A stretch of DNA of 64,000 nucleotides, from assembly GCA_963807375.1 (NCBI GenBank), contig CAWEBP010000002.1:265856-329855 (forward strand), read 5' to 3'. The DNA comes from an uncultured Gammaproteobacteria bacterium. Lineage in GTDB: Bacteria > Pseudomonadota > Gammaproteobacteria > Nevskiales > Nevskiaceae. A program made the position numbers and the translations under genes. Position 1 is the stretch's first letter. Each line of letters begins with the position of its first letter. Shown piece after piece: positions 1 through 64,000 of the stretch. The notes below the pieces were generated by a model. That model was not told the DNA's origin. It ran no database searches and saw nothing but the letters and a program-made list of their open reading frames with translations.

Positions 1-690
1 TGTCGGCCAGCATCGCGCACGAGATCCGCAACCCGCTGGCCGCGATCAGCCACGCCGGCCAGCTGCTGGCCGAGTCGCCCGGCGCTCGGCCGATGACGAC
101 CAGCAGCTGCTGGGCATGATCCAGCGCCACGCCGAGCGCATCGACAAGATCGTGCGCGACGTGCTCGAGCTGTCGCGCCGCGACGCCGCCCGGCGAGGAC
201 CGACATCTCGGCTGGCGCGCCTGGCTGCAGCAGGCCGCCACCCAGTACCGCGAGGGCTGCGCGACGCACTCGCGCGCCGATCGCAGCTGATCGAGTTGGC
301 GGCAACATTTCCGCGTGCGCTTCGACCCAGCCACCTGCAGCAGGTGCTGTTCAACCTGTGGGACAACTGCCTTCGAGCACGGCGGCAAGACGGCCGGCGT
401 CGCAGGTGATGCTGCTGCACGCGCGGCCGCCTGCGAGCGCGACGGGCCGCCGTGCCTCGACGTCGCCGACAACGGCCCCGGCATCCCGGCGGACGTTGCG
501 CGACACGGTCTTCGAGCCGTTTTTCACCACCGCCAGCGACGGCACCGGCCTCGGCCTTTACCTGGCGCGCGAGCTGTGCGAATACAATCAGGCCCGGCTG
601 GCTGTACCTGCCGCGCGAGCCGCGGCGCCTGCTTTCCGCATCGCGTTCACCCAGGAAGGAACGCATGAACATGCACAGGTCCTGCGCTGA
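1..690 (+). pseudogene. 3' part of a PilS/NtrB-type sensor histidine kinase gene (5' end outside window); reading frame broken at least twice
   Basis: H-box SASIAHEIRNPLAAISHAGQLL (nt 3-70), N-box QVLFNLWDN, DNGPGIP and FEPFFTT..GTGLGLYLARELCEYNQARL lie in three different frames (track ORFs 116-409, 315-668, 358-690). Confidence 0.75.
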
Positions 691-1974
691 TCGTCGACGA
701 CGAGGCCGACATCCGCGAACTGGTGGAGATCACGCTGTCGCGCATGGGCCTCCGCACGACGGCGGCCGCCAACGCTCGCCGAGGCCCGCGAGCGCTGGCC
801 GAGCAGACCCTTCGACCTGTGCATCACCGACATGCGCCTGCCCGACGGCAACGGCATCGAGCTGGTCGCCCACATCCAGAAGCACCACCCGCAGTTGCCG
901 GTGGCGGTGATCACCGCCTACGGCAACGCACAGGCGGCGGTCGAAAGCCTCAAGGCGGGCGCGTTCGATTTCGTCTCCAAGCCGGTCGATCTGACGATGC
1001 TGCGCAAGCTGGTCGACGACCGCGCTGCAGTTGCGGTCCGCGCCGGCCACCAGCAGCGCCCGCCGCCGACGAGCTGCTCGGCGAATCGGCGTCAGATATG
1101 TCGAGCTGCGCGACCTGATCGAGCGTCTCGCGCGCAGCAGGCGCCGGTGCACATCGCCGGCGAATCCGGCACCGGCAAGGAGCTCGTGGCGCGCCTGATT
1201 CATGCGCAAGGCCCGCGCGCCGGCTCGCCCTTCGTGCCGGTCAACTGCGGCGCGATTCCCGGCGAACTGATGGAGAGCGAGTTCTTCGGGCACCTCAAAG
1301 GCAGCTTCACCGGCGCGCTGCGCGACAAGACCGGGCTGTTCCAGGCGGCCGAAGGCGGCACGCTGTTCCTCGACGAAGTGGCCGACCTGCCGTTGCACAT
1401 GCAGGTGAAGTTGCTGCGGGCGGTGCAGGAGCGCGCGGTGCGCCCGGTCGGCGCCGAGGCCGAAATAGCGGTCAACGTGCGGATGATCTCCGCCACCCAC
1501 AAGGACCTCAATGCGCTGGTGCAACAGGGCGCCTTCCGCCAGGACCTCTATTACCGCCTGAATGTCATCGAGGTGCGCGCCGCACCCTTGCGCGAGCACG
1601 CCCAGGACATTCCCCTGCTGGTCAAGGCACTGATTGGACGTCTGGGTATTGACTCCATAGACGCCGAAGCGCTGAAACAGCTGATGGCGTACTCGTTTCC
1701 AGGCAACGTCCGCGAACTCGAGAACATACTTGAACGAGCTGCCGCGCTGTGTGAAAACAGCCGCATCCGCAGTAGCGACCTGCAATTACGCGCCCTCGCA
1801 CCCGCAAAAAGCGCCGCCGGCGGCGCGCTGGAAGAACGGGTCGAGGAAATGGAAAAACTGGCGATCCGCGAAGCGCTGGAAAAATCCCGCCATAACAAGA
1901 CACGGGCAGCGCAACTGCTCGGAATGAGCTTCCGGCAGTTGCGCTACCGCATCAAAAAACTACAGATCGAATAA
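665..1974 (+). pseudogene. sigma-54-dependent response regulator (PilR/NtrC family); receiver domain and linker interrupted by frameshifts
   Basis: Receiver [47 protein letters not shown]+ core [29 protein letters not shown]-terminal Fis-type [22 protein letters not shown]. Pieces lie in ORFs 452-910, 723-1118 and 832-1974. Confidence 0.8.
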
Positions 1975-1997
1975 CGCGGACTCGCCGCGGCCAGGAC

Positions 1998-2468
1998 TTA
2001 GGCAGGATAGACCGTGTTGCCCGAGACCTTGACCTTGGTGCCCAGCGTCATGCCGTTGAGATCCGCGATATCCACCGTGCGCACATTGCCGTCATCCATG
2101 CGGATCGTCAGGCGATGCACCGTGGTGGCGCGAATTTTCTTTTCGGCATAGTGCCCGGCGGCAGCACCGGCCAGAACACCGGCGGCCGTGGTGGCGATTT
2201 TGCCCTTGCCTCCGCCGAACTGGTTGCCCGCGTAGCCGCCGGCCGCGGCGCCGCTGACGGCGCCCATGCCCGTGCCCTCACCGTCCGTCTTGATTTGCTG
2301 GATGTTTGAGATCACGCCGCAATCCGAGCAGACTTTCTTGACGACCGGCCGCGGTTGGGCCGATTGCGATTGTGACGCCGGGGTCAGCCGCGCGTCGGAG
2401 GCCGACGGTTCATTGCAGCCGGCCAGCACGAGAGTGGAACTGATCAATAACAAGCTCAAGGTTTTCAT
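1998..2468 (-). CDS. glycine-zipper (SlyB/Pcp-like) outer-membrane lipoprotein
   Basis: Signal peptide with lipobox LVLAG-C. Gly-zipper GMGAVSGAAAGGYAGNQFGGGKGKIATTAAGVLAGAAAGH. Confidence 0.7.
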   Translation of the reverse strand: MKTLSLLLISSTLVLAGCNEPSASDARLTPASQSQSAQPRPVVKKVCSDCGVISNIQQIKTDGEGTGMGAVSGAAAGGYAGNQFGGGKGKIATTAAGVLAGAAAGHYAEKKIRATTVHRLTIRMDDGNVRTVDIADLNGMTLGTKVKVSGNTVYPA

Positions 2469-2616
2469 AAAGGGGACTCCTGGGTAGATGTTGCACGTGC
2501 CTATCAGACACTACGCACGGCCCCGGATTCCGTGGGTTAGCACACATAAGAATGGGAATAGGCCCGGGGACACACCCTGAACGCGGGTGCCCGGAATGCG
2601 TTGACGCGGAATCGAG

Positions 2617-3987
2617 CTAGGAAATGGCGGACAGTTTCGCGCTGGTGATCGACAGCCGATAAATCAGGGTTTCGGTAAACACCTTGTAAAAGCGCAATTG
2701 GCATTGCGGCGACACGGTATCCATCAATGTTGCGTTGACCTTGAGCACCAGCATCTGCGTCATCGCCACCACGCTGGCCGTGCGCTTGGCGGCGGTCAGG
2801 AACCCGATCTCGCCGAAACAGTCGCCTTTGTCCAACGTGTGCAGTTTCTTGCTGCCCTTTCGCACTTCGGCATTGCCCTTGGCGATGATATAGAACGCGT
2901 GATCGATCTCGCCCTCGTGGATCATGGTCTGGCCGGGCCGGTAGCCGGTAATGGTGCTGGCATTGAGGATTTCGTCGATCTCGGAATCTGAAAACCCGTT
3001 GAAGAAATGCAAACGCCGCAGCGAATCGCCGGTTTCGCGGCGCGACACCTGCTGGCCGGTCAGCCGCAGATTTTCGAAAAAGCGTGACAGCGAAATCGCC
3101 AGCTCCTGCCCGTTCTGGTAACGCTGCAGCGGGTCCTTGAGCAGCAGCTTTTCGACGATATCGGCCAGCGGTTTGGGCACGTCGGGGCGCTTGTCGTCGA
3201 CCCGGGGCGCCGGATTTTTCTTGATCTGCTCGAACACCGCCTGAATGTCGGCGCCGACAAAGGGCGGCTCGCCGGTCAACAAGTGAAACAGCACGGCGCC
3301 AAGCGAATACAGGTCTGCCTGTGGACCGATGGCCTCGGCGCGCACCTGCTCGGGCGACATGTACAGAGGTGAGCCGAAAATGCCGCCGGGCCCACCCGGC
3401 TGCGCGTTGATCTCTGCGATTGAGAAATCCATGATCTTGGGCACGCCGTCATGCGTGATCATGATGTTGCTCGGCTTGATGTCGCGGTGCATCACTTTTT
3501 TGCCGTGGGAATAGTCCAGCGCCTTGGCGCATTTGAAGACGATGTCCACGACCTGTTCCAGCGGCGCGCGCGGGCCTTTTTTTCGGCAGAACGGCAGCAG
3601 TGTTTCGCCGTTGATGTATTCCATGACGATATAACTGACCGCGCCCTCGACCGCCGCGTCATACAGCGACACGATGTGCGGGTGCTGCAGCATGCCGGCG
3701 GCGCGCGCCTCGGTGAAGAAGGAGGTGCGCCCGCTGTTGGTCATCGTCGAGGAAATGTGTTTGGGATCGTGCAGCGCCACTTTGATCGCGACATCGCGCT
3801 GCACGAAGGGGTCAAAGCCCTTGTACACCACGCCACAGGAACCGCGGCCGATTTCGCCGCGCACCTCGTATTTGCCAATTTTGTCGGGCGGCGCATCCGG
3901 GAAGCTGGCTTTCTTGCCCGTTTCAGTGCCTTTGTGAGTGGCGCCCTTGGTTGCGCCCGGTGAGCCGTCGAGTGTATCGGAGGTCAT
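2617..3987 (-). CDS. Hanks-type Ser/Thr protein kinase fused to a C-terminal cyclic-nucleotide-binding domain
   Basis: G-loop GRGSCGVVYKG, VAIK lysine, catalytic loop HRDIKPSNIM, DFSIA (DFG position), SPLYMSPEQ. C-terminal cNMP domain with GDCFGEIGFL..KRTASV phosphate-binding cassette. The ATG at 3987 (AAGG 8 nt upstream) is preferred over the longest-ORF ATG at 4068. Confidence 0.85.
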   Translation of the reverse strand: MTSDTLDGSPGATKGATHKGTETGKKASFPDAPPDKIGKYEVRGEIGRGSCGVVYKGFDPFVQRDVAIKVALHDPKHISSTMTNSGRTSFFTEARAAGMLQHPHIVSLYDAAVEGAVSYIVMEYINGETLLPFCRKKGPRAPLEQVVDIVFKCAKALDYSHGKKVMHRDIKPSNIMITHDGVPKIMDFSIAEINAQPGGPGGIFGSPLYMSPEQVRAEAIGPQADLYSLGAVLFHLLTGEPPFVGADIQAVFEQIKKNPAPRVDDKRPDVPKPLADIVEKLLLKDPLQRYQNGQELAISLSRFFENLRLTGQQVSRRETGDSLRRLHFFNGFSDSEIDEILNASTITGYRPGQTMIHEGEIDHAFYIIAKGNAEVRKGSKKLHTLDKGDCFGEIGFLTAAKRTASVVAMTQMLVLKVNATLMDTVSPQCQLRFYKVFTETLIYRLSITSAKLSAIS

Positions 3988-4103
3988 TCGAGAACCTTGT
4001 TTAGTCACTAGCTTACTGCAAGCGGCTGGGGAATCTGCCAGCCGGCACGATGATCTCGGACCTGACATCCCGCCGCGTGCAGTACCTTAATTGGAATTAT
4101 CTG

Positions 4104-4133
4104 AAAAGGCGGCTTTGGCCGCCCTTTCTTTTT
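4104..4133 (+). terminator. intrinsic-terminator-like hairpin in the divergent kinase/pmbA spacer
   Basis: aaaaGGCGGC-tttg-GCCGCC followed by cTTTcTTTTT. The A-run upstream makes it look bidirectional. No annotated transcript ends here. Confidence 0.35.
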
Positions 4134-4158
4134 GGGCGCCAAAAAATGACACTAGCGC

Positions 4159-5508
4159 GTGACCCGGAATCCGCCCTCGCCTTTGCTCCCCGAACGCGCC
4201 GCGCTCGAAGCCTGGGCCCTGCGCGCGCTGGACGCCGCCAAGCGCGAAGGCGCGAACAGCGCCGAGGTTCATGTCAACGGCGGCATGGGATTGAGCGTCG
4301 GCGTGCGCAACGGCGAAGTCGAAACGCTCGAATTCCAGCGTGACCGTGGGCTGTCGGTGGCCGTGTATTTCGGTCAGCACACCGGTTCGGCCAGCACCTC
4401 CGATCTAAGCGACACCGGCATCGCCAGCGCCGTGCACGCCGCCTGCGTGATAGCACGCGCCACCGGCGAGGATCCTTGCGCGGGGCTGCCCGATGCGGAC
4501 CGGATGGCGCGTGCGTTTCCTGATCTTGATCTGCATCACCCGTGGGCGATCACTCCCGTGGACGCGATTGAAACCGCGCGCCAATGCGAGGCCGCGGGTC
4601 TGGCTGCCGACAAGCGCATCACCCAGACCGAAGGCGCCAGTCTGCATACGCATCAGGGCATAGAACTGGTCGCCAACACGCACGGCTTTCTGGGCGAACG
4701 CCGCGGATCCAACCACTCGCTGAGCTGTTCGGTGATTGCCGTGGACGGCGACGAGATGCAGCGAGACGACTGGTGGACCAGCGCACGTGATGCGCGCGCA
4801 CTGGAAGGCGCGGCGCAGGTCGGCCACAAGGCGGGCGTGCGCGCGGCGGCGCGGCTGGGTTCACGAAAAATCTCCACGCGCCAGGCACCGGTGTTGTTCG
4901 CGCCGGAAATGGCGCGCTCGCTGTTCGGGCACTTCATCGCCGCGATTTCGGGTGGCGCGCTTTACCGCAAGGCGAGTTTCCTGCTCGGCAAACTGGACCA
5001 GCCGGTATTTTCAAAGGCCGTGCATATTTCCCAGCGGCCGTTCATAGCGCGCGCGGCGGCGAGCGCGGCGTTCGACAGCGAGGGCGTAGCCACGGCGGAT
5101 CGCATACTGGTAGACGCCGGTCTGTTGCGCGGCTACGTCTTGGGCAGCTATGCCGCGCGCCAGATGAAAATGCAGACCACGGGCAACGCCGGCGGCGTAT
5201 TCAACCTGGTGGTGCAGCCGGGCGAACGAAACTTTGAGGAATTACTGCGCGAGATGGGCCGCGGATTCGTGGTGACCGAAATGATGGGCAGCGGCGCCAA
5301 CACGGTGACCGGCGACTATTCGCGCGGGGCGGCGGGGTTCTGGGTTGAAAATGGCGCCCTCGCCCATCCGGTGCACGAAATCACCGTCGCCGGAAATCTG
5401 GCGGAGATGTTCAAGGGGATTGTCGATCTGGGCAGTGATGTGGACACACGCACCGGCATCCGCTGCGGATCGATCCTGGTTGACCGGATGACCCTGGCAG
5501 GTGGCTAG
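4159..5508 (+). CDS. pmbA: PmbA/TldE metalloprotease (TldD/PmbA family)
   Basis: 449-aa intact ORF (GTG start) with full-length TldD/PmbA family similarity, e.g. C-terminal GDYSRGAAGFWVENG..VHEITVAGN. Confidence 0.85.
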   Translation: MTRNPPSPLLPERAALEAWALRALDAAKREGANSAEVHVNGGMGLSVGVRNGEVETLEFQRDRGLSVAVYFGQHTGSASTSDLSDTGIASAVHAACVIARATGEDPCAGLPDADRMARAFPDLDLHHPWAITPVDAIETARQCEAAGLAADKRITQTEGASLHTHQGIELVANTHGFLGERRGSNHSLSCSVIAVDGDEMQRDDWWTSARDARALEGAAQVGHKAGVRAAARLGSRKISTRQAPVLFAPEMARSLFGHFIAAISGGALYRKASFLLGKLDQPVFSKAVHISQRPFIARAAASAAFDSEGVATADRILVDAGLLRGYVLGSYAARQMKMQTTGNAGGVFNLVVQPGERNFEELLREMGRGFVVTEMMGSGANTVTGDYSRGAAGFWVENGALAHPVHEITVAGNLAEMFKGIVDLGSDVDTRTGIRCGSILVDRMTLAGG

Positions 5509-5532
5509 GCCGCCTTGCGCGGCCAGCTAAAA

Positions 5533-5853
5533 CTAGACGCCGTAAATATTGCCCGCCACGCGCTCGAGGTCGTTCAGCGCCACCGCCAGTTCGTTACCCG
5601 AATCCGTGAGGTTATAGGCGCCGCCGTCGGACTTGACCAGCCCGGCTTCGCGCAATTGAGTCAGCCGCGTGCTCAGCACGGTGGGCGAGGCGCCGCCGCA
5701 GGCATCGCGCAAGGCGCGAAAACCCAGGGGACCGTCGCGCAACTCCCAGACGGCGCGCAACGTCCAGCGGCGTCCGGCGAGATCAAAAAGAAAATGGACA
5801 GGCTGCTTGGGACGCTTCCCGCTTGCGGGCTTTTTTGTCTTGGAAGGGGTCAT
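5533..5853 (-). CDS. HxlR-family winged-helix transcriptional regulator
   Basis: RWTLRAVWELRDGPLGFRALRDACGGASPTVLSTRLTQLREAGLV. The internal ATG at 5853 is chosen because the upstream extension of the 136-aa ORF looks non-coding. Divergent from the SRPBCC gene. Confidence 0.75.
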   Translation of the reverse strand: MTPSKTKKPASGKRPKQPVHFLFDLAGRRWTLRAVWELRDGPLGFRALRDACGGASPTVLSTRLTQLREAGLVKSDGGAYNLTDSGNELAVALNDLERVAGNIYGV

Positions 5854-5974
5854 GATGGCTCCGGGGTGATACGAAAAGTGTACCACTGTTTTTCTGCTTT
5901 GTGTCCAGCAAGGCCGGAATGTGCCCCTAGCGGGTTGTGCCAAAATCGACCCTGGATGATGTCAGGGAGCCTCG

Positions 5975-6412
5975 ATGCGCCAGCAACAGGTCAAGTTTGA
6001 ACAATTTTTCGCCGCACCACGCGAAAAAGTCTTTGCCTGGTTCTCCGACCACCAGAAACTCAGCCGCATTTTCGGCGGCAAATTCAAGCGCATCAAGGAT
6101 GGCCACGATCCCAAGGACCCCAACGGACTCGGCAGCGTGCGCGAAATCCGCACGGCCGGCTTGACGTTCGAGGAAACGATCAGCAAATACGAGCCGCCTT
6201 CGCTGATCGAATACGTCGTCAGCAAGGGCGGGCCGGTCAAGAATCATCTGGGACATATGGAGTTTCACGCGGTCGAAGGCGGCACCAAACTGATCTACAG
6301 CATCGGCTTCGACCCAAAGATACCGCTGACCGGCGGGCTGATCGCTGGCGTGTTGTGCACCACGTTCCACAAGGGCATACCCAAAGCGGTCCGCGATATC
6401 GCCGCCACGTGA
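5975..6412 (+). CDS. SRPBCC (START/polyketide-cyclase-like) family protein
   Basis: 145-aa ORF. Its N-terminus QVKFEQFFAAPREKVFAWFSDHQKL and overall beta-rich pattern are typical of SRPBCC ligand-binding proteins. Confidence 0.55.
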   Translation: MRQQQVKFEQFFAAPREKVFAWFSDHQKLSRIFGGKFKRIKDGHDPKDPNGLGSVREIRTAGLTFEETISKYEPPSLIEYVVSKGGPVKNHLGHMEFHAVEGGTKLIYSIGFDPKIPLTGGLIAGVLCTTFHKGIPKAVRDIAAT

Positions 6413-7176
6413 GAGTCGTCTCTCACACCTGTTCCAACACTGAAATTGTCTGCGCGCTGGATAGCGCGCATCGACTGGTCGGCATCGATAGCGACTCGGA
6501 CTTTCCTGTCGACATCGTCGCGGCCCTGCCCAAACTGGGCCGTGATCTCGAACTGGATGTCGCTCAGGTTGTCGCACTGAAGCCTGACCTGGTCCTGACC
6601 TCGCTCACGGTCCCCGGTCACGACCGCATTGTCGAGAAACTCCAGAACGCCGGCCTCAACACGCTGGTCATCGACCCGCGCAGCCTTGAAGATGTTTACA
6701 AGAGCATTCACACCATCGCCGGCGCGCTGGGAATTGCCGCGCGCGGCAACGCGCTGGTAAAAGCCATGCGCGAAGACATGCCACCGGTTTCGCCCCCTAA
6801 ACGGCCGAAAATCCTCGTCGAGTGGTGGCCCAAGCCGGTGATTGCTCCCGCGCGCGAATCCTGGGTCACGGACCTGATCGAACTCGCCGGGGGCGACAAC
6901 GTCACCGGCCAGCGCGACGGCAAAAGCGTGGAAGTCCACGACACTCAGGCGCGCTCACTGGCGCCGGACCTCATTGTCATGAGCTGGTGCGGCGTGAAAG
7001 AGGAAAAATATCGCGCTGACGTCATCGTCCGCCGCCCCGGCTGGGCCGAGATTCCGGCCGTGAAACAACAGCGCATTTACCCTATCACCGAAGCCTATCT
7101 CGGCAGGCCGGGCCCCCGATTGGTGGAGGGTTACTGGAAACTGCGCGAGTTGATTGACCCGTTGTGGAGCGAGTAA
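6409..7176 (+). CDS. cobalamin/metal-chelate binding protein-like (BtuF/helical-backbone receptor fold), no signal peptide
   Basis: RVVSHTCSNTEIVCALD..LVGIDSDSDFP..VVALKPDLVLTS..LNTLVIDP..GRPGPRLVEG. The GTG at 6409 overlaps the upstream TGA (GTGA). Confidence 0.6.
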   Translation: MRVVSHTCSNTEIVCALDSAHRLVGIDSDSDFPVDIVAALPKLGRDLELDVAQVVALKPDLVLTSLTVPGHDRIVEKLQNAGLNTLVIDPRSLEDVYKSIHTIAGALGIAARGNALVKAMREDMPPVSPPKRPKILVEWWPKPVIAPARESWVTDLIELAGGDNVTGQRDGKSVEVHDTQARSLAPDLIVMSWCGVKEEKYRADVIVRRPGWAEIPAVKQQRIYPITEAYLGRPGPRLVEGYWKLRELIDPLWSE

Positions 7177-7180
7177 TCGC

Positions 7181-8482
7181 TTAACCGCGATCCCGGGCAC
7201 TGGCTGCGTGCGCCGACAATCCCTCGGCATCAGCCAGCGTCGCGGCAATTGAAGAAAGTTTTTTTGCGCCTTTTGGCGAGCACTCAATCAGGCTGGTGCG
7301 TTTTTGAAACTCGTACACGCCCAGTGGGCTTGCATAACGCGCGGCGCGCGAGGTCGGCAGCACATGGTTGGGCCCCGCGCAGTAATCGCCCAGCGCTTCG
7401 GGCGTGTAGCGCCCAAGAAATATCGCACCCGCGTGTCGCACCTGCTTGAGCAGGGGACGCGGATTTTTCACCGACAATTCCAAGTGTTCCGGAGCGATCC
7501 GGTTGGACAGTTGCACCGCTTCGCCCAAGGAGCGCACGGCGATCAGCGCGCCACGTGCGGCAAGAGAAGCGGCAATGATTTTTGCGCGCGACAGGCCGCG
7601 CACACGCCGGTTCATCGCCTCGCCTACGGCATCGAGAAACTTTCGGTCGGGCGAGAACAGGATGGATTGCGCGTCCTCGTCGTGTTCGGCCTGGCTGAAC
7701 AAATCCATCGCCACCCAATCGGCGCTGGTTTTGCCGTCACAGATGACCACGATCTCGGAGGGTCCGGCGATGGAATCAATGCCGACACGCCCGAATACCA
7801 GCTGCTTGGCAGCCGCGACATAGGCGTTGCCGGGGCCGACGATCTTGTCCACGGCCGGAATCGTCGCGGTGCCATACGCCATCGCGGCAACTGCTTGCGC
7901 GCCGCCGACGCAAAAAACGCGGTCCACGCCCGCCAGATGCGCAGCCGCGAGCACGACTAGATTCAGCTCACCGTCGGGCGTGGGCACGCACATGATGATT
8001 TCGCCGACGCCGGCGACTTTTGCCGGAATCGCATTCATCAGCACCGAGGACGGATACGCCGCCTTGCCGCCAGGGACATAGACGCCCACACGGTCCAACG
8101 GCGTGACGCGCTGGCCGAGTTTATTGCCGTAGCTGTCCTTGAATTCGAAGCCCGCGAGTTTCTGCTTTTGGGCGTAGGAACGGATGCGGGAGGCGGCCGT
8201 TTTCAGCGCGGCTTGTAGCGCCGCAGGCTGTTCGTTCCAGGCCGCCTTGAGTTTGGGTTTTGGAATTTCCAGCGCGCTGGCGCTGGCAGCAAGATTGCGG
8301 TCGAAGCGTGCGGTGTAATCAAGCAACGCGGCGTCGCCGCGCATGCGCACGTCCCCGACGATTCGGGCCACACTGGCCGCGACTTCCGTATTGCCCTGCG
8401 GGGCGAGATCAAGCAGGCGCGCAAACGCCACTTCGAAGCCACCGTCGCTTGAGTCAAGCCGGGTAATTTCAAGCATCGCCAA
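7181..8482 (-). CDS. hisD: histidinol dehydrogenase
   Basis: 433-aa intact ORF. Motifs [56 protein letters not shown]. Confidence 0.95.
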
Positions 8483-9104
8483 GCACAGCGCGGAAACGGT
8501 CCAGCCAGCCGCGGATGGCGGCGTGTTTCATCTTCATCGCCGCCTTGTTGACCACCAGGCGCGCGCTGATGTCGGCGATCTTTTCGACCTCGACCAGGCC
8601 GTTGGCGCGCAAGGTACTGCCGGTGTTGATCAAGTCCACGATGTAGTCGGCCAGCCCCACCAGCGGCGCCAGCTCCATCGAGCCGTAGAGCTTGATGATC
8701 TCGACCTGTTGATCCTTCGCGGCAAAATACCGGCGCGTGATCTCCGGATACTTGGTGGCCACGCGCGGGCGTTGAAACGGCGGCAAGGGTTTGCGATTCT
8801 TGGGTGCAGCGACGGACAGCCGGCATTGGGCCAGACCGAGGTCGAGCGGTTCATAGAGCGAATCCGAGCCGTGTTCCATCAGCACGTCCTTGCCGACAAT
8901 GCCGAGATCCGCCGCGCCATGCTCGACATAGGTCGGCACGTCGGCGGGACGGATGATCAGCAGCTGCACGTGGCGGTCGCGCGACGGCAGGCGCAACAGC
9001 CGGTCGTCGAGACCCGCGGCGGGTGCCAGGCCAAGCCGGGCCAGCAACGGAGCGCTGTCTTCGAGAATGCGCCCCTTGGACAGGGCAAGTGTAAGAGCGG
9101 ACAT
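8469..9104 (-). CDS. hisG: ATP phosphoribosyltransferase (short form)
   Basis: 211 aa. [51 protein letters not shown]. Immediately upstream of hisD. Confidence 0.9.
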
Positions 9105-9147
9105 CTCGGCATTCTCGCAAATGCCGAGACGCGGGGCGATCCGCCGA

Positions 9148-9996
9148 TCAAATAACCTGGCCGGACATCAGCACACGGATCCCCATGCTCAGGGCCACGC
9201 CGAACATCAGGACCGCAAAACCTTGTTGAAGGCGCGGGCCCGCGATACGGGGTGCCAGTCGCCGACCTCCCAGCATGCCGGCGAGCGCGCCACCCGCAAA
9301 GGGCAACGCGATTGTCAGGTCGGCGGATCGTCCTGAAAATTCTGCGAGTGCAAACGCACCGCCCGAAATCAGCGCGATAGCCATCAGCGATGTCGCTATG
9401 GCGGAATGAATCGAGAGCGGAGTCACAGCACGCAGCGCGGGAACAATCACGAAACCGCCGCCAATGCCGAACAGCCCGGACACAAAGCCGGCGCCCGCCC
9501 CGATCAAGCCGATCACCCCCAGACTGGCCGCGTTCCAGATGATGCGACCTCGTTCATTCAGCCGGCAGATGGGTCCGCGTGCGGGCAACCCTTCCCCCGA
9601 TACGTTGGCTCGGACGATCGGCGTTTCTTCCGGATGTCGCTGGGCCTGAAACCAAAGCCGGGCGGCGATCCAGAGCATGACGCCCACAAACAGCGCCGTC
9701 AGCATCTCCAGCGGCAATTGCCTGGCGGCGAACAGCCCCAGGGGCACAGTCAGCAGGCTAGCGAGTCCCATGAGCAGCGCAGCCCGATAGCGCACAAACG
9801 CCACATCCCAGGCGACCACGGTGCCAAATACCGTGGCCACGAATACCGCGAGCAACGCCACGGGCGCAGCCTGCGGCAGATTCCAGCCCATGCCGATCAT
9901 CAACAGGGGTACGCTCAGAACCGAGCCGCCCGCACCCGTCAAACCCAGCACGAGCCCCGTGATTACCCCCAGCATCAATGGCAGCGATTCAACCAT
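9148..9996 (-). CDS. TauE/SafE family sulfite/anion exporter-like membrane protein
   Basis: 282-aa polytopic protein with two repeated halves containing [15 protein letters not shown] and [15 protein letters not shown] motifs. Confidence 0.8.
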
Positions 9997-10026
9997 TGAA
10001 GTGAGGACGCTGGCTGACGGCGCGAC

Positions 10027-11504
<1,478 letters not shown>

Positions 11505-11550
11505 GGCTCAATTATCGCCTACCCGTCGGCCTCAAATTGGCGCAAGCAGT

Positions 11551-11600
11551 TGGCGCCGGTTTGTGGACCGATCCCGGGCGCGCGCAGCGCGCATCGGGAC
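11551..11600. repeat. GC-rich companion hairpin repeat, copy 1
   Basis: TGGCGCCGGTTTGTGGACCGATCCCGGGCGCGCGCAGCGCGCATCGGGAC. Outer stem TCCCG/CGGGA and inner GCGCGC-A-GCGCGC. Similar units at 17892-17942 and 52938-52986. Abuts the 123-bp element. Confidence 0.7.
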
Positions 11601-11601
11601 A

Positions 11602-11724
11602 CCACCCGCTTAACGCCTGCGAAGGCGGTTATAGCCGCATTTAGAAAAAACAATGGTACGGATTTAGTACCACCGTTTTAATCGGAAAAGCCGTCAAAGG
11701 GTGAAAAAATCCACCCAGCGGGTG
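11602..11724. repeat. 123-bp intergenic element, copy A
   Basis: CCACCCGCTTAA ... TGGTAC-GGATTTA-GTACCACC ... CCCAGCGGGTG. The core lies 53 nt from each end. Located between the ABC-2 permease stop (11729) and the ibaG start. Confidence 0.85.
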
Positions 11725-11728
11725 CAGG

Positions 11729-12503
11729 TCAATTCCGCATCCGGTAGCCGGTCACCAGCATCCACAGGCAGACGCTGGATGCCGCCACGAAGAAACCGCC
11801 GACACCACAGCAGGCTGATGCCGATCGGCGCGTCGGCCACGCCGAAGAAGCCGTAGCGGAAGCCGTCGATCATGTAGAAGAACGGGTTCAGGTGCGAAGC
11901 CTCGAACCAGAACTCCGGCAGCGAGTGCACCGAGTAGAACACGCCGGACAGGAACGACAGCGGCGTGATGAAGAAATTGGTGAACGCGGCCAGGTGGTCG
12001 AATTTCTGCGCGACAATGCCGGCGATCAGCCCGAAGACCGCGAGGCTGCCGCCGGCCAGCAGGAACATCGCCAGCAGCGCGCCGATGGCGCATGCAGCGG
12101 CAAGGGCACGAACGGCAGCGTCACCGCCAGCATGGCGACCGCCACGATGGCGCGCGCACCAGGGCCGCGCAGAACGTAGGCGGCAAACCATTCGAACGCG
12201 CCCGAGCGGCGCCATCAGCAGGAACACGAGGTTGCCCATGACCTTGGACTGGATCAGCGAGGAGCTGGTGTTGGCGAACGCGTTCTGGATGATGGTCATC
12301 ATCACCAGGCCCGGCACCAGGAATTCGGTGTAGCTGACGCCGTCGTAGACCGCGGCGCGGCCCTGCATCGCCTGCGCGAACACCAGCAGGTACAGCAGCG
12401 CGGTGATCACCGGCGCGGTGACGGTCTGGCCCAGCACGGCCCAGAAGCGCATGACTTCTTTCTTCAGCAGGGTGAAGAAACCCGAGCCTGTGTTGTGCGA
12501 ATC
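11729..12503 (-). pseudogene. ABC-2 type transporter permease (YadH-like), frameshifted; 5' boundary approximate
   Basis: FFTLLKKEVMRFWAVLGQTV..NPFFYMIDGFRYGFFGV. The true C-terminus VGGFFVAASSVCLWMLVTGYRMRN-stop (TGA at 11729-11731) is in a different frame from track ORF 11694-12605. An Arg-rich out-of-frame stretch in the middle indicates further indels. Confidence 0.75.
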
Positions 12504-13402
12504 ACGGGTCAGCTCCACAAAGATGTCTTCCAGCGTCGGCTCACGCGTCTGGATGTCTTCGACGGCACACGCCCGCGGCGCGCAAGGCTTCGAGGACGGC
12601 GCCAATCGGGTGGGTGTGCGTGGGCAGCTTCAGTTCCACCAGCGCCGTTCTTTTCGCTGACCTGCAGCGCCTGCAGCGCTAGAAGGCAGGCCCCGGAACC
12701 CAGCCGCAGGCTCAGGAAGCGAAACGGATGGCGTGCGATCAGGTCGCGCGTCGTCTCCAGGGCCTGCAGCTCGCCGTGATCGAGAATCGCGATGCGCTCG
12801 CACAGGTCCTGCGCCTCTTCCAGATAGTGCGTCGTCAGCACCACGGTCGTGCCGCCGGCATGCAGTTCGCGCATGAAGCTCCACAGCGTGCGGCGCAGCT
12901 CCACGTCCACGCCCGCGGTCGGCTCGTCGAGGATCACCACCGGCGGCTTGTGCACCAGCGCCTGCGCGATCAGCACGCGGCGCTTCATGCCGCCCGACAG
13001 GGTGCGCATCATCGCTTTGCGCTTGTCGGCCAGTTCGAGCTGCTCGAGCAGGTGGTCGATCCACGGCCAGGACGCCTTGCCGCAGCCGTAGTAGCCGGCC
13101 TGGATGCGCAGCATTTCGGCGACCTTGAAGAACGGGTCGAACACCAGCTCCTGCGGCACCACGCCGATGTTCTTGCGCGCCGAGCGCCAGTCGCGCACCG
13201 TGTCGTGGCCGAGCACGGTGATCCCGCCCGCGTCCAGCCGGATCAGGCCGGCGATGAGATTGATCAGCGTGGATTTGCCGGCGCCATTGGGCCCGAGCAG
13301 GCCGAAGAACTCGCCGCGGCGAATGGAAAAATCCACGCCGTCCAGCGCCAGGGTTTTGCCGTAGGATTTGCGGACGCCTGTAATTTCTATCGCTGCATTC
13401 AT
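12504..13402 (-). pseudogene. ABC transporter ATP-binding protein (YadG-like), 3' part frameshifted; 3' boundary approximate
   Basis: Walker A GPNGAGKST, signature LSGGMKRR, Walker B VVILDEPTAGVD. The C-terminal EDIQTREPTLEDIFVELT lies in the frame of ORF 11694-12605, not of ORF 12509-13402. Confidence 0.8.
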
Positions 13403-13419
13403 TCAGCGGCGAATTCTAA

Positions 13420-14550
13420 TTGAAGACCCACCGACCAATACACAAACAGTTTGCCGCCGATGCGCTGACCGAGATTTTTGCGCTCAAACGCCCGGCGGAT
13501 GCGATCTTGCAGGACCTGTTTCGCAGCAAAAAGCAGATGGGGGGCAAGGACCGCGCCGCCGTCAGCACGATGGTTTACGGCGTGCTGCGCAATATCTTCG
13601 TGCTGAGGTCTCAAGGCGGCAATGCGGCGCCGGAGCTGATTGAAGCACTGCTCAGCGAGGAGCCGCCGGGGGACTCCCTCCCCGTCCACGTCAAGCTCAA
13701 TCTGCCGGATTGGCTCTACGACTCGCTCGTGCGCCAGCACGGCGAGGCTCAAACCGCACCCCTGGCGTTGGCCCTGAATCAACCCGGCACGGTTGATTTG
13801 CGCGTGAATACACTCAAGGCCACGCGCGAGCAGGTGATTGCCGCGCTCGCGCAGGCACAGATTCCTGCGGCCCCAACGCCCCGCTCGCCCGTGGGCGTGA
13901 GATTACTCAAACGCGGGGCGTTGCAAGCCACCGCCGCATTTCGCGAGGGCTGGATCGAGCCACAGGACGAAGGCAGCCAGTTGCTCGCCTTGCATGTGGA
14001 CGCCAAACCCGGCGAAACCGTGGTGGATTTCTGCGCCGGCGGTGGCGGCAAAACGCTGGCGCTGGCGGCGCAGATGCAGAATCGAGGCGCGCTCTACGCC
14101 TGCGACACGCGCCGCACCAGTCTCGAAAAGCTGCGGTTGCGCGCACTCCGTGCAGGCGCGCCGATCGCCGACCTGCTGACGCTGCGCGACGCCCACGACC
14201 CGGCACTCAAACGGTTGCACGAAAAAGCCGACGCCGTCCTGGTAGATGCACCGTGTACCGGCAGCGGCACGCTGCGGCGCAATCCGGAACGCCGCTTGCA
14301 GGCCCCCGACCTTGCCGCGCTCACCGCGCTGCAAGTCACCATTCTCGAAGGCGCCAGCCGCTTGCTGAACAAGAACGGCCGGCTGATCTACGCCACCTGC
14401 AGCCTGCTGCGGGAAGAAAACGAGGAAGTGATCGAGCGATTTTTGAAAAAGCATCCCGGTTTCGCCGCCGCTCCGCAGCCCCTGCAACTGCTGCCGCACC
14501 GCGACGGCACCGATGGTTTTTTCGCCCACACCCTTACAATACGTCGGTGA
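13420..14550 (+). CDS. RsmB/NOP-family SAM-dependent RNA (cytosine-C5) methyltransferase
   Basis: 376 aa (TTG start). FCAGGGGKT, DAPCTGSGTLRRNPE, LIYATCSLLREENEEV. Confidence 0.8.
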   Translation: MKTHRPIHKQFAADALTEIFALKRPADAILQDLFRSKKQMGGKDRAAVSTMVYGVLRNIFVLRSQGGNAAPELIEALLSEEPPGDSLPVHVKLNLPDWLYDSLVRQHGEAQTAPLALALNQPGTVDLRVNTLKATREQVIAALAQAQIPAAPTPRSPVGVRLLKRGALQATAAFREGWIEPQDEGSQLLALHVDAKPGETVVDFCAGGGGKTLALAAQMQNRGALYACDTRRTSLEKLRLRALRAGAPIADLLTLRDAHDPALKRLHEKADAVLVDAPCTGSGTLRRNPERRLQAPDLAALTALQVTILEGASRLLNKNGRLIYATCSLLREENEEVIERFLKKHPGFAAAPQPLQLLPHRDGTDGFFAHTLTIRR

Positions 14551-15521
14551 ATCAAAAATCCCTGCTGGCCTCTGGCCGCCGCACGCTCGAAATCGAGCGC
14601 GATGCGCTCAGTGCGCTGCTGCCCCGCGTCAATGCCGACTTTGCGCGCGCCTGCGAATTGCTGCTCAAGTGCGCAGGCCGCGTCATCGTCATCGGCATGG
14701 GCAAGAGCGGACATGTCGGCGGCAAGATCGCGGCCACCCTGGCCTCGACCGGCACGCCGGCGTTTTTCGTGCACCCGGGCGAGGCTTCGCACGGCGACCT
14801 CGGCATGGTCACGCGCGGCGACGCGGTGATCGCGCTATCGAATTCCGGCGAAACGCCCGAGGTACTGACGATCCTGCCGCTGATCAAGCGCATGGGCGTG
14901 CCGCTGGTGTCACTGACGGGCAAGCCCGGCTCGACGCTGGCCAAGGCCGCCGATGTTCATCTGGATGTTTCGGTGCCGCTCGAAGCCTGTCCGCTCAATC
15001 TCGCACCGACCGCGAGCACCACCGCGACGCTGGCGATGGGCGATGCGCTGGCGGTGGCCCTGCTCGAAGCGCGCGGCTTTTCGCCGAGAAGATTTCGCGC
15101 TGACCCACCCGGGCGGCACACTGGGCAAGCGCCTGCTGCTGAAGAGTCGGCGACCTCATGCACCTGGGCCACCGGATCCCCAAAGTCTCCGCGCCGACGC
15201 CCCTGATGCAGGCGTTGCTGGAGATGACGCGCAAGGGCCTTGGCATGACCGCGATCGTCGACGCCAACGACAAAGTGCTCGGCGTCTACACCGACGGCGA
15301 CCTGCGCCGTACGCTCGATCAGGGCGTGGATGTGCGCAAGGCCAGAATCCGCGACGTCATGACTCGCGGCGGCAAGACCGCTGCGCGCCGACCAGCTCGC
15401 CGCCGAGGCGGTGCAGGTGATGGAAAAACACAAGATCACCGCGCTGCTGGTCACCGACGCCAAAGGAAAACTCGCGGGGGTGATCCACATGCACGACCTG
15501 ATGCGCGCGGGGGTCGTTTGA
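14547..15521 (+). pseudogene. kdsD: arabinose-5-phosphate isomerase (KdsD/KpsF), frameshifted
   Basis: SIS domain VIVIGMGKSGHVGGKIAATLASTGTPAFFVHP..ISNSGET, then HPGGTLGKRLL and CBS pair ..ITALLVTDAKGKLAGVIHMHDLMRAGVV-stop in other frames (ORFs 14253-15206, 14953-15420, 15158-15787). The GTG overlaps the upstream TGA. Confidence 0.85.
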
Positions 15522-16033
15522 AATCGCAGAAGCTCGGCGCCGCGGCGCTTCGCCAGCGCGCGCAAGAAGATCCGCTGCCTGTTTCTCGACATCGACGGCG
15601 TGATGACCGACTGCAAGCTCTACTTGACGCCCGACGGCGAAGAACTCAAGGCGGTCAACGTCAAGGACGGCTTCGGCATCAAGATGCTGATGAAAGCCGG
15701 CGTCGAAGTCGCCGTGATCTCGCGGCCGGCCGTCGGTGGCGATGCAAAAACGCCTCGCCGATCTGGGCGTGCGCCATGTCTATCTGAACACCGAAGAGAA
15801 GATGCCCGCGTACGAGGCCGTGCGCAAGACGCTCGGGCTGCGTCGACGAGCAATGCGCGCACATGGGCGACGACGTGCCGGACCTGCCGTTGTTTGCCTG
15901 CGTGGGCCTGGCACTCACGGTGGCCGACGCCCACCCCACGGCCAAGGCGGCAGTGCATTGGGTCAGCCAGTATCGTGGCGGCGACGGTGCGATTCGCGAG
16001 GCGGCTGACCTGATCCTGGCCAGCCAGTCATGA
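15518..16033 (+). pseudogene. kdsC: KDO 8-phosphate phosphatase, frameshifted
   Basis: [33 protein letters not shown] / [12 protein letters not shown] / [20 protein letters not shown], spread over ORFs 15158-15787, 15600-16013 and 15736-16008. Confidence 0.8.
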
Positions 16034-16587
16034 AGCGACAGGCCGTTTGGCTGATTCCGCTGGGACTGATCGTCGCCCTGGGCCTGTGGCTCGCGCGCCA
16101 GCCTGAATCACCGGCAGCAGAAACCATCGCTTCGCGGCCGGCCTCGGTGCCGCGCTATGCGCTGACCGGCGTCAACTGGCTGCGCTATGACAGCAAGGGC
16201 AAGCCGCAATTCCGCGCGCAGGCGGCGCAGATCGATTTCTACGACGACACTTCTGCCAAGTTGCAGACATTGAGCCTCGACGCGCTCGGCGGACTCGATT
16301 CGCCGTGGCGTTTCAATGCGCCTTCGGGATACCTGCCGCCGCGCCAGAAGCGCCTGCGGCTCGATGGCCCGGTCGCCGGCCAAGGGCGGATGGCAAACGG
16401 CGACACCGTGCAATTGTCCGCCGGACACCTGTGGGTGGACTCCGCACGGCGTGAAATTTCCACCGATGCGGGCGTGAAGGTCGAAGCGCCGCGGCGCCAG
16501 GCCCAGGCGCAGGGATTGCGCACCGATTTCGGTGCCAAGCGCATTGAATTGCGCGGCAAGGTGCAGGCCCGCTATGCGCCAAAGTAA
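16030..16587 (+). CDS. lptC: LPS export system protein LptC
   Basis: 185 aa with an N-terminal membrane anchor. Position between kdsC and lptA. ATGA overlap with the kdsC stop. Confidence 0.75.
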
Positions 16588-17143
16588 TTTTCTGCTGTTC
16601 CTGATGATCCTCGCGGCGCCGGCCGGCGCGGCCGACCTGGTGCAGAAGTTTCTCGGCGAACAGGCGCAAAAACCCATGACCCTGTCGGCGGATCGCGCCG
16701 AATGGCGCAATGACGGCGTGATGGTGTACGAAGGCGGGGTACAGCTGGTTTCGGGGAGCTTGAGCCTGAATGGCAGCCGGGTCGAGGTGCGCCAGATGTT
16801 GGCGGGCCAGTATCAGGCGCAGGTGCTGGGTGAGCCGGCACGGATGACCCACGCCGCCCAGAGCTCGTCGCCGGAAGTCACCGCGCAATCCAACACCCTG
16901 TTCCTGGATTCAAAAGCCGGCGTCGTGGAACTGAGCGGCGACGCGCAACTGCTGCGCGGGGCCGAATCGCTGAGCGGCGACAACATCAAGTACGACCTCA
17001 ACGGCCGCCGGATCCGCGCGGCCGCCAAAGCCGGCGCCGGCCGCGTGCGCATGGAACTGCCCGGGTCGGTGATCGCCCCGTTGCCGCAACCGGCCAGCAG
17101 GGATGGCAGACGCCGCAGCCGGCGGCAAGACCCCGGAGTCCCC

Positions 17144-17147
<4 letters not shown>
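16574..17147 (+). pseudogene. lptA: LPS transport periplasmic protein LptA; 3' end frameshifted, so the track ORF runs on into lptB
   Basis: Signal peptide [20 protein letters not shown]. OstA-like repeats (LSADRAEW.., VYEGGVQL.., [10 protein letters not shown]). A frame change near 17105 restores ..[16 protein letters not shown], which overlaps the lptB ATG (ATGA at 17144-17147). Confidence 0.75.
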
Positions 17148-17877
<730 letters not shown>

Positions 17878-17891
17878 ATCGGCGCAGTTTG

Positions 17892-17942
17892 TTGACGCCG
17901 ATTTATGGACCGATTCCGGGCGGGCGCAGCGCGCATCGGGAT
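17892..17942. repeat. GC-rich companion hairpin repeat, copy 2
   Basis: TTGACGCCGATTTATGGACCGATTCCGGGCGGGCGCAGCGCGCATCGGGAT, just after the lptB stop. Separated from element copy B by a 52-nt insert. Confidence 0.7.
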
Positions 17943-17994
17943 TCCAACCGCCATAGATGAGGGTAGTACCGCGAGAGGCAGGATGCCGTAACAA

Positions 17995-18118
17995 CCACCC
18001 GCTTGAGGCGTTTTTTGGCCTCAAAACACCGGATTCGAAAAAATCATCGGTACACTTTTAGTACCACTGTTTTTAGTAGGCGGGCTCACAGCACTCCAAA
18101 AACACCACAAGCGGGTGC
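17995..18118. repeat. 123-bp intergenic element, copy B (124 bp)
   Basis: CCACCCGCTTGA ... CGGTAC-ACTTTTA-GTACCAC ... CAAGCGGGTGC. Between lptB and rpoN. Confidence 0.85.
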
Positions 18119-18205
18119 CACAAAAAAACAGCCTTCGTAATTAACATGCAATTTTCATACCGGCGTACACTAATCGTCCAATAGCCACGCAGGCTTTCAA
18201 AGGCA

Positions 18206-19690
18206 GTGAAGCAATCTTTAGGGCTGAAGATGGGGGTCGGCCTGACCATGACCCCGGCCCTGCAGCAGGCGATCCGCCTGCTGCAGCTGTCGAGCCTTGA
18301 TCTGCAGGCGGAAATCCAGCAGGCGCTGGATTCCAACGTGATGCTCGAACTCGAAGAAACAGAACCGGAACCCGCCACCGAACCCGCCAGCGATACGCCG
18401 ACCGTTGACGCCGCTGAAGATTCAACCGAAGACGTGTTCTCGGCCGCCGACAGCGAAACGGATTTGCGCGCCACCGAGATACCGGAAGAAATGCCGGTCG
18501 ACGCCGAGTGGTCGGACACCTACGACACGGCCGACAAGACTTCGGCCGCGACCAGCAACAACAGCAGCGACGAGGAGCTTCACGACCTGCGCCAGGCGAA
18601 CCTGCACAGCGGCACCTCGTTGCAGGACCACCTCGCCTGGCAGGCGCGGCTGGCGCCGCTCGGCGAATGGCAGCGTGAAGTGGCCTCGCACCTGATCGAC
18701 AGCATCAATGAGGACGGCTATCTCGAAAACTGGGACGACGCTTGTGCCCATTTTGAGGGCGCCATGGGTCTCGTCCGCGAGCAGATGGAACGCGTGTTGC
18801 GCGTGGTGCAGGACTTCGATCCGCCGGGCGTCGGGGCGCGGAATCTTGCCGAATGCCTGGAATTGCAGTTGCGCCAGCTGCCCGCGTCAACCCAGCGCAC
18901 GCTGGCACTGCGCGTGATCCGGGATCACCTGCCGCTGCTGGCGCAGCGCGACGCGGGTGTGATCCGGCAGGCGCTGGCGAGCACTCTGGAGGACGCCGAA
19001 GCGGCGCTGGCGCTGATTCAGTCGCTGCAGCCGCATCCGGGGCGGCCCTATCAGGCGCACGAGGGCGGCTACCTGGCGCCCGACATTGTCGTGCGCAAGC
19101 ATCAGGGGCGCTGGAAGGTCGCGCTGAACCCGGAAGTCACGCCCAAGGTGCGCATCAATCCGCATTATCTTGGCATGGTCAAGCGCGCCGACAGCTCGCG
19201 CGATCAGCTGACAATGAAGCAGCACCTGGTGGAAGCGCGCTACTTCATCAGTGCCGTCGAATCCCGCAATGATACGCTGCTGCGGGTGGGTCAGACCATC
19301 GTTGAAGAACAGCGCGCTTTTCTGGAATATGGGGACGAAGCAATGCGGCCGCTGGTGCTCCGCGACATCTCGGAGAAACTCGGCGTTCATGAATCGACGG
19401 TCTCGAGGGCGACAGCGAATAAATACATGCTCACCCCACGCGGACTCTACGAACTCAAGTATTTCTTCTCCAGCCACGTGCAGACGCTGAGCGGCGGCAT
19501 CTGCTCGGCAACCGCGATCCAGGCCATGATCAAGCGGCTGGTCGGTGCGGAAGCCCCCGCGCAACCGCTGTCCGACAGCGCGCTCGCCGACCACCTGCTC
19601 AAGGATGGAATCCGGGTCGCGCGCCGCACCGTCGCCAAGTACCGGGAGGCGATGGGCATTGCGCCTTCGCACGAACGCCGCCCCACCTGA
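18206..19690 (+). CDS. rpoN: RNA polymerase sigma-54 factor
   Basis: 494 aa, GTG start. MKQSLGLKMGVGLTMTPALQQAIRLLQLS, acidic region II, HTH and RpoN box ARRTVAKYR. Confidence 0.95.
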   Translation: MKQSLGLKMGVGLTMTPALQQAIRLLQLSSLDLQAEIQQALDSNVMLELEETEPEPATEPASDTPTVDAAEDSTEDVFSAADSETDLRATEIPEEMPVDAEWSDTYDTADKTSAATSNNSSDEELHDLRQANLHSGTSLQDHLAWQARLAPLGEWQREVASHLIDSINEDGYLENWDDACAHFEGAMGLVREQMERVLRVVQDFDPPGVGARNLAECLELQLRQLPASTQRTLALRVIRDHLPLLAQRDAGVIRQALASTLEDAEAALALIQSLQPHPGRPYQAHEGGYLAPDIVVRKHQGRWKVALNPEVTPKVRINPHYLGMVKRADSSRDQLTMKQHLVEARYFISAVESRNDTLLRVGQTIVEEQRAFLEYGDEAMRPLVLRDISEKLGVHESTVSRATANKYMLTPRGLYELKYFFSSHVQTLSGGICSATAIQAMIKRLVGAEAPAQPLSDSALADHLLKDGIRVARRTVAKYREAMGIAPSHERRPT

Positions 19691-19741
19691 ACTTATTGCG
19701 CTTTACCACGGTCGCAAGACCCCACCCCGAGGAGAACACGT

Positions 19742-20062
19742 ATGAATCTCAGCATCTCCGGTCACCACGTCGACGTCACGGCCGCACTGCGCGATTACGT
19801 GCAGTCCAAGTTCAAGCGGCTCGAACGGCACTTCGACCACATCCTCAACGCCAGCGTGATCCTGTCGGTGGAAAAACTGCAACACAAGGCCGAAGCCACG
19901 CTGCACACCCGCGGCGCCGACCTGCACGCCGAGGCCGTCGAAGGCGACATGTACACGGCCATTGACCTGCTCGTCGACAAACTCGACAGCCAGACGCGCA
20001 AGTTCAAGGAAAAAATCCGCGACCACCACGCGCGCGAAAACCAGCACCACGCGGCCCAATGA
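19742..20062 (+). CDS. hpf: ribosome hibernation promoting factor (short HPF/RaiA family)
   Basis: 106 aa. MNLSISGHHVDVTAALRDYVQSKFKRLERHFD. Conserved position after rpoN. Confidence 0.9.
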   Translation: MNLSISGHHVDVTAALRDYVQSKFKRLERHFDHILNASVILSVEKLQHKAEATLHTRGADLHAEAVEGDMYTAIDLLVDKLDSQTRKFKEKIRDHHARENQHHAAQ

Positions 20063-20132
20063 GCTAACCCTGTAAAATCACGGTTCACTCATCCGCAGCC
20101 CGGCCGCAAGGCCGGGCAGTCCTGGAACACCC

Positions 20133-20576
20133 ATGAAACTTTCGTCCATTCTTACCGCCAGCCATGTCGTCGCCGGCCTGTCCGCAACCAGCAAGAAAAA
20201 AGCGCTCGAGGAACTCTCCAAGCTGCTGGCGCAAGGCGCCGGCATCGCCGAAGCCGACATCCTCAACGGCCTTGCCGCGCGCGAAAAACTCGGCAGCACG
20301 GGTTTGGGCCACGGCGTGGCGATTCCGCACGGACGCCTCGCCGGCGTCAAGAGCAGCGTCGGCGCCTTCTTGCGGCTCAAGCATCCGGTCGATTACGACG
20401 CCCATGATGGCCAGCCGGTGGACCTGATGTTCGGCCTGATCGTCCCGGCCGCCGCCACCGAAGAGCACCTCAAGCACCTGGCCGCAATCGCTGAGAAATT
20501 CTCCGACGATGCTTTCTGCAAGAACGCCCGCAGCGCGACCTCCGCATCTGCGTTGTACGACCTGGTCATCGCCTGA
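20133..20576 (+). CDS. ptsN: nitrogen-related PTS EIIA component PtsN
   Basis: 147 aa. Phospho-His region GSTGLGHGVAIPHGRL. Position after hpf. Confidence 0.85.
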   Translation: MKLSSILTASHVVAGLSATSKKKALEELSKLLAQGAGIAEADILNGLAAREKLGSTGLGHGVAIPHGRLAGVKSSVGAFLRLKHPVDYDAHDGQPVDLMFGLIVPAAATEEHLKHLAAIAEKFSDDAFCKNARSATSASALYDLVIA

Positions 20577-20605
20577 GCCCCAGCCTCACGCCCACGCAGC
20601 ACGCG

Positions 20606-21091
20606 GTGCTGGTGCGAGTCCACGGCCCCGGCGTCCTGATTCTCGGCGCCGCCGGCAGCGGCAAGAGCGCGCTGGCTCTGGAACTGGTTTCGCGCGGACA
20701 TCAGCTGGTGGCCGACGACGCGGTGGAGCTGCGGGCCGCCAACAACAGGCTGACCGGTCAGTGCCCGCGCGCCTTGCGCGGCCTTCTCGAAGTGCGCGGT
20801 CTGGGCATCCTCGATCTGCGGCGACTGTACGGCGCCCGATTCGTGCGCATGCAATCGCAAATTCATCTGGTGCTCAAGCTCAAACCGGGCGTCATCGCGT
20901 TCGATCGCCTGCGCGGCAACTACCGGCCCCTGCGCCTGCAGGGCGTCGTGCTGCCGTGTCTGAGCCTGCCGACTTCGCTGGGGCATAATTTGGCGGTGTA
21001 CACCGAAACCGCCTGCCTGCAATTACGATGGACAGGACGTCCGAGTGCGGCGACCCGGCATGGACGCCGTGCAGGGAGCCGCCGCCGATGA
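20606..21091 (+). CDS. hprK: HPr kinase/phosphorylase, short single-domain form (start uncertain)
   Basis: P-loop GAAGSGKSALALELVSRGHQLVADD, LEVRGLGILD. Only about 160 aa, so the N-terminal domain of long HprK is absent. The stop overlaps the rapZ ATG (ATGA). Confidence 0.75.
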   Translation: MLVRVHGPGVLILGAAGSGKSALALELVSRGHQLVADDAVELRAANNRLTGQCPRALRGLLEVRGLGILDLRRLYGARFVRMQSQIHLVLKLKPGVIAFDRLRGNYRPLRLQGVVLPCLSLPTSLGHNLAVYTETACLQLRWTGRPSAATRHGRRAGSRRR

Positions 21092-21940
21092 AACTGGTCA
21101 TCGTCAGCGGCCTGTCGGGCGCGGGCAAAACGGTCGCCCTTAAAGCAGTACGAAGACCTCGGCTATTACTGCATCGACAACCTGCCGCTGTCGCTGATCG
21201 GGCCGCTGGTGATGCGCGCGCTGAAAAATGAGCGCTACGCGCGTCTGGCGATCGGCATCGATGCGCGTGAAAGCGCCAGGGAGATTCGCAAGTTTCCCAA
21301 ATACCTGCAGAAACTGCGCAACAGCGGCGCGCAAACCCAGGTCGTTTTCCTCACCGCAGACGACGAAATCATCCTGCGACGCTATAGCGAGACCCGCCGG
21401 TTACACCCGGTGACCGGCGACAACCTGACGCTGGCCGACGCCATCGCGCACGAACACACACTGCTCAAGCCGATTGCCGATCTGGCCGACGTCACGCTCG
21501 ACACTTCGCACCTGAACCTGCACGAGTTGCGCGAGGAGATTCGCGCACGCCTGCCCGAGGCCGCGGCCGGTCAGCTGGCGGTGGTGCTGCAATCCTTCGG
21601 CTTCAAGAACGGCCTGCCGGACGGCGCGGATTTCGTTTTTGACGTGCGCTGCCTGCCCAACCCGCACTGGGAAAACACGCTGCGCGAGCACGACGGCCGC
21701 AACCCTCGCGTCGCCGAATACCTGGAGCGCCAGCCGAAAGTCCGCCAGATGGTGCGCGACATCAACGGTTTTCTCGGTGAATGGCTGCCACACTATCGCG
21801 AACAGGATCGTGCCTATGTCACGATCGCCATCGGCTGCACCGGCGGGCGCCACCGCTCGGTGTATATCGTCGAGAAGCTGGCCGCGTCGCTACGCGGCCG
21901 CTTTGATCCGGTAATCGTCAAACATCAGGAGTTGTCGTGA
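21088..21940 (+). pseudogene. rapZ: RNase adapter protein RapZ, one frameshift near 21147
   Basis: MKLVIVSGLSGAGKTVALK then (other frame) YEDLGYYCIDNLPLSLI...FGFKNGLP.DADFVFDVRCLPNPHW...IGCTGGRHRSV (ORF 21209-21940). Confidence 0.85.
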
Positions 21941-22326
21941 GCGTCGGAGTTCTGCTGGTGACGCATGGGCGTCTGGGCCACTACCTGCTGGAAACGCTGG
22001 GCAACATGATCGGCCCGCTGCCGCTGCCCGCCGACGTTCTGGAGATCCGCCGGGTGGCCGATCCCGACGTGCTGCTGCGCCAGGGCCGGCGCGTGATCGA
22101 GCGGCTCAACCAGGGCGCGGGCGTGCTGCTCCTGACCGATGCTTTTGGCTCCACGCCCAGCAACATCGCCACCCAGCTGTACGATCCGGGCAAGACGCGC
22201 GTGCTGGCCGGCGTCAACCTGCCGATGCTGGTGCGCATCTTCAATTACCCGAAACAGTCGCTGGAAGAAATGGCCCAGAGCGCGATCGAAGGCGGCCAGC
22301 GCGGCATTCTTTTCTGCGGCCACTGA
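21937..22326 (+). CDS. PTS EIIA component, mannose/fructose family
   Basis: 129 aa, GTG start overlapping the rapZ stop. VGVLLVTHGRLG phospho-His loop, LLLTDAFGSTPSN. Confidence 0.8.
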   Translation: MSVGVLLVTHGRLGHYLLETLGNMIGPLPLPADVLEIRRVADPDVLLRQGRRVIERLNQGAGVLLLTDAFGSTPSNIATQLYDPGKTRVLAGVNLPMLVRIFNYPKQSLEEMAQSAIEGGQRGILFCGH

Positions 22327-22327
22327 A

Positions 22328-22594
22328 ATGGAAAACACCGTGACGCTCGTCAACCACCTCGGCCTGCACGCGCGCGCGGCCGCCAAGCTGGTGCACGACC
22401 GGCCTCGCAATTCAAGGCGACATCCCGTGCGCAAGGACAGCCGCGAGGTCAGCGGCAAGAGCATCATGGGCGTGATGATGCTGGCCGCGGCCAAGGGCTC
22501 GACACTCACCCTGATCGCGGAAGGCGAAGACGCCGCGCAGGCGCTCGATGCTCTGGCGCAACTGGTGGCAGACCGCTTCGGAGAAGAGGCATGA
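22328..22594 (+). pseudogene. ptsH: phosphocarrier protein HPr, locally frameshifted (about 22390-22430)
   Basis: VTLVNHLGLHARAAAKLV (His-15 region) and GKSIMGVMMLAAAKGSTLTLIAEGEDA are in frame. The ASQFK/GDI segment between them reads in the other two frames. Confidence 0.8.
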
Positions 22595-24340
22595 GCCGTC
22601 TGGCTTTCCGGCATCGGCGTCTCGCGCGGCATCGCCATCGGCCGTGTGCAGCGGATGCACGGCGGCGACCTCGAGGTGCCGGAATACACGCATCACGACA
22701 CGCGAAGTCGACGCCGAAATCGCGCGCTTCCACGACGCCCAGCGTCGCGCCAAGCGAGCAGCTGCGCGACGTGCGCGCGCAGATTCCCGCCGGCACGCCC
22801 GGCGAGATCGCCGCGTTCATCGACACGCACCTGCTGATGCTCGACGACCGCTCGATCACCGAGGCCACGGTCAGCCACATCCGCAAGCACGGCATCAACG
22901 CCGAGGCCGCCCTGAAGCGCTCGCGCGAGGCGCTGATCGCGGTGTTCGACAAGATGGAGGACGCCTACCTGCGCACGCGCAAGGACGATGTCGAGCACGT
23001 CTGCGGCCGCATCCTGCGCGTGCCTGCTGAAGAACGAACCAATCAGCAGACCAGAAGTTCGATGCCGGCGGCGAGCCCACCGTGGTGATTGTCGGACGAC
23101 ATCACGCCGGCCGACATCATCCTGCTGTCGCAGCAGTCGGTGGTCGCCTTCGTCACCGAGTACGGTGGCCCGCTGTCGCACACCGCGATCCTTGCGCGCA
23201 GCCTCGGCATCCCCGCCGTCGTCGGCCTGCACAACGCGCGCAGGCTGTTGCGCGAAGGGCGAAACGCTGATCGTGGATGGCGAGCTCGGCCAGTGCTCGC
23301 CGACCCCGACGAAAAAGCGCTGACGTTTTTCCGTGAGCAAGCAGGAACGCCAGGCCCAGGGACGGCGCGAGCTGTCCAAGCTCAAGGACAAGCTGGCGGT
23401 CTCGCGCGACGGCGTGAAGATCACGCTGCTCGCCAACATCGAGCTGCCCGAAGACGCGCGCGAAGCCGAGCCAAGGTCGGCGCCGAAGGCGTGGGCCTGT
23501 TACCGCACCGAATTCCTTTACATGAATCGCAAGGGCCTGCCGACCGAAGACGAGCAGTACGAGGCGTACGCGCGCGTCGTGCGCGCGGTCAAGGGCCGCA
23601 TCACCATCCGCACGCTGGATCTGGGCGCCGACAAGCAGGTGGACAGCGGCCGCGTCTCAGGGCCCGACACCGAACAACCCCGCGCTGGGCTTGCGCGCGA
23701 TCCGCCTGTGCCTCAGGGAGCCGGAACTGTTCCGCGCCCAGGTGCGCGCGCTGTTGCGCGCGAGCGCCGCACGGCCAGGTCCAGATCATGTTGCCGATGA
23801 TTTCCAGCCTCCAGGAATTCCGCCAGGCGCAGCAATTGATCGAATCGGCCGAGGCGGAGTTGAAGCGCGAAGGCAGCCAAAACCGGCACGCCGGAAATCG
23901 GCGCGATGATTGAAGTGCCGGCGGCGGCGTTGTCCGCCGTGCTGGATCGCCCGCCATGCCAAGTTCTTTTCGATCGGCACCAACGATTTGATCCAGTACA
24001 CGCTGGCGATCGACCGCGTCGACGACGAGGTCAACTATCTGTACGACCCGCTGCACCCGGCGGTGCTGCGCCTGATCCGCATGACCATCGAAGCCGGCGA
24101 AGCAGGCCAAGATCGCGGTGGCGATGTGCGGCGAGATGGCCGGCGACATGCGCTATACGCGGCTGCTTGCTGGGTCTTGGCCTGACCGAATTCTCGATGC
24201 ACCCGGCGAATGTGCTCGAGGTCAAGCGCCAGATCATCGAGTCGGATATCGGCGCGCTGCGCCGACGCGTGGACGACCTTCTGAGCAGCGTCGACGGCCA
24301 GGCGCTGCGCAGCGGCATTGAAGCGCTGGCGGATATTTAA
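22591..24340 (+). pseudogene. ptsI: phosphoenolpyruvate-protein phosphotransferase (PTS enzyme I), multiple frameshifts
   Basis: EI segments are scattered over ORFs 22548-23030, 22591-23088, 23089-23913, 23333-23800, 23906-24340 and 23910-24185. Examples: [82 protein letters not shown]. Confidence 0.85.
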
Positions 24341-25629
24341 CCGGCGAGCGCGGTCAGCAACTTCTGGTGGATGCCGCCGAAGTCGCCGTTGCTCATCACC
24401 AGCACGCGGTCGCCATTTTTTGCGGCGGCAGAGATGCCAGCGATCAGCGCCGGCAATTCGGTGCACACCGTCAAGCGCGCGCCGAGTGAGCCGAGTGCGC
24501 CGTTCGCGTCCCACTTGAGATCGGGACGCGCATAAACGAAGCAGTGATCGGCACCGACCAGGCTATGCGCGACTTCCTGCGCATGACGGCCCAGGCGCAT
24601 GGTGTTGGAGCGCGGTTCCAGCACGGCCAGAATGCGGCCACCCCCTTGCCCTTTAAGGGCCGCGATGCTGGCGGCGATGGCGGTGGGATGGTGGGCAAAA
24701 TCGTCGTAGACCGTAACGCCCTTCGCCTCGCCGGATTTTTCCAACCGGCGGCGCACGTTGCGGAAGGTTTTTAGCGCCCCTGCGGCAGCGTCGGGTCCGA
24801 CGCCGACGTGCGCGGCCGCCGCCAGTGCCGCCAGTGCATTGGCTCGGTTGTGTTCGCCCGGCAGCGAGGGCGCCTCGAATTGTTTCGTGCTGTCAGCCTC
24901 GGTATTGAAATACTCGATCTGGCTCCAGCAGCCCTGCGCCAGCACGCGCGCAAGGTTGGCGTCCTGGCGGTTGACGATCAGTTGCCCGGATTTGGGCACG
25001 GTGCGCACCAGGTGGTGGAACTGGCGCTCGATGCTGGCCAGGTCGGGAAAAATATCGGCGTGGTCGTACTCGAGGTTGTTGAGCACGCAGGTGCGCGGGT
25101 GGTAATGCACAAACTTGCTGCGCTTGTCGAAAAATGCGGTGTCGTATTCGTCGGCCTCGACCACAAAATACTTGCCGCCGCCGAGCCGTGCGGATACACC
25201 GAAGTTCAGCGGCACGCCACCGATCAGGAATCCCGGATTCAGTCCGGCCTGGTCGAGCAGCCACGCCAGCAAGCTCGAGGTCGTGGTCTTGCCGTGCGTG
25301 CCGGCGACCGCGAGCACGTGGCGGTCTTGCAGGATGTTTTCGCTCAGCCACTGTGGGCCTGAGATATACGGCAGCCCGGCATCCAGCACGTATTCGACGG
25401 CCGCGTTGCCGCGGCTGAGGGCATTGCCGATGACCACCCTGTCCGGAGCCGGCTTGAGATGCGCCGGGTCGTAGCCGCTCATCACATCAATGCCCAGCTC
25501 GCGCAACTGCGTGGACATCGGTGGCCAGGCCGCGGCGTCGGAGCCGGTGACTTTGTGGCCGGCCTCGCGCGCCAGTGCGGCGATGCCCGCCATGAAGGTG
25601 CCACAAATCCCCAGGATATGGATGTGCAT
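24337..25629 (-). CDS. mpl: UDP-N-acetylmuramate:L-alanyl-gamma-D-glutamyl-meso-diaminopimelate ligase
   Basis: 430 aa. MHIHILGICGTFMAGIAALAREAGHKVTGSD..PPMSTQL, AVAGTHGKTTTSS. Confidence 0.9.
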   Translation of the reverse strand: MHIHILGICGTFMAGIAALAREAGHKVTGSDAAAWPPMSTQLRELGIDVMSGYDPAHLKPAPDRVVIGNALSRGNAAVEYVLDAGLPYISGPQWLSENILQDRHVLAVAGTHGKTTTSSLLAWLLDQAGLNPGFLIGGVPLNFGVSARLGGGKYFVVEADEYDTAFFDKRSKFVHYHPRTCVLNNLEYDHADIFPDLASIERQFHHLVRTVPKSGQLIVNRQDANLARVLAQGCWSQIEYFNTEADSTKQFEAPSLPGEHNRANALAALAAAAHVGVGPDAAAGALKTFRNVRRRLEKSGEAKGVTVYDDFAHHPTAIAASIAALKGQGGGRILAVLEPRSNTMRLGRHAQEVAHSLVGADHCFVYARPDLKWDANGALGSLGARLTVCTELPALIAGISAAAKNGDRVLVMSNGDFGGIHQKLLTALAG

Positions 25630-26178
25630 CTACGCGACGAGTCCGCCCGCCAGCGCTGCGAACGCCGTCACGAACAGCGCGCCCATCACGGCGGTGAGTA
25701 CCGAAAGCCCGGGGCCGATATTCAGCGCATTGCGAAAGATGTGCGCGGACACCGCCAGATTCCACAGCGACAGCAGCGCCGCCATCAGGGTGGGCACGGC
25801 CGGCACCTGGAGTTTTCCGATCAGGTCTGGATCCGCGGCGATCTGCTTGACGGTGGGCGCCAATATCGCCACCGCCGGCAGCAACAGCAACGTCAACACG
25901 ATGCCGGTGGCCAGCAAGGCGCTGAAGGTCTGCTGGAAACGCGCGGTCAATGCACGCAAACGCAGCAGCTGGTAGGTGAAAAAGGCGAGTGCCGCGACTG
26001 CGGCCAGCGCTTGCGCCAGCGACACTGCGGGGGGCAGCGTGAAGCGGTATTCAAGGTACGTCACCAGGATCGCCAGCGGCGGCAGCGCCTGCATCAGCGG
26101 CAATGAGAAGGGAAAGTCCTGCGGCCCGGCTTTGAAGCCAAGAATCCGCAGGGTCATCGTCGCTGCTTGCGCGAACAT
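25630..26178 (-). CDS. hypothetical polytopic inner-membrane protein
   Basis: 182-aa ORF with about five hydrophobic segments, abutting the mpl start. No motif recognised. Confidence 0.5.
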   Translation of the reverse strand: MFAQAATMTLRILGFKAGPQDFPFSLPLMQALPPLAILVTYLEYRFTLPPAVSLAQALAAVAALAFFTYQLLRLRALTARFQQTFSALLATGIVLTLLLLPAVAILAPTVKQIAADPDLIGKLQVPAVPTLMAALLSLWNLAVSAHIFRNALNIGPGLSVLTAVMGALFVTAFAALAGGLVA

Positions 26179-26190
26179 GGGATAAGGCGA

Positions 26191-27312
26191 ATGGGAAGAG
26201 CGGCTATTCTAGTCGGCGTGACCAACTCTTTCATTTATGTGCAGGACGATTCCACGCTGGCGGAGCACCTGCAACGCTGGCGCAGCCGCGAGTGGCTGGC
26301 GCTGGATACCGAGTTTCTGCGCGAGGACACTTATTTTCCGAAACTTGCGCTGATTCAGGTCAGTGACGGAGGCGTGCCGGTGCTGGTGGATGTGCAGGCG
26401 CTCGACATGGCGCCGCTGGCCGCGCTGCTGCGCGAACCGAAAATCCTCAAGGTGTTCCACTCGGCGTCGCAGGACCTTGAGGTGCTGACGACGCTGATGG
26501 GCGAATGCCCGGCGCCGCTGTTTGATACCCAGGTCGCCGCCGCGATGCTCGGCGAAGCGGCGCAGATGGGTTATGCCGCACTGGTGGAAAAGCGCCTGGG
26601 AGTGAAGCTCGGCAAGGAGTTCACCCGGCTGGACTGGACGCGGCGCCCCCTGCCCGAAGGGGCGCTGCATTACGCGGCCGACGACGTGCGCCATCTGGCC
26701 GTGCTGTATCCGCAACTGCGTGCCGAACTGGTCCAGCAGGGGCGGCTGGACTGGCTGAGCGAGGACTGCGCCCGGCAGGCACAGACCGCGCGCTACGTGG
26801 CGAATCCGCACACGGTCTGGCATCGGCTCAAGGGCATGTCGCGACTTGCGCCCGCGGCGCAACACCGCGCGGCGCGGCTGGCCGGCTGGCGCGAAAAAAC
26901 CGCCATCGAACGCAATCGGCCGCGACGCTGGATTGCCGAAGACGAACTTTTGCTGACGCTCGCCAGCCGCTGCCCGCAAAACCGGGCTGAACTCGAGACG
27001 CTGCATCCGACGCCCAAACAGCTGGACCGTTACGCCGAGGTATGGCTCGAGCTACTGGCGCAGCCGGTCATTGAGCCCGTGGCGCTCAAACAAGAAACCC
27101 TGTGGACGCCCGAGCAGAAAAGCCTGATCGCCCACCTGAGCGCCAGCGTGCAGGCCAAGGCGCAAGCGCTGGGCATTGCCGCCCCTCTGCTCGGCACTCG
27201 CAACGACGTTGAAACGCTGGTGCGCAATGAGCCGAGCGCGCTCACGCAGGGCTGGCGGCGCCACGCGATTGGTGCCGAACTGCTTACTTCAGCGCTGCCA
27301 CAATCCGGCTGA
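26191..27312 (+). CDS. rnd: ribonuclease D
   Basis: DEDD exonuclease motifs LALDTEFLRE, KVFHSASQDLEV, YAADDV, then HRDC-like C-terminus. The start is uncertain (longest ORF 26167, ATG 26191, GTG 26218). Confidence 0.85.
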   Translation: MGRAAILVGVTNSFIYVQDDSTLAEHLQRWRSREWLALDTEFLREDTYFPKLALIQVSDGGVPVLVDVQALDMAPLAALLREPKILKVFHSASQDLEVLTTLMGECPAPLFDTQVAAAMLGEAAQMGYAALVEKRLGVKLGKEFTRLDWTRRPLPEGALHYAADDVRHLAVLYPQLRAELVQQGRLDWLSEDCARQAQTARYVANPHTVWHRLKGMSRLAPAAQHRAARLAGWREKTAIERNRPRRWIAEDELLLTLASRCPQNRAELETLHPTPKQLDRYAEVWLELLAQPVIEPVALKQETLWTPEQKSLIAHLSASVQAKAQALGIAAPLLGTRNDVETLVRNEPSALTQGWRRHAIGAELLTSALPQSG

Positions 27313-27832
27313 ATATTTCGTCCAGGGATCCGTCGCCCTTGATCGTCACGCGCTTGCCCTGCTTGCCGTAGTAATCCAACAGCGGCTGGGTTTGCGCCGA
27401 ATACACCGTCAACCGGTTGCGGATCACCGCTTCGTTGTCGTCGGCGCGGCCACGGCTCAGCATGCGCTTGAGGATTTCCTCGTTGGGCACGTCCAGGTGT
27501 ACGACCTTCTGCAGCGGCTTGTGCATTTTTCCCAGCAGCGCGTCCAGCGCCTCGGCCTGGACGATCGAACGCGGAAATCCGTCGAAGATGAATCCGTTCT
27601 GGGTGTCCGGTTGGGCAAGGCGTTCGGCCGCCATGCCGATGACGATCTCGTCCGCGACCAATTCCCCCGCATCCATCGCGGACTTGGCCTTTTTGCCCAG
27701 CGGTGTGCCGGCCGCCACCGCCGCGCGCAATAGGTCGCCGGTGGAAATCTTGGGAATCTTGAAGTGGGCCACGAGCTTTTCGCCCTGCGTGCCCTTGCCG
27801 GAGCCGGGCGCGCCGACCAGTACCAATCTCAT
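27284..27832 (-). CDS. adk: adenylate kinase (short, lid-less form)
   Basis: 182 aa. MRLVLVGAPGSGKGTQ, ISTGDLLR, GFIFDGFPR. Confidence 0.95.
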   Translation of the reverse strand: MRLVLVGAPGSGKGTQGEKLVAHFKIPKISTGDLLRAAVAAGTPLGKKAKSAMDAGELVADEIVIGMAAERLAQPDTQNGFIFDGFPRSIVQAEALDALLGKMHKPLQKVVHLDVPNEEILKRMLSRGRADDNEAVIRNRLTVYSAQTQPLLDYYGKQGKRVTIKGDGSLDEIFSRIVAALK

Positions 27833-27896
27833 TTGGAAAATCCCCTGCGCTGGTTTTTTTAGGTGGCGGAACCTTACCCGATAGATGTAATTGAAG

Positions 27897-28019
27897 CCAC
27901 CCGCTTGACTATACTTTCGGCCTTAAAACGGCCTTCGCGCTAAATCAGTGGTACTAAAAGTGTACCACCCGATTTTCGCTGCTGGCTTAAATCGGCCCAA
28001 AAGGGCTCAAGGCGGGTGG
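27897..28019. repeat. 123-bp intergenic element, copy C
   Basis: CCACCCGCTTGA ... GTGGTAC-TAAAAGT-GTACCACC ... TCAAGGCGGGTGG. In the adk/phosphofructokinase divergent spacer, ending 9 nt before the ATG at 28029. Confidence 0.85.
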
Positions 28020-28028
28020 ACACTCTCA

Positions 28029-29294
28029 ATGGCAAAAAATGCGTTTTATGCTCAGTCCGGCGGCGTCACCGCCGTCATCAACGCCTCGGCGCAGGGCGTG
28101 ATCGAAACCGCGCGCCAGCATCCGGACAAGATCGGCAAGGTCTACGCCGGCCGCAACGGCATTATCGGCGCGCTGACCGAGGACCTGATCGACACCAGCC
28201 ACGAATCCGCCGACAACATCGCCGCGCTGCGCCACACGCCGGCCGGGCGCTTTCGGTTCTTGCCGCTACAAGCTCAAGGGCTTCGACAAGAACCAGGCCG
28301 AGTACGAGCGCCTGATCGAGGTGTTCAAGGCACACGACATCGGCTATTTCTTTTACAACGGCGGCGGCGATTCGGCCGACACCTGCCTCAAGGTCTCGCA
28401 GCTCGGCGAAAAGATGGGCTATCCGATCCAGGCGATCCATGTGCCCAAGACCATGGACAACGACCTGCCGCTCACCGACACCTGCCCCGGCTTCGGCTCG
28501 GTGGCCAAATACACGGCGGTGTCGATCCGCGAGGCGGGCTTCGATCTGGCCTCGATGGCCAAGACCTCGACCAAGGTGTTCATCCTCGAGGTCATGGGCC
28601 GCCATGCCGGCTGGACCGCCGCCGCCGGCGGACTCGCCGCCGAAAAAGATGGCGATGGACCGCAGGTCATCCTGTTCCCGGAAATCGTGTTCGACGAGGC
28701 GAAGTTCCTGGCCAAGGTGGATGCCACCGTGAAGAAGGTCGGCTGGTGCACCATCGTCGCCAGCGAGGGCCTGCACGCGCCGTCCGGCGAATTCCTGTCG
28801 CGAGGCCGGCGGCAAGGATGCCTTCGGTCATGCCCAACTCGGCGGCCTCGCACCGCTGCTGGCGAAACTGCTCAAGGACAAACTGGGGCTGAAATACCAC
28901 TGGGCGGTCGCGGACTACCTGATGCGCGCCGCGCGCCACATCGCCAGCAAGACCGATCTCGACCAGTCCTACGCCGTCGGCAAGACACGCGGTGGAGCTG
29001 GCACTCGCGGGCAAGTCCGGCGTCATGGCCAGCATCGTGCGCAAGTCCGACGCGCCCTACGTCTGGGACGTCGGCGAAGCACCGCTGGACCAGGTCGCCA
29101 ATGTCGAAAAGAAAATGCCGCGCGATTTCATCACCGAGGACGGCTTTCACATCACCGACAAGTGTCGCCGCTACCTCTCGCCGCTGATCCAGGGCGAAGA
29201 ACCGCCGCCTTACGTCAACGGCCTGCCGCGTTACGTCACGTTGAAGAACGTTCCGGTGCCGAAGAAATGTCCGGCGTTTGAGCTCAAGAAGTAG
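28029..29294 (+). pseudogene. 6-phosphofructokinase of the ~420-aa Xanthomonas/methanotroph type (PPi-dependent in characterised members), frameshifted about 28250-29000
   Basis: MAKNAFYAQSGGVTAVINAS.., YFFYNGGGDSADT, IHVPKTMDNDLPLTDTCPGFGS, ILEVMGRHAGW, ..LPRYVTLKNVPVPKK, spread over ORFs 27948-28892, 28321-29187 and 28992-29294. Confidence 0.8.
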
Positions 29295-30495
29295 GCTTTC
29301 GAGCCGCTTCGATATTCACGTCGACGGCGATCTTTCGCGAAACGTACTGCGCGTTGGCGTCGGATTCCATACCGAGGTCGGCCTCAGCACGGTCCACTTC
29401 AAATCGGCCGCTGAGGGTCATGCGATCGCCTTCCAGGTTCAGCGACAGCGCCACTGGCAGGTCATGACCTTTGAGGGTCAGTACGCCCTCCACGATTTTG
29501 GGCGTGATTCGCGTGCTGCGAAAACTCGCTGTCGGGTGTTGCTCCACATCGAACCATTCCTTCTGTGGCAACGATTCGTCGTGCAGCGGCACTCCATCTT
29601 GGGCGGACGCGGTCTCGAACGTGCCGCCGATGTGCGAGCCCGCGAGATTGGCGGGATCAAAACGGATATCGGCCTGCCAGCGGCTGAAACTGCCGCGAAA
29701 CGCGACCCCGGCGTGCGTGCCAGAAAAGTGCACGGAGCTTTTTGCGGCGTCCACGGCCCAGTTGCTTGCCGGCGAACTGGTGATGGCAAACGGCGCAACC
29801 CTCTGCGTGGGGGCCGCCAGTAGCAGCCATAAGACCAGCGCGAACACGCTAGCGCCGAGCGCGGTGCCGGCGAAAGGCCGCATGCGCATCAGGACATCGT
29901 CGCGCTCGACAAAGTGATGCTTGAGCGCAGCGGCGACATGCAGCCCCAGCAATGCGGCCATGCTCCAGGCCAGCCATTCGTGCACTTCTTCAAAAACTTC
30001 TGCGTACGCCTGTCGCATGTCATTGGCCATTGCGCTCAAACCCAACAGGTGCGGCACTTCAAACAGACCGAACCATAGCGTTGGAACATTCAGCGGCGTG
30101 TCGTCGCGCCATTGGGTGGAGACATACAACCAGCCGCTGAACGGAACCGCGATCATCAGCGTATAGAGCGCCCAGTGCGACACGCGCGCCGCGGTTTTCT
30201 CCCACGCAGGCATCTGCACGGGCAGTGGCGGCGGCGCATGGAGCACGCGCCAGCCCAGCCGCGCCAGGCTCAGAAAAAGTATCGTCAGGCCCAGCGACTT
30301 GTGCAGTTGATAAGCCGCAATCGCGCGGGCCTGAGTTTGGGCGGCGTCTATCGCCTCATGCATCCACCAGCCGAGGGCAAGATTGGTGAGGATCGCCGCC
30401 GCAATCGACCAGTGCAGGGCAACGGCGACGGCGGTGTAATGCGCGCCGCTATTTTTGATGGAACTCGCCTTCGAAGCGGATAGTGATGTCGTCAC
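29284..30495 (-). CDS. cytochrome b561 (YceJ-like) fused to a C-terminal YceI-like domain
   Basis: The N-terminal half has four TM helices with AVALHWSIAA and HKSLG haem-ligand contexts. The C-terminal half WAVDAAKSSVHFSGTHAGVAFRGSF..WFDVEQHPTASF..LTLKG is YceI-like. Confidence 0.8.
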   Translation of the reverse strand: MTTSLSASKASSIKNSGAHYTAVAVALHWSIAAAILTNLALGWWMHEAIDAAQTQARAIAAYQLHKSLGLTILFLSLARLGWRVLHAPPPLPVQMPAWEKTAARVSHWALYTLMIAVPFSGWLYVSTQWRDDTPLNVPTLWFGLFEVPHLLGLSAMANDMRQAYAEVFEEVHEWLAWSMAALLGLHVAAALKHHFVERDDVLMRMRPFAGTALGASVFALVLWLLLAAPTQRVAPFAITSSPASNWAVDAAKSSVHFSGTHAGVAFRGSFSRWQADIRFDPANLAGSHIGGTFETASAQDGVPLHDESLPQKEWFDVEQHPTASFRSTRITPKIVEGVLTLKGHDLPVALSLNLEGDRMTLSGRFEVDRAEADLGMESDANAQYVSRKIAVDVNIEAARKPTS

Positions 30496-31114
30496 CGAGC
30501 ATCTTGAGGTGTTCGGTCATGCCGAATTCCGATCGCTTCAGGGTTGTGGTTGCCGAAAACCCGACAACGCCCTTCTGCGTAAACGGGTGAGCGGCCATCG
30601 AGCCGACGACGTGGCCGTCCAGCGTCACCGGCAGCGTTTTTCCGAGAAAGGTCAGATCGCCTCCGACCCTGATCTTGCCGGGCGCGGGCTGCCCGACGCT
30701 TTTAGAGACGAAAGTGATGGTGTCGTAGGTGCCGGCATTGAAATACTTGGCGTCGCGCGCCAGCGCTTCATCAAAGGTTTTATAGGGCGTGCCTTTGTGC
30801 GTGGCAACGTAGTCGCCGGAAAAATCCGTGCGCACCGATGCCGGATCGATCGTCGCGGTCAGGCTGGAGTTGGCGAGGTTGGCCGGGTCCAGCGTGAGCG
30901 TGGCCTGATAGCGGGTGAAGCGCGCGATGTAATTCGACAACCCGAGATGGCTGATCGAAAAGCTGATGCTCGAGTGGTAAGGGTCGAGTTCGTAGGTTCC
31001 GGCAGGTGCGGTAATGCTCACGGCGGAGGGCGCAGAGGGGGCGTCGGCGGGGGGCGTGCTCTTGGAGCAGGCGGTCAGACCCAGGAGGGTCAGGGCAAGT
31101 AACAGGTTTTTCAC
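30449..31114 (-). CDS. YceI-family periplasmic lipoprotein
   Basis: Lipobox LLGLTA-C. YELDPYHSSISFSISHLGLSNYIARF.., LTFLGKTLPVTL. Confidence 0.8.
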   Translation of the reverse strand: MKNLLLALTLLGLTACSKSTPPADAPSAPSAVSITAPAGTYELDPYHSSISFSISHLGLSNYIARFTRYQATLTLDPANLANSSLTATIDPASVRTDFSGDYVATHKGTPYKTFDEALARDAKYFNAGTYDTITFVSKSVGQPAPGKIRVGGDLTFLGKTLPVTLDGHVVGSMAAHPFTQKGVVGFSATTTLKRSEFGMTEHLKMLGDDITIRFEGEFHQK

Positions 31115-31255
31115 GGGCTAAGGACTCCTTTTGGCTTGTTTAACGGTAGTTTCAATAGGCAACGATAGCAGCTAAAATCCGCGCGCCGCGACGGCCCTGG
31201 TAGGGCCGAAACGCACCAAATCAAGATCAAAATTATCACTCCATAGGGGAAATAC

Positions 31256-33288
<2,033 letters not shown>

Positions 33289-33303
33289 GTCGTACGTTTC
33301 AAC

Positions 33304-33336
33304 AAAAAGGCCCCGTTTCGGGGCCTTTTTTGTTTC
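33304..33336 (+). terminator. rho-independent terminator after hppA
   Basis: aaaaaGGCCCCG-ttt-CGGGGCC followed by TTTTTTGTTT. Confidence 0.8.
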
Positions 33337-33462
33337 TACGCCCGGAACGCACTGGAATACCGGGCTAAAAATCCGGGTTACACTCACCGCATAAGCTGGC
33401 AGCAATGAGGTGACTGTAAACCTCGTGCGATTCGGCAAAAAAAAGTCCTGGGAAGAGCGTCC

Positions 33463-34611
33463 TTGTCCAAGCAAAGAGCCGTGGCGTTGACTCGCCGTTT
33501 TGCGGTCGTTGCCGTGTCGTGCGCGCTATTACTTAGTGGCTGCTTTGAGGATGGTCGCCCCTCCTTACCAATTCCGGGTCCGGACCCGACTCCGAACCCC
33601 GATCCAGCTCCGATACCTGCAAGGCCGCAGTTCGAAACAGCACTGGACGTGGTTGAGGCCGCCACCTTCGTCACGGGCGCTTTGGATGTAATTACCGGCG
33701 GCGCGCCGGCATCGACAAAGTCGGTGGCAACCAAGTCGAAGTCCGGAAGCTTGCCGTCTGTGTCCAGTAAAGCCGGCGAAGCCACCGCTTGCGGCATGGG
33801 CGGGCAGATAAGTGCAAGTGATCAATTCACCAGCACACCCCAATCGCCTTACTACCAACGCCCGTTTACCGCGAATCAAGTTCAGTTTGATGACTGTCAG
33901 ATGCGCGCCCAGGCCGAATCCACGGGCACCCTTTACAAATTCACCCGTACGGGCACCTTCGAAGAAGGCAACTCGCCCAATGACGAGGCCTCAAAAACCA
34001 ACCAGGCCACCTCCCGCGCCTCGTATCTTTCCAACGCCACCCCCGACCAGATAACGATTCAAACCATCGGCGTCACGCCACAGCGTACGCTGCATAAAGT
34101 CACCCGCAGTTTCATCGAACATTCTCAGCAACCGCCCGTTTTCAAGATCGGTCGGGGGTCCAGCGAAAGCCAAAGGGTCTCAACAACCTATTACGAATCC
34201 AGTGTGGATGGCAATGCGGCGGCCACCAAGCGTGGCGCTGTTCAGGTCGGCACGACAGCGCAGCCTTTCATTTATTCGGACAACGCCTATTACGGACTGC
34301 GTCTGCACGGCGGCATGTCCATGGTTCTGCCCGACCGCCCGCAGTGCGCGCAGGGCCCGATCCTGGTGGAGACCCCGGTTCCGATTTCGTACAGCGATCT
34401 TTTTAGCGAGAAACTGCAAAAAGGCACTCTGCGCCTGACGCTGGACAAAGTCGTGGCCGAAGTGGAACTGCTGCCCGATGGCGGCCAGCGCATTCATTTA
34501 AATGGCGTGACCACCGACGTCTCGGCTGCGCAGGTCAAAAGCATCAGCACCGACTGCGGCTTCTGGCTGGAGCCTGATTTCCTGGTCTGTGACGACGCAT
34601 GCACCCTATAA
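33463..34611 (+). CDS. hypothetical lipoprotein, no recognisable domain
   Basis: 382-aa ORF (TTG start, GTG alternative at 33481). Lipobox LLLSG-C followed by a Pro-rich linker PIPGPDPTPNPDPAPIP. More A/T-rich than the flanking genes. Confidence 0.6.
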   Translation: MSKQRAVALTRRFAVVAVSCALLLSGCFEDGRPSLPIPGPDPTPNPDPAPIPARPQFETALDVVEAATFVTGALDVITGGAPASTKSVATKSKSGSLPSVSSKAGEATACGMGGQISASDQFTSTPQSPYYQRPFTANQVQFDDCQMRAQAESTGTLYKFTRTGTFEEGNSPNDEASKTNQATSRASYLSNATPDQITIQTIGVTPQRTLHKVTRSFIEHSQQPPVFKIGRGSSESQRVSTTYYESSVDGNAAATKRGAVQVGTTAQPFIYSDNAYYGLRLHGGMSMVLPDRPQCAQGPILVETPVPISYSDLFSEKLQKGTLRLTLDKVVAEVELLPDGGQRIHLNGVTTDVSAAQVKSISTDCGFWLEPDFLVCDDACTL

Positions 34612-34652
34612 CCGGCGCAATGCACGCAAGGGCGCGCATTCGAATCAAGCGG

Positions 34653-35866
34653 ATGGCCGCTCTCCTGATTCCGCTTGTTTTATTGCAAAGTTGCGTCGCC
34701 AAGAACGATCCGGCGGCCACAATCGATTTGCTGGCATTGACGAGCAGCATTTCCGAGCCACCCCCGCCCCCGACCGCTCCACCGCTGCCCGATTTACCGC
34801 CACCGCCAGCGCCCGCCTCCGTGGAAAACCGCCTCGGAGCAGGGGTGGTGGTGCTCGATCCGAACGAAGCCGCAAACGTGGAGGAAGTGGATTACCGAAC
34901 GATCCGGTTCAAGCGCAACGACGGTAAGTACGCCGACCTCAAGAAAGGCTCCATAGTCAGGCTACCGTCAAAAAAAGCCATCGTGCTGGAACAAGTTGAT
35001 GCCGAGGGCGCTGGTTGGATTGCGGAATTCCGGCCCGCCGAACTCACCGAGGCGCTGGGGTCCGCGACCATCGACTTTTCGATTCCGGTAAGGAGAAAAG
35101 GCAGCACCAACGAGCCGATCAAGACCGGGCGGCAGGAAAAGACCTTTACCGGGCCGGGCAACAGCAGTGTCTTGTTAGCCGCGCAAGCCGAGGTGAGCGG
35201 CGTGATCAAGGTTCACCTGCAGCTGGAAAACTGTGACATCCAGCGCGACGGCTGCCTCAAGTATCTGAGCGTGCTTTACGAATTCGACAACCCAGCCGAG
35301 ATCGAAATCAGCGCCAGCGCCTCGGTCAGGCACGAATGGGAGCCGATTGAAATTTTTAAGCACGAGTTGGATCTGGGGGGGCCTTCAATCGACTTGGGAA
35401 TCCTTCATCTACGTTCAACCCAATTTTGATTATTCGATTGCCCCTTTTATTGAAGTAGGCGCGGCGGTTTCGCTATGAAGGTCAGGCGTGATTTCGCGGG
35501 CACGGTGGGCTATGTCTACAGCCGCGGTCAATGGGTGGGAGTGGATCACACAGCAGTGGCCATCAAGCACAAGACACTGCCAGAGCTGACCGACAAGTTG
35601 CTAATGGGTACCGCAAATACACCGAGCTGATTTTTCAGGCCGAAGTCAGCTGTTTATTTTCAGTGCCAATACCGTTCTTTGATTTAGTAAGGTTTTCGAG
35701 GAAACCGTAGGCTTATCGGTACTGGTGAATACCGGGCGTTGACGTACCGTTCAATCCCGGGCCGGTGTCGTTTCGGGTACTGGCACCGATAAAACGAATT
35801 ATGTCGAGCGTTTCGCGGCAGGAAAGCTCTGCGGTGCCGGCACCCCCTGCATGACGCAGCCCTGAC
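34653..35866 (+). pseudogene. hypothetical lipoprotein; the 3' half (35380-35866) is readable only by switching frames
   Basis: Lipobox LVLLQS-C and a Pro-rich linker (track ORF 34599-35429). After the G7 run at 35375-35381, coding-looking stretches continue in other frames (TWESFIYVQPNFDYSIAPFIEVGAAV; DFAGTVGYVYSRGQWVGVDHTAVAIK; KYTELIFQAEVS; ..NYVERFAAGKLCGAGTPCMTQP-stop at about 35866). Confidence 0.5.
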
Positions 35867-35930
35867 ACCGCTACCAATCTTTAAGAGATCAGCAGGCCCA
35901 GATGCGGGGCTTTATGTTTTTTGAAAATGA

Positions 35931-36054
35931 TCACACCCGCTCAGGCCACTTTTTTGGACCGTTTTTGTGTAATGACAACAATGGTGGTACACATTTAGTA
36001 CCACCGCCGAAACCAAAACACGCGTTTCAGACGAAAAATGAGCTTAAGCGGGTG
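35931..36054. repeat. 123-bp intergenic element, copy D (124 bp)
   Basis: CACACCCGCTCA ... GGTGGTAC-ACATTTA-GTACCACC ... TTAAGCGGGTGC. Confidence 0.85.
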
Positions 36055-36149
36055 CCATGTTTTGGGGTGATTTCAACACCTGACCACGAGTCCCCAACAC
36101 CGAGATAGACCTCAAGCGCGTTGTGCGGCGGCTATAGTGCAAACGCACC

Positions 36150-37589
36150 ATGAGACTCTGCATCGCACTGTTGTTTCTGTTCATGCCGGCCCTGGCCTCG
36201 GCGCACTCTTTTGGCCGCCTCTACAACTTGCCGGTGCCGTTCTGGTTGTATGCCTATGGCGCCACCGCGGCGCTGGTGCTGTCGTTTGTGATTGTCGGAT
36301 TCTTCGTGACCGCCCGGTCCACGGCCGCACTCGAACAGTCTCGCGACCTCAGCAATGCGCGCTGGCTTGTGGCGCTGCGAAAACTGCGCGCGATCAGCGC
36401 GCTGAAAGCGCTCAGCGTCGGCGCGCTGCTGCTGTGCGTTCTGACTGGGTTTTTTGGCAATCCCAATCCGTACGTGAACTTCAACATGACCTTTTTCTGG
36501 ATCGTGTTTGTGCTGGGGTTTGCCTACCTCACCGCGATGATTGGCGACCTCTTTGCCGCCATCAACCCGTGGCGCGTCATTGCCGAATCACTGGGCCGTT
36601 TTTTTAAGAATTACACGCGCGGGCGCTGGGCCTATCCGGCGCGGTTGTCGTACTGGCCGGCTCTGGCGTTTTACATGGCCTTCATCTGGATCGAACTGTT
36701 CGGCTTTACGCGGCCATTCTCGCTTGCGGTTTATCTCACGGCGTACAGCCTGATTAATCTGGCCGGTGTGGGACTGATCGGTGTGAGCGCCTGGTTCCGT
36801 TACTGCGAGTTTTTTGGAGTGTTCCTGCGCCTGACCGCGCTGATGGCGCCGCTGGATTATTCACGCGGCAAGCTGCGCCTGCGCTGGCCGTTTGCCGGCG
36901 TACTGGAGCACCGCGCGGAAAGCTTCAGCGTTCTGCTGTTCGTACTGTTCATGCTCTCGTCCACCGCCTATGACGGCCTGCGCGCCACCGTGCCGTGGAT
37001 CCGCCTGTTCTGGAACGACCCGCTCAATATCCTCACGCCCCTGATGGGCAAAAGCCCGATCTATGCCTATATCGAGCTGCGGCCGTTCTATCTGGTCTAC
37101 GAAAGCCTGTGGCTGCTGCTGTCGCCGTTCATTTATCTGGGTGTTTATGTTTTTTTCATAGCCTTGGTGAAACGCGCCGGGCGCAGTCCGCTGAGCGTGC
37201 GTGAACTGGCGCTGCGCTTTGGCTATACGCTGCTGCCGATCGCGCTGGTCTACAACATTACCCACTACAACACGCTGATCCTCACCCAGGGCGTGAAGAT
37301 CATCAGCCTGCTGTCCGACCCCTTTGGCTGGGGCTGGAACCTGTTCGGCACCGCCAGCAAGTTTCGCGCGCCCTACCTGCCCGACATGGGCTGGGTCTGG
37401 CACAGCCAGGTCGGGCTGATCCTGTTCGGCCATATCGTCAGCGTGGTGCTTGCCCACCACGAGGCCCTGCGCGTCTTCGCGACGCGCCGGCAGGCAACCC
37501 TGAGCCAGCTGCCGATGCTGTTCCTGATGATGATCTTCACCACCGCCGGGCTGTGGATCCTGGCGCAGCCGATCCAGTCCGGGATGTGA
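36150..37589 (+). CDS. hypothetical polytopic membrane protein (about 12 hydrophobic segments) with a predicted cleavable signal peptide
   Basis: 479-aa intact ORF. N-terminus MRLCIALLFLFMPALASA-HSFG. No family recognised. Confidence 0.55.
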   Translation: MRLCIALLFLFMPALASAHSFGRLYNLPVPFWLYAYGATAALVLSFVIVGFFVTARSTAALEQSRDLSNARWLVALRKLRAISALKALSVGALLLCVLTGFFGNPNPYVNFNMTFFWIVFVLGFAYLTAMIGDLFAAINPWRVIAESLGRFFKNYTRGRWAYPARLSYWPALAFYMAFIWIELFGFTRPFSLAVYLTAYSLINLAGVGLIGVSAWFRYCEFFGVFLRLTALMAPLDYSRGKLRLRWPFAGVLEHRAESFSVLLFVLFMLSSTAYDGLRATVPWIRLFWNDPLNILTPLMGKSPIYAYIELRPFYLVYESLWLLLSPFIYLGVYVFFIALVKRAGRSPLSVRELALRFGYTLLPIALVYNITHYNTLILTQGVKIISLLSDPFGWGWNLFGTASKFRAPYLPDMGWVWHSQVGLILFGHIVSVVLAHHEALRVFATRRQATLSQLPMLFLMMIFTTAGLWILAQPIQSGM

Positions 37590-37624
37590 GCCGGACGCCG
37601 TAATTTGTTCCTATAATTGGGTCC

Positions 37625-38173
37625 ATGTCCCTGAATCTGGTCGCCACCGGCAGGAATGTCCCCGAGGACATCAACGTCGTCATCGAAATCCCGATGAACA
37701 GCGAGCCGGTGAAATACGAAGTGGACAAGAACTCCGGCGCCTTGTTTGTGGACCGCATCCTGACCACGCCGATGCGCTACCCCTGCAACTACGGTTATGT
37801 GCCGCATACGCTCTGCGGCGATGGCGACCCGCTCGACGCGCTGGTAATGATGCCGATGCCACTGATTCCCGGATGCATCATCAGCTGCCGCCCGATCGGC
37901 ATGCTGGAGATGCAGGACGAGGCCGGGTCGGACGAAAAACTGATCGTCGTGCCGAGCAGTAAAACCAGCGAGCTGTACAAGGACGTGGAATCGGTGCGCG
38001 AGCTGCCGGCACTGATTCGCGACCAAATTGCGCATTTTTTCCAGCACTACAAGGATCTGGAGAAGGGCAAGTGGGTCAAGATCAAGGGCTGGCACGGGCC
38101 GCAAGATGCACGGCGCGCGATCCGCGACAGCATCAAGCGATTTGCCAATACAAAAAAGAAACCGCACTTTTAA
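37625..38173 (+). CDS. ppa: inorganic pyrophosphatase (family I)
   Basis: 182 aa. VVIEIP..KYEVDK, YPCNYGYVP.T...DGDPLDALV. Confidence 0.95.
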   Translation: MSLNLVATGRNVPEDINVVIEIPMNSEPVKYEVDKNSGALFVDRILTTPMRYPCNYGYVPHTLCGDGDPLDALVMMPMPLIPGCIISCRPIGMLEMQDEAGSDEKLIVVPSSKTSELYKDVESVRELPALIRDQIAHFFQHYKDLEKGKWVKIKGWHGPQDARRAIRDSIKRFANTKKKPHF

Positions 38174-38207
38174 CGGCGAGCGAGCCGAAAATGACAGGGG
38201 GAGCGTC

Positions 38208-39245
38208 ATGAGAACAACTACAAACCAGACCGTGAGTACAGGTTTTTTCGGGATCATCAGTGCCTTACTGCTTTCAGCGTGCACAGCGCTGCCGCCCACC
38301 GCTGAACCGTGGGTCTACGAAGGGCCGCCGTCCGCCTTCGGGCCTGATTCAGTGGCTGAGGATGAGTTGGCGCAATTGCCGATGGCATCACGCCCGAAAG
38401 CCAAGGTGGCGGCACCGCTTGCCTCGGAAGGCCGCGTTGCGGCATTACATACCCCCGCCTGGGTCGAACGCGACGGCAAAAAATCGCCGCTGAAACCCGG
38501 CGCCAGAATCCAGGCGGGCGACACACTGCTCACCGGCAAGGGCGGCCGCGTGCACCTTACGCTCGAAGATGCCAGCACCGTAAAACTGGGCGAGGACGCT
38601 CAATTGGAAGTCGCCCAATTGGCGGCGGCGCAAGACGATGACGGCGGCACGCTCACCGGCACCCTGAATGTCTTGCGCGGCGCATTTCGATTGACCACAC
38701 AGACGCTGCAAAAAGTCAGCCGCCGGCGCGAACTTCTGGTCGGTGTCGGTGGCGTCTTTACCGCCGGAGTACGTGGCACCGACATCTGGGGCAAATCGGA
38801 TGCCGCTCAAGACCTGATCTGCCTGCTCGAAGGCGAAATTGACGTGATCACCGGCGACGATCAGGCGCTACACCTCGACCATCCGATGACGTTTTATGTC
38901 GTACCGCGCGGCCAGTCGCCCAAACCGGTAGCGCCGGTGCCGGCAGAAAAACTCAAGGGCTGGTTTGTGCAGACCGAGCTTGCGGCCGGCACGCCGGCGC
39001 TGGTCGAGAACGGCGCCTGGACGGTGGGGCTGGTGTCGCACGACAACGAAACGGCGGCCGTGCGTGCGGCCGAAAAACTCAACTCCCGCGGCATCCCGGC
39101 CGAAGTGTTCGTGGCCACTCTCAAAGGCAAGACCTGGCACCGAGTTGCGCTCGCCGGCTTTGCCGCGCGTGCCGACGCCGCGCGCTTTCGCGACCAGGCG
39201 CGCAAGCAGGGGTTCAAGACCGCCTGGGTCGTTGCTCCGGTTTAG
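38208..39245 (+). CDS. lipoprotein with a FecR-like domain and a C-terminal SPOR domain
   Basis: ATG at 38208 with a GGGGGAG RBS. Lipobox LLLSA-C. FecR-like GARIQAGDTLLTGKGGRVHLTLEDASTVKLGEDAQL. SPOR-like WTVGLVSHDNETAAVRAAEKL...GKTWHRVALAGF. Confidence 0.65.
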   Translation: MRTTTNQTVSTGFFGIISALLLSACTALPPTAEPWVYEGPPSAFGPDSVAEDELAQLPMASRPKAKVAAPLASEGRVAALHTPAWVERDGKKSPLKPGARIQAGDTLLTGKGGRVHLTLEDASTVKLGEDAQLEVAQLAAAQDDDGGTLTGTLNVLRGAFRLTTQTLQKVSRRRELLVGVGGVFTAGVRGTDIWGKSDAAQDLICLLEGEIDVITGDDQALHLDHPMTFYVVPRGQSPKPVAPVPAEKLKGWFVQTELAAGTPALVENGAWTVGLVSHDNETAAVRAAEKLNSRGIPAEVFVATLKGKTWHRVALAGFAARADAARFRDQARKQGFKTAWVVAPV

Positions 39246-39288
39246 GATGTCACGACAATAATCTGAAGTTCATATCAGGGAGACTCAA

Positions 39289-40329
39289 ATGATTGAAAAA
39301 ATAATTTCTTCCTCGTTGTTGTTGGGCTTGGCGCTGTTGCTGGCCGCCTGCGAATCCGGCCCGGTCAGAGCCGTGGCATCGGATGAGCCCATGGCAGATG
39401 AAACGCCGGCAGCCGGTTCGCAAGCAGAAGCCGATGCCGTCGCCGAGGAAACCACAGCCACAGACACCGCGGACTTCACGCAAGAAGCACCGCCCACGCC
39501 AAAGCCGGCGGTGGTCGATGAAGGCCCCGCGCCGACCCACGCCTCGGCCACCGCCGTGCTGCCACCCGCCTGGATTTATCGCGGTGCGCTTTCCACGGCC
39601 TTGCTGCCCGGGACGGCAATTTTTGAGGGCGACCGGATTGAAACCGGCGCCGAGGGTCGCGTGCAGTTGATCCTGGACGACAACGGCACATTGCAATTGG
39701 GCGGCAACACGCAGCTGATTTTCTCGCGCATGCGCGCCAACGAGACCTCGTCACTCAACGGGACGCTCGACCTGAGCAAAGGTTCCTTCGCATATGAAAG
39801 CGGCACCAACGGCACGCTGCTGCCGGGCGATCTCGACTTCCAGCTTGGCAACCTGACGGCCAGCGTTTCACAGTCCGCGCTGATGGGGCGCAACACCGGC
39901 ACCAACTCGCTGATCTGCCTGTTGGGTGGCAGCGCACAGGTCACCATGCCGGCCCAGGCGCCGGTGATGCTCGTCACGCCCAAAGCGTGCGTGACCAACT
40001 CCAAAACCGCCATCACCAACGCGGGTACGTCGCAGCAGGTTACCAGCCTGCAACAGGACACCCGGCCACCGGCCGGTATCAAGGCGATGAAAAGCAAAGG
40101 CACCTGGGCCCTGATACTCACCTCGGAAGCCAGTGAGGCCGCCGCCAAGGCCCATGCGCAAAAACTGTGGAAGGCGGGTTATCCGGGCGAGGTGATCGAA
40201 ACCAGGGTTAAGGGCAAGGCCTACTACCGGGTTGCGTTACGTGGCTTTGAATCGCGTGAGGCGGCCAATGGATTCAAGAAACGCGCCATCGCGCTGGGTT
40301 ATAAAAACGCCTGGGCCAGCGGCAAATAA
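39289..40329 (+). CDS. paralogous lipoprotein with a FecR-like domain and a C-terminal SPOR domain
   Basis: Lipobox LLLAA-C and an acidic linker. FecR-like GTAIFEGDRIETGAEGRVQLILDDNGTLQLGGNTQL. SPOR-like WALILTSEASEAAAKAHAQKL..GKAYYRVALRGF. Confidence 0.65.
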   Translation: MIEKIISSSLLLGLALLLAACESGPVRAVASDEPMADETPAAGSQAEADAVAEETTATDTADFTQEAPPTPKPAVVDEGPAPTHASATAVLPPAWIYRGALSTALLPGTAIFEGDRIETGAEGRVQLILDDNGTLQLGGNTQLIFSRMRANETSSLNGTLDLSKGSFAYESGTNGTLLPGDLDFQLGNLTASVSQSALMGRNTGTNSLICLLGGSAQVTMPAQAPVMLVTPKACVTNSKTAITNAGTSQQVTSLQQDTRPPAGIKAMKSKGTWALILTSEASEAAAKAHAQKLWKAGYPGEVIETRVKGKAYYRVALRGFESREAANGFKKRAIALGYKNAWASGK

Positions 40330-40362
40330 TTCAACTTCACTTCACGCAAAGGAGATATCGAC

Positions 40363-40767
40363 ATGAATAGCCGGTTCTGGATGGCGTTTGCGGCGGTCTA
40401 TGTGGTGTTTCACGTTCTGGGTTTCCTCGTGCACGGCGTCATGCTGGCCGACACATACAAGGCGCTCGCCGCGCTCTGGCGGCCGGAAGCCGAGATGCAA
40501 TCCATGATGTGGATCATGTTCGTCAACAGCGCCGTTTTCCTGTTCCTGTTCTGCTACATCTTCACCCGCGGTTACGAAAACAAAGGCCTGATGGAAGGCG
40601 TGCGCTACGGCGCGCTGATGGGGCTTTTTGTATCGGTGATGGCAGCCTTCGACAATTACGTGATCTACCCGGTGCCGCTGAATCTGGCCCAAACCTGGTT
40701 TGTCAGCGGCGTGGTGATCTACGTGATTCTCGGCGCGCTGCTGGGTCTGATCTACAAACGCGATTAA
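40363..40767 (+). CDS. hypothetical small membrane protein (four hydrophobic segments)
   Basis: 134-aa ORF preceded by an [10 protein letters not shown]. No motif recognised with confidence. Confidence 0.5.
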   Translation: MNSRFWMAFAAVYVVFHVLGFLVHGVMLADTYKALAALWRPEAEMQSMMWIMFVNSAVFLFLFCYIFTRGYENKGLMEGVRYGALMGLFVSVMAAFDNYVIYPVPLNLAQTWFVSGVVIYVILGALLGLIYKRD

Positions 40768-41672
40768 GAATCGGGCCACAACCGCGCGGCGCCGCGTACG
40801 CCGCTGCTGTCGCCGTGCCTGGCGGGCAACAGCTTTGTATCCACGCGGTCGCTGAATACCCATTGATTCCATAGCGCGGGCACGTGGCGGTAGAGCCGCT
40901 GCACGCGCGACACCCCGCCGCCGAGCACGATGACTTCGGGGTCGAGCAGGTTGATGACCTGCGCCAGCGCGCGTGCCAGCCGATCTTCGAAGCGTGCCAG
41001 CGCGGCAGCGGCTTTTTCATCACCGGCCTCTGCGCGCAGCGCGATTTGCTCACCGGTTAATCTTTCGCCGCCGGCCACAGCGTAGTCACGCGCAAGGCCG
41101 CTACCGGAAATCCAGGTCTCGAGACACCCCAAACCCCCGTGCCAGCAGCGCACGCCGGGGATCTCGTTCCATTCGGGGCGCGGCCAGGGCAACGGGTTAT
41201 GGCCCCATTCACCGGCTATGGCATTGGGCCCCGACAGCAACTGGCCGTGGACCAGCACGGCACCGCCGCAACCGGTGCCAAGAATCGCCGCGAAGAGCGA
41301 GCGCGCGCCGGCGGCGGCGCCGTCAAAATTTTCTGACAACGCCAGGCAGTCGGCGTCGTTGGCCATGCGGATTTCGCGGCCGATTGATTTTTCCAGATCC
41401 TGCTTGAGCGGCTTGCCGTTAAGACACACGGAATTGCAGTTTTTCATCAAGCCCGTAGCCGGGTTAACCGCGCCGGGGGTGCCGATTCCGATGCTCAAAT
41501 TTTTTCGCTCAATAATGGTTTCGAGCTTGGCCACCAGCCCGGCGATCGCGCTCACGGTGGCGAGATAATCGGTGGAGGGCGTCGAAAGGCGCTCACAGGC
41601 GAGCACGGTGGATTCACCTTCGAGGACAATACCCTCGATTTTGGTCCCACCCAGATCTATGCCGATTCTCAT
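40764..41672 (-). CDS. ROK-family sugar kinase (N-acetylglucosamine kinase NagK-like)
   Basis: MRIGIDLGGTKIEG, GIGTPG, ANDADCLALSE, GEWGHNPL, zinc-site region RCWHGGLGCLETWISG. Confidence 0.8.
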   Translation of the reverse strand: MRIGIDLGGTKIEGIVLEGESTVLACERLSTPSTDYLATVSAIAGLVAKLETIIERKNLSIGIGTPGAVNPATGLMKNCNSVCLNGKPLKQDLEKSIGREIRMANDADCLALSENFDGAAAGARSLFAAILGTGCGGAVLVHGQLLSGPNAIAGEWGHNPLPWPRPEWNEIPGVRCWHGGLGCLETWISGSGLARDYAVAGGERLTGEQIALRAEAGDEKAAAALARFEDRLARALAQVINLLDPEVIVLGGGVSRVQRLYRHVPALWNQWVFSDRVDTKLLPARHGDSSGVRGAARLWPDS

Positions 41673-41678
41673 ACTTCT

Positions 41679-42143
41679 ATGATGCCAGCGAAGGTTGCCC
41701 CTGCGAGCGAATGGCGGCAGGCGTTGTCAGCACTTCTCGCGCAGCGCGGCTTGAGACTTGAATGGGTCGCCGATGGCGATCCGATTCCGGCGAGCTATTG
41801 GGGGGAATCCGAAGCCGGTGTGATCGGCGTGACGATTTATGCGCGCGGCGACACGCCCGTTCACTCGGTGCTGCATACCGCCAGTCACGTGCTGTGCATG
41901 AGCGAGGAGCGCCGTGCGAAATTGAACACCGACTGCGGGGGCAGCGACCCCGAAGAAGAGGCGGTGTGTTACCTGCAATGCCTGCTGGCCGACGCCCTGC
42001 CCGGCTATTCGCGCGAACACTTATTCGCCGACATGGATGCCTGGGGTTACCACTTCATTCTCGGCAGCGCCAAGGCCTGGTTTGAACACGGCGCCGACGA
42101 CGCGCGACGCTGGCTGATTCAGCGCGGATTGCTTCTGGCCTGA
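41679..42143 (+). CDS. hypothetical protein
   Basis: 154-aa intact ORF with typical codon usage. No motif recognised. Confidence 0.45.
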
Positions 42144-42874
42144 TTCGCCACCGCCTCGGCGGCTTTCTTTGCGGCTTCCGCATCACCCAGGTAACGGTGC
42201 GACTTGGCGCGAAGATCGTCGTGCAACTCGAACAAAAGCGGAATGCCGGTGGGAATGTTCAGTTCGACGATTTCGTTGTCGGGCACATTGTTCAGATACT
42301 TGTACAGCGCGCGCAGCGAATTGCCGTGCGCCGCGACCAGCACGGTCGAACCCTTCTTCAACTGGGGCGCAATGGCGTCGTGCCAGTACGGCAGCACGCG
42401 GTCCAGCGTCGTTTTCAGTGACTCGGTGGCCGGCAGCGTCGCGGCGTCCAGATTGCGGTAGCGGCGATCGTTGCGCGGATGGCCCGGATCGCTCTCGGCC
42501 ATCGGCGGCGGCGGCACGTCATAGGAGCGGCGCCAGATTTTCACCTGTGCTTCGCCATACTTGGCGGTGGTTTCGGCCTTGTCCAGCCCCTGCAGCGCGC
42601 CGTAGTGGCGCTCGTTCAGCCGCCAGGATTTTTTTACAGGAATCCACATCTGGTCCATGGCATCCAGGGCGATGTACATGGTGCGGATGGCACGCTTGAG
42701 TAAAGAGGTATGGGCCACGTCGAAGCTCAGGCCCGCTTCGCGCATGAGCTTGCCGGCAGCCACTGCCTCTTGCGCGCCTTTTTCGGTGATGTCCACGTCC
42801 ACCCAGCCGGTGAACCGATTGTCGAGATTCCACTGGCTTTGGCCGTGGCGCAGCAGCACGAGTTTTTTGGTCAT
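42119..42874 (-). CDS. gpmA: 2,3-bisphosphoglycerate-dependent phosphoglycerate mutase
   Basis: 251 aa. [45 protein letters not shown]. Confidence 0.95.
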
Positions 42875-42878
42875 GGGT

Positions 42879-43505
42879 TTAGATTACCGGAGCGCCAGTG
42901 TTTTTCTGTACGTCGTCCTTGCTGACGCCGGGCGCCAGCTCGGCGATTTTCAATCCCTGAGCGGTGACGTCCATTACGCACAGGTCGGTGATGATGCGGT
43001 TGACCACGCCGACGCCGGTCAGCGGCAGCGTGCATTTTTTCAGGATCTTGTGCTCGCCGCCCTTGGCGGTGTGCTCCATCAGCACCACCACGCGCTTGAC
43101 GCCGGCAACCAGGTCCATCGCCCCGCCCATGCCCTTGACCAGCTTGCCGGGAATCATCCAGTTGGCAATGTCGCCGGTGTCCGTGACCTGCATGGCACCG
43201 AGGATCGACAGGTTGATGTGACCACCGCGGATCATGGCGAAGGAATCGGCGCTGTTGAAAAACGCGGCGCCCGGACGCGCAGTGATGGTCTGTTTGCCGG
43301 CGTTGATCAGGTCGGCATCCACCTCGCTGTCCTTCGGGAACGGGCCGATGCCGAGCAGGCCGTTTTCGCTCTGCAGCCAGACGTCCATACCTTGTGGAAT
43401 AAAGTTGGCCACCAGCGTCGGCAGACCAATGCCGAGATTGACGTAGAACCCGTCCTGGAGCTCCCTGGCCGCGCGCTGCGCCATTTCGTCGCGATTCCAG
43501 GCCAT
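42879..43505 (-). CDS. scoB: 3-oxoacid CoA-transferase subunit B
   Basis: 208 aa. [14 protein letters not shown], active-site [17 protein letters not shown]. Confidence 0.9.
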
Positions 43506-43506
43506 G

Positions 43507-44202
43507 TTATTTGCTCACCGTTCGCTGTTCGATGCGTTTTTCGGGTTTGGCGTTATGCACAATGCGGTGCACGTAGATGCCGGGGGTGTGAATGCTCTCC
43601 GGGTCGAGCGCGCCAAGCGCGACCATCTCCTCAACCTCCACTACGCAGACGCGGCCCGCGGTGGCGACCAGCGGATTGAAGTTGCGCGCCGTCTTTCGGT
43701 AAATCAGGTTGCCGGAGGGGTCGGCCTTCCAGGCCTTCACCAGCGCGACATCGGCGCGAAGGCTGCGCTCCAGCACAAATTTCTCGCCATCGAACTCGCG
43801 GATCTCCTTGCCGTCCGCCACGATCGTGCCGTAACCCGTCTTGGTGAAAAACGCCGGAATGCCGGCGCCGCCCGCGCGCAGCTTTTCGGCCAGCGTGCCC
43901 TGCGGTGTGAATTCCAGTTGCAGCTCACCGGACAGGTACTGGCGCTCGAACTCCTTGTTTTCGCCCACATACGACGACACCATTTTTTTCACCTGGCGCG
44001 TGTTGAGCAGCATGCCAAGGCCAAAGCCGTCGACACCGGCGTTGTTCGAGATCACCGTCAGATTCTTTTTGCCGGTGTCGCGCAACGCGGCAATCAGTGC
44101 TTCGGGTATGCCGCACAGGCCAAACCCGCCAACGGCAAGCGTCATCCCGTCCTGGATCAGGCCGTCCAGCGCGGCGGCTGCACTTGGTTTTAGCTTGTTC
44201 AC
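43507..44202 (-). CDS. scoA: 3-oxoacid CoA-transferase subunit A
   Basis: 231 aa. [46 protein letters not shown]. Confidence 0.9.
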
Positions 44203-45098
44203 TCCCCGCCCTTTTTTTGTATGCGCGCCATTTTACCCGCGGGCTCGCGACCCAGTTGCGCGCTGATCCAGCGCGCGGTGTCGGTCAGCGCGGCCAGATC
44301 CACCCCGGTTTCAATGCCCAGCCCGTGCAGCATGAAGACGAGGTCTTCACTCGCCACGTTGCCGCTGGCGCCGTTGGCGTACGGGCAGCCACCGAGTCCG
44401 GCGACGCTGGCGTCCACGGTGCGCGCACCGATTTCAAGGCACGCGTAAATGTTCGCCAAGGCCTGACCGCGGGTGTCATGAAAATGCACGGCCAGTTTCG
44501 AGGCACCGACCGCCGAAGCGCAGGCGCGGAACATCTCGCGCGCGGCTTGGGGCGTGCCGATGCCGATGGTGTCGCCCAGTGAAATCTCCTCGCAGCCCAT
44601 AGCGGCCAGCGCCTGCGTTACGCGCACCACTTCGCCGACCGCGACCGCGCCCTGATACGGACAGCCCAGCACTGTCGAGACGTAGCCGCGCACGCGAAAG
44701 CGCTCGGTCAGCGCCTGCTCGACCACCGGCTGGATCCGCGCCAGCGACTCGTCAATGCTGGCATTGATGTTCTTGCGGTTGAAGGCGTCGCTGGCCGCCG
44801 TGAACACGGCAATGTGCTCGACGCCCGCGGCGCGCGCCCGCGCGAGGCCCCGCAGGTTCGGCACCAGCACCGGATAACTCACACCGGACTTGCGCTTCAT
44901 GCCCGCCAGCACGCTTTCGGTATCCGCCATCTGCGGCACCCATTGGGGCGAGACGAAGCTGCCGGCTTCGACTTCCGGCAGGCCTGCATCTGCCAGCCGT
45001 TCGATCAATTCGATTTTGAGCGCAGCGGACAGCGTCTTGGGCTCATTCTGCAAGCCGTCGCGCGCGCCCACCTCGACGATTTTTACTTTGTCCGGCAT
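44199..45098 (-). CDS. hydroxymethylglutaryl-CoA lyase
   Basis: 299 aa. [41 protein letters not shown]. Confidence 0.9.
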
Positions 45099-45100
45099 CC

Positions 45101-46807
45101 CTACAGTTTATAGAGGAAGGTCGGTCCGGGATGCTCGCGGCCATCGTCAAAACCGATTTCCTGCGCGATCAGCGCATTGGTTTTTGCGTTCAGGGCCATC
45201 AGCAGATCTTTTGCGGCTTCCGGGCGCGCGGCGAGATTGGTGATTTCGTCGGGATCGGCCTGCGTGTCGTACAGCTCCAGCTGGTTGTACTTGACCAGCG
45301 TGTCCCAATCCTGCGGCACGTGATGCTGCGAAGGCTTGAAATAGCGCGCGAACTTGTAACGGCCGTCGTGCACGCCGCGGAACAGCCCCGGGTTGTCGCG
45401 GCTGGGCCCGAGCTGGCCTGTCTTGATCGACGCTTGCAGCAGTCCGCTCAGCGAAGCCCCGCCGGATTCCATCACCGATCTGGCGAAAGCGGGGTCAATG
45501 TAGAGCGTGGTGTTGTAGTCGAACAGAATGCCGCGCTGGTCGCGCGCACCGCGCGCCTTGGCGTTGGCTATGGCCGGCGATAAATCCACGCCTTTGAGCT
45601 CCGGGTAGCGCTCCGCCAGGGTTTTTGCGTCGACGCCGGCGTAACCGAGCAGCGTCGGCACGAAATCCACGGCACCGGACAGCGCTTCGGTGTCGCCAGA
45701 ATTTTTTGCGTCTGGATGTACGGCGATGTGTGAAACGCGGACGTTTTCCTTGTACATATGCGGGCCTTTCTGGCGCAGCCGGTGGGCGCCGGCCATTTCG
45801 CCATGGTCCGAGGTGAATACCACAATGGTTTCTTCGGCCAGGCCGCTGGTTTCGAGTGCGCGCAGCACCGCCAGCAGATTCTGATCGGCATCGCGCACGC
45901 AGTTGAAGTAATAGCTCTGGTAACGCCGCCAGCGCTGTTCGTCGTCCGGCGCCATCTCGCCGTAGACCATGTTGCAGAACTCCACGTAGGAGGTCTGCGA
46001 CCACGGCTTGCCCTTGAGGTCATCCTTGTAATAGCTCGCGGGCAACGGCAGATCCCAGTCTTTCAGGTACACGCCCTCGCGCGGTGGCGCTGATAACGGC
46101 GCGAGATAGTCGGGAGAGATGCGGGATTTGGTCTGCGCACCGTCGAGGTCATCGAAATACATGACGTCGTGCGGATTGGTGAAATTGACGGCAAGAAACC
46201 ACGGCTGTTTGCCGGACATCGCCTTGCCCTTGGTCGCCAACCAATTGGCGGCGCTGGACGCGGTCTGCGGATCGAACTTGTAGCCGGTCCAGGTGATGCC
46301 GTGCGGATCCCCGTCATCGTTGTAGTCTGAAAACCCAAACGGCTCGAGCACGTCGCGTGTCGACGGGTAAGGGCCGTAGCCAAGATTGGCGCCATCGGGA
46401 ATGTGCGACAGATGCCATTTGCCCTTGTAGGCCGAGTAATACCCCTGCTCGCGCAGGAGGTGGCCGATGGTCTTGATCTTGGCCATCTCCACGAACGGCG
46501 GCGCACCGTGGTTGCTGGTCATGTGCGTGAGTTGCGTGTGCTGGCCGGTATAAATGGTCGAGCGCGACGGCGAGCAGGGCGTGGTGTGGACGTGATGATT
46601 GCGGAATCCCCGGCCGCGCTCCAGCAGCCATTCGTGGCCGGGCAGCTTCACCTCGCGCGGAAAATCCAGCCAGTGCCGCTCCTGATCAGTGACGATGAAC
46701 AGGATGTTGGGACGTTTGCGGCTGAGCAGCGCCGGCGCCTTGCCGAAGACGGGCAGCGAAGCCGCCGCCAACGCGGCGCCTGCCTTGAGCAACTGTCTGC
46801 GCTTCAT
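45101..46807 (-). CDS. Tat-exported sulfatase (formylglycine-dependent arylsulfatase family)
   Basis: Twin-arginine leader MKRRQLLKAGAALAAA. NILFIVTDQ. Cys-type FGly motif CSPSRSTIYTG. FTSDHGE. Confidence 0.9.
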   Translation of the reverse strand: MKRRQLLKAGAALAAASLPVFGKAPALLSRKRPNILFIVTDQERHWLDFPREVKLPGHEWLLERGRGFRNHHVHTTPCSPSRSTIYTGQHTQLTHMTSNHGAPPFVEMAKIKTIGHLLREQGYYSAYKGKWHLSHIPDGANLGYGPYPSTRDVLEPFGFSDYNDDGDPHGITWTGYKFDPQTASSAANWLATKGKAMSGKQPWFLAVNFTNPHDVMYFDDLDGAQTKSRISPDYLAPLSAPPREGVYLKDWDLPLPASYYKDDLKGKPWSQTSYVEFCNMVYGEMAPDDEQRWRRYQSYYFNCVRDADQNLLAVLRALETSGLAEETIVVFTSDHGEMAGAHRLRQKGPHMYKENVRVSHIAVHPDAKNSGDTEALSGAVDFVPTLLGYAGVDAKTLAERYPELKGVDLSPAIANAKARGARDQRGILFDYNTTLYIDPAFARSVMESGGASLSGLLQASIKTGQLGPSRDNPGLFRGVHDGRYKFARYFKPSQHHVPQDWDTLVKYNQLELYDTQADPDEITNLAARPEAAKDLLMALNAKTNALIAQEIGFDDGREHPGPTFLYKL

Positions 46808-46814
46808 ATTCCCC

Positions 46815-46937
46815 CTACCCGCTTAGTGCACTTTTTTGCATTCCAGCAGTTCCACTCGAAAAGCAGTGGTACTAAATATGTACCACCGTTTATTACGGCT
46901 GCCGTCATTCTGCCTCCGCAGGCCCTCAAGCGGGTGC
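46815..46937. repeat. 123-bp intergenic element, copy E
   Basis: CTACCCGCTTAG ... GTGGTAC-TAAATAT-GTACCACC ... TCAAGCGGGTGC. Begins 7 nt upstream of the sulfatase ATG (46807). Confidence 0.85.
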
Positions 46938-46942
46938 CCCCC

Positions 46943-46975
46943 AAAGAAAAACGGCGCCGAAAAGGCGCCGTTTTA
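46943..46975 (-). terminator. rho-independent terminator after the DUF1329 gene (hairpin also usable on the + strand)
   Basis: Plus strand aaagaaaaaCGGCGCC-gaaaa-GGCGCCGtttta. Read on the minus strand, the stem is followed by TTTTTCTTT. Confidence 0.7.
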
Positions 46976-46990
46976 TCGTTCGTAAACCGC

Positions 46991-48343
46991 TTATTTGGTT
47001 GACAGCTTGCTGACGTTGGCCGGATCGTAATACTCGAGGGGGAACTCCTTGTCCTCGTAGAGCGGCTCTTCGTTGGACAGGTCCATCACCAGGTAGCGGC
47101 TGGACTGCAGGTCGTAAATCGCCGCGGCGACCGGCACGAAGCGTTTCTCCCAGTTCTGCGACACGTTGTGCGATTCGTGGATGCGCCAGAGTTCCTTGCG
47201 GCGGTCGTAGATGTCCGAGTGCAGGATGGTCCACGTGTCTTCGTCGACGTAGAACGTGCGGCGTGCATACAGGTGGCTGACGCCGGGCTTGAGTTCCGCT
47301 TCGACGATCCACACGCGGTGCTTTTCGTAGCGCGCCAGATTCTGGTCAATATGACCTTTCTTGGCGATATCGGAATACTTGAGCTTGTCCTGCGCCAGCA
47401 TCACGGCGTTGTACGGAAAGATCATTTCCTTCTTGCCGATCACCTTCCAGGTGTAGCGGTCGGTGGCGCCGTTGAAGACGTCAAACTGATCATTGGTGCG
47501 CAGGCCGTCGGAGCCGGTGCCGGGGTTGTCGTAACCCACGTTGGGCGCGCGGCGCAGTCGCCGCTGGCCGGGGTTGTAGAGCCAGGCGCGGCGCGGCTCC
47601 TTGACCTGGTCCATGGTCTCGTGGACCAGCAACACGTTGCCCGACAGGCGCGCCGGCGAGGTGGTGATCTGCATGAAGTAGATCAGCGTGTTGTTGAGAT
47701 CCGCAGGCTTCTGGTTGGGATAGCTGTACTGCAAGCGCACGTCTTCGCGCAGTTTCACCGGCTGGAAATCGCCGCTGGTCTGCACCGCCAGCTGGGTGTT
47801 GTAGCGCTTGGTGCCCGTGCCGCGAAATCGTACTTTGTGGTTCCAGATGATCTCGAGCCCGGATTTTGGGATCGGAAACGGGATGCCGGTGACCGCATTG
47901 ACCAGGCTGTCGCCGTTGTTGCCAAGCTCTGCCTCCACCGCGCACTTCTTGGTCGCCTCGTAGTAGAAGTCCGGGTAAACCGACGAACGCTCGGTTTCGT
48001 AGACGTTCATCTTGTAGGTGGGAAAACGTTTGAGCATGGTCTGGTGACCGACGCTGAGCTTGTCCGCGTACTCAGCCAGATTGGCCGCGGTGATGGTGTA
48101 CAACGGCTTGTCGCCCGCAATTTCGGGGAAGCTCTCCAGCGAGCGCTCCTTGCCTTTGGCCGGCGCGGGCTGCTTGGAGCCGCCGGTGTAGGCCGGAATG
48201 CTGCCGTCCTTGTTGGCGGCGGCTTCGGCGCCCGTCAGCGTCAGGTCCTTGCCCAAACGTGCGGCTTCTTCGGGGCTGACCTTGGCCTGAACCGCAGCCG
48301 AACTCATAACGATCAGGACAATTGCAGCCATTTTCATGTTCAT
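46991..48343 (-). CDS. DUF1329-family (outer-membrane lipoprotein-sorting, LolA-like) secreted protein
   Basis: Signal peptide MNMKMAAIVLIVMSSAAVQA. KDLTLTGAEAAANKDGSIPAYTGG is typical of DUF1329. The ATG at 48343 lies 9 nt after GGAGGAG, whereas the longest ORF starts at a TTG at 48361. Confidence 0.8.
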   Translation of the reverse strand: MNMKMAAIVLIVMSSAAVQAKVSPEEAARLGKDLTLTGAEAAANKDGSIPAYTGGSKQPAPAKGKERSLESFPEIAGDKPLYTITAANLAEYADKLSVGHQTMLKRFPTYKMNVYETERSSVYPDFYYEATKKCAVEAELGNNGDSLVNAVTGIPFPIPKSGLEIIWNHKVRFRGTGTKRYNTQLAVQTSGDFQPVKLREDVRLQYSYPNQKPADLNNTLIYFMQITTSPARLSGNVLLVHETMDQVKEPRRAWLYNPGQRRLRRAPNVGYDNPGTGSDGLRTNDQFDVFNGATDRYTWKVIGKKEMIFPYNAVMLAQDKLKYSDIAKKGHIDQNLARYEKHRVWIVEAELKPGVSHLYARRTFYVDEDTWTILHSDIYDRRKELWRIHESHNVSQNWEKRFVPVAAAIYDLQSSRYLVMDLSNEEPLYEDKEFPLEYYDPANVSKLSTK

Positions 48344-48373
48344 TTCTTTAGTCTCCTCCAAGACCGCGGCAGT

Positions 48374-49270
48374 CTACCGCAGTGGTGTCGTTTTGATGCT
48401 GTCGGGTGATTGAGAACCTTGGTCGCTGTACACGTACTTGTTGACGAACTGCGCAATCTGCTGCAACACATCCGCAAAACTTCGCAGTGGCGCGCCCAGC
48501 ACGCCGACGATGCGTGTGTGCGACAGCTCGCGGTAATAGACGGTTTCGAAGCGTCCGCCGGCCTTTTGCACGGCGCGCGCGAGGTTGCGCGTGTTTTTAA
48601 CCCACACCACTTCGTCGTCTTCGCCGTGCATCAACAGCAGCGGCGGGTTGCTGCCGTCGACGAAATTGATCGGCTGTGACTGGTCGAATTTTTCCGGCGG
48701 GCCGAAGATATCGCGCATGTCGGGGTCGGTGATCGGCATGAAGTCGTACGGCCCCGCCAGGCCGATCATGCCCCGCAGCCATTGACGGCTGCCGCCCACC
48801 TCTTTCAGGTAAGACTCATTCAGCGCCAGCATGGCGGCGGTATGGGCGCCGGACGAGTAGCCCATTACGAACAACTTATTGGGGTCACCGCCGTAGCGGC
48901 CCACCGTGTTGCGCGTCCACTTCACGGCGCGCGCGGCGTCCTGCATGAAGTCGGTAAAGCGGGCATTGGGGTATTGGCGCACGTTGGGGATCACCACGAT
49001 GAAGCCTTGCGTAGATAACGCTTCACCGACGAATTCGTTGTCCTGCTTGTCGCCGATGGTCCAGCGGCCACCGTAGAAATACACCACGACCGGCGCGCCC
49101 TGGACCCCGTCGGGCTGATAAATGTCGGCCCGCAGGTCGCGCGTTTCGTCGTAGATCAGGTTGCGTGCCACCTGGTAACCCGATGACGGCGTCAGGGCAT
49201 TGAGCACCCCGGCTCCGGTGCAGGAGGCCAAGAAAGGAGCGGCGATCAGCAGCGCGACGAGTCGTTTCAC
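48374..49270 (-). CDS. alpha/beta-hydrolase lipoprotein (esterase/lipase type)
   Basis: Lipobox FLAS-C. VVVYFYGGRW oxyanion region, nucleophile elbow GYSSGAH, HGEDDEVV. Confidence 0.75.
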   Translation of the reverse strand: MKRLVALLIAAPFLASCTGAGVLNALTPSSGYQVARNLIYDETRDLRADIYQPDGVQGAPVVVYFYGGRWTIGDKQDNEFVGEALSTQGFIVVIPNVRQYPNARFTDFMQDAARAVKWTRNTVGRYGGDPNKLFVMGYSSGAHTAAMLALNESYLKEVGGSRQWLRGMIGLAGPYDFMPITDPDMRDIFGPPEKFDQSQPINFVDGSNPPLLLMHGEDDEVVWVKNTRNLARAVQKAGGRFETVYYRELSHTRIVGVLGAPLRSFADVLQQIAQFVNKYVYSDQGSQSPDSIKTTPLR

Positions 49271-49354
49271 GAAGGGATCCGGGAGCGAGGAAGATGAGGC
49301 ATTTTAAGCGTCTAGATACTAGACTGCGGAAACATCCATAGAGTTCCGGGGGGA

Positions 49355-49930
49355 ATGGGCATGGTTACTGCAATTGTCGCCGCTGTACTGGTCGTGGTGC
49401 TGCTCTACGGCGTGGTCATCTACAACGGCCTGGTGTCACTCAAGCACGCCGTGACCAAGGCGTGGAGCAACATCGACGTGCTGCTCAAACAGCGTCACGA
49501 CGAGTTGCCCAAGCTGATCGAAACCTGCCGGCAGTACATGCAGTTTGAAAAAGAAGCCCTGGAGCGCGTGATGAGCGCTCGGTCCTCCGCCAATACGGCG
49601 CGCGTCGCGGGGGATGTCAAAGGCGTGGGTGCCGCCGAAGGCCTGATGCGCATGGGCCTGGGCAACATCACCGCCACGGTCGAGGCTTATCCCGAGCTCA
49701 AAGCCAACCAGTCGCTGATGCAGTTGATGGGCCGCATCACCGGCCTGGAAAACAGCATTTCGGACCGGCGCGAGTTCTATAACGAGAGCGTCAACGTCAA
49801 CAACGTGCGCATCGAGCAGTTTCCAGACGTGATCGTCGCGCGCCTCCTGGCGTTCAAGCCGGCGGACCTGCTCCAATTCACCGAAGACGAAAAGAAGGAC
49901 GTCGACGCCAAGGCACTCTGGCGCAGCTAG
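49355..49930 (+). CDS. lemA: LemA family membrane protein
   Basis: 191 aa. N-terminal TM then YNGLVSLKHAVTKAWSNIDVLLKQRHDELPKLIE..YPELKAN..RREFYNESV. Confidence 0.9.
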   Translation: MGMVTAIVAAVLVVVLLYGVVIYNGLVSLKHAVTKAWSNIDVLLKQRHDELPKLIETCRQYMQFEKEALERVMSARSSANTARVAGDVKGVGAAEGLMRMGLGNITATVEAYPELKANQSLMQLMGRITGLENSISDRREFYNESVNVNNVRIEQFPDVIVARLLAFKPADLLQFTEDEKKDVDAKALWRS

Positions 49931-49940
49931 GCCCTTTAAG

Positions 49941-50837
49941 TTGGCGCAAGAGGAAATCTGGTTCGCACTGGGCCTGTCGCTGCTGGGTCTGGTCGGCGGC
50001 ATGGTCTGGGGCACCGTCGCATTGCGCCGCGCGCGGCTGATTGAGGACACGCCCACATCGCGCCTGCGTTCAGCGCCGCAGGGTTACGTCGAACTCGAAG
50101 GCACCGCGCGGCTGATGCCCGGCGCCGATATCATCGCGCCGCTGTCGCGTATGCATTGTGTGTGGTGGAACTTCACCGTCTGCCGCAAGGAAACCGACAG
50201 CCGCGGCCGCAGTTCGTGGCGCACCTACAACGCCGGCCGCAGCGACGACCTGTTTTTGCTCGACGATGGCGACGGCACCTGCATCGTCGACAACGACGGC
50301 GCTGGCGTCACGCCCGCGCTGAAATTCCGCTGGTACGGCAACGGGCCCACGCCCGACCGCGGCCCCAAGGCGGGGGGCGGTTTTCTGCGTTCCACCTTCT
50401 GCAAGTACCGCTACGACGAACAGCTGATTCCCATCAGCGCGCCGGTTTACGCGATCGGCTGGTTCTGCACCGAACGCAACGAAGCCGGCCCAATCGAGGA
50501 GTCTGCCGCCGTGCGTGAACTGCTGGCGGAGTGGAAGCAGGACAAGCGCAAAATGAAACTGTTCGACACCAACAAGGACGGCGACCTGGATCTGAAGGAG
50601 TGGGAAGCCGCGCGGCGCGTGGCCCTGCAGCAGGTGCGCAAGCAAGCGCTGGAGCGCGCGCTCGACCCGGACTTCAACGTGCTGCGCAAGCCGCCGGACG
50701 GACGCCCTTACCTGATCTCTGCCATCGGCCAGAAAAAAACCATCCATCGCCTGCTCTGGCAGAGCGGCTTTTCATATGCGCTGGCCGTGGCATCGAGCGC
50801 GGCGGCGGTGCTGATCTGGAGCCAGATTTCGATCTAG
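49941..50837 (+). CDS. GIDE-domain membrane protein with an embedded EF-hand calcium-binding loop
   Basis: TTG start. N-terminal TM then RLIEDTPTSRLRSAPQGYVELEG (GIDE signature). Canonical EF loop DTNKDGDLDLKE. C-terminal TM. Immediately downstream of lemA. Confidence 0.65.
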   Translation: MAQEEIWFALGLSLLGLVGGMVWGTVALRRARLIEDTPTSRLRSAPQGYVELEGTARLMPGADIIAPLSRMHCVWWNFTVCRKETDSRGRSSWRTYNAGRSDDLFLLDDGDGTCIVDNDGAGVTPALKFRWYGNGPTPDRGPKAGGGFLRSTFCKYRYDEQLIPISAPVYAIGWFCTERNEAGPIEESAAVRELLAEWKQDKRKMKLFDTNKDGDLDLKEWEAARRVALQQVRKQALERALDPDFNVLRKPPDGRPYLISAIGQKKTIHRLLWQSGFSYALAVASSAAAVLIWSQISI

Positions 50838-50858
50838 CTGTGGTTTAATCCGCGCCCC

Positions 50859-52902
50859 ATGCTTGCGCCACTTCCCGATTTCCGGTCACTGAACCCCGCC
50901 GACGTCGCCTCGCGACTGGACGCGGTGCTCGCCCAGAACCGCGCCGAGCTGAAGGCATTGCTCACGCAAAAAAGCCATTCCTGGGAAACTCTGATTGAGC
51001 CGCTGGAGGACATGGGCGAGCGCCTGACGCGCGTCTGGGGCCCGGTGTCGCACCTGTTCGGGGTATGGAGCACGCCCGAGTGGCGCGCGGCCTACAACGC
51101 GGGGCTGCCCAAAGTCACTGAATACTCGGTCGAGGTTTCGCAGAACGAAGACTTGTTCCGCGCCTACGAATCGCTGTCGAAAAGCACCGCGTTTGCCGGC
51201 TACTCGCCGGCGCGCAAGAAAGTCGTGAACGACGCGCTGCGCGACTTCAAGCTGTCCGGCATCGCGCTGCCGCCCGCAGAGAAGGCCCGCTACAAGGAAA
51301 TTTCGCTGCGCCTGTCCGAATTGCAGTCGAAGTTTGAAGAAAACCTGATGGACTGCACCCAGGCTTGGTCGAAGCTCGTGACTCACGAGCCGGAGCTTGC
51401 GGGCATGACCGAAGCGGCAAAAACCGCGGCGCGCGAAAAGGCCAAGGCGAAAAACCTCGGCGGCTCGCGTGACGGCGTCCCTGCCGGCTCGCCGCACTCG
51501 GGCGTCCTGTCCATCGAGGGTTGGCTGCTGACGCTCGACTTTCCCAGCTACGACGCGGTCATCAGCAAATCAAGCAACCGCGAACTGCGACGCGAGCTGT
51601 ACGAGGCATATTCCACGCGCGCTTCCGACACCGGTCCGCATGAGCGCAAATTCGATAACAGCGCCCTGATGTCGGAAATTCTCGCGCTGCGCTTTGAGCT
51701 GGCGCGGCTGCTGGGCTTTGGCAGCTTCAGCGAACTGTCGCTCGCCACCAAGATGGCCGACACACCCGCCGAAGTGGACACTTTTCTGCGCGAACTGGCG
51801 CATAAGGCGCGGCCGCGCGCAAAAGCCGAACTCGCGGAACTGCGCATCTAGCCAGGCCGACCTGCAAGCCTGGGACTTGCCCTACTACGCGGAAAAGCTA
51901 CGCGAAAAGACGCTCGGGTTGTCGGACGAAATGCTGCGCCCGTATTTTCCCTTTCCGCAGGTGCTGCGCGGCATGTTCGATCTGGTGCAGCGGCTTTATG
52001 ACGTGCGCATCGAAGCCGTGGGCGGCATCGCCACATGGCACGACGACGTCACCACCTATGCACTTAAACACGCCGACGGTGAAACCTTTGGCCTGTTTTA
52101 TCTGGATCCCTACGCACGGCCCCAGACAAAACGCGGCGGCGCGTGGATGGACGAATGTCTCGGCCGGCGACGCACGGTTTCCGGAACGCAGTCTCCGGTC
52201 GCCTACCTTGTCTGCAATTTCACCCCGCCCGCATCCGGTGAACCCGCGCTGCTCACGCACGACGAAGTGCTGACCCTGTTCCACGAATTCGGCCATGGCC
52301 TGCACCACCTGCTGACGCGCGTGGACGAATCCGCGGTGTCCGGCATCCGTGGCGTGGAATGGGATGCGGTCGAGCTGCCGAGCCAGTTCATGGAGAACTG
52401 GTGCTACGAACCGGACACGCTGAAACTTTTTGCGCGTCACTGGCAGACCGGCGCGCCGATGCCGGACGCCATGATCGAGCAGCTGCGCGCCGACCGGCAG
52501 TTTCAGTCCGGGCTGGCGACGTTGCGCCAGGTCGAGTTCTCGCTGTTCGATTTGCGCCTGCATAGCCAGGCCAAACCCGATGTGCGCCAGATTCTGAGTG
52601 AGGTGCGGCGCGAAGTCGCCGTGCTGCATCCGCCCGAATTCAACCGCATGCCCTGGAGTTTTTCGCACATCTTCGCCGGCGGTTACGCCGCCGGTTACTA
52701 CAGCTACAAATGGGCCGAAGTACTGTCGTCGGATGCGTTCGCCGCATTCGAGGAGACGAAATTCGCACCGGAAACCGGCGTGCGCTTTCGCGACACCATC
52801 CTCGCCGCCGGCGGTTCGCGGCCCGCGATGGAAAGCTTCATCGCATTTCGTGGCCGCAAGCCGCAGATCGAGCCGCTGCTGAGACATTCCGGGCTGCTGT
52901 AA
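50859..52902 (+). pseudogene. prlC: oligopeptidase A (M3 family), one frameshift near 51840
   Basis: ORF 50859-51851 carries the N-terminal half. ORF 51694-52902 carries DLQAWDLPYYAEKLRE.., zinc site LFHEFGHGLHH, and GGYAAGYYSYKWAEVL. Confidence 0.9.
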
Positions 52903-52937
52903 ACACCACCCGTAAGCCGCCAATCGGCGTTGTAGTT

Positions 52938-52986
52938 TTGCGCCGATTTGCCGACGGATCCCGGTCACACGCAGCGTGTAGTGGGC
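52938..52986. repeat. GC-rich companion hairpin repeat, copy 3
   Basis: TTTGCGCCGATTTGCCGACGGATCCCGGTCACACGCAGCGTGTAGTGGG. The inner stem ACACGC-A-GCGTGT replaces the GCGCGC-A-GCGCGC of copy 1. Abuts element copy F. Confidence 0.65.
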
Positions 52987-52987
52987 C

Positions 52988-53110
52988 CCACCCGCTTGGA
53001 CCCGATCAAAGCCGCATTCGATGGAAAATGAAAAAGAGACGGTACATTTTTAGTACCACCTGCTTTTCAGATAGAGCCCATCGAAGCCAGAAATGACCTC
53101 GAGCGGGTTT
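52988..53110. repeat. 123-bp intergenic element, copy F
   Basis: CCACCCGCTTGG ... CGGTAC-ATTTTTA-GTACCACC ... TCGAGCGGGTTT. Confidence 0.85.
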
Positions 53111-53184
53111 CACTAAAAAACATTGCGAACGTCGTCTGTCGGCCAAAAGCATTCACTCACAATGGGCCGCTTTCTGCCGCCCGC

Positions 53185-54096
53185 CTAATAGGCTCTTTTG
53201 ATCTGTTCCGGCTCAGGAAGATCGAGCACGAAAAGCCTGACGTTGTACGGACTGTTGGCCCCGACGGCGTTGCCTGAAGCAATCCATTCGGTAGCGCCGT
53301 CGGCGACGGAGGTAAGGAACAAGGAGCCGATGCCCGGACATACCCCTTGGACGGCGGAACGCCCGCCCGTCAAATCAATTCTCCCGGCGCCCTGCGAACC
53401 GGAGCAGGGCGGAATTGCCTGAGTCACGCTGCCAAAGGCTGATCCCGGAAGTGTGGCGTGTGAAAAGTAATCGACGCCCGCGACGACCGGCAAGTCGCCG
53501 ATCTGCGCCCCGGCCTCAGAAGTTTCGCGCGCGGATAAAAATCGCCAATTCCAACTATCGGGTTGCCGCAATTCCCATCCGGTGGCGTCGAAATCGTAAG
53601 ATATTTCTACCCCGGCGGGATACTGCAAGGTCACTAAGAAACGGTTATCAACGTCGGGGCCCCCGCTGTCATCTGCATAGGTGACGGATATCGCAAGCAC
53701 CGTCCGAGTCACCTCGCATACGCTTGCGGACGAGCAGGTATCAATCGTTTGTTCACCGACCCACGCCCTCGGGTAATCCGTCTCCGCAAAGATCTGGGCT
53801 CCGAGGCCAGTGGCCGCTTCAACCTTTCCTGTTTCGTCTGTGCGCAGAAGGGTGACGGCATGGAATACATCGTTGAAACCGTCTGCTCCGCGCGCACCGC
53901 CAATACCCAAACCCAACGCGAACTTTGCTGCGGCCGCAGTCGTGCGGACAATCTCAAACGTCTGTCTAACCACTTGTCCTTCTGCCAAGCCGCCACGAAC
54001 GGCCCTGGCATCAACCGACGACAACGCTGGCAACGATGAATTGCAGGAAACCAGAAAAACAATGGATAGAAGCGCAGGCGCGATTTGCAATATCAC
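53185..54096 (-). CDS. hypothetical lipoprotein, no recognisable domain
   Basis: 303-aa ORF with lipobox FLVS-C. More A/T-rich than its surroundings. Confidence 0.55.
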   Translation of the reverse strand: MILQIAPALLSIVFLVSCNSSLPALSSVDARAVRGGLAEGQVVRQTFEIVRTTAAAAKFALGLGIGGARGADGFNDVFHAVTLLRTDETGKVEAATGLGAQIFAETDYPRAWVGEQTIDTCSSASVCEVTRTVLAISVTYADDSGGPDVDNRFLVTLQYPAGVEISYDFDATGWELRQPDSWNWRFLSARETSEAGAQIGDLPVVAGVDYFSHATLPGSAFGSVTQAIPPCSGSQGAGRIDLTGGRSAVQGVCPGIGSLFLTSVADGATEWIASGNAVGANSPYNVRLFVLDLPEPEQIKRAY

Positions 54097-54217
54097 AGAC
54101 GGGTTCGATTGCCTTGCATGAACGTTGTATTCAGATTTTATGCTGTGTCGCGAGCGATCGCTTTAGGAAATCGCGAGTGACGGCATCGAGTCTTATGCGG
54201 GCCTACAAGCAAAATAA

Positions 54218-55114
54218 TCAGGCGGGTGAGCGTTCCAGCATCTTCGCAATCCGCCGGTCCTTGTCTTCCCACAATTCGCGCACCCAATCCTGGAAGCGCT
54301 GGCGGAACGCAGGATCGTTTTCGTAGCTGCCATGGAAAAACTCCGGCGGAATCTGCAACTGCCGCACTTCCACCATCACATAGCGCATGCGGCCACATAA
54401 GAAATCCCAGAAGCCCTTGGCGCCTTCGGGGTAGACGATGGTCACATCCAGCAGCGAGCTGAGTTTTTCACCCATCGCTGACACCACGAACGCGAAGCCG
54501 CCGGCCTTTGGCTTTAGCAGATGCTTGTACGGCGACTGCTGGCGCGCATGCTTGGCGGCGGTAAAGCGCGTGCCTTCGAGGAAATTGAGAATCGTCACCG
54601 GCAGCGTGGCGTAGCGCTCGCAGGCGATGCGCGTGGTCGCCAGGTCCTTGCCCTTGAGTTCGGGGTTCTTTTCGATCTGCTCTTTGCTGTAGCGCTTCAT
54701 GAACGGGTAATCGAGCCCCCACCAGGCCAGCCCCAGCACCGGCACCCAGATCAGCTCCTGCTTGAGAAAGAACTTGAAGAACGGCGCGCGCCGGCCAAAC
54801 GCCTTCATCAGGACAAAAATGTCGTTCCAGGTCTGGTGATTGGAGCAAACCAGGTACTGGCCTTCGGGCTTGAGCACGTCGGTGCCACGAATGTCCCAGC
54901 GCGTACCATGGACCGCGTCGCTGAAAGCCACATTGATGCCGGCCCAAGTCTGGCCCATCGAGGCCATGGCGCGCGACACCGCGTCGCGTAGCCGTCCGCG
55001 CGTGAGGTACTTGACCGGCGTCAGCAGGTAGATCGGCGTCGCCCAGAAAATCGTGTTGAGGATCAGCAGCATCAGACGGATGCTGCCGAGCAGCGGCGCA
55101 GGAAGATGTTTCAT
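54218..55114 (-). CDS. PlsC-type acyltransferase (YihG-like)
   Basis: 298 aa. N-terminal TM, H(X)4D motif CSNHQTWND, FLEGTRFT. Confidence 0.8.
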   Translation of the reverse strand: MKHLPAPLLGSIRLMLLILNTIFWATPIYLLTPVKYLTRGRLRDAVSRAMASMGQTWAGINVAFSDAVHGTRWDIRGTDVLKPEGQYLVCSNHQTWNDIFVLMKAFGRRAPFFKFFLKQELIWVPVLGLAWWGLDYPFMKRYSKEQIEKNPELKGKDLATTRIACERYATLPVTILNFLEGTRFTAAKHARQQSPYKHLLKPKAGGFAFVVSAMGEKLSSLLDVTIVYPEGAKGFWDFLCGRMRYVMVEVRQLQIPPEFFHGSYENDPAFRQRFQDWVRELWEDKDRRIAKMLERSPA

Positions 55115-55116
55115 CG

Positions 55117-55665
55117 CTAGAACGGCCAGCGCAGCCCTTCGCTGACGCCGTTGGGTTGCGTGCTGTCGGCGCGCAGGCGGTCGGTCTGGTCGTAGACACG
55201 CACAAACTTGACCCCGGCGGGCAGCTTGACCAGTACGCAGGGGCTGGTGACTTCAGCCGTTGCCGGCATGCCGGCGGCAGGTTCGACAAACGTGCCGCGC
55301 AGGAAAATGCGCCCATCTTCATGCAGCACCGCAGGGCGCGTCACCGCCAATCCATACCCTCCGCTGGGGCGCTGGCCCATGTCTACCAGCGCATAGGCAC
55401 CCGGCGCCAGCGTGGCGTCGTTGCCAAACTGCACGCCGCGGTTGGCCTGCCACAGGCGCACCGCAGCCAGGTCCGCCAGCAGGGTCGCGCGGCTGATCGC
55501 GTCGGGCGCGTTGCAGCGCAAATTGCGCGCGGCCTCCTCGACCCGCGTGTCGGCGTGCAGCGAGATCGCCTGGCTGGGGTCGACCACCACGCGGTCGAAG
55601 AGGTCGAGCGCCTTGCAGCCGCTGAATAACGCGACTGAACAAAAAAACGCGAGGCGCAACGCCAT
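55117..55665 (-). CDS. lipoprotein with a PrcB-C-like domain (tentative)
   Basis: Internal ATG at 55665 gives MALRLAFFCSVALFSG-C. GQRPSGGYGLAV resembles the PrcB C-terminal domain motif. The N-terminal extension of the longest ORF (to 55926) overlaps the GMC gene and looks non-coding. Confidence 0.45.
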   Translation of the reverse strand: MALRLAFFCSVALFSGCKALDLFDRVVVDPSQAISLHADTRVEEAARNLRCNAPDAISRATLLADLAAVRLWQANRGVQFGNDATLAPGAYALVDMGQRPSGGYGLAVTRPAVLHEDGRIFLRGTFVEPAAGMPATAEVTSPCVLVKLPAGVKFVRVYDQTDRLRADSTQPNGVSEGLRWPF

Positions 55666-55667
55666 GG

Positions 55668-57278
55668 CTATGCCGCCGCTTGCAGAATCAGGTCTGCGGC
55701 TTTTTCCGCGATCATGGTGGTCGGCTGGTTGGTGTTGCCGCCCACCAGCGTCGGCATGATCGAGGCGTCCACCACGCGCAAGGCCGTGAGGCCGCGCACG
55801 CGCAGTTGCGCATCCACCACCGCCATCGCGTCGCCGTCCGCACCCATTTTGCAGGTGCCCACCGGGTGATAAATCGCCTCGGCCTTGCGCCGCACCCAAT
55901 CGCGCAGCTGGGTATCGGTTTTGCAATCCGGGCCCGGCTCCATCTCCACGCCCCGGTGCGCATCGAAGGCCTTTTGCCCCAGCACCTCGCGCATCTTTTT
56001 AATGCCGATGACCAGTTTTTCGATGTCGCGCTCATGCGCGCCCCAGTTCGGGTCGATCCGCGGGGCTTGGAGCGGGTCGGCGGATTCCAGCGTGATGCGT
56101 CCGCGCGACAGCGGCCGCAGGTCGCAGCACATCAGCAGATAGGCGTAATGCTTCATCACCATGCCCAGATCAAGGCCGTGATAAGCATTGCCCAGCGGCA
56201 CGAAATGCCACTGCAAATCGGGGATCGGCTCCTGCGGACTGGTCTTGAGGAAGGCGCCCCCCTCAGCGACATTGCTGGTGTATTCGCCGGTCTTGAAGAA
56301 CAGGTATTTGAACAAACCGATCAACGCGCGCAGCAACGACAACGGGTGCAGCGACATCGGCAGGCGGTTTTTGGCTTTGGTGCAGACCACGATGTCGATG
56401 TGGTCCTGCAGATTTTCACCGACACCGGGCAACTCGTGCACCAGCGCCACGCCGTGCTTCTGGATTTCGGCCTTGGGGCCGACGCCCGACAGCAGCAGCA
56501 GGTGCGGCGAGCCGATGGAGCCGGCCGACAAAATCACCTCGCGACTGGCGGTGACATCAGTGAACTTGCCCTTGACGACATAACGCAGGCCGACGGCACG
56601 CGTGCCGTCGAACAGCACGCGGCTGACGTGGGCACCGGTGATGATTTTCAGGTTCGGGCGGGTTTCGGCGTCGCGCAGGTAGGCCTGTGCGTTGTTCCAG
56701 CGTTCGCCGTCTTTTTGGTAAACGCGGTAGCGGCCGACGCCTTCTTGCTGGCTGCCGTTGAAATCCGGCGTCGGCCTGAGTCCGGCCTGCTGCGCGGCTT
56801 CGAGAAAGACATGGGTCAACGGGTTGGTGCTGCGGCAGTCACTGATATTCAGCGGCCCGCCGCGGCCGTGGTATTCGGCGTCGTTGCCGGGCTCGTAGTT
56901 TTCACTCTTGCGAAAATACGGCAGCACGTCCTTGTAGCTCCAGCCCGGATTGCCGAGGCTGGCCCAGTGATCGTAATCCCAGGCGTGACCGCGCACGTTG
57001 ACCATGGCGTTGATCGAGGAGCTGCCGCCCAGGGTCTTGCCGCGCGGCAGGTACATCGAGCGGTTGGCAAGGTGCTTCTGCGGCGCGGTCCAGAATTGCC
57101 AGTTGTGCTTGGCACCGCGCATCAGCGCGATGACGCCGCCGGGCATCCGGATCAACGGGCTTTTGTCCGGCGGGCCGGCTTCGATCAGGCAGACCTGGTG
57201 CTTGCCGCTGGCACTGAGCCGGTTGGCCAGTACACAGCCCGCCGAACCACCGCCTGCGATTACATAGTCGAATTGCAT
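55668..57278 (-). CDS. GMC-family FAD-dependent oxidoreductase (choline/alcohol dehydrogenase-like)
   Basis: 536 aa. FDYVIAGGGSAGCVLANRLS, GKTLGGSSSINAM, C-terminal HPVGTCKMG. Confidence 0.9.
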   Translation of the reverse strand: MQFDYVIAGGGSAGCVLANRLSASGKHQVCLIEAGPPDKSPLIRMPGGVIALMRGAKHNWQFWTAPQKHLANRSMYLPRGKTLGGSSSINAMVNVRGHAWDYDHWASLGNPGWSYKDVLPYFRKSENYEPGNDAEYHGRGGPLNISDCRSTNPLTHVFLEAAQQAGLRPTPDFNGSQQEGVGRYRVYQKDGERWNNAQAYLRDAETRPNLKIITGAHVSRVLFDGTRAVGLRYVVKGKFTDVTASREVILSAGSIGSPHLLLLSGVGPKAEIQKHGVALVHELPGVGENLQDHIDIVVCTKAKNRLPMSLHPLSLLRALIGLFKYLFFKTGEYTSNVAEGGAFLKTSPQEPIPDLQWHFVPLGNAYHGLDLGMVMKHYAYLLMCCDLRPLSRGRITLESADPLQAPRIDPNWGAHERDIEKLVIGIKKMREVLGQKAFDAHRGVEMEPGPDCKTDTQLRDWVRRKAEAIYHPVGTCKMGADGDAMAVVDAQLRVRGLTALRVVDASIMPTLVGGNTNQPTTMIAEKAADLILQAAA

Positions 57279-57319
57279 TGTTGTATTCCCCTTCGCCTTG
57301 TAATGCTAACTTAGGCCGC

Positions 57320-59110
57320 ATGAACAAGGCAGCGACACCGCCCGAACGAAGAATCAGCCTTACCGAGACGCTCGACGCGCTCACCACCGAAGGCTGGCTG
57401 ACGCGCGAGCAAGCCAACCTGCTGCGCGGCAAACATGCCAAAGATGCGCGCCACCCGATTGCGATCATCGCCGAAGCCGATTTGCCGCACGGCAAAGATC
57501 CGCACCGCAAGCTCACCGCCGAAGCATTGACCCAATGGCTGGCCAAACATGCCGACCTGCCGTACCTGAGGATTGACCCGTTGTCGATGGATGTCGCCGG
57601 CGTCACCGCGGTGATTCCCTACGCCTACGCCTCGCGCTTTGGCATTCTGCCGGTCAAGGTCACGCACGACCGAGGTCACCATCGCCACCGCCGAGCCGCA
57701 TCAGCGCGCTGTGGGAGAAAGATGTAGCCCAGGTGGCCAAGCGCGAGATCAAGCGCGTGATCGCCAACCCGCTCGACATCCAGCCGCTACCTGGTCGAGT
57801 TCTACGCGCTGGCCAAGCTCGGTCAAGGGCGCCAGCGAGTCGCACGGCGCAGCCCGCTGCCGGGCATGCAGAACCTCGAGCAGCTGATGGAGCTGGGCCG
57901 CGCCGGCAAGCTCGACGCCAACGACCAGCACGTCGTCGGCATCGTCGACTGGCTGCTGCAGTACGCCTTCGACCAGCGCGCCAGCGACATCCACCTCGAG
58001 CCGCGCCGCGAAGCTCGGCAACATCCGCTTCCGCATCGACGGCGTGCTGCACGACGTCTACCAGATGCCCGCCGCGGTGATCGTCGGCCGTCGATCAGCC
58101 GGCTCAAGATCCTGGCGCGCATGGACCTCGCCGAAAAGCGCCGCCCGCAGGACGGCCGCATCAAGACCCGGACGCCCGAGGGCAAGCGAGATCGAGCTGC
58201 GCGTGTCGACGCTGCCGACCGCGTTCGGCGAAAAGCTGGTGATGCGCATCTTCGACCCCGAAGTGCTGGTGCGCGATTTCGCCGCAGCTCGGGCTGTCGG
58301 CCGCCGACGCCGCGCAGCTGGCAGGAACATGATCCGCGAGCCGAACGGCATCATGCTGGTCACCGGCCCGACCGGCTCGCGGCAAGACCACCACGCTGTA
58401 CTCCACGCTCAAGCAGCTGGCCACGCCCGAGGTCAACGTCTGCACCATCGAAGACCCGATCGAGCTGGTCGAGCCGGCCTTCAACCAGATGCAGGTGCAG
58501 CCCAACATCGACCTCGAACTTTGCCGGCGGCGTGCGCGCGCTGCTGCGCCAGGATCCGGACATCATCATGGTCGGCGAGATCCGCGACCTCGAGACCGCC
58601 GAAATCGCGGTCCAGGCCGCGCTCACCGGCCACCTGGTGCTGTCGACGCTGCACACCAACGACGCGCCATCGGCACTGACGCGCCTGCTCGATCTTGGCG
58701 TGCCGGCTTACCTGATCAAGGCCACGGTTTTGGCGGTGATTGCACAAAGACTGGTGCGGCGGCTGTGCCCCAAGTGCAAACAAGCGGTCGAAATTTCCGA
58801 CGAGCGCTGGCGCGAAGTTATCGGCAGCTGGAAGATGGCCAAACCCAAGCACGCGTTTGAACCCAACGGTTGCCTCGACTGCCGCGAGACCGGCTACTTC
58901 GGCCGTGCCGGTCTCTATGAATTCATGACCGTCACCCCCGCGCTGCGCACGCAGTTGCAGGAGCAGCCGGATTCGCAATTGCTGCGCAAGTTTGCGTTGC
59001 AGGAGGGCATGATGCCGTTGCGCATTGCGGGCGCGCAGAAAATTGCCGAAGGGCTGACCTCGGTGGACGAGGTGCTGTCGTCTACGCCGCCGCCGGACGC
59101 CAGCGCGTAA
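57320..59110 (+). pseudogene. GspE/PilB-family secretion ATPase with an N-terminal T2SSE_N-like domain, multiple frameshifts about 57650-58520
   Basis: N-terminal [36 protein letters not shown]. Walker A GPTGS(G)KTTT, broken by an indel. [30 protein letters not shown]. Tetracysteine CPKC..CLDC. ORFs 57278-57727, 57866-59110 and others. Confidence 0.8.
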
Positions 59111-59180
59111 AGCTTGATCCGCCTGTTGGCGGGTAAGTCAAAGGCACGGCTTGCCGTCCGCCAGAAGCCCATAAAACACG

Positions 59181-59303
59181 CCACCCGCTTGGAGCCTCTA
59201 CAGGCTACTTCGAGCTTGACGTCAAAAAACAGTGGTACTAAAAGTGTACCACCGGTTTTTTGTTATCCGTTGTTTTAGGCCGTAAATGGCCCTAAGCGGG
59301 TAA
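59181..59303. repeat. 123-bp intergenic element, copy G
   Basis: CCACCCGCTTGG ... GTGGTAC-TAAAAGT-GTACCACC ... CTAAGCGGGTAA. Ends 6 nt before the stop codon of the minus-strand ORF 59310-59708. Confidence 0.85.
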
Positions 59304-59309
59304 TGCGGA

Positions 59310-59708
59310 TTAGGCGCCTGAGCGCACAAACGACAGCACCCGGCCACTGTCCTTTGAACTCCGATAACGCAATGTCTTGCCACGCACCTCAATGTAGGCC
59401 TTGTTTTTAAGATGCTCTACGACCTGGTCGGCTTGATCGCCCCTGCAACTTGGTCGGCCGTTGTGGTCCTGCAGCTGCTCGTCGAGAAGCCAGCCTTTTC
59501 CATCGCGCGTCAGTGACGCCGTGGTTGTGTAAACAAGCTCTCCGGTTGTTCTCACGATGTGACCGTCCGGCGTTATTTCGAATGTCATTGCGCAGGTCAC
59601 GCCCGCGGGCAAGGCCCAATGACCCATGGGAGGTGCAGCCGCACTTCCCGCCGATGCCAAGAATGGGTAAGTGAGAACACCGGCGCACAGCAAGCGAATA
59701 ATTTTCAT
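59310..59708 (-). CDS. hypothetical secreted protein
   Basis: 132-aa ORF with signal peptide MKIIRLLCAGVLTYPFLASA. No motif recognised. Confidence 0.5.
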   Translation of the reverse strand: MKIIRLLCAGVLTYPFLASAGSAAAPPMGHWALPAGVTCAMTFEITPDGHIVRTTGELVYTTTASLTRDGKGWLLDEQLQDHNGRPSCRGDQADQVVEHLKNKAYIEVRGKTLRYRSSKDSGRVLSFVRSGA

Positions 59709-59829
59709 GAAACCTTCTCCGTTTCGGTGATTGGGCTCTCGTGCGAATCAAACATCAAAAATGAGGCCTACTGGTTACTTCTTCGACAATGCCCAAAATT
59801 AATCTTCGGGTTGCGGCCGCGGGACGCAT

Positions 59830-60501
59830 TTAAACATCCGCCCACATCCGCAGCAGATTCGCGCGGATTTTTTGCAGTTGCAGCGCTTCGGGGGTGTCTT
59901 TGCCGCCGGGCGACAGGGCGCGGCGCACCGAGTTGATTTCGGCGAGCATCAGGCGTTTTTCGTGCTCGCGCACCATGCTCTGGATCCAGGTCACCACGGC
60001 GGTGCGCACGCCGCGCGTGACCGGCTCGACGCGGTGGATGGTCGTGGCCGGGTACAGCACCAGGCTTCCGCGCGGCAGCTTGACGCGCTGTGCGCCGATC
60101 TCGCTGCTGACCACCAGCTCGCCACCCTCGTAGCTCTCGGGCGCGGATAAAAACAGCGTCATCGCCAGGTCGGTGCGCACCGCAAACGGGCCCTGCATCA
60201 CCGGGCGGTCGATGTGGTCACCGTAGGCCATGCCCGGCTCATAGCGGTTAACCAGCGGCGGCATGATGCGCAGCGGCAGCGCAAAGGTGCTGAAGCCGTC
60301 GTTGCGCAGTACCGCCGCGAGCACCAGCTTGCGGATTTCCTCAATTTCTTTGCCTTCGGTTTTGGCCTGCTGGTTGTTCTTGGCCCGCGCGGCCGCGCCG
60401 TGGGCGGTGCTGCGGCCATCGACGAATTCAACTTGAGCGACCAGCGCATCGAGCGTGGCCAGTTCGGCCGCTTGGAGTACGTTCTGGATGGTGACGATCA
60501 T
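59830..60501 (-). CDS. Fe(II)/2-oxoglutarate-dependent PKHD-type hydroxylase (PiuC/YbiX-like)
   Basis: MIVTIQNVL..EFVDGRSTAHG.., HxD in YGDHID, YPATTIHRVEPVTRG.R. The longest ORF starts two codons earlier (60507). Confidence 0.85.
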   Translation of the reverse strand: MIVTIQNVLQAAELATLDALVAQVEFVDGRSTAHGAAARAKNNQQAKTEGKEIEEIRKLVLAAVLRNDGFSTFALPLRIMPPLVNRYEPGMAYGDHIDRPVMQGPFAVRTDLAMTLFLSAPESYEGGELVVSSEIGAQRVKLPRGSLVLYPATTIHRVEPVTRGVRTAVVTWIQSMVREHEKRLMLAEINSVRRALSPGGKDTPEALQLQKIRANLLRMWADV

Positions 60502-60540
60502 GGGCACTACTTTAGTTCAAGACCGGTGTACGATTAAGCG

Positions 60541-61188
60541 ATGTTCAAGTCGCCAAAAATCATCCAGAAGCCCACGTATAGCCCGGTGGCGGTGGCCAAT
60601 GAATTCGTCTCGTTGGCCTCAATCGACCGCATCGCGGACCTCAATCCGGCCAAACTGCATGCGCTGGTGTATCTGGCACATGGCTGGCATCTGGGCATCG
60701 AAGGCCATCCGCTGCTGAACGGCCGGGTGTCGGCATGGCGCGACGGCGTGTTTGTCAGCGAACTGCGCGAGGCCGGTTGCTGGGGCACCAAACGCGTCGA
60801 AAAACCCATCAGCATGGTCAGTATGGACGACAAGCGCGGCCTCATGGTCGAGCAAACGCCGCGGCTGCCGCTGCGCAGCAATGACGTGAAAACCATCGGC
60901 GCGGTCTGGAAACTGTACGGACGCCTGCCGTCGTTTGACCTGGTGCGCGTCACCAAGGAAGTCGCCTCGCCATGGGACCTGATCTGGAACGACGAAGAGC
61001 GGCCCGACGACGAGCCCAAGGTCATACCCAACGCGACGATGAAGCTGTTTTTCCGCGAGCTGGCCAGCAAGCGCCGCAGCAAAATCGGCGGCATCACCGA
61101 AACGTTGCGTTTGCACCCCACCGCAGGCATTGACCAGACCCAGCCGATTCTGGAAGTCCCCGACCCCGACCGTTTGCGCGCGGTTTAG
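60541..61188 (+). CDS. Panacea (DUF4065, SocA/GepA-like) domain protein with a C-terminal extension
   Basis: 215 aa. YSPVAVANEFVSLA..LNPAKLHALVYLAHGWHLGIEGHPLLNGRVSAWRDG fits the DUF4065 pattern (LqKLlYyaqgw.L...g.pLf.e.feAW.yGP). Confidence 0.6.
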   Translation: MFKSPKIIQKPTYSPVAVANEFVSLASIDRIADLNPAKLHALVYLAHGWHLGIEGHPLLNGRVSAWRDGVFVSELREAGCWGTKRVEKPISMVSMDDKRGLMVEQTPRLPLRSNDVKTIGAVWKLYGRLPSFDLVRVTKEVASPWDLIWNDEERPDDEPKVIPNATMKLFFRELASKRRSKIGGITETLRLHPTAGIDQTQPILEVPDPDRLRAV

Positions 61189-61202
61189 CGCCTGCTGCGG
61201 CC

Positions 61203-62114
61203 TCAGCCTTGCGGGCCGATGGCGACATTTAATTTTCCGTCGGCTGCACACCACGCGCGGTACATCGCGCGCGAATTAAACGGCAATGCCAGATTGCCGG
61301 CGCGGTCCACCGCAATGCAGCCGCCACGGCCCTGATAACTCTTTACTTCCAGCAAGCCCTCTTCGCACGCGCTCAGCAGATCGGATCCAGCGCTGACGCG
61401 CGCATGCAACGCAAAACCAAACCCGGCGCGGATAAAGCTCTCGCCGGTGCCGGTGCACGACACCGCCGCGCTGCGGTCATCGGCAAAAGTCCCGGCGCCG
61501 ATGATCGGTGTGTCGCCGATGCGGCCCGGATGCTTGTTGGTGAGCCCGCCGGTGCTGGTGGCCGCGGCGAGGTGGCCCTTGGCATCGCGCGCCACCGCGC
61601 CGACGGTGCCAAACGCCGAATCGTGGTCCAGCACGATGACGCCTTTCTTGTGCGCTTCTTTGAGCTGGTGGAAGCGCTCCTCGGTGATGAAGTAGTCGGG
61701 CGTGACTTCCGCCAAGCCCAGTTCGCGTCCCAGGCTCTCCGCGCCCGCGCCCATGAACAGGACATGCGGCGAGCGCTCCATCACCGCCCGTGCGAGCTGC
61801 ACCGGGCTTTTGATGCGCGCAACGCCGGCAACTGCCCCGCAGGCGCGATTGATGCCGCTCATGATGGCGGCGTCGAGCTCCGGCTGGCCCTCGCGGTTGA
61901 GTACCGCACCGATACCGGCGTTGAACAGCGGGCATTCTTCCAGCCGCATCACCGCGTGCTCAACGGCATCGAGTGCGGATGCGCCTTCGCGCAGGCGCGT
62001 CATCATCTGCTCGCCAATGCGCTGCAGCGCTTCGCGGTGCATGGGCTGCGCGCCCGCCGCCGGATCAAGGTCGCCGGCGCCGCCGTGGATCGCAAAACGA
62101 ATTTTTTCACTCAT
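61203..62114 (-). CDS. isoaspartyl peptidase / L-asparaginase (Ntn-hydrolase, asparaginase 2 family)
   Basis: 303 aa. FAIHGGAG, autoproteolytic site DSAFGTVGAVARD, STGG, GTGE. Confidence 0.9.
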   Translation of the reverse strand: MSEKIRFAIHGGAGDLDPAAGAQPMHREALQRIGEQMMTRLREGASALDAVEHAVMRLEECPLFNAGIGAVLNREGQPELDAAIMSGINRACGAVAGVARIKSPVQLARAVMERSPHVLFMGAGAESLGRELGLAEVTPDYFITEERFHQLKEAHKKGVIVLDHDSAFGTVGAVARDAKGHLAAATSTGGLTNKHPGRIGDTPIIGAGTFADDRSAAVSCTGTGESFIRAGFGFALHARVSAGSDLLSACEEGLLEVKSYQGRGGCIAVDRAGNLALPFNSRAMYRAWCAADGKLNVAIGPQG

Positions 62115-62137
62115 TGGCGAAGTCTACAATCTGTGGC

Positions 62138-63568
62138 GTGAATCTCGTCCTGGCCTGCATCCTCGCCTACATCGTCTCGCAGCTGGCGGTGGCATTCTGG
62201 GTTTCGCACCGCAATCGCAACGAGGAGGACTACCTGCTCGCCGGCCGCTCGCTCGGGCCGTGGCTGGCCACCTTCTCGGTGTTTGCCACCTGGTTTGGTG
62301 CCGAAACCTGCATCGGCGCCGCCGGCGAGGCGTACCAGCACGGCTTGTCCGGAGTCATTGCCGATCCGTTTGGCTACACACTCGGCATTGTGTTCATGGG
62401 CCTGTTTTTTGCAGCCACCTTGTGGAAACGTGGCCTGGTCACCCTCGCCGATCTGTTCCAGCAACGCTACAGCCTTGGCGTCGCACGGCTGGCGGCCCTG
62501 ATCATGATCCCCGGTTCGGTGCTGTGGGCCGCGGCGCAGGTTCGCGCCTTTGGCCAGGTGCTGTCCTCGGCCAGCGAGCTGGGCCTGCTCGCGGCAATCA
62601 CGCTCGCGGCGGTGGTTGTCATTATTTACACCGCCGTTGGCGGCATGTGGGCCAACGCGACCACCGACCTGATCCAGGGCATCGTGCTGGCGACTGGCGT
62701 GTTCGGATTGTTTGCGGTTTTTGTCTGGCTCGGCGGCCTCGACACGCTGGCGAACTTGCCGCCGGCAAAAACCGACGTGCTGCATGACCGCACGATCTGG
62801 GATGCGCTCGACACGCTGGCGATCCCGATTTTTTCAACCATTGCCGCGCAAGAACTGGTGGCGCGCGTGCTGTCGATGCGCGGCGTGCGGCTGGCGCGCA
62901 ATGCCACCGTCGGCGCTGGCCTGCTGTACCTGCTCATCGGCAGCGTACCGGTGATGATCGGCCTTGGCGCGGCCTCCTTTATCGGCGCGGGCCGCGACCA
63001 CGAACAGGTGCTGGCGCTGTTCGCGCAGCAGCAACTGCCCCTGCCGCTCTACATCCTTTTTTTAAGCGCACTGGTGTCGGCGATTTTGTCCACGCTTGCG
63101 GGCGCCCTGCTGGTGGCCGCCTCGCTGGCCGCGCACAACCTCTATGCCCCAATGCGGCCGCACCTTGGCGAAACCGAAAAAATCACCGCGAGCCGCTGGG
63201 CCGTGGTTCTGTTCGGCGTGGCGGCCTATGGCATTGCGCTGGCCAGCGAGAGCGTTTACTCACTGGTGCAAGAGGCCGCAGGCCTGGGCTCTGCCGGCAT
63301 TCTGGTGCTGATGGTCTTTGCGCTCTGGGGCAAGCAAACGGGCAGCAACGCCAGCGGTTATGCGGCGTTGATCGCCGGCACCGGGACTTATGTCATCGCC
63401 AAGCACGTGTATGGATTTGAACAGCCGTACCTGTTGTCGCTGGCGGCGGCATTGGCCGCGTATCTGGCGTTGGCTTGGGCACGGGTGACAGCCGGAAACA
63501 CCCGGTCAGGCTCGATACCGATACCCGAAAAAACACCTGCACCGGCAAAAGCCCCGCCACCCGCTTGA
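62138..63568 (+). CDS. sodium:solute symporter family transporter
   Basis: GTG at 62138 gives VNLVLACILAYIVSQLAVAFWVS...DYLLAGRSLGPWLATFSVFATWFGAETCIGAAG. About 13 TM segments. The longer ORF from 61973 is antisense to the asparaginase gene. Confidence 0.85.
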   Translation: MNLVLACILAYIVSQLAVAFWVSHRNRNEEDYLLAGRSLGPWLATFSVFATWFGAETCIGAAGEAYQHGLSGVIADPFGYTLGIVFMGLFFAATLWKRGLVTLADLFQQRYSLGVARLAALIMIPGSVLWAAAQVRAFGQVLSSASELGLLAAITLAAVVVIIYTAVGGMWANATTDLIQGIVLATGVFGLFAVFVWLGGLDTLANLPPAKTDVLHDRTIWDALDTLAIPIFSTIAAQELVARVLSMRGVRLARNATVGAGLLYLLIGSVPVMIGLGAASFIGAGRDHEQVLALFAQQQLPLPLYILFLSALVSAILSTLAGALLVAASLAAHNLYAPMRPHLGETEKITASRWAVVLFGVAAYGIALASESVYSLVQEAAGLGSAGILVLMVFALWGKQTGSNASGYAALIAGTGTYVIAKHVYGFEQPYLLSLAAALAAYLALAWARVTAGNTRSGSIPIPEKTPAPAKAPPPA

Positions 63569-63679
63569 GTTGATTTTTGGCCTGAAACGGCCGGTACAAA
63601 AAAATGAGTGGTACACTTTTAGTACCATCGCATTTTGGGTGAAGGTCAAAAACGCTTTATTTGTACCCCAAGCGGGTGG
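63557..63679. repeat. 123-bp intergenic element, copy H
   Basis: CCACCCGCTTGA ... GTGGTAC-ACTTTTA-GTACCAT ... CCAAGCGGGTGG. The left terminus supplies the last codons and the TGA stop (63566-63568) of the symporter. Confidence 0.85.
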
Positions 63680-63693
63680 CCAACAAAATCGGC

Positions 63694-64000
63694 TTATTCG
63701 TAACGCAGCGCTTCAATCGGATCGAGTTGAGATGCTTTTCGGGCTGGATAAAACCCGAACACGATGCCGACCGCCGCGCTGACGCCAAGCGCAATGCCAA
63801 CGACGTCGCCGCGGATCAGCAGCGGCCAGCCAAAGGATGTCGCGATGCGCTCGGCGGCAAAAATGCCCAGTACCACGCCGGTGAGCCCGCCGACCAGCGA
63901 TAACGCCAGCGCCTCGATCAGAAACTGCAAGCGGATGTCGCCGGGCCGTGCGCCCACCGCCATGCGCACGCCGATTTCGCGCGTGCGCTCGGTGACCGAC
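63694..64000 (-). CDS. C-terminal part of a MacB/FtsX-type ABC transporter permease (5' end outside window)
   Basis: ..MRMAVGARPGDIRLQFLIEALALSLVGGLTGVVLG...GFYPARKASQLDPIEALRYE-stop. Typical FtsX C-terminus. Confidence 0.85.
   Translation of the reverse strand, partial: SVTERTREIGVRMAVGARPGDIRLQFLIEALALSLVGGLTGVVLGIFAAERIATSFGWPLLIRGDVVGIALGVSAAVGIVFGFYPARKASQLDPIEALRYE

Follow-up and report, generated by a model that had tools for sequence, protein, structure and literature searches.

A lineage-restricted palindromic repeat with three fixed motifs in an uncultured Nevskiales-related bacterium

Introduction

What is the 123-bp palindromic sequence that recurs in the DNA of an uncultured gammaproteobacterium, and what has kept its ends and center recognizable? 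The window analyzed here, that is, the whole stretch of 64,000 nucleotides, had been predicted to hold eight dispersed copies of an unrecognized element with inverted termini and a central palindrome: MITE-like, but equally a possible structured-RNA or protein-binding module. We analyzed the anatomy, distribution, insertion history and folding of the element, which we designate A, and weighed the readings that these allow.

Copies of the element in the window

An nhmmer scan of the window recovered eight intact copies of A and one decayed copy, c0 (E=1.8e-20). The eight intact copies had all been predicted, with their coordinates, their termini and a core lying 53-54 nt from each end, and each of these particulars is confirmed. 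The core pattern GGTAC-N7-GTACC occurs 8 times in the window, against 0.01 expected; the terminal pattern ACCCGCT-N(95-115)-AGCGGGT has 7 matches where 0 would be expected, with c3 falling outside the count because its right end reads GGCGGGT (the sole mismatch); and all exact occurrences of CACCCGCTT in the window lie within A copies. The element is asymmetric: the central loop, AYNTTTA (mostly ACTTTTA), sets its orientation, with the loop on the plus strand in c1, c2, c4, c6 and c8, and on the minus strand in c0, c3, c5 and c7. The copies of A, and those of a second repeat, B, are as follows.

5818 to 5936, minus strand: c0, degenerate A element (TTCCCGC / GATAC-GAAAAGT-GTACC / GCGGGTT)
11526 to 11609, plus strand: B copy 1, preceded by CTACCCGT and ending in CCACCCGC, the left terminus of c1
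11602 to 11724, plus strand: c1, A element with loop GGATTTA, between the stop of an ABC-2 permease gene and the start of ibaG
17868 to 17951, plus strand: B copy 2, beginning at the lptB stop codon, 44 nt before c2
17995 to 18118, plus strand: c2, A element in the lptB-rpoN spacer
27897 to 28019, minus strand: c3, A element between divergent adk and pfk
35931 to 36054, plus strand: c4, A element
46815 to 46937, minus strand: c5, A element between the stop of a DUF1329 gene and the start of a sulfatase gene
52913 to 52996, plus strand: B copy 3, diverged, preceded by CCACCCGT and ending in the CCACCCGC terminus of c6
52988 to 53110, plus strand: c6, A element between convergent genes, core terminator-like on both strands
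59181 to 59303, minus strand: c7, A element between convergent genes, core terminator-like on both strands
63557 to 63679, plus strand: c8, A element between convergent genes

For the eight of the nine A copies that were classified, the gene context is convergent in three cases, tandem in three and divergent in two. The expectation that every copy lies between genes is nearly correct: an HxlR-type regulator gene (5533-5853, minus strand; HxlR domain found) takes its first 12 codons from the right arm of c0, and the left terminus of c8 contains the stop codon of a symporter ORF (61973-63568). Copy c3 stops 9 nt short of the pfk ATG.

Comparison of the A sequence with plasmid and phage collections found no similarity, a literature search on the A motifs found no match, and an Rfam scan gave no gathering-score match and nothing at the A copies at E<=5; the family is thus as unrecognized as it had appeared. 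Among the matches listed, A occurs only in the window genome, the JGI 3300019487 population, the Hainich H32 MAGs, GCA_964539245.1 and one ERZ1739049 contig. Because the family recurs in independent JGI, ENA and NCBI assemblies, an assembly artefact, which had been named as a possible refutation, is ruled out. We conclude that the palindromic 123-bp A element, with nine copies in the window, is a previously undescribed repeat family and that, among the matches listed, it is confined to one new, uncultured Nevskiales-related genus from groundwater and other metagenomes.

The second repeat, B (~84 nt, with two hairpins), lies on the 5' side of c1, c2 and c6, and in B copy 3 the second hairpin carries two compensatory base-pair changes. 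The B copies are 64-86% alike, far more than the A interiors that they adjoin (28-41% alike), and B+A composites therefore did not spread as units. We conclude that B is a small hairpin module in its own right, adjoining the CCACCCGC terminus in one orientation.

Three fixed motifs and drifting interiors

The termini of every intact copy of A are inverted repeats of 10-12 bp, (G)CCACCCGCTTGA...TCAAGCGGGTGG(C). The core has the anatomy GTGGTAC-ACTTTTA-GTACCAC, with an A-run ahead of it and a T-run behind it, and its spacer positions 1-3 differ between copies. Identity among copies is 85-88% in the termini, 84% in the core and 35-39% in the interiors, where random sequence would give 25%; the interiors have in common a loose pattern of A/T tracts and GGCC. 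Of 44 arms, 40 have 50 nt between the terminal motif and the core. Among 22 copies sampled, the best identity between paralogous interiors is 0.58 and the mean 0.37, so that recent copying is not visible in this sample; every copy is unique, and neither an abundant master sequence nor near-identical copies, as used to define REPINs, were found. The metagenome copies were collected with a pattern requiring the motifs, and their motif invariance is therefore partly by construction; the nhmmer scan of the window has no such bias. Orientation, the ninth copy, B, the exact spacing across near-random interiors and the lineage-specific termini described below were not part of the original prediction.

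Insertion, sharing and decay across relatives

Empty orthologous sites in relatives had been proposed as a check, and the c1 site supplies them. Together with its B copy, c1 forms an insertion of ~226 bp that separates the stop of the ABC-2 permease gene from the start of ibaG; in three related genomes (L018, L019/L020 and L027) the site is empty and the two genes overlap by ATGA. We conclude that c1 was inserted. The lptB-rpoN spacer, which holds B+A in the window, holds an A copy opposite in orientation to c2 in L026 and a decayed A relic that lacks the core in L018. An ortholog of c0 in L018 is decayed to an equal degree. The c3 ortholog in L017 (flank divergence 15%) has an interior 73% identical to that of c3 and intact motifs, and the c3 ortholog in the more distant L009 (flank divergence 25%) has the same core and other termini. 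Such shared copies point to an old family. Both A copies in L009 end GCGCATC...GATGCGC, with 50-nt spacing and a core as in the window copies. We conclude that the termini of A are lineage-specific and that the core is common to lineages with differing termini. The hundreds of copies predicted for the genome would follow if the density of the window were representative; in close relatives the density is far lower, L018 and L021 together having one decayed A copy in 42.7 kb. Synteny with relatives breaks at c2 and c7.

The expectation of no obvious target-site duplication holds statistically: the longest word shared by the two flanks averages 4.24, as compared to 4.00 in mismatched flank pairs. 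A few copies have A-rich direct repeats of 5-7 bp located 3-5 nt beyond the termini, at inconsistent distances (for example, CCAAACC in L012_2859). No transposase, RAYT or integrase is tied to A in the window or the fetched loci, bearing out the prediction that no transposase lies nearby; no Y1 transposase is present in the window; and neither the window nor ~250 kb of related loci nor the collections of plasmids and phages yielded a full-length IS with A termini. A single Y1 transposase was seen, in L027; the repeats on its two sides, GACCATGGGGTCA, are unrelated to A, and its locus has no A copy.

These results bear on the possibility that A is a host-maintained protein-binding module, in which a dimeric protein would bind the core and a lineage-specific protein both termini, forming a looped or wrapped complex that would serve as an insulator, terminator or nucleoid-organizing site between transcription units, with ancient copies kept by host selection. 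Consistent with such a module are the retention of exact spacing despite near-random interiors, the lack of young paralogs, the excess of intact over decayed copies in the unbiased window scan (eight to one), the sharing of one core by lineages with differing termini, and a symmetry that, as folding indicates (see below), is in the consensus and not in pairing within a molecule. The motifs of c3, kept in place in L017 and, for the core only, in L009 despite interior divergence, look like selection in place and not like mere selfish persistence. However, c1 is a clean insertion between translationally coupled genes, decay has proceeded freely in c0 and in the L018 relic, copies vary in orientation and gene context, and close relatives have far fewer copies in syntenic DNA, a dispensability not expected of a needed site. 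We regard a host-maintained module as unlikely, although less so than the other alternatives. A more specific version, that the copies are not selfish DNA but tripartite docking sites of the host, at which a conserved factor on GGTAC-ACTTTTA-GTACC and a fast-evolving partner on the lineage-specific termini form an insulating, terminating or chromosome-organizing complex of fixed geometry, is more doubtful still; if true, the switch of termini would record how a DNA-binding protein and its genomic sites, hundreds in number, evolved together.

Folding and the terminator-like core

The original prediction had also allowed for a structured RNA: a noncoding-RNA or mRNA element with a cloverleaf-like fold, comprising a terminal closing stem, a central terminator hairpin and two arm hairpins, that would affect transcript stability or processing. 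Every A copy does fold better than its shuffles (z -3.6 to -6.2), but the palindromic consensus alone accounts for this folding. Complementarity between arms is 0.539 within one element and 0.561 between different elements; in a full-hairpin model, 61.7% of cells are paired, as compared to 62.6% in shuffles, and 74 cells are changed on both sides, as compared to 91 expected. Compensatory changes between the two halves of A, which characterize REPINs, were accordingly not found, with pairing at shuffle level. RNAalifold retains only the terminal and core stems, which are invariant within the family and hence uninformative on covariation. The local arm hairpin TTGAGGCC/GGCCTCAA shows a weak excess of pairing (54.0% vs. 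50.7%; 12/500 shuffles) and of double changes (30 vs. 19.1; 4/500 shuffles), and one compensatory core variant, GATAC/GTATC, is present in L011; single-sided core changes, however, outnumber this one case. Further arguments against an RNA are the lack of an Rfam family, the fact that copies face either way with respect to neighboring genes, and the consideration that an efficient central terminator would stop transcription before the 3' half, which the closing stem needs in order to form. We conclude that the symmetry of A is a property of the DNA consensus and not of pairing within one molecule. With no arm-to-arm covariation and no Rfam match, A is thus a DNA-level element, and a structured RNA, lacking covariation support, is highly improbable.

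By pattern match only, terminator-like calls fall on the cores of c5 to c8, on both strands in c6 and c7, and c7 is the top terminator-like site in the interval 45-64 kb. Like bidirectional intrinsic terminators, the core has a G+C-containing stem of 5-10 bp, a 7-nt loop, an A-run before and a T-run after; ordinary terminators, by contrast, have no loop sequence in common and no conserved inverted motifs placed at exactly 50 nt on each side. Taken with the A-run and T-run beside it, the core is, from these sequence features, a candidate bidirectional intrinsic terminator.

Least probable of all is that the copies are dispersed attP-like recombination sites, in which the 7-bp inverted core arms and asymmetric 7-nt spacer would be a tyrosine-recombinase core, the termini ~55 bp away arm-type accessory sites, and the A/T tracts between them sites of bending. 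In favor are a likeness in anatomy to lambda-type sites, seen in the conserved asymmetric spacer that orients the core and in the flanking inverted motifs at fixed distance, and the synteny breaks at c2 and c7. Against it, the window and the fetched loci contain no integrase, positions 1-3 of the spacer are not constant from copy to copy, and a rearrangement in L022 differs from the product expected of recombination between c2 and c7.

Discussion

The anatomy of the repeat, its insertion polymorphism, its sharing and decay, its narrow host range and its lack of RNA-type covariation are matters of direct observation. On balance, and with modest confidence, we take A to be an old, lineage-restricted, non-autonomous palindromic repeat family of the REPIN/BIME and MITE general kind that functions as DNA. 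Its three fixed points, the two termini and the central 5-7-5 palindrome, would most likely be read by a protein or complex whose genes lie elsewhere in the genome, in a geometry with exactly 50 nt between the core and each 10-12 bp terminus. The same complex, as a putative enzyme, would have inserted A copies into intergenic DNA. We propose that the interiors drifted almost to randomness because only the three motifs, their spacing and the loose A/T-tract and GGCC pattern are needed. After insertion, the core with its A-run and T-run may act as a bidirectional intrinsic terminator. Co-option has affected individual copies, c0 now forming the 5' coding end of hxlR and c3 lying inside the adk/pfk control region. 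Against this reading stand the lack of a transposase, RAYT or integrase tied to A, the lack of a consistent target-site duplication, the lack of close paralogs among the 22 copies sampled, the motifs of c3 that stayed intact in two lineages, and the evidence that B+A composites did not spread together.

Of the known systems compared, REPINs and MITEs come closest. REPINs have two strongly conserved ends in inverted orientation, set apart by a fixed-length spacer of lower conservation (PMC3116915). The A element is likewise symmetric, with conserved inverted ends and a fixed-length, less conserved spacer, and is likewise ~100-120 bp, extragenic, present in many copies, vertically persistent and lineage-confined; it differs in having at its center a palindrome that is as conserved as the ends and has an oriented loop, in lacking the compensatory changes between arms that are 'common' in REPINs, and in lacking both an abundant master sequence and a linked RAYT. 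The mosaic of A and a further hairpin module, B, recalls BIMEs. ERIC/IRU elements of enterobacteria are, like A, intergenic imperfect palindromes of nearly the same length (127 bp) that have a conserved central inverted repeat and lie in either orientation; A differs from them in sequence and host group, to judge from the description of ERIC, and has only three motifs in common among its copies, whereas ERIC copies are highly similar throughout.

Correia/NEMIS elements of Neisseria and bacterial MITEs in general resemble A in being roughly 100-150 bp, non-coding and bounded by terminal inverted repeats, in intergenic insertion, in effects on transcription and termination, which for A are predicted, and in presence/absence differences between relatives; Correia elements, in addition, have a functional site in the middle, an IHF site, and A likewise has a central site. 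The differences are that A has no TA or other consistent target duplication and that its interiors are near random, whereas theirs are about 90% alike; in addition, as compared to MITEs, A has no parent IS with its ends and no similarity to the plasmid and phage collections. The MITE-like character first suggested thus stands as regards inverted termini and filled and empty sites, and falls as regards a consistent target duplication, near-identical copies and a parent IS with the same ends. Membership of A in Correia/NEMIS, which have a TA target duplication and a 26-bp terminal repeat, is not supported: the flanks of A are not TA.

Lineage-specific palindromic repeats are common among bacteria, and A introduces no new principle. 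What it contributes is a sharply bounded repeat family from a little-studied, uncultured Nevskiales-related lineage, with unusually clean conservation: three motifs, exact spacing and free drift between. This pattern points to the cis-requirements of a putative DNA-handling protein, and, because a sister lineage has other ends on the same core, the family is a natural system for the co-evolution of a terminus and its reader. For annotation, A copies can mislead gene callers, because ORFs extend into them; in practical use, they flag likely terminators, the limits of operons and the points at which synteny breaks.

The A element: copies, orientation and gene context

The original prediction held that eight dispersed intergenic copies of a 123-bp repeat (the A element) carry inverted termini, CCACCCGCTTGA, and a central GGTAC-N7-GTACC core; all eight are present in the window (c1 to c8), with termini and core as predicted. 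Searching for repeats and scanning with an nhmmer profile bring the total to nine, the additional copy (c0) being degenerate, and detect no further copies across the 64 kb. The motif GGTAC-N7-GTACC occurs 8 times in the window vs. 0.01 expected by chance, the terminal pair ACCCGCT...AGCGGGT occurs 7 times vs. 0 expected (c3 is missing from these seven because its right end is GGCGGGT), and every window occurrence of exact CACCCGCTT falls within an A copy. The element is an imperfect palindrome with a 7-nt loop, AYNTTTA (mostly ACTTTTA); this loop is asymmetric, and each copy therefore has an orientation, read from the loop sequence:

c0, 5818-5936, orientation -, degenerate A copy
c1, 11602-11724, orientation +, A copy
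c2, 17995-18118, orientation +, A copy
c3, 27897-28019, orientation -, A copy
c4, 35931-36054, orientation +, A copy
c5, 46815-46937, orientation -, A copy
c6, 52988-53110, orientation +, A copy
c7, 59181-59303, orientation -, A copy
c8, 63557-63679, orientation +, A copy

Gene context, assigned for eight of the nine copies, is convergent for three, tandem for three and divergent for two, and the orientation of a copy does not follow that of adjacent genes in any fixed way. The end of c3 is 9 nt upstream of the pfk start codon. Mechanically called ORFs run into A elements at 11694-11730 and at 63557-63568, where the terminal motif GCTTGA supplies the TGA stop of a symporter ORF; gene callers may misplace gene ends at these repeats.

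Conserved ends and centre, near-random interiors

For comparison we gathered 23 copies: the nine window copies, two in the metagenome-assembled genome (MAG) H32-bin039_1 (L003, L004), those on contigs from a metagenome scan (ENA contig L010 and seven JGI 3300019487 contigs, three of the seven with a second copy) and one from locus L009; a second L009 copy was added later, and a copy at locus L026 was found after the set had been assembled. The alignment comprises the 22 canonical copies and leaves out L009. Identity between copies in this alignment is 85-88% at the termini, 84% in the core and only 35-39% in the two interiors, vs. 25% for random sequence of the same composition. In 40 of the 44 arms, exactly 50 nt separate the terminal motif from the core. 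Both arms share a loose template, GCCACCCGCTTGAGGCC-TTTT-GGCCT-AAAAC-GGCC...AAAAAC-GGT, and an A/T-rich patch lies 8-12 nt outside each terminus, at both ends A-rich on the same strand. Among the 22 copies no two paralogs are close, the most similar pair having an interior identity of 0.58.

Probable recognition as DNA rather than as a folded transcript

All copies outscore shuffled sequence in folding (z -3.6 to -6.2), a result that follows from the palindromic consensus alone. Arm complementarity is 0.539 within one element vs. 0.561 between elements; a full-hairpin model pairs 61.7% of cells, and column-preserving shuffles pair 62.6% and show more double changes; and RNAalifold retains just the invariant terminal and core stems. 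The long-hairpin, REPIN-type model is rejected on this covariation. A small hairpin at the arm start shows a weak excess of covariation (paired 54.0% vs. 50.7%, 12 of 500 shuffles; double changes 30 vs. 19.1, 4 of 500 shuffles) that lies, by the tool's own calibration, within the range of unconstrained alignments, and support from covariation for a cloverleaf model with arm hairpins is weak and unconvincing. No Rfam model matches at the A copies, whether the cut-off is the gathering score or E<=5. The structured-RNA module entertained in the original prediction is not supported. The combination of exact spacing, conserved motifs and no compensatory evolution points to an A element that would be read by a protein as double-stranded DNA, not as a folded transcript.

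Pattern matching picks out the core, together with the A-run and T-run beside it, as an intrinsic-terminator-like site, on both strands in c6 and c7 and on one strand in c5 and c8; c7 is the top terminator-like site in 45-64 kb. A role of the core as an intrinsic terminator would fit the three copies located between convergent genes. Readings of the core as a sigma-54 promoter or as an IHF or Fis site fitted partially at best and were dropped.

A second repeat adjoining A copies

Three window copies have a second repeat, B, 5' of them; it is 84 nt long and forms two strong hairpins:

11526-11609, B, 5' of c1
17868-17951, B, 5' of c2
52913-52996, B, 5' of c6

A fourth case lies 5' of one copy at metagenome locus L011. 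The orientation of B relative to A is the same in all four cases, B is preceded by a C(C/T)ACCCGT-like sequence in three of the four, and the 3' end of B is CCACCCGC, which is the A terminus. In hairpin 2 of the third window copy of B, two base pairs show compensatory changes; Rfam has no match to B. Spread of B and A as one composite unit is rejected, since B copies are 64-86% alike vs. 28-41% for the adjacent A interiors; B and A therefore have separate histories. Most likely, B enters next to an A terminus. The arrangement resembles mosaic REP/BIME organisation.

Insertion, sharing and turnover among relatives

Locus L018 (GCA_964364465.1) is collinear with window positions 1-21,702 at ~80% identity, and loci L019 and L020 are collinear with 8.4-15.4 kb at ~85%. 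In L018, in L019/L020 and in the more distant L027 (GCA_016182805.1), the ABC-2 permease gene and ibaG share an ATGA overlap; in the window, ~226 bp consisting of c1 and B lie between them. Judged by these junctions, c1 with B is a clean insertion. The lptB-rpoN spacer holds, in the window, B, then 44 nt, then c2; in L026, a lone A copy in the opposite orientation; and in L018, a relic alignable to the L026 copy, with its 20-nt core gone and its termini mutated. Copy c2 and the L026 copy might be orthologs in which the core has flipped; their identity, 0.69, does not exceed the family background.

Other copies are shared. The window and L018 have c0 in common; in each it has decayed roughly as fast as background sequence, and its right arm now forms the first 12 codons of hxlR. 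Copy c3 is common to locus L017, with flanks 85.5% identical, interior 73% identical and motifs intact. Copy density varies sharply among relatives: nine in 64 kb in the window and one relic in 42.7 kb in L018 and L021 together, both of which belong to the H32-type genome. No consistent target-site duplication is detectable at the copies. Synteny with L022, L021 and L009 breaks at c2 (17995-18118) and c7 (59181-59303); in L022 rpoN directly adjoins the pilus ATPase gene, and in the window the two are 40 kb apart, the pilus ATPase gene being beside c7.

A sister lineage with the same core and other termini

Locus L009 represents a more distant lineage (RpoN 73% identical, flanks ~75%). Its first copy occupies the same adk-pfk site as c3, and its second lies upstream of rpoN. 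Both retain the core, GGYAC-TAAAAGT-GTACC, and the 50-nt spacing, with termini GCGCATC...GATGCGC replacing CACCCGC...GCGGGTG. Lineages therefore share the core but each has termini of its own, as would be expected if the ends co-evolved with a dedicated reader, a transposase or other DNA-binding protein, and if the core had a conserved factor or function to serve.

Host and surroundings

At ~63% G+C, the window is ordinary chromosomal DNA; its genes include murA, ibaG, lptB, rpoN, adk, pfk, prlC, transporter genes and one for a pilus ATPase, and it has no transposase. RpoN is 64-65% and MurA 74-80% identical to those of named Nevskiales (such as Stagnimonas, Nevskia, Solimonas and Stenotrophobium), and MurA is far closer, 92-93%, to that of a few MAGs and metagenome contigs. 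With named Nevskiales distant and these few much closer, the host is, by protein identity, an uncultured genus-level lineage within Nevskiales.

A tRNA and tmRNA scan found none in the window; a tRNA-like sequence (…GTAGCTCAGTTGGATAGAGCAC…, reverse strand), seen by eye, adjoins the A copy at L004 (~1830-1900) of the H32 MAG. The prlC gene (oligopeptidase A; 50859-52902) is broken into two ORFs that overlap and differ in frame:

50859-51851, prlC ORF, N-terminal domains
51694-52902, prlC ORF, residues 326-680

Near 11736-11800, at its 3' end, the ABC-2 permease gene is out of frame with its orthologs. Both irregularities are either assembly indels or pseudogenes. The segment 33300-36130, which ends at c4, has lower G+C (0.48-0.60), and codon-position bias is weak in its two ORFs (33409-34611 and 34593-35429), neither of which has a Pfam match; the segment may be foreign DNA.

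Relation to known repeat families

The closest known kind are REPINs, which have two conserved inverted ends and a less conserved spacer of fixed length, are extragenic and persist vertically (PMC3116915). The A element shares these traits. It differs from REPINs in having a third conserved motif, in its centre, and in lacking compensatory arm changes, a master sequence and a linked RAYT. A related MAG without A elements (L027, 17096-18570) contains a gene for a 294-aa Y1 transposase, IS200-type and RAYT-like, flanked by many tandem GACCATGGGGTCA repeats and a repeated AAAAAGAAAGACCTGACCCC motif; a RAYT link through this gene was rejected, as its flanking repeats differ and the locus has no A copies.

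The MITE-like reading of the original prediction stands in part: the terminal repeats and insertion polymorphism agree with MITEs such as Correia, but three features do not: target duplication is not consistent, interiors are close to random, and no parent IS was found in the window, in ~250 kb of related loci or in plasmid and phage collections. The A element had no match among viral contigs, plasmids or phages, and the terminal motifs matched only unrelated primers and aptamers in the literature. A scan of a genome collection returned at least eight loci, and six of the eight listed are chance matches in actinomycetes and a spirochaete. A spirochaete MAG contig (L008, 7403-7990) has nine GRTAC-N7-GTAYC palindromes ~63 nt apart, which look like a tandem or CRISPR-like array unrelated to the A family.

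Given the differences from REPINs and from MITEs, we place the A element among the bacterial palindromic intergenic repeats in the broad sense, outside any named family. New lineage-specific repeat families are a common finding; the A family is new, with an unusually clean tripartite signature and a switch of termini between lineages.
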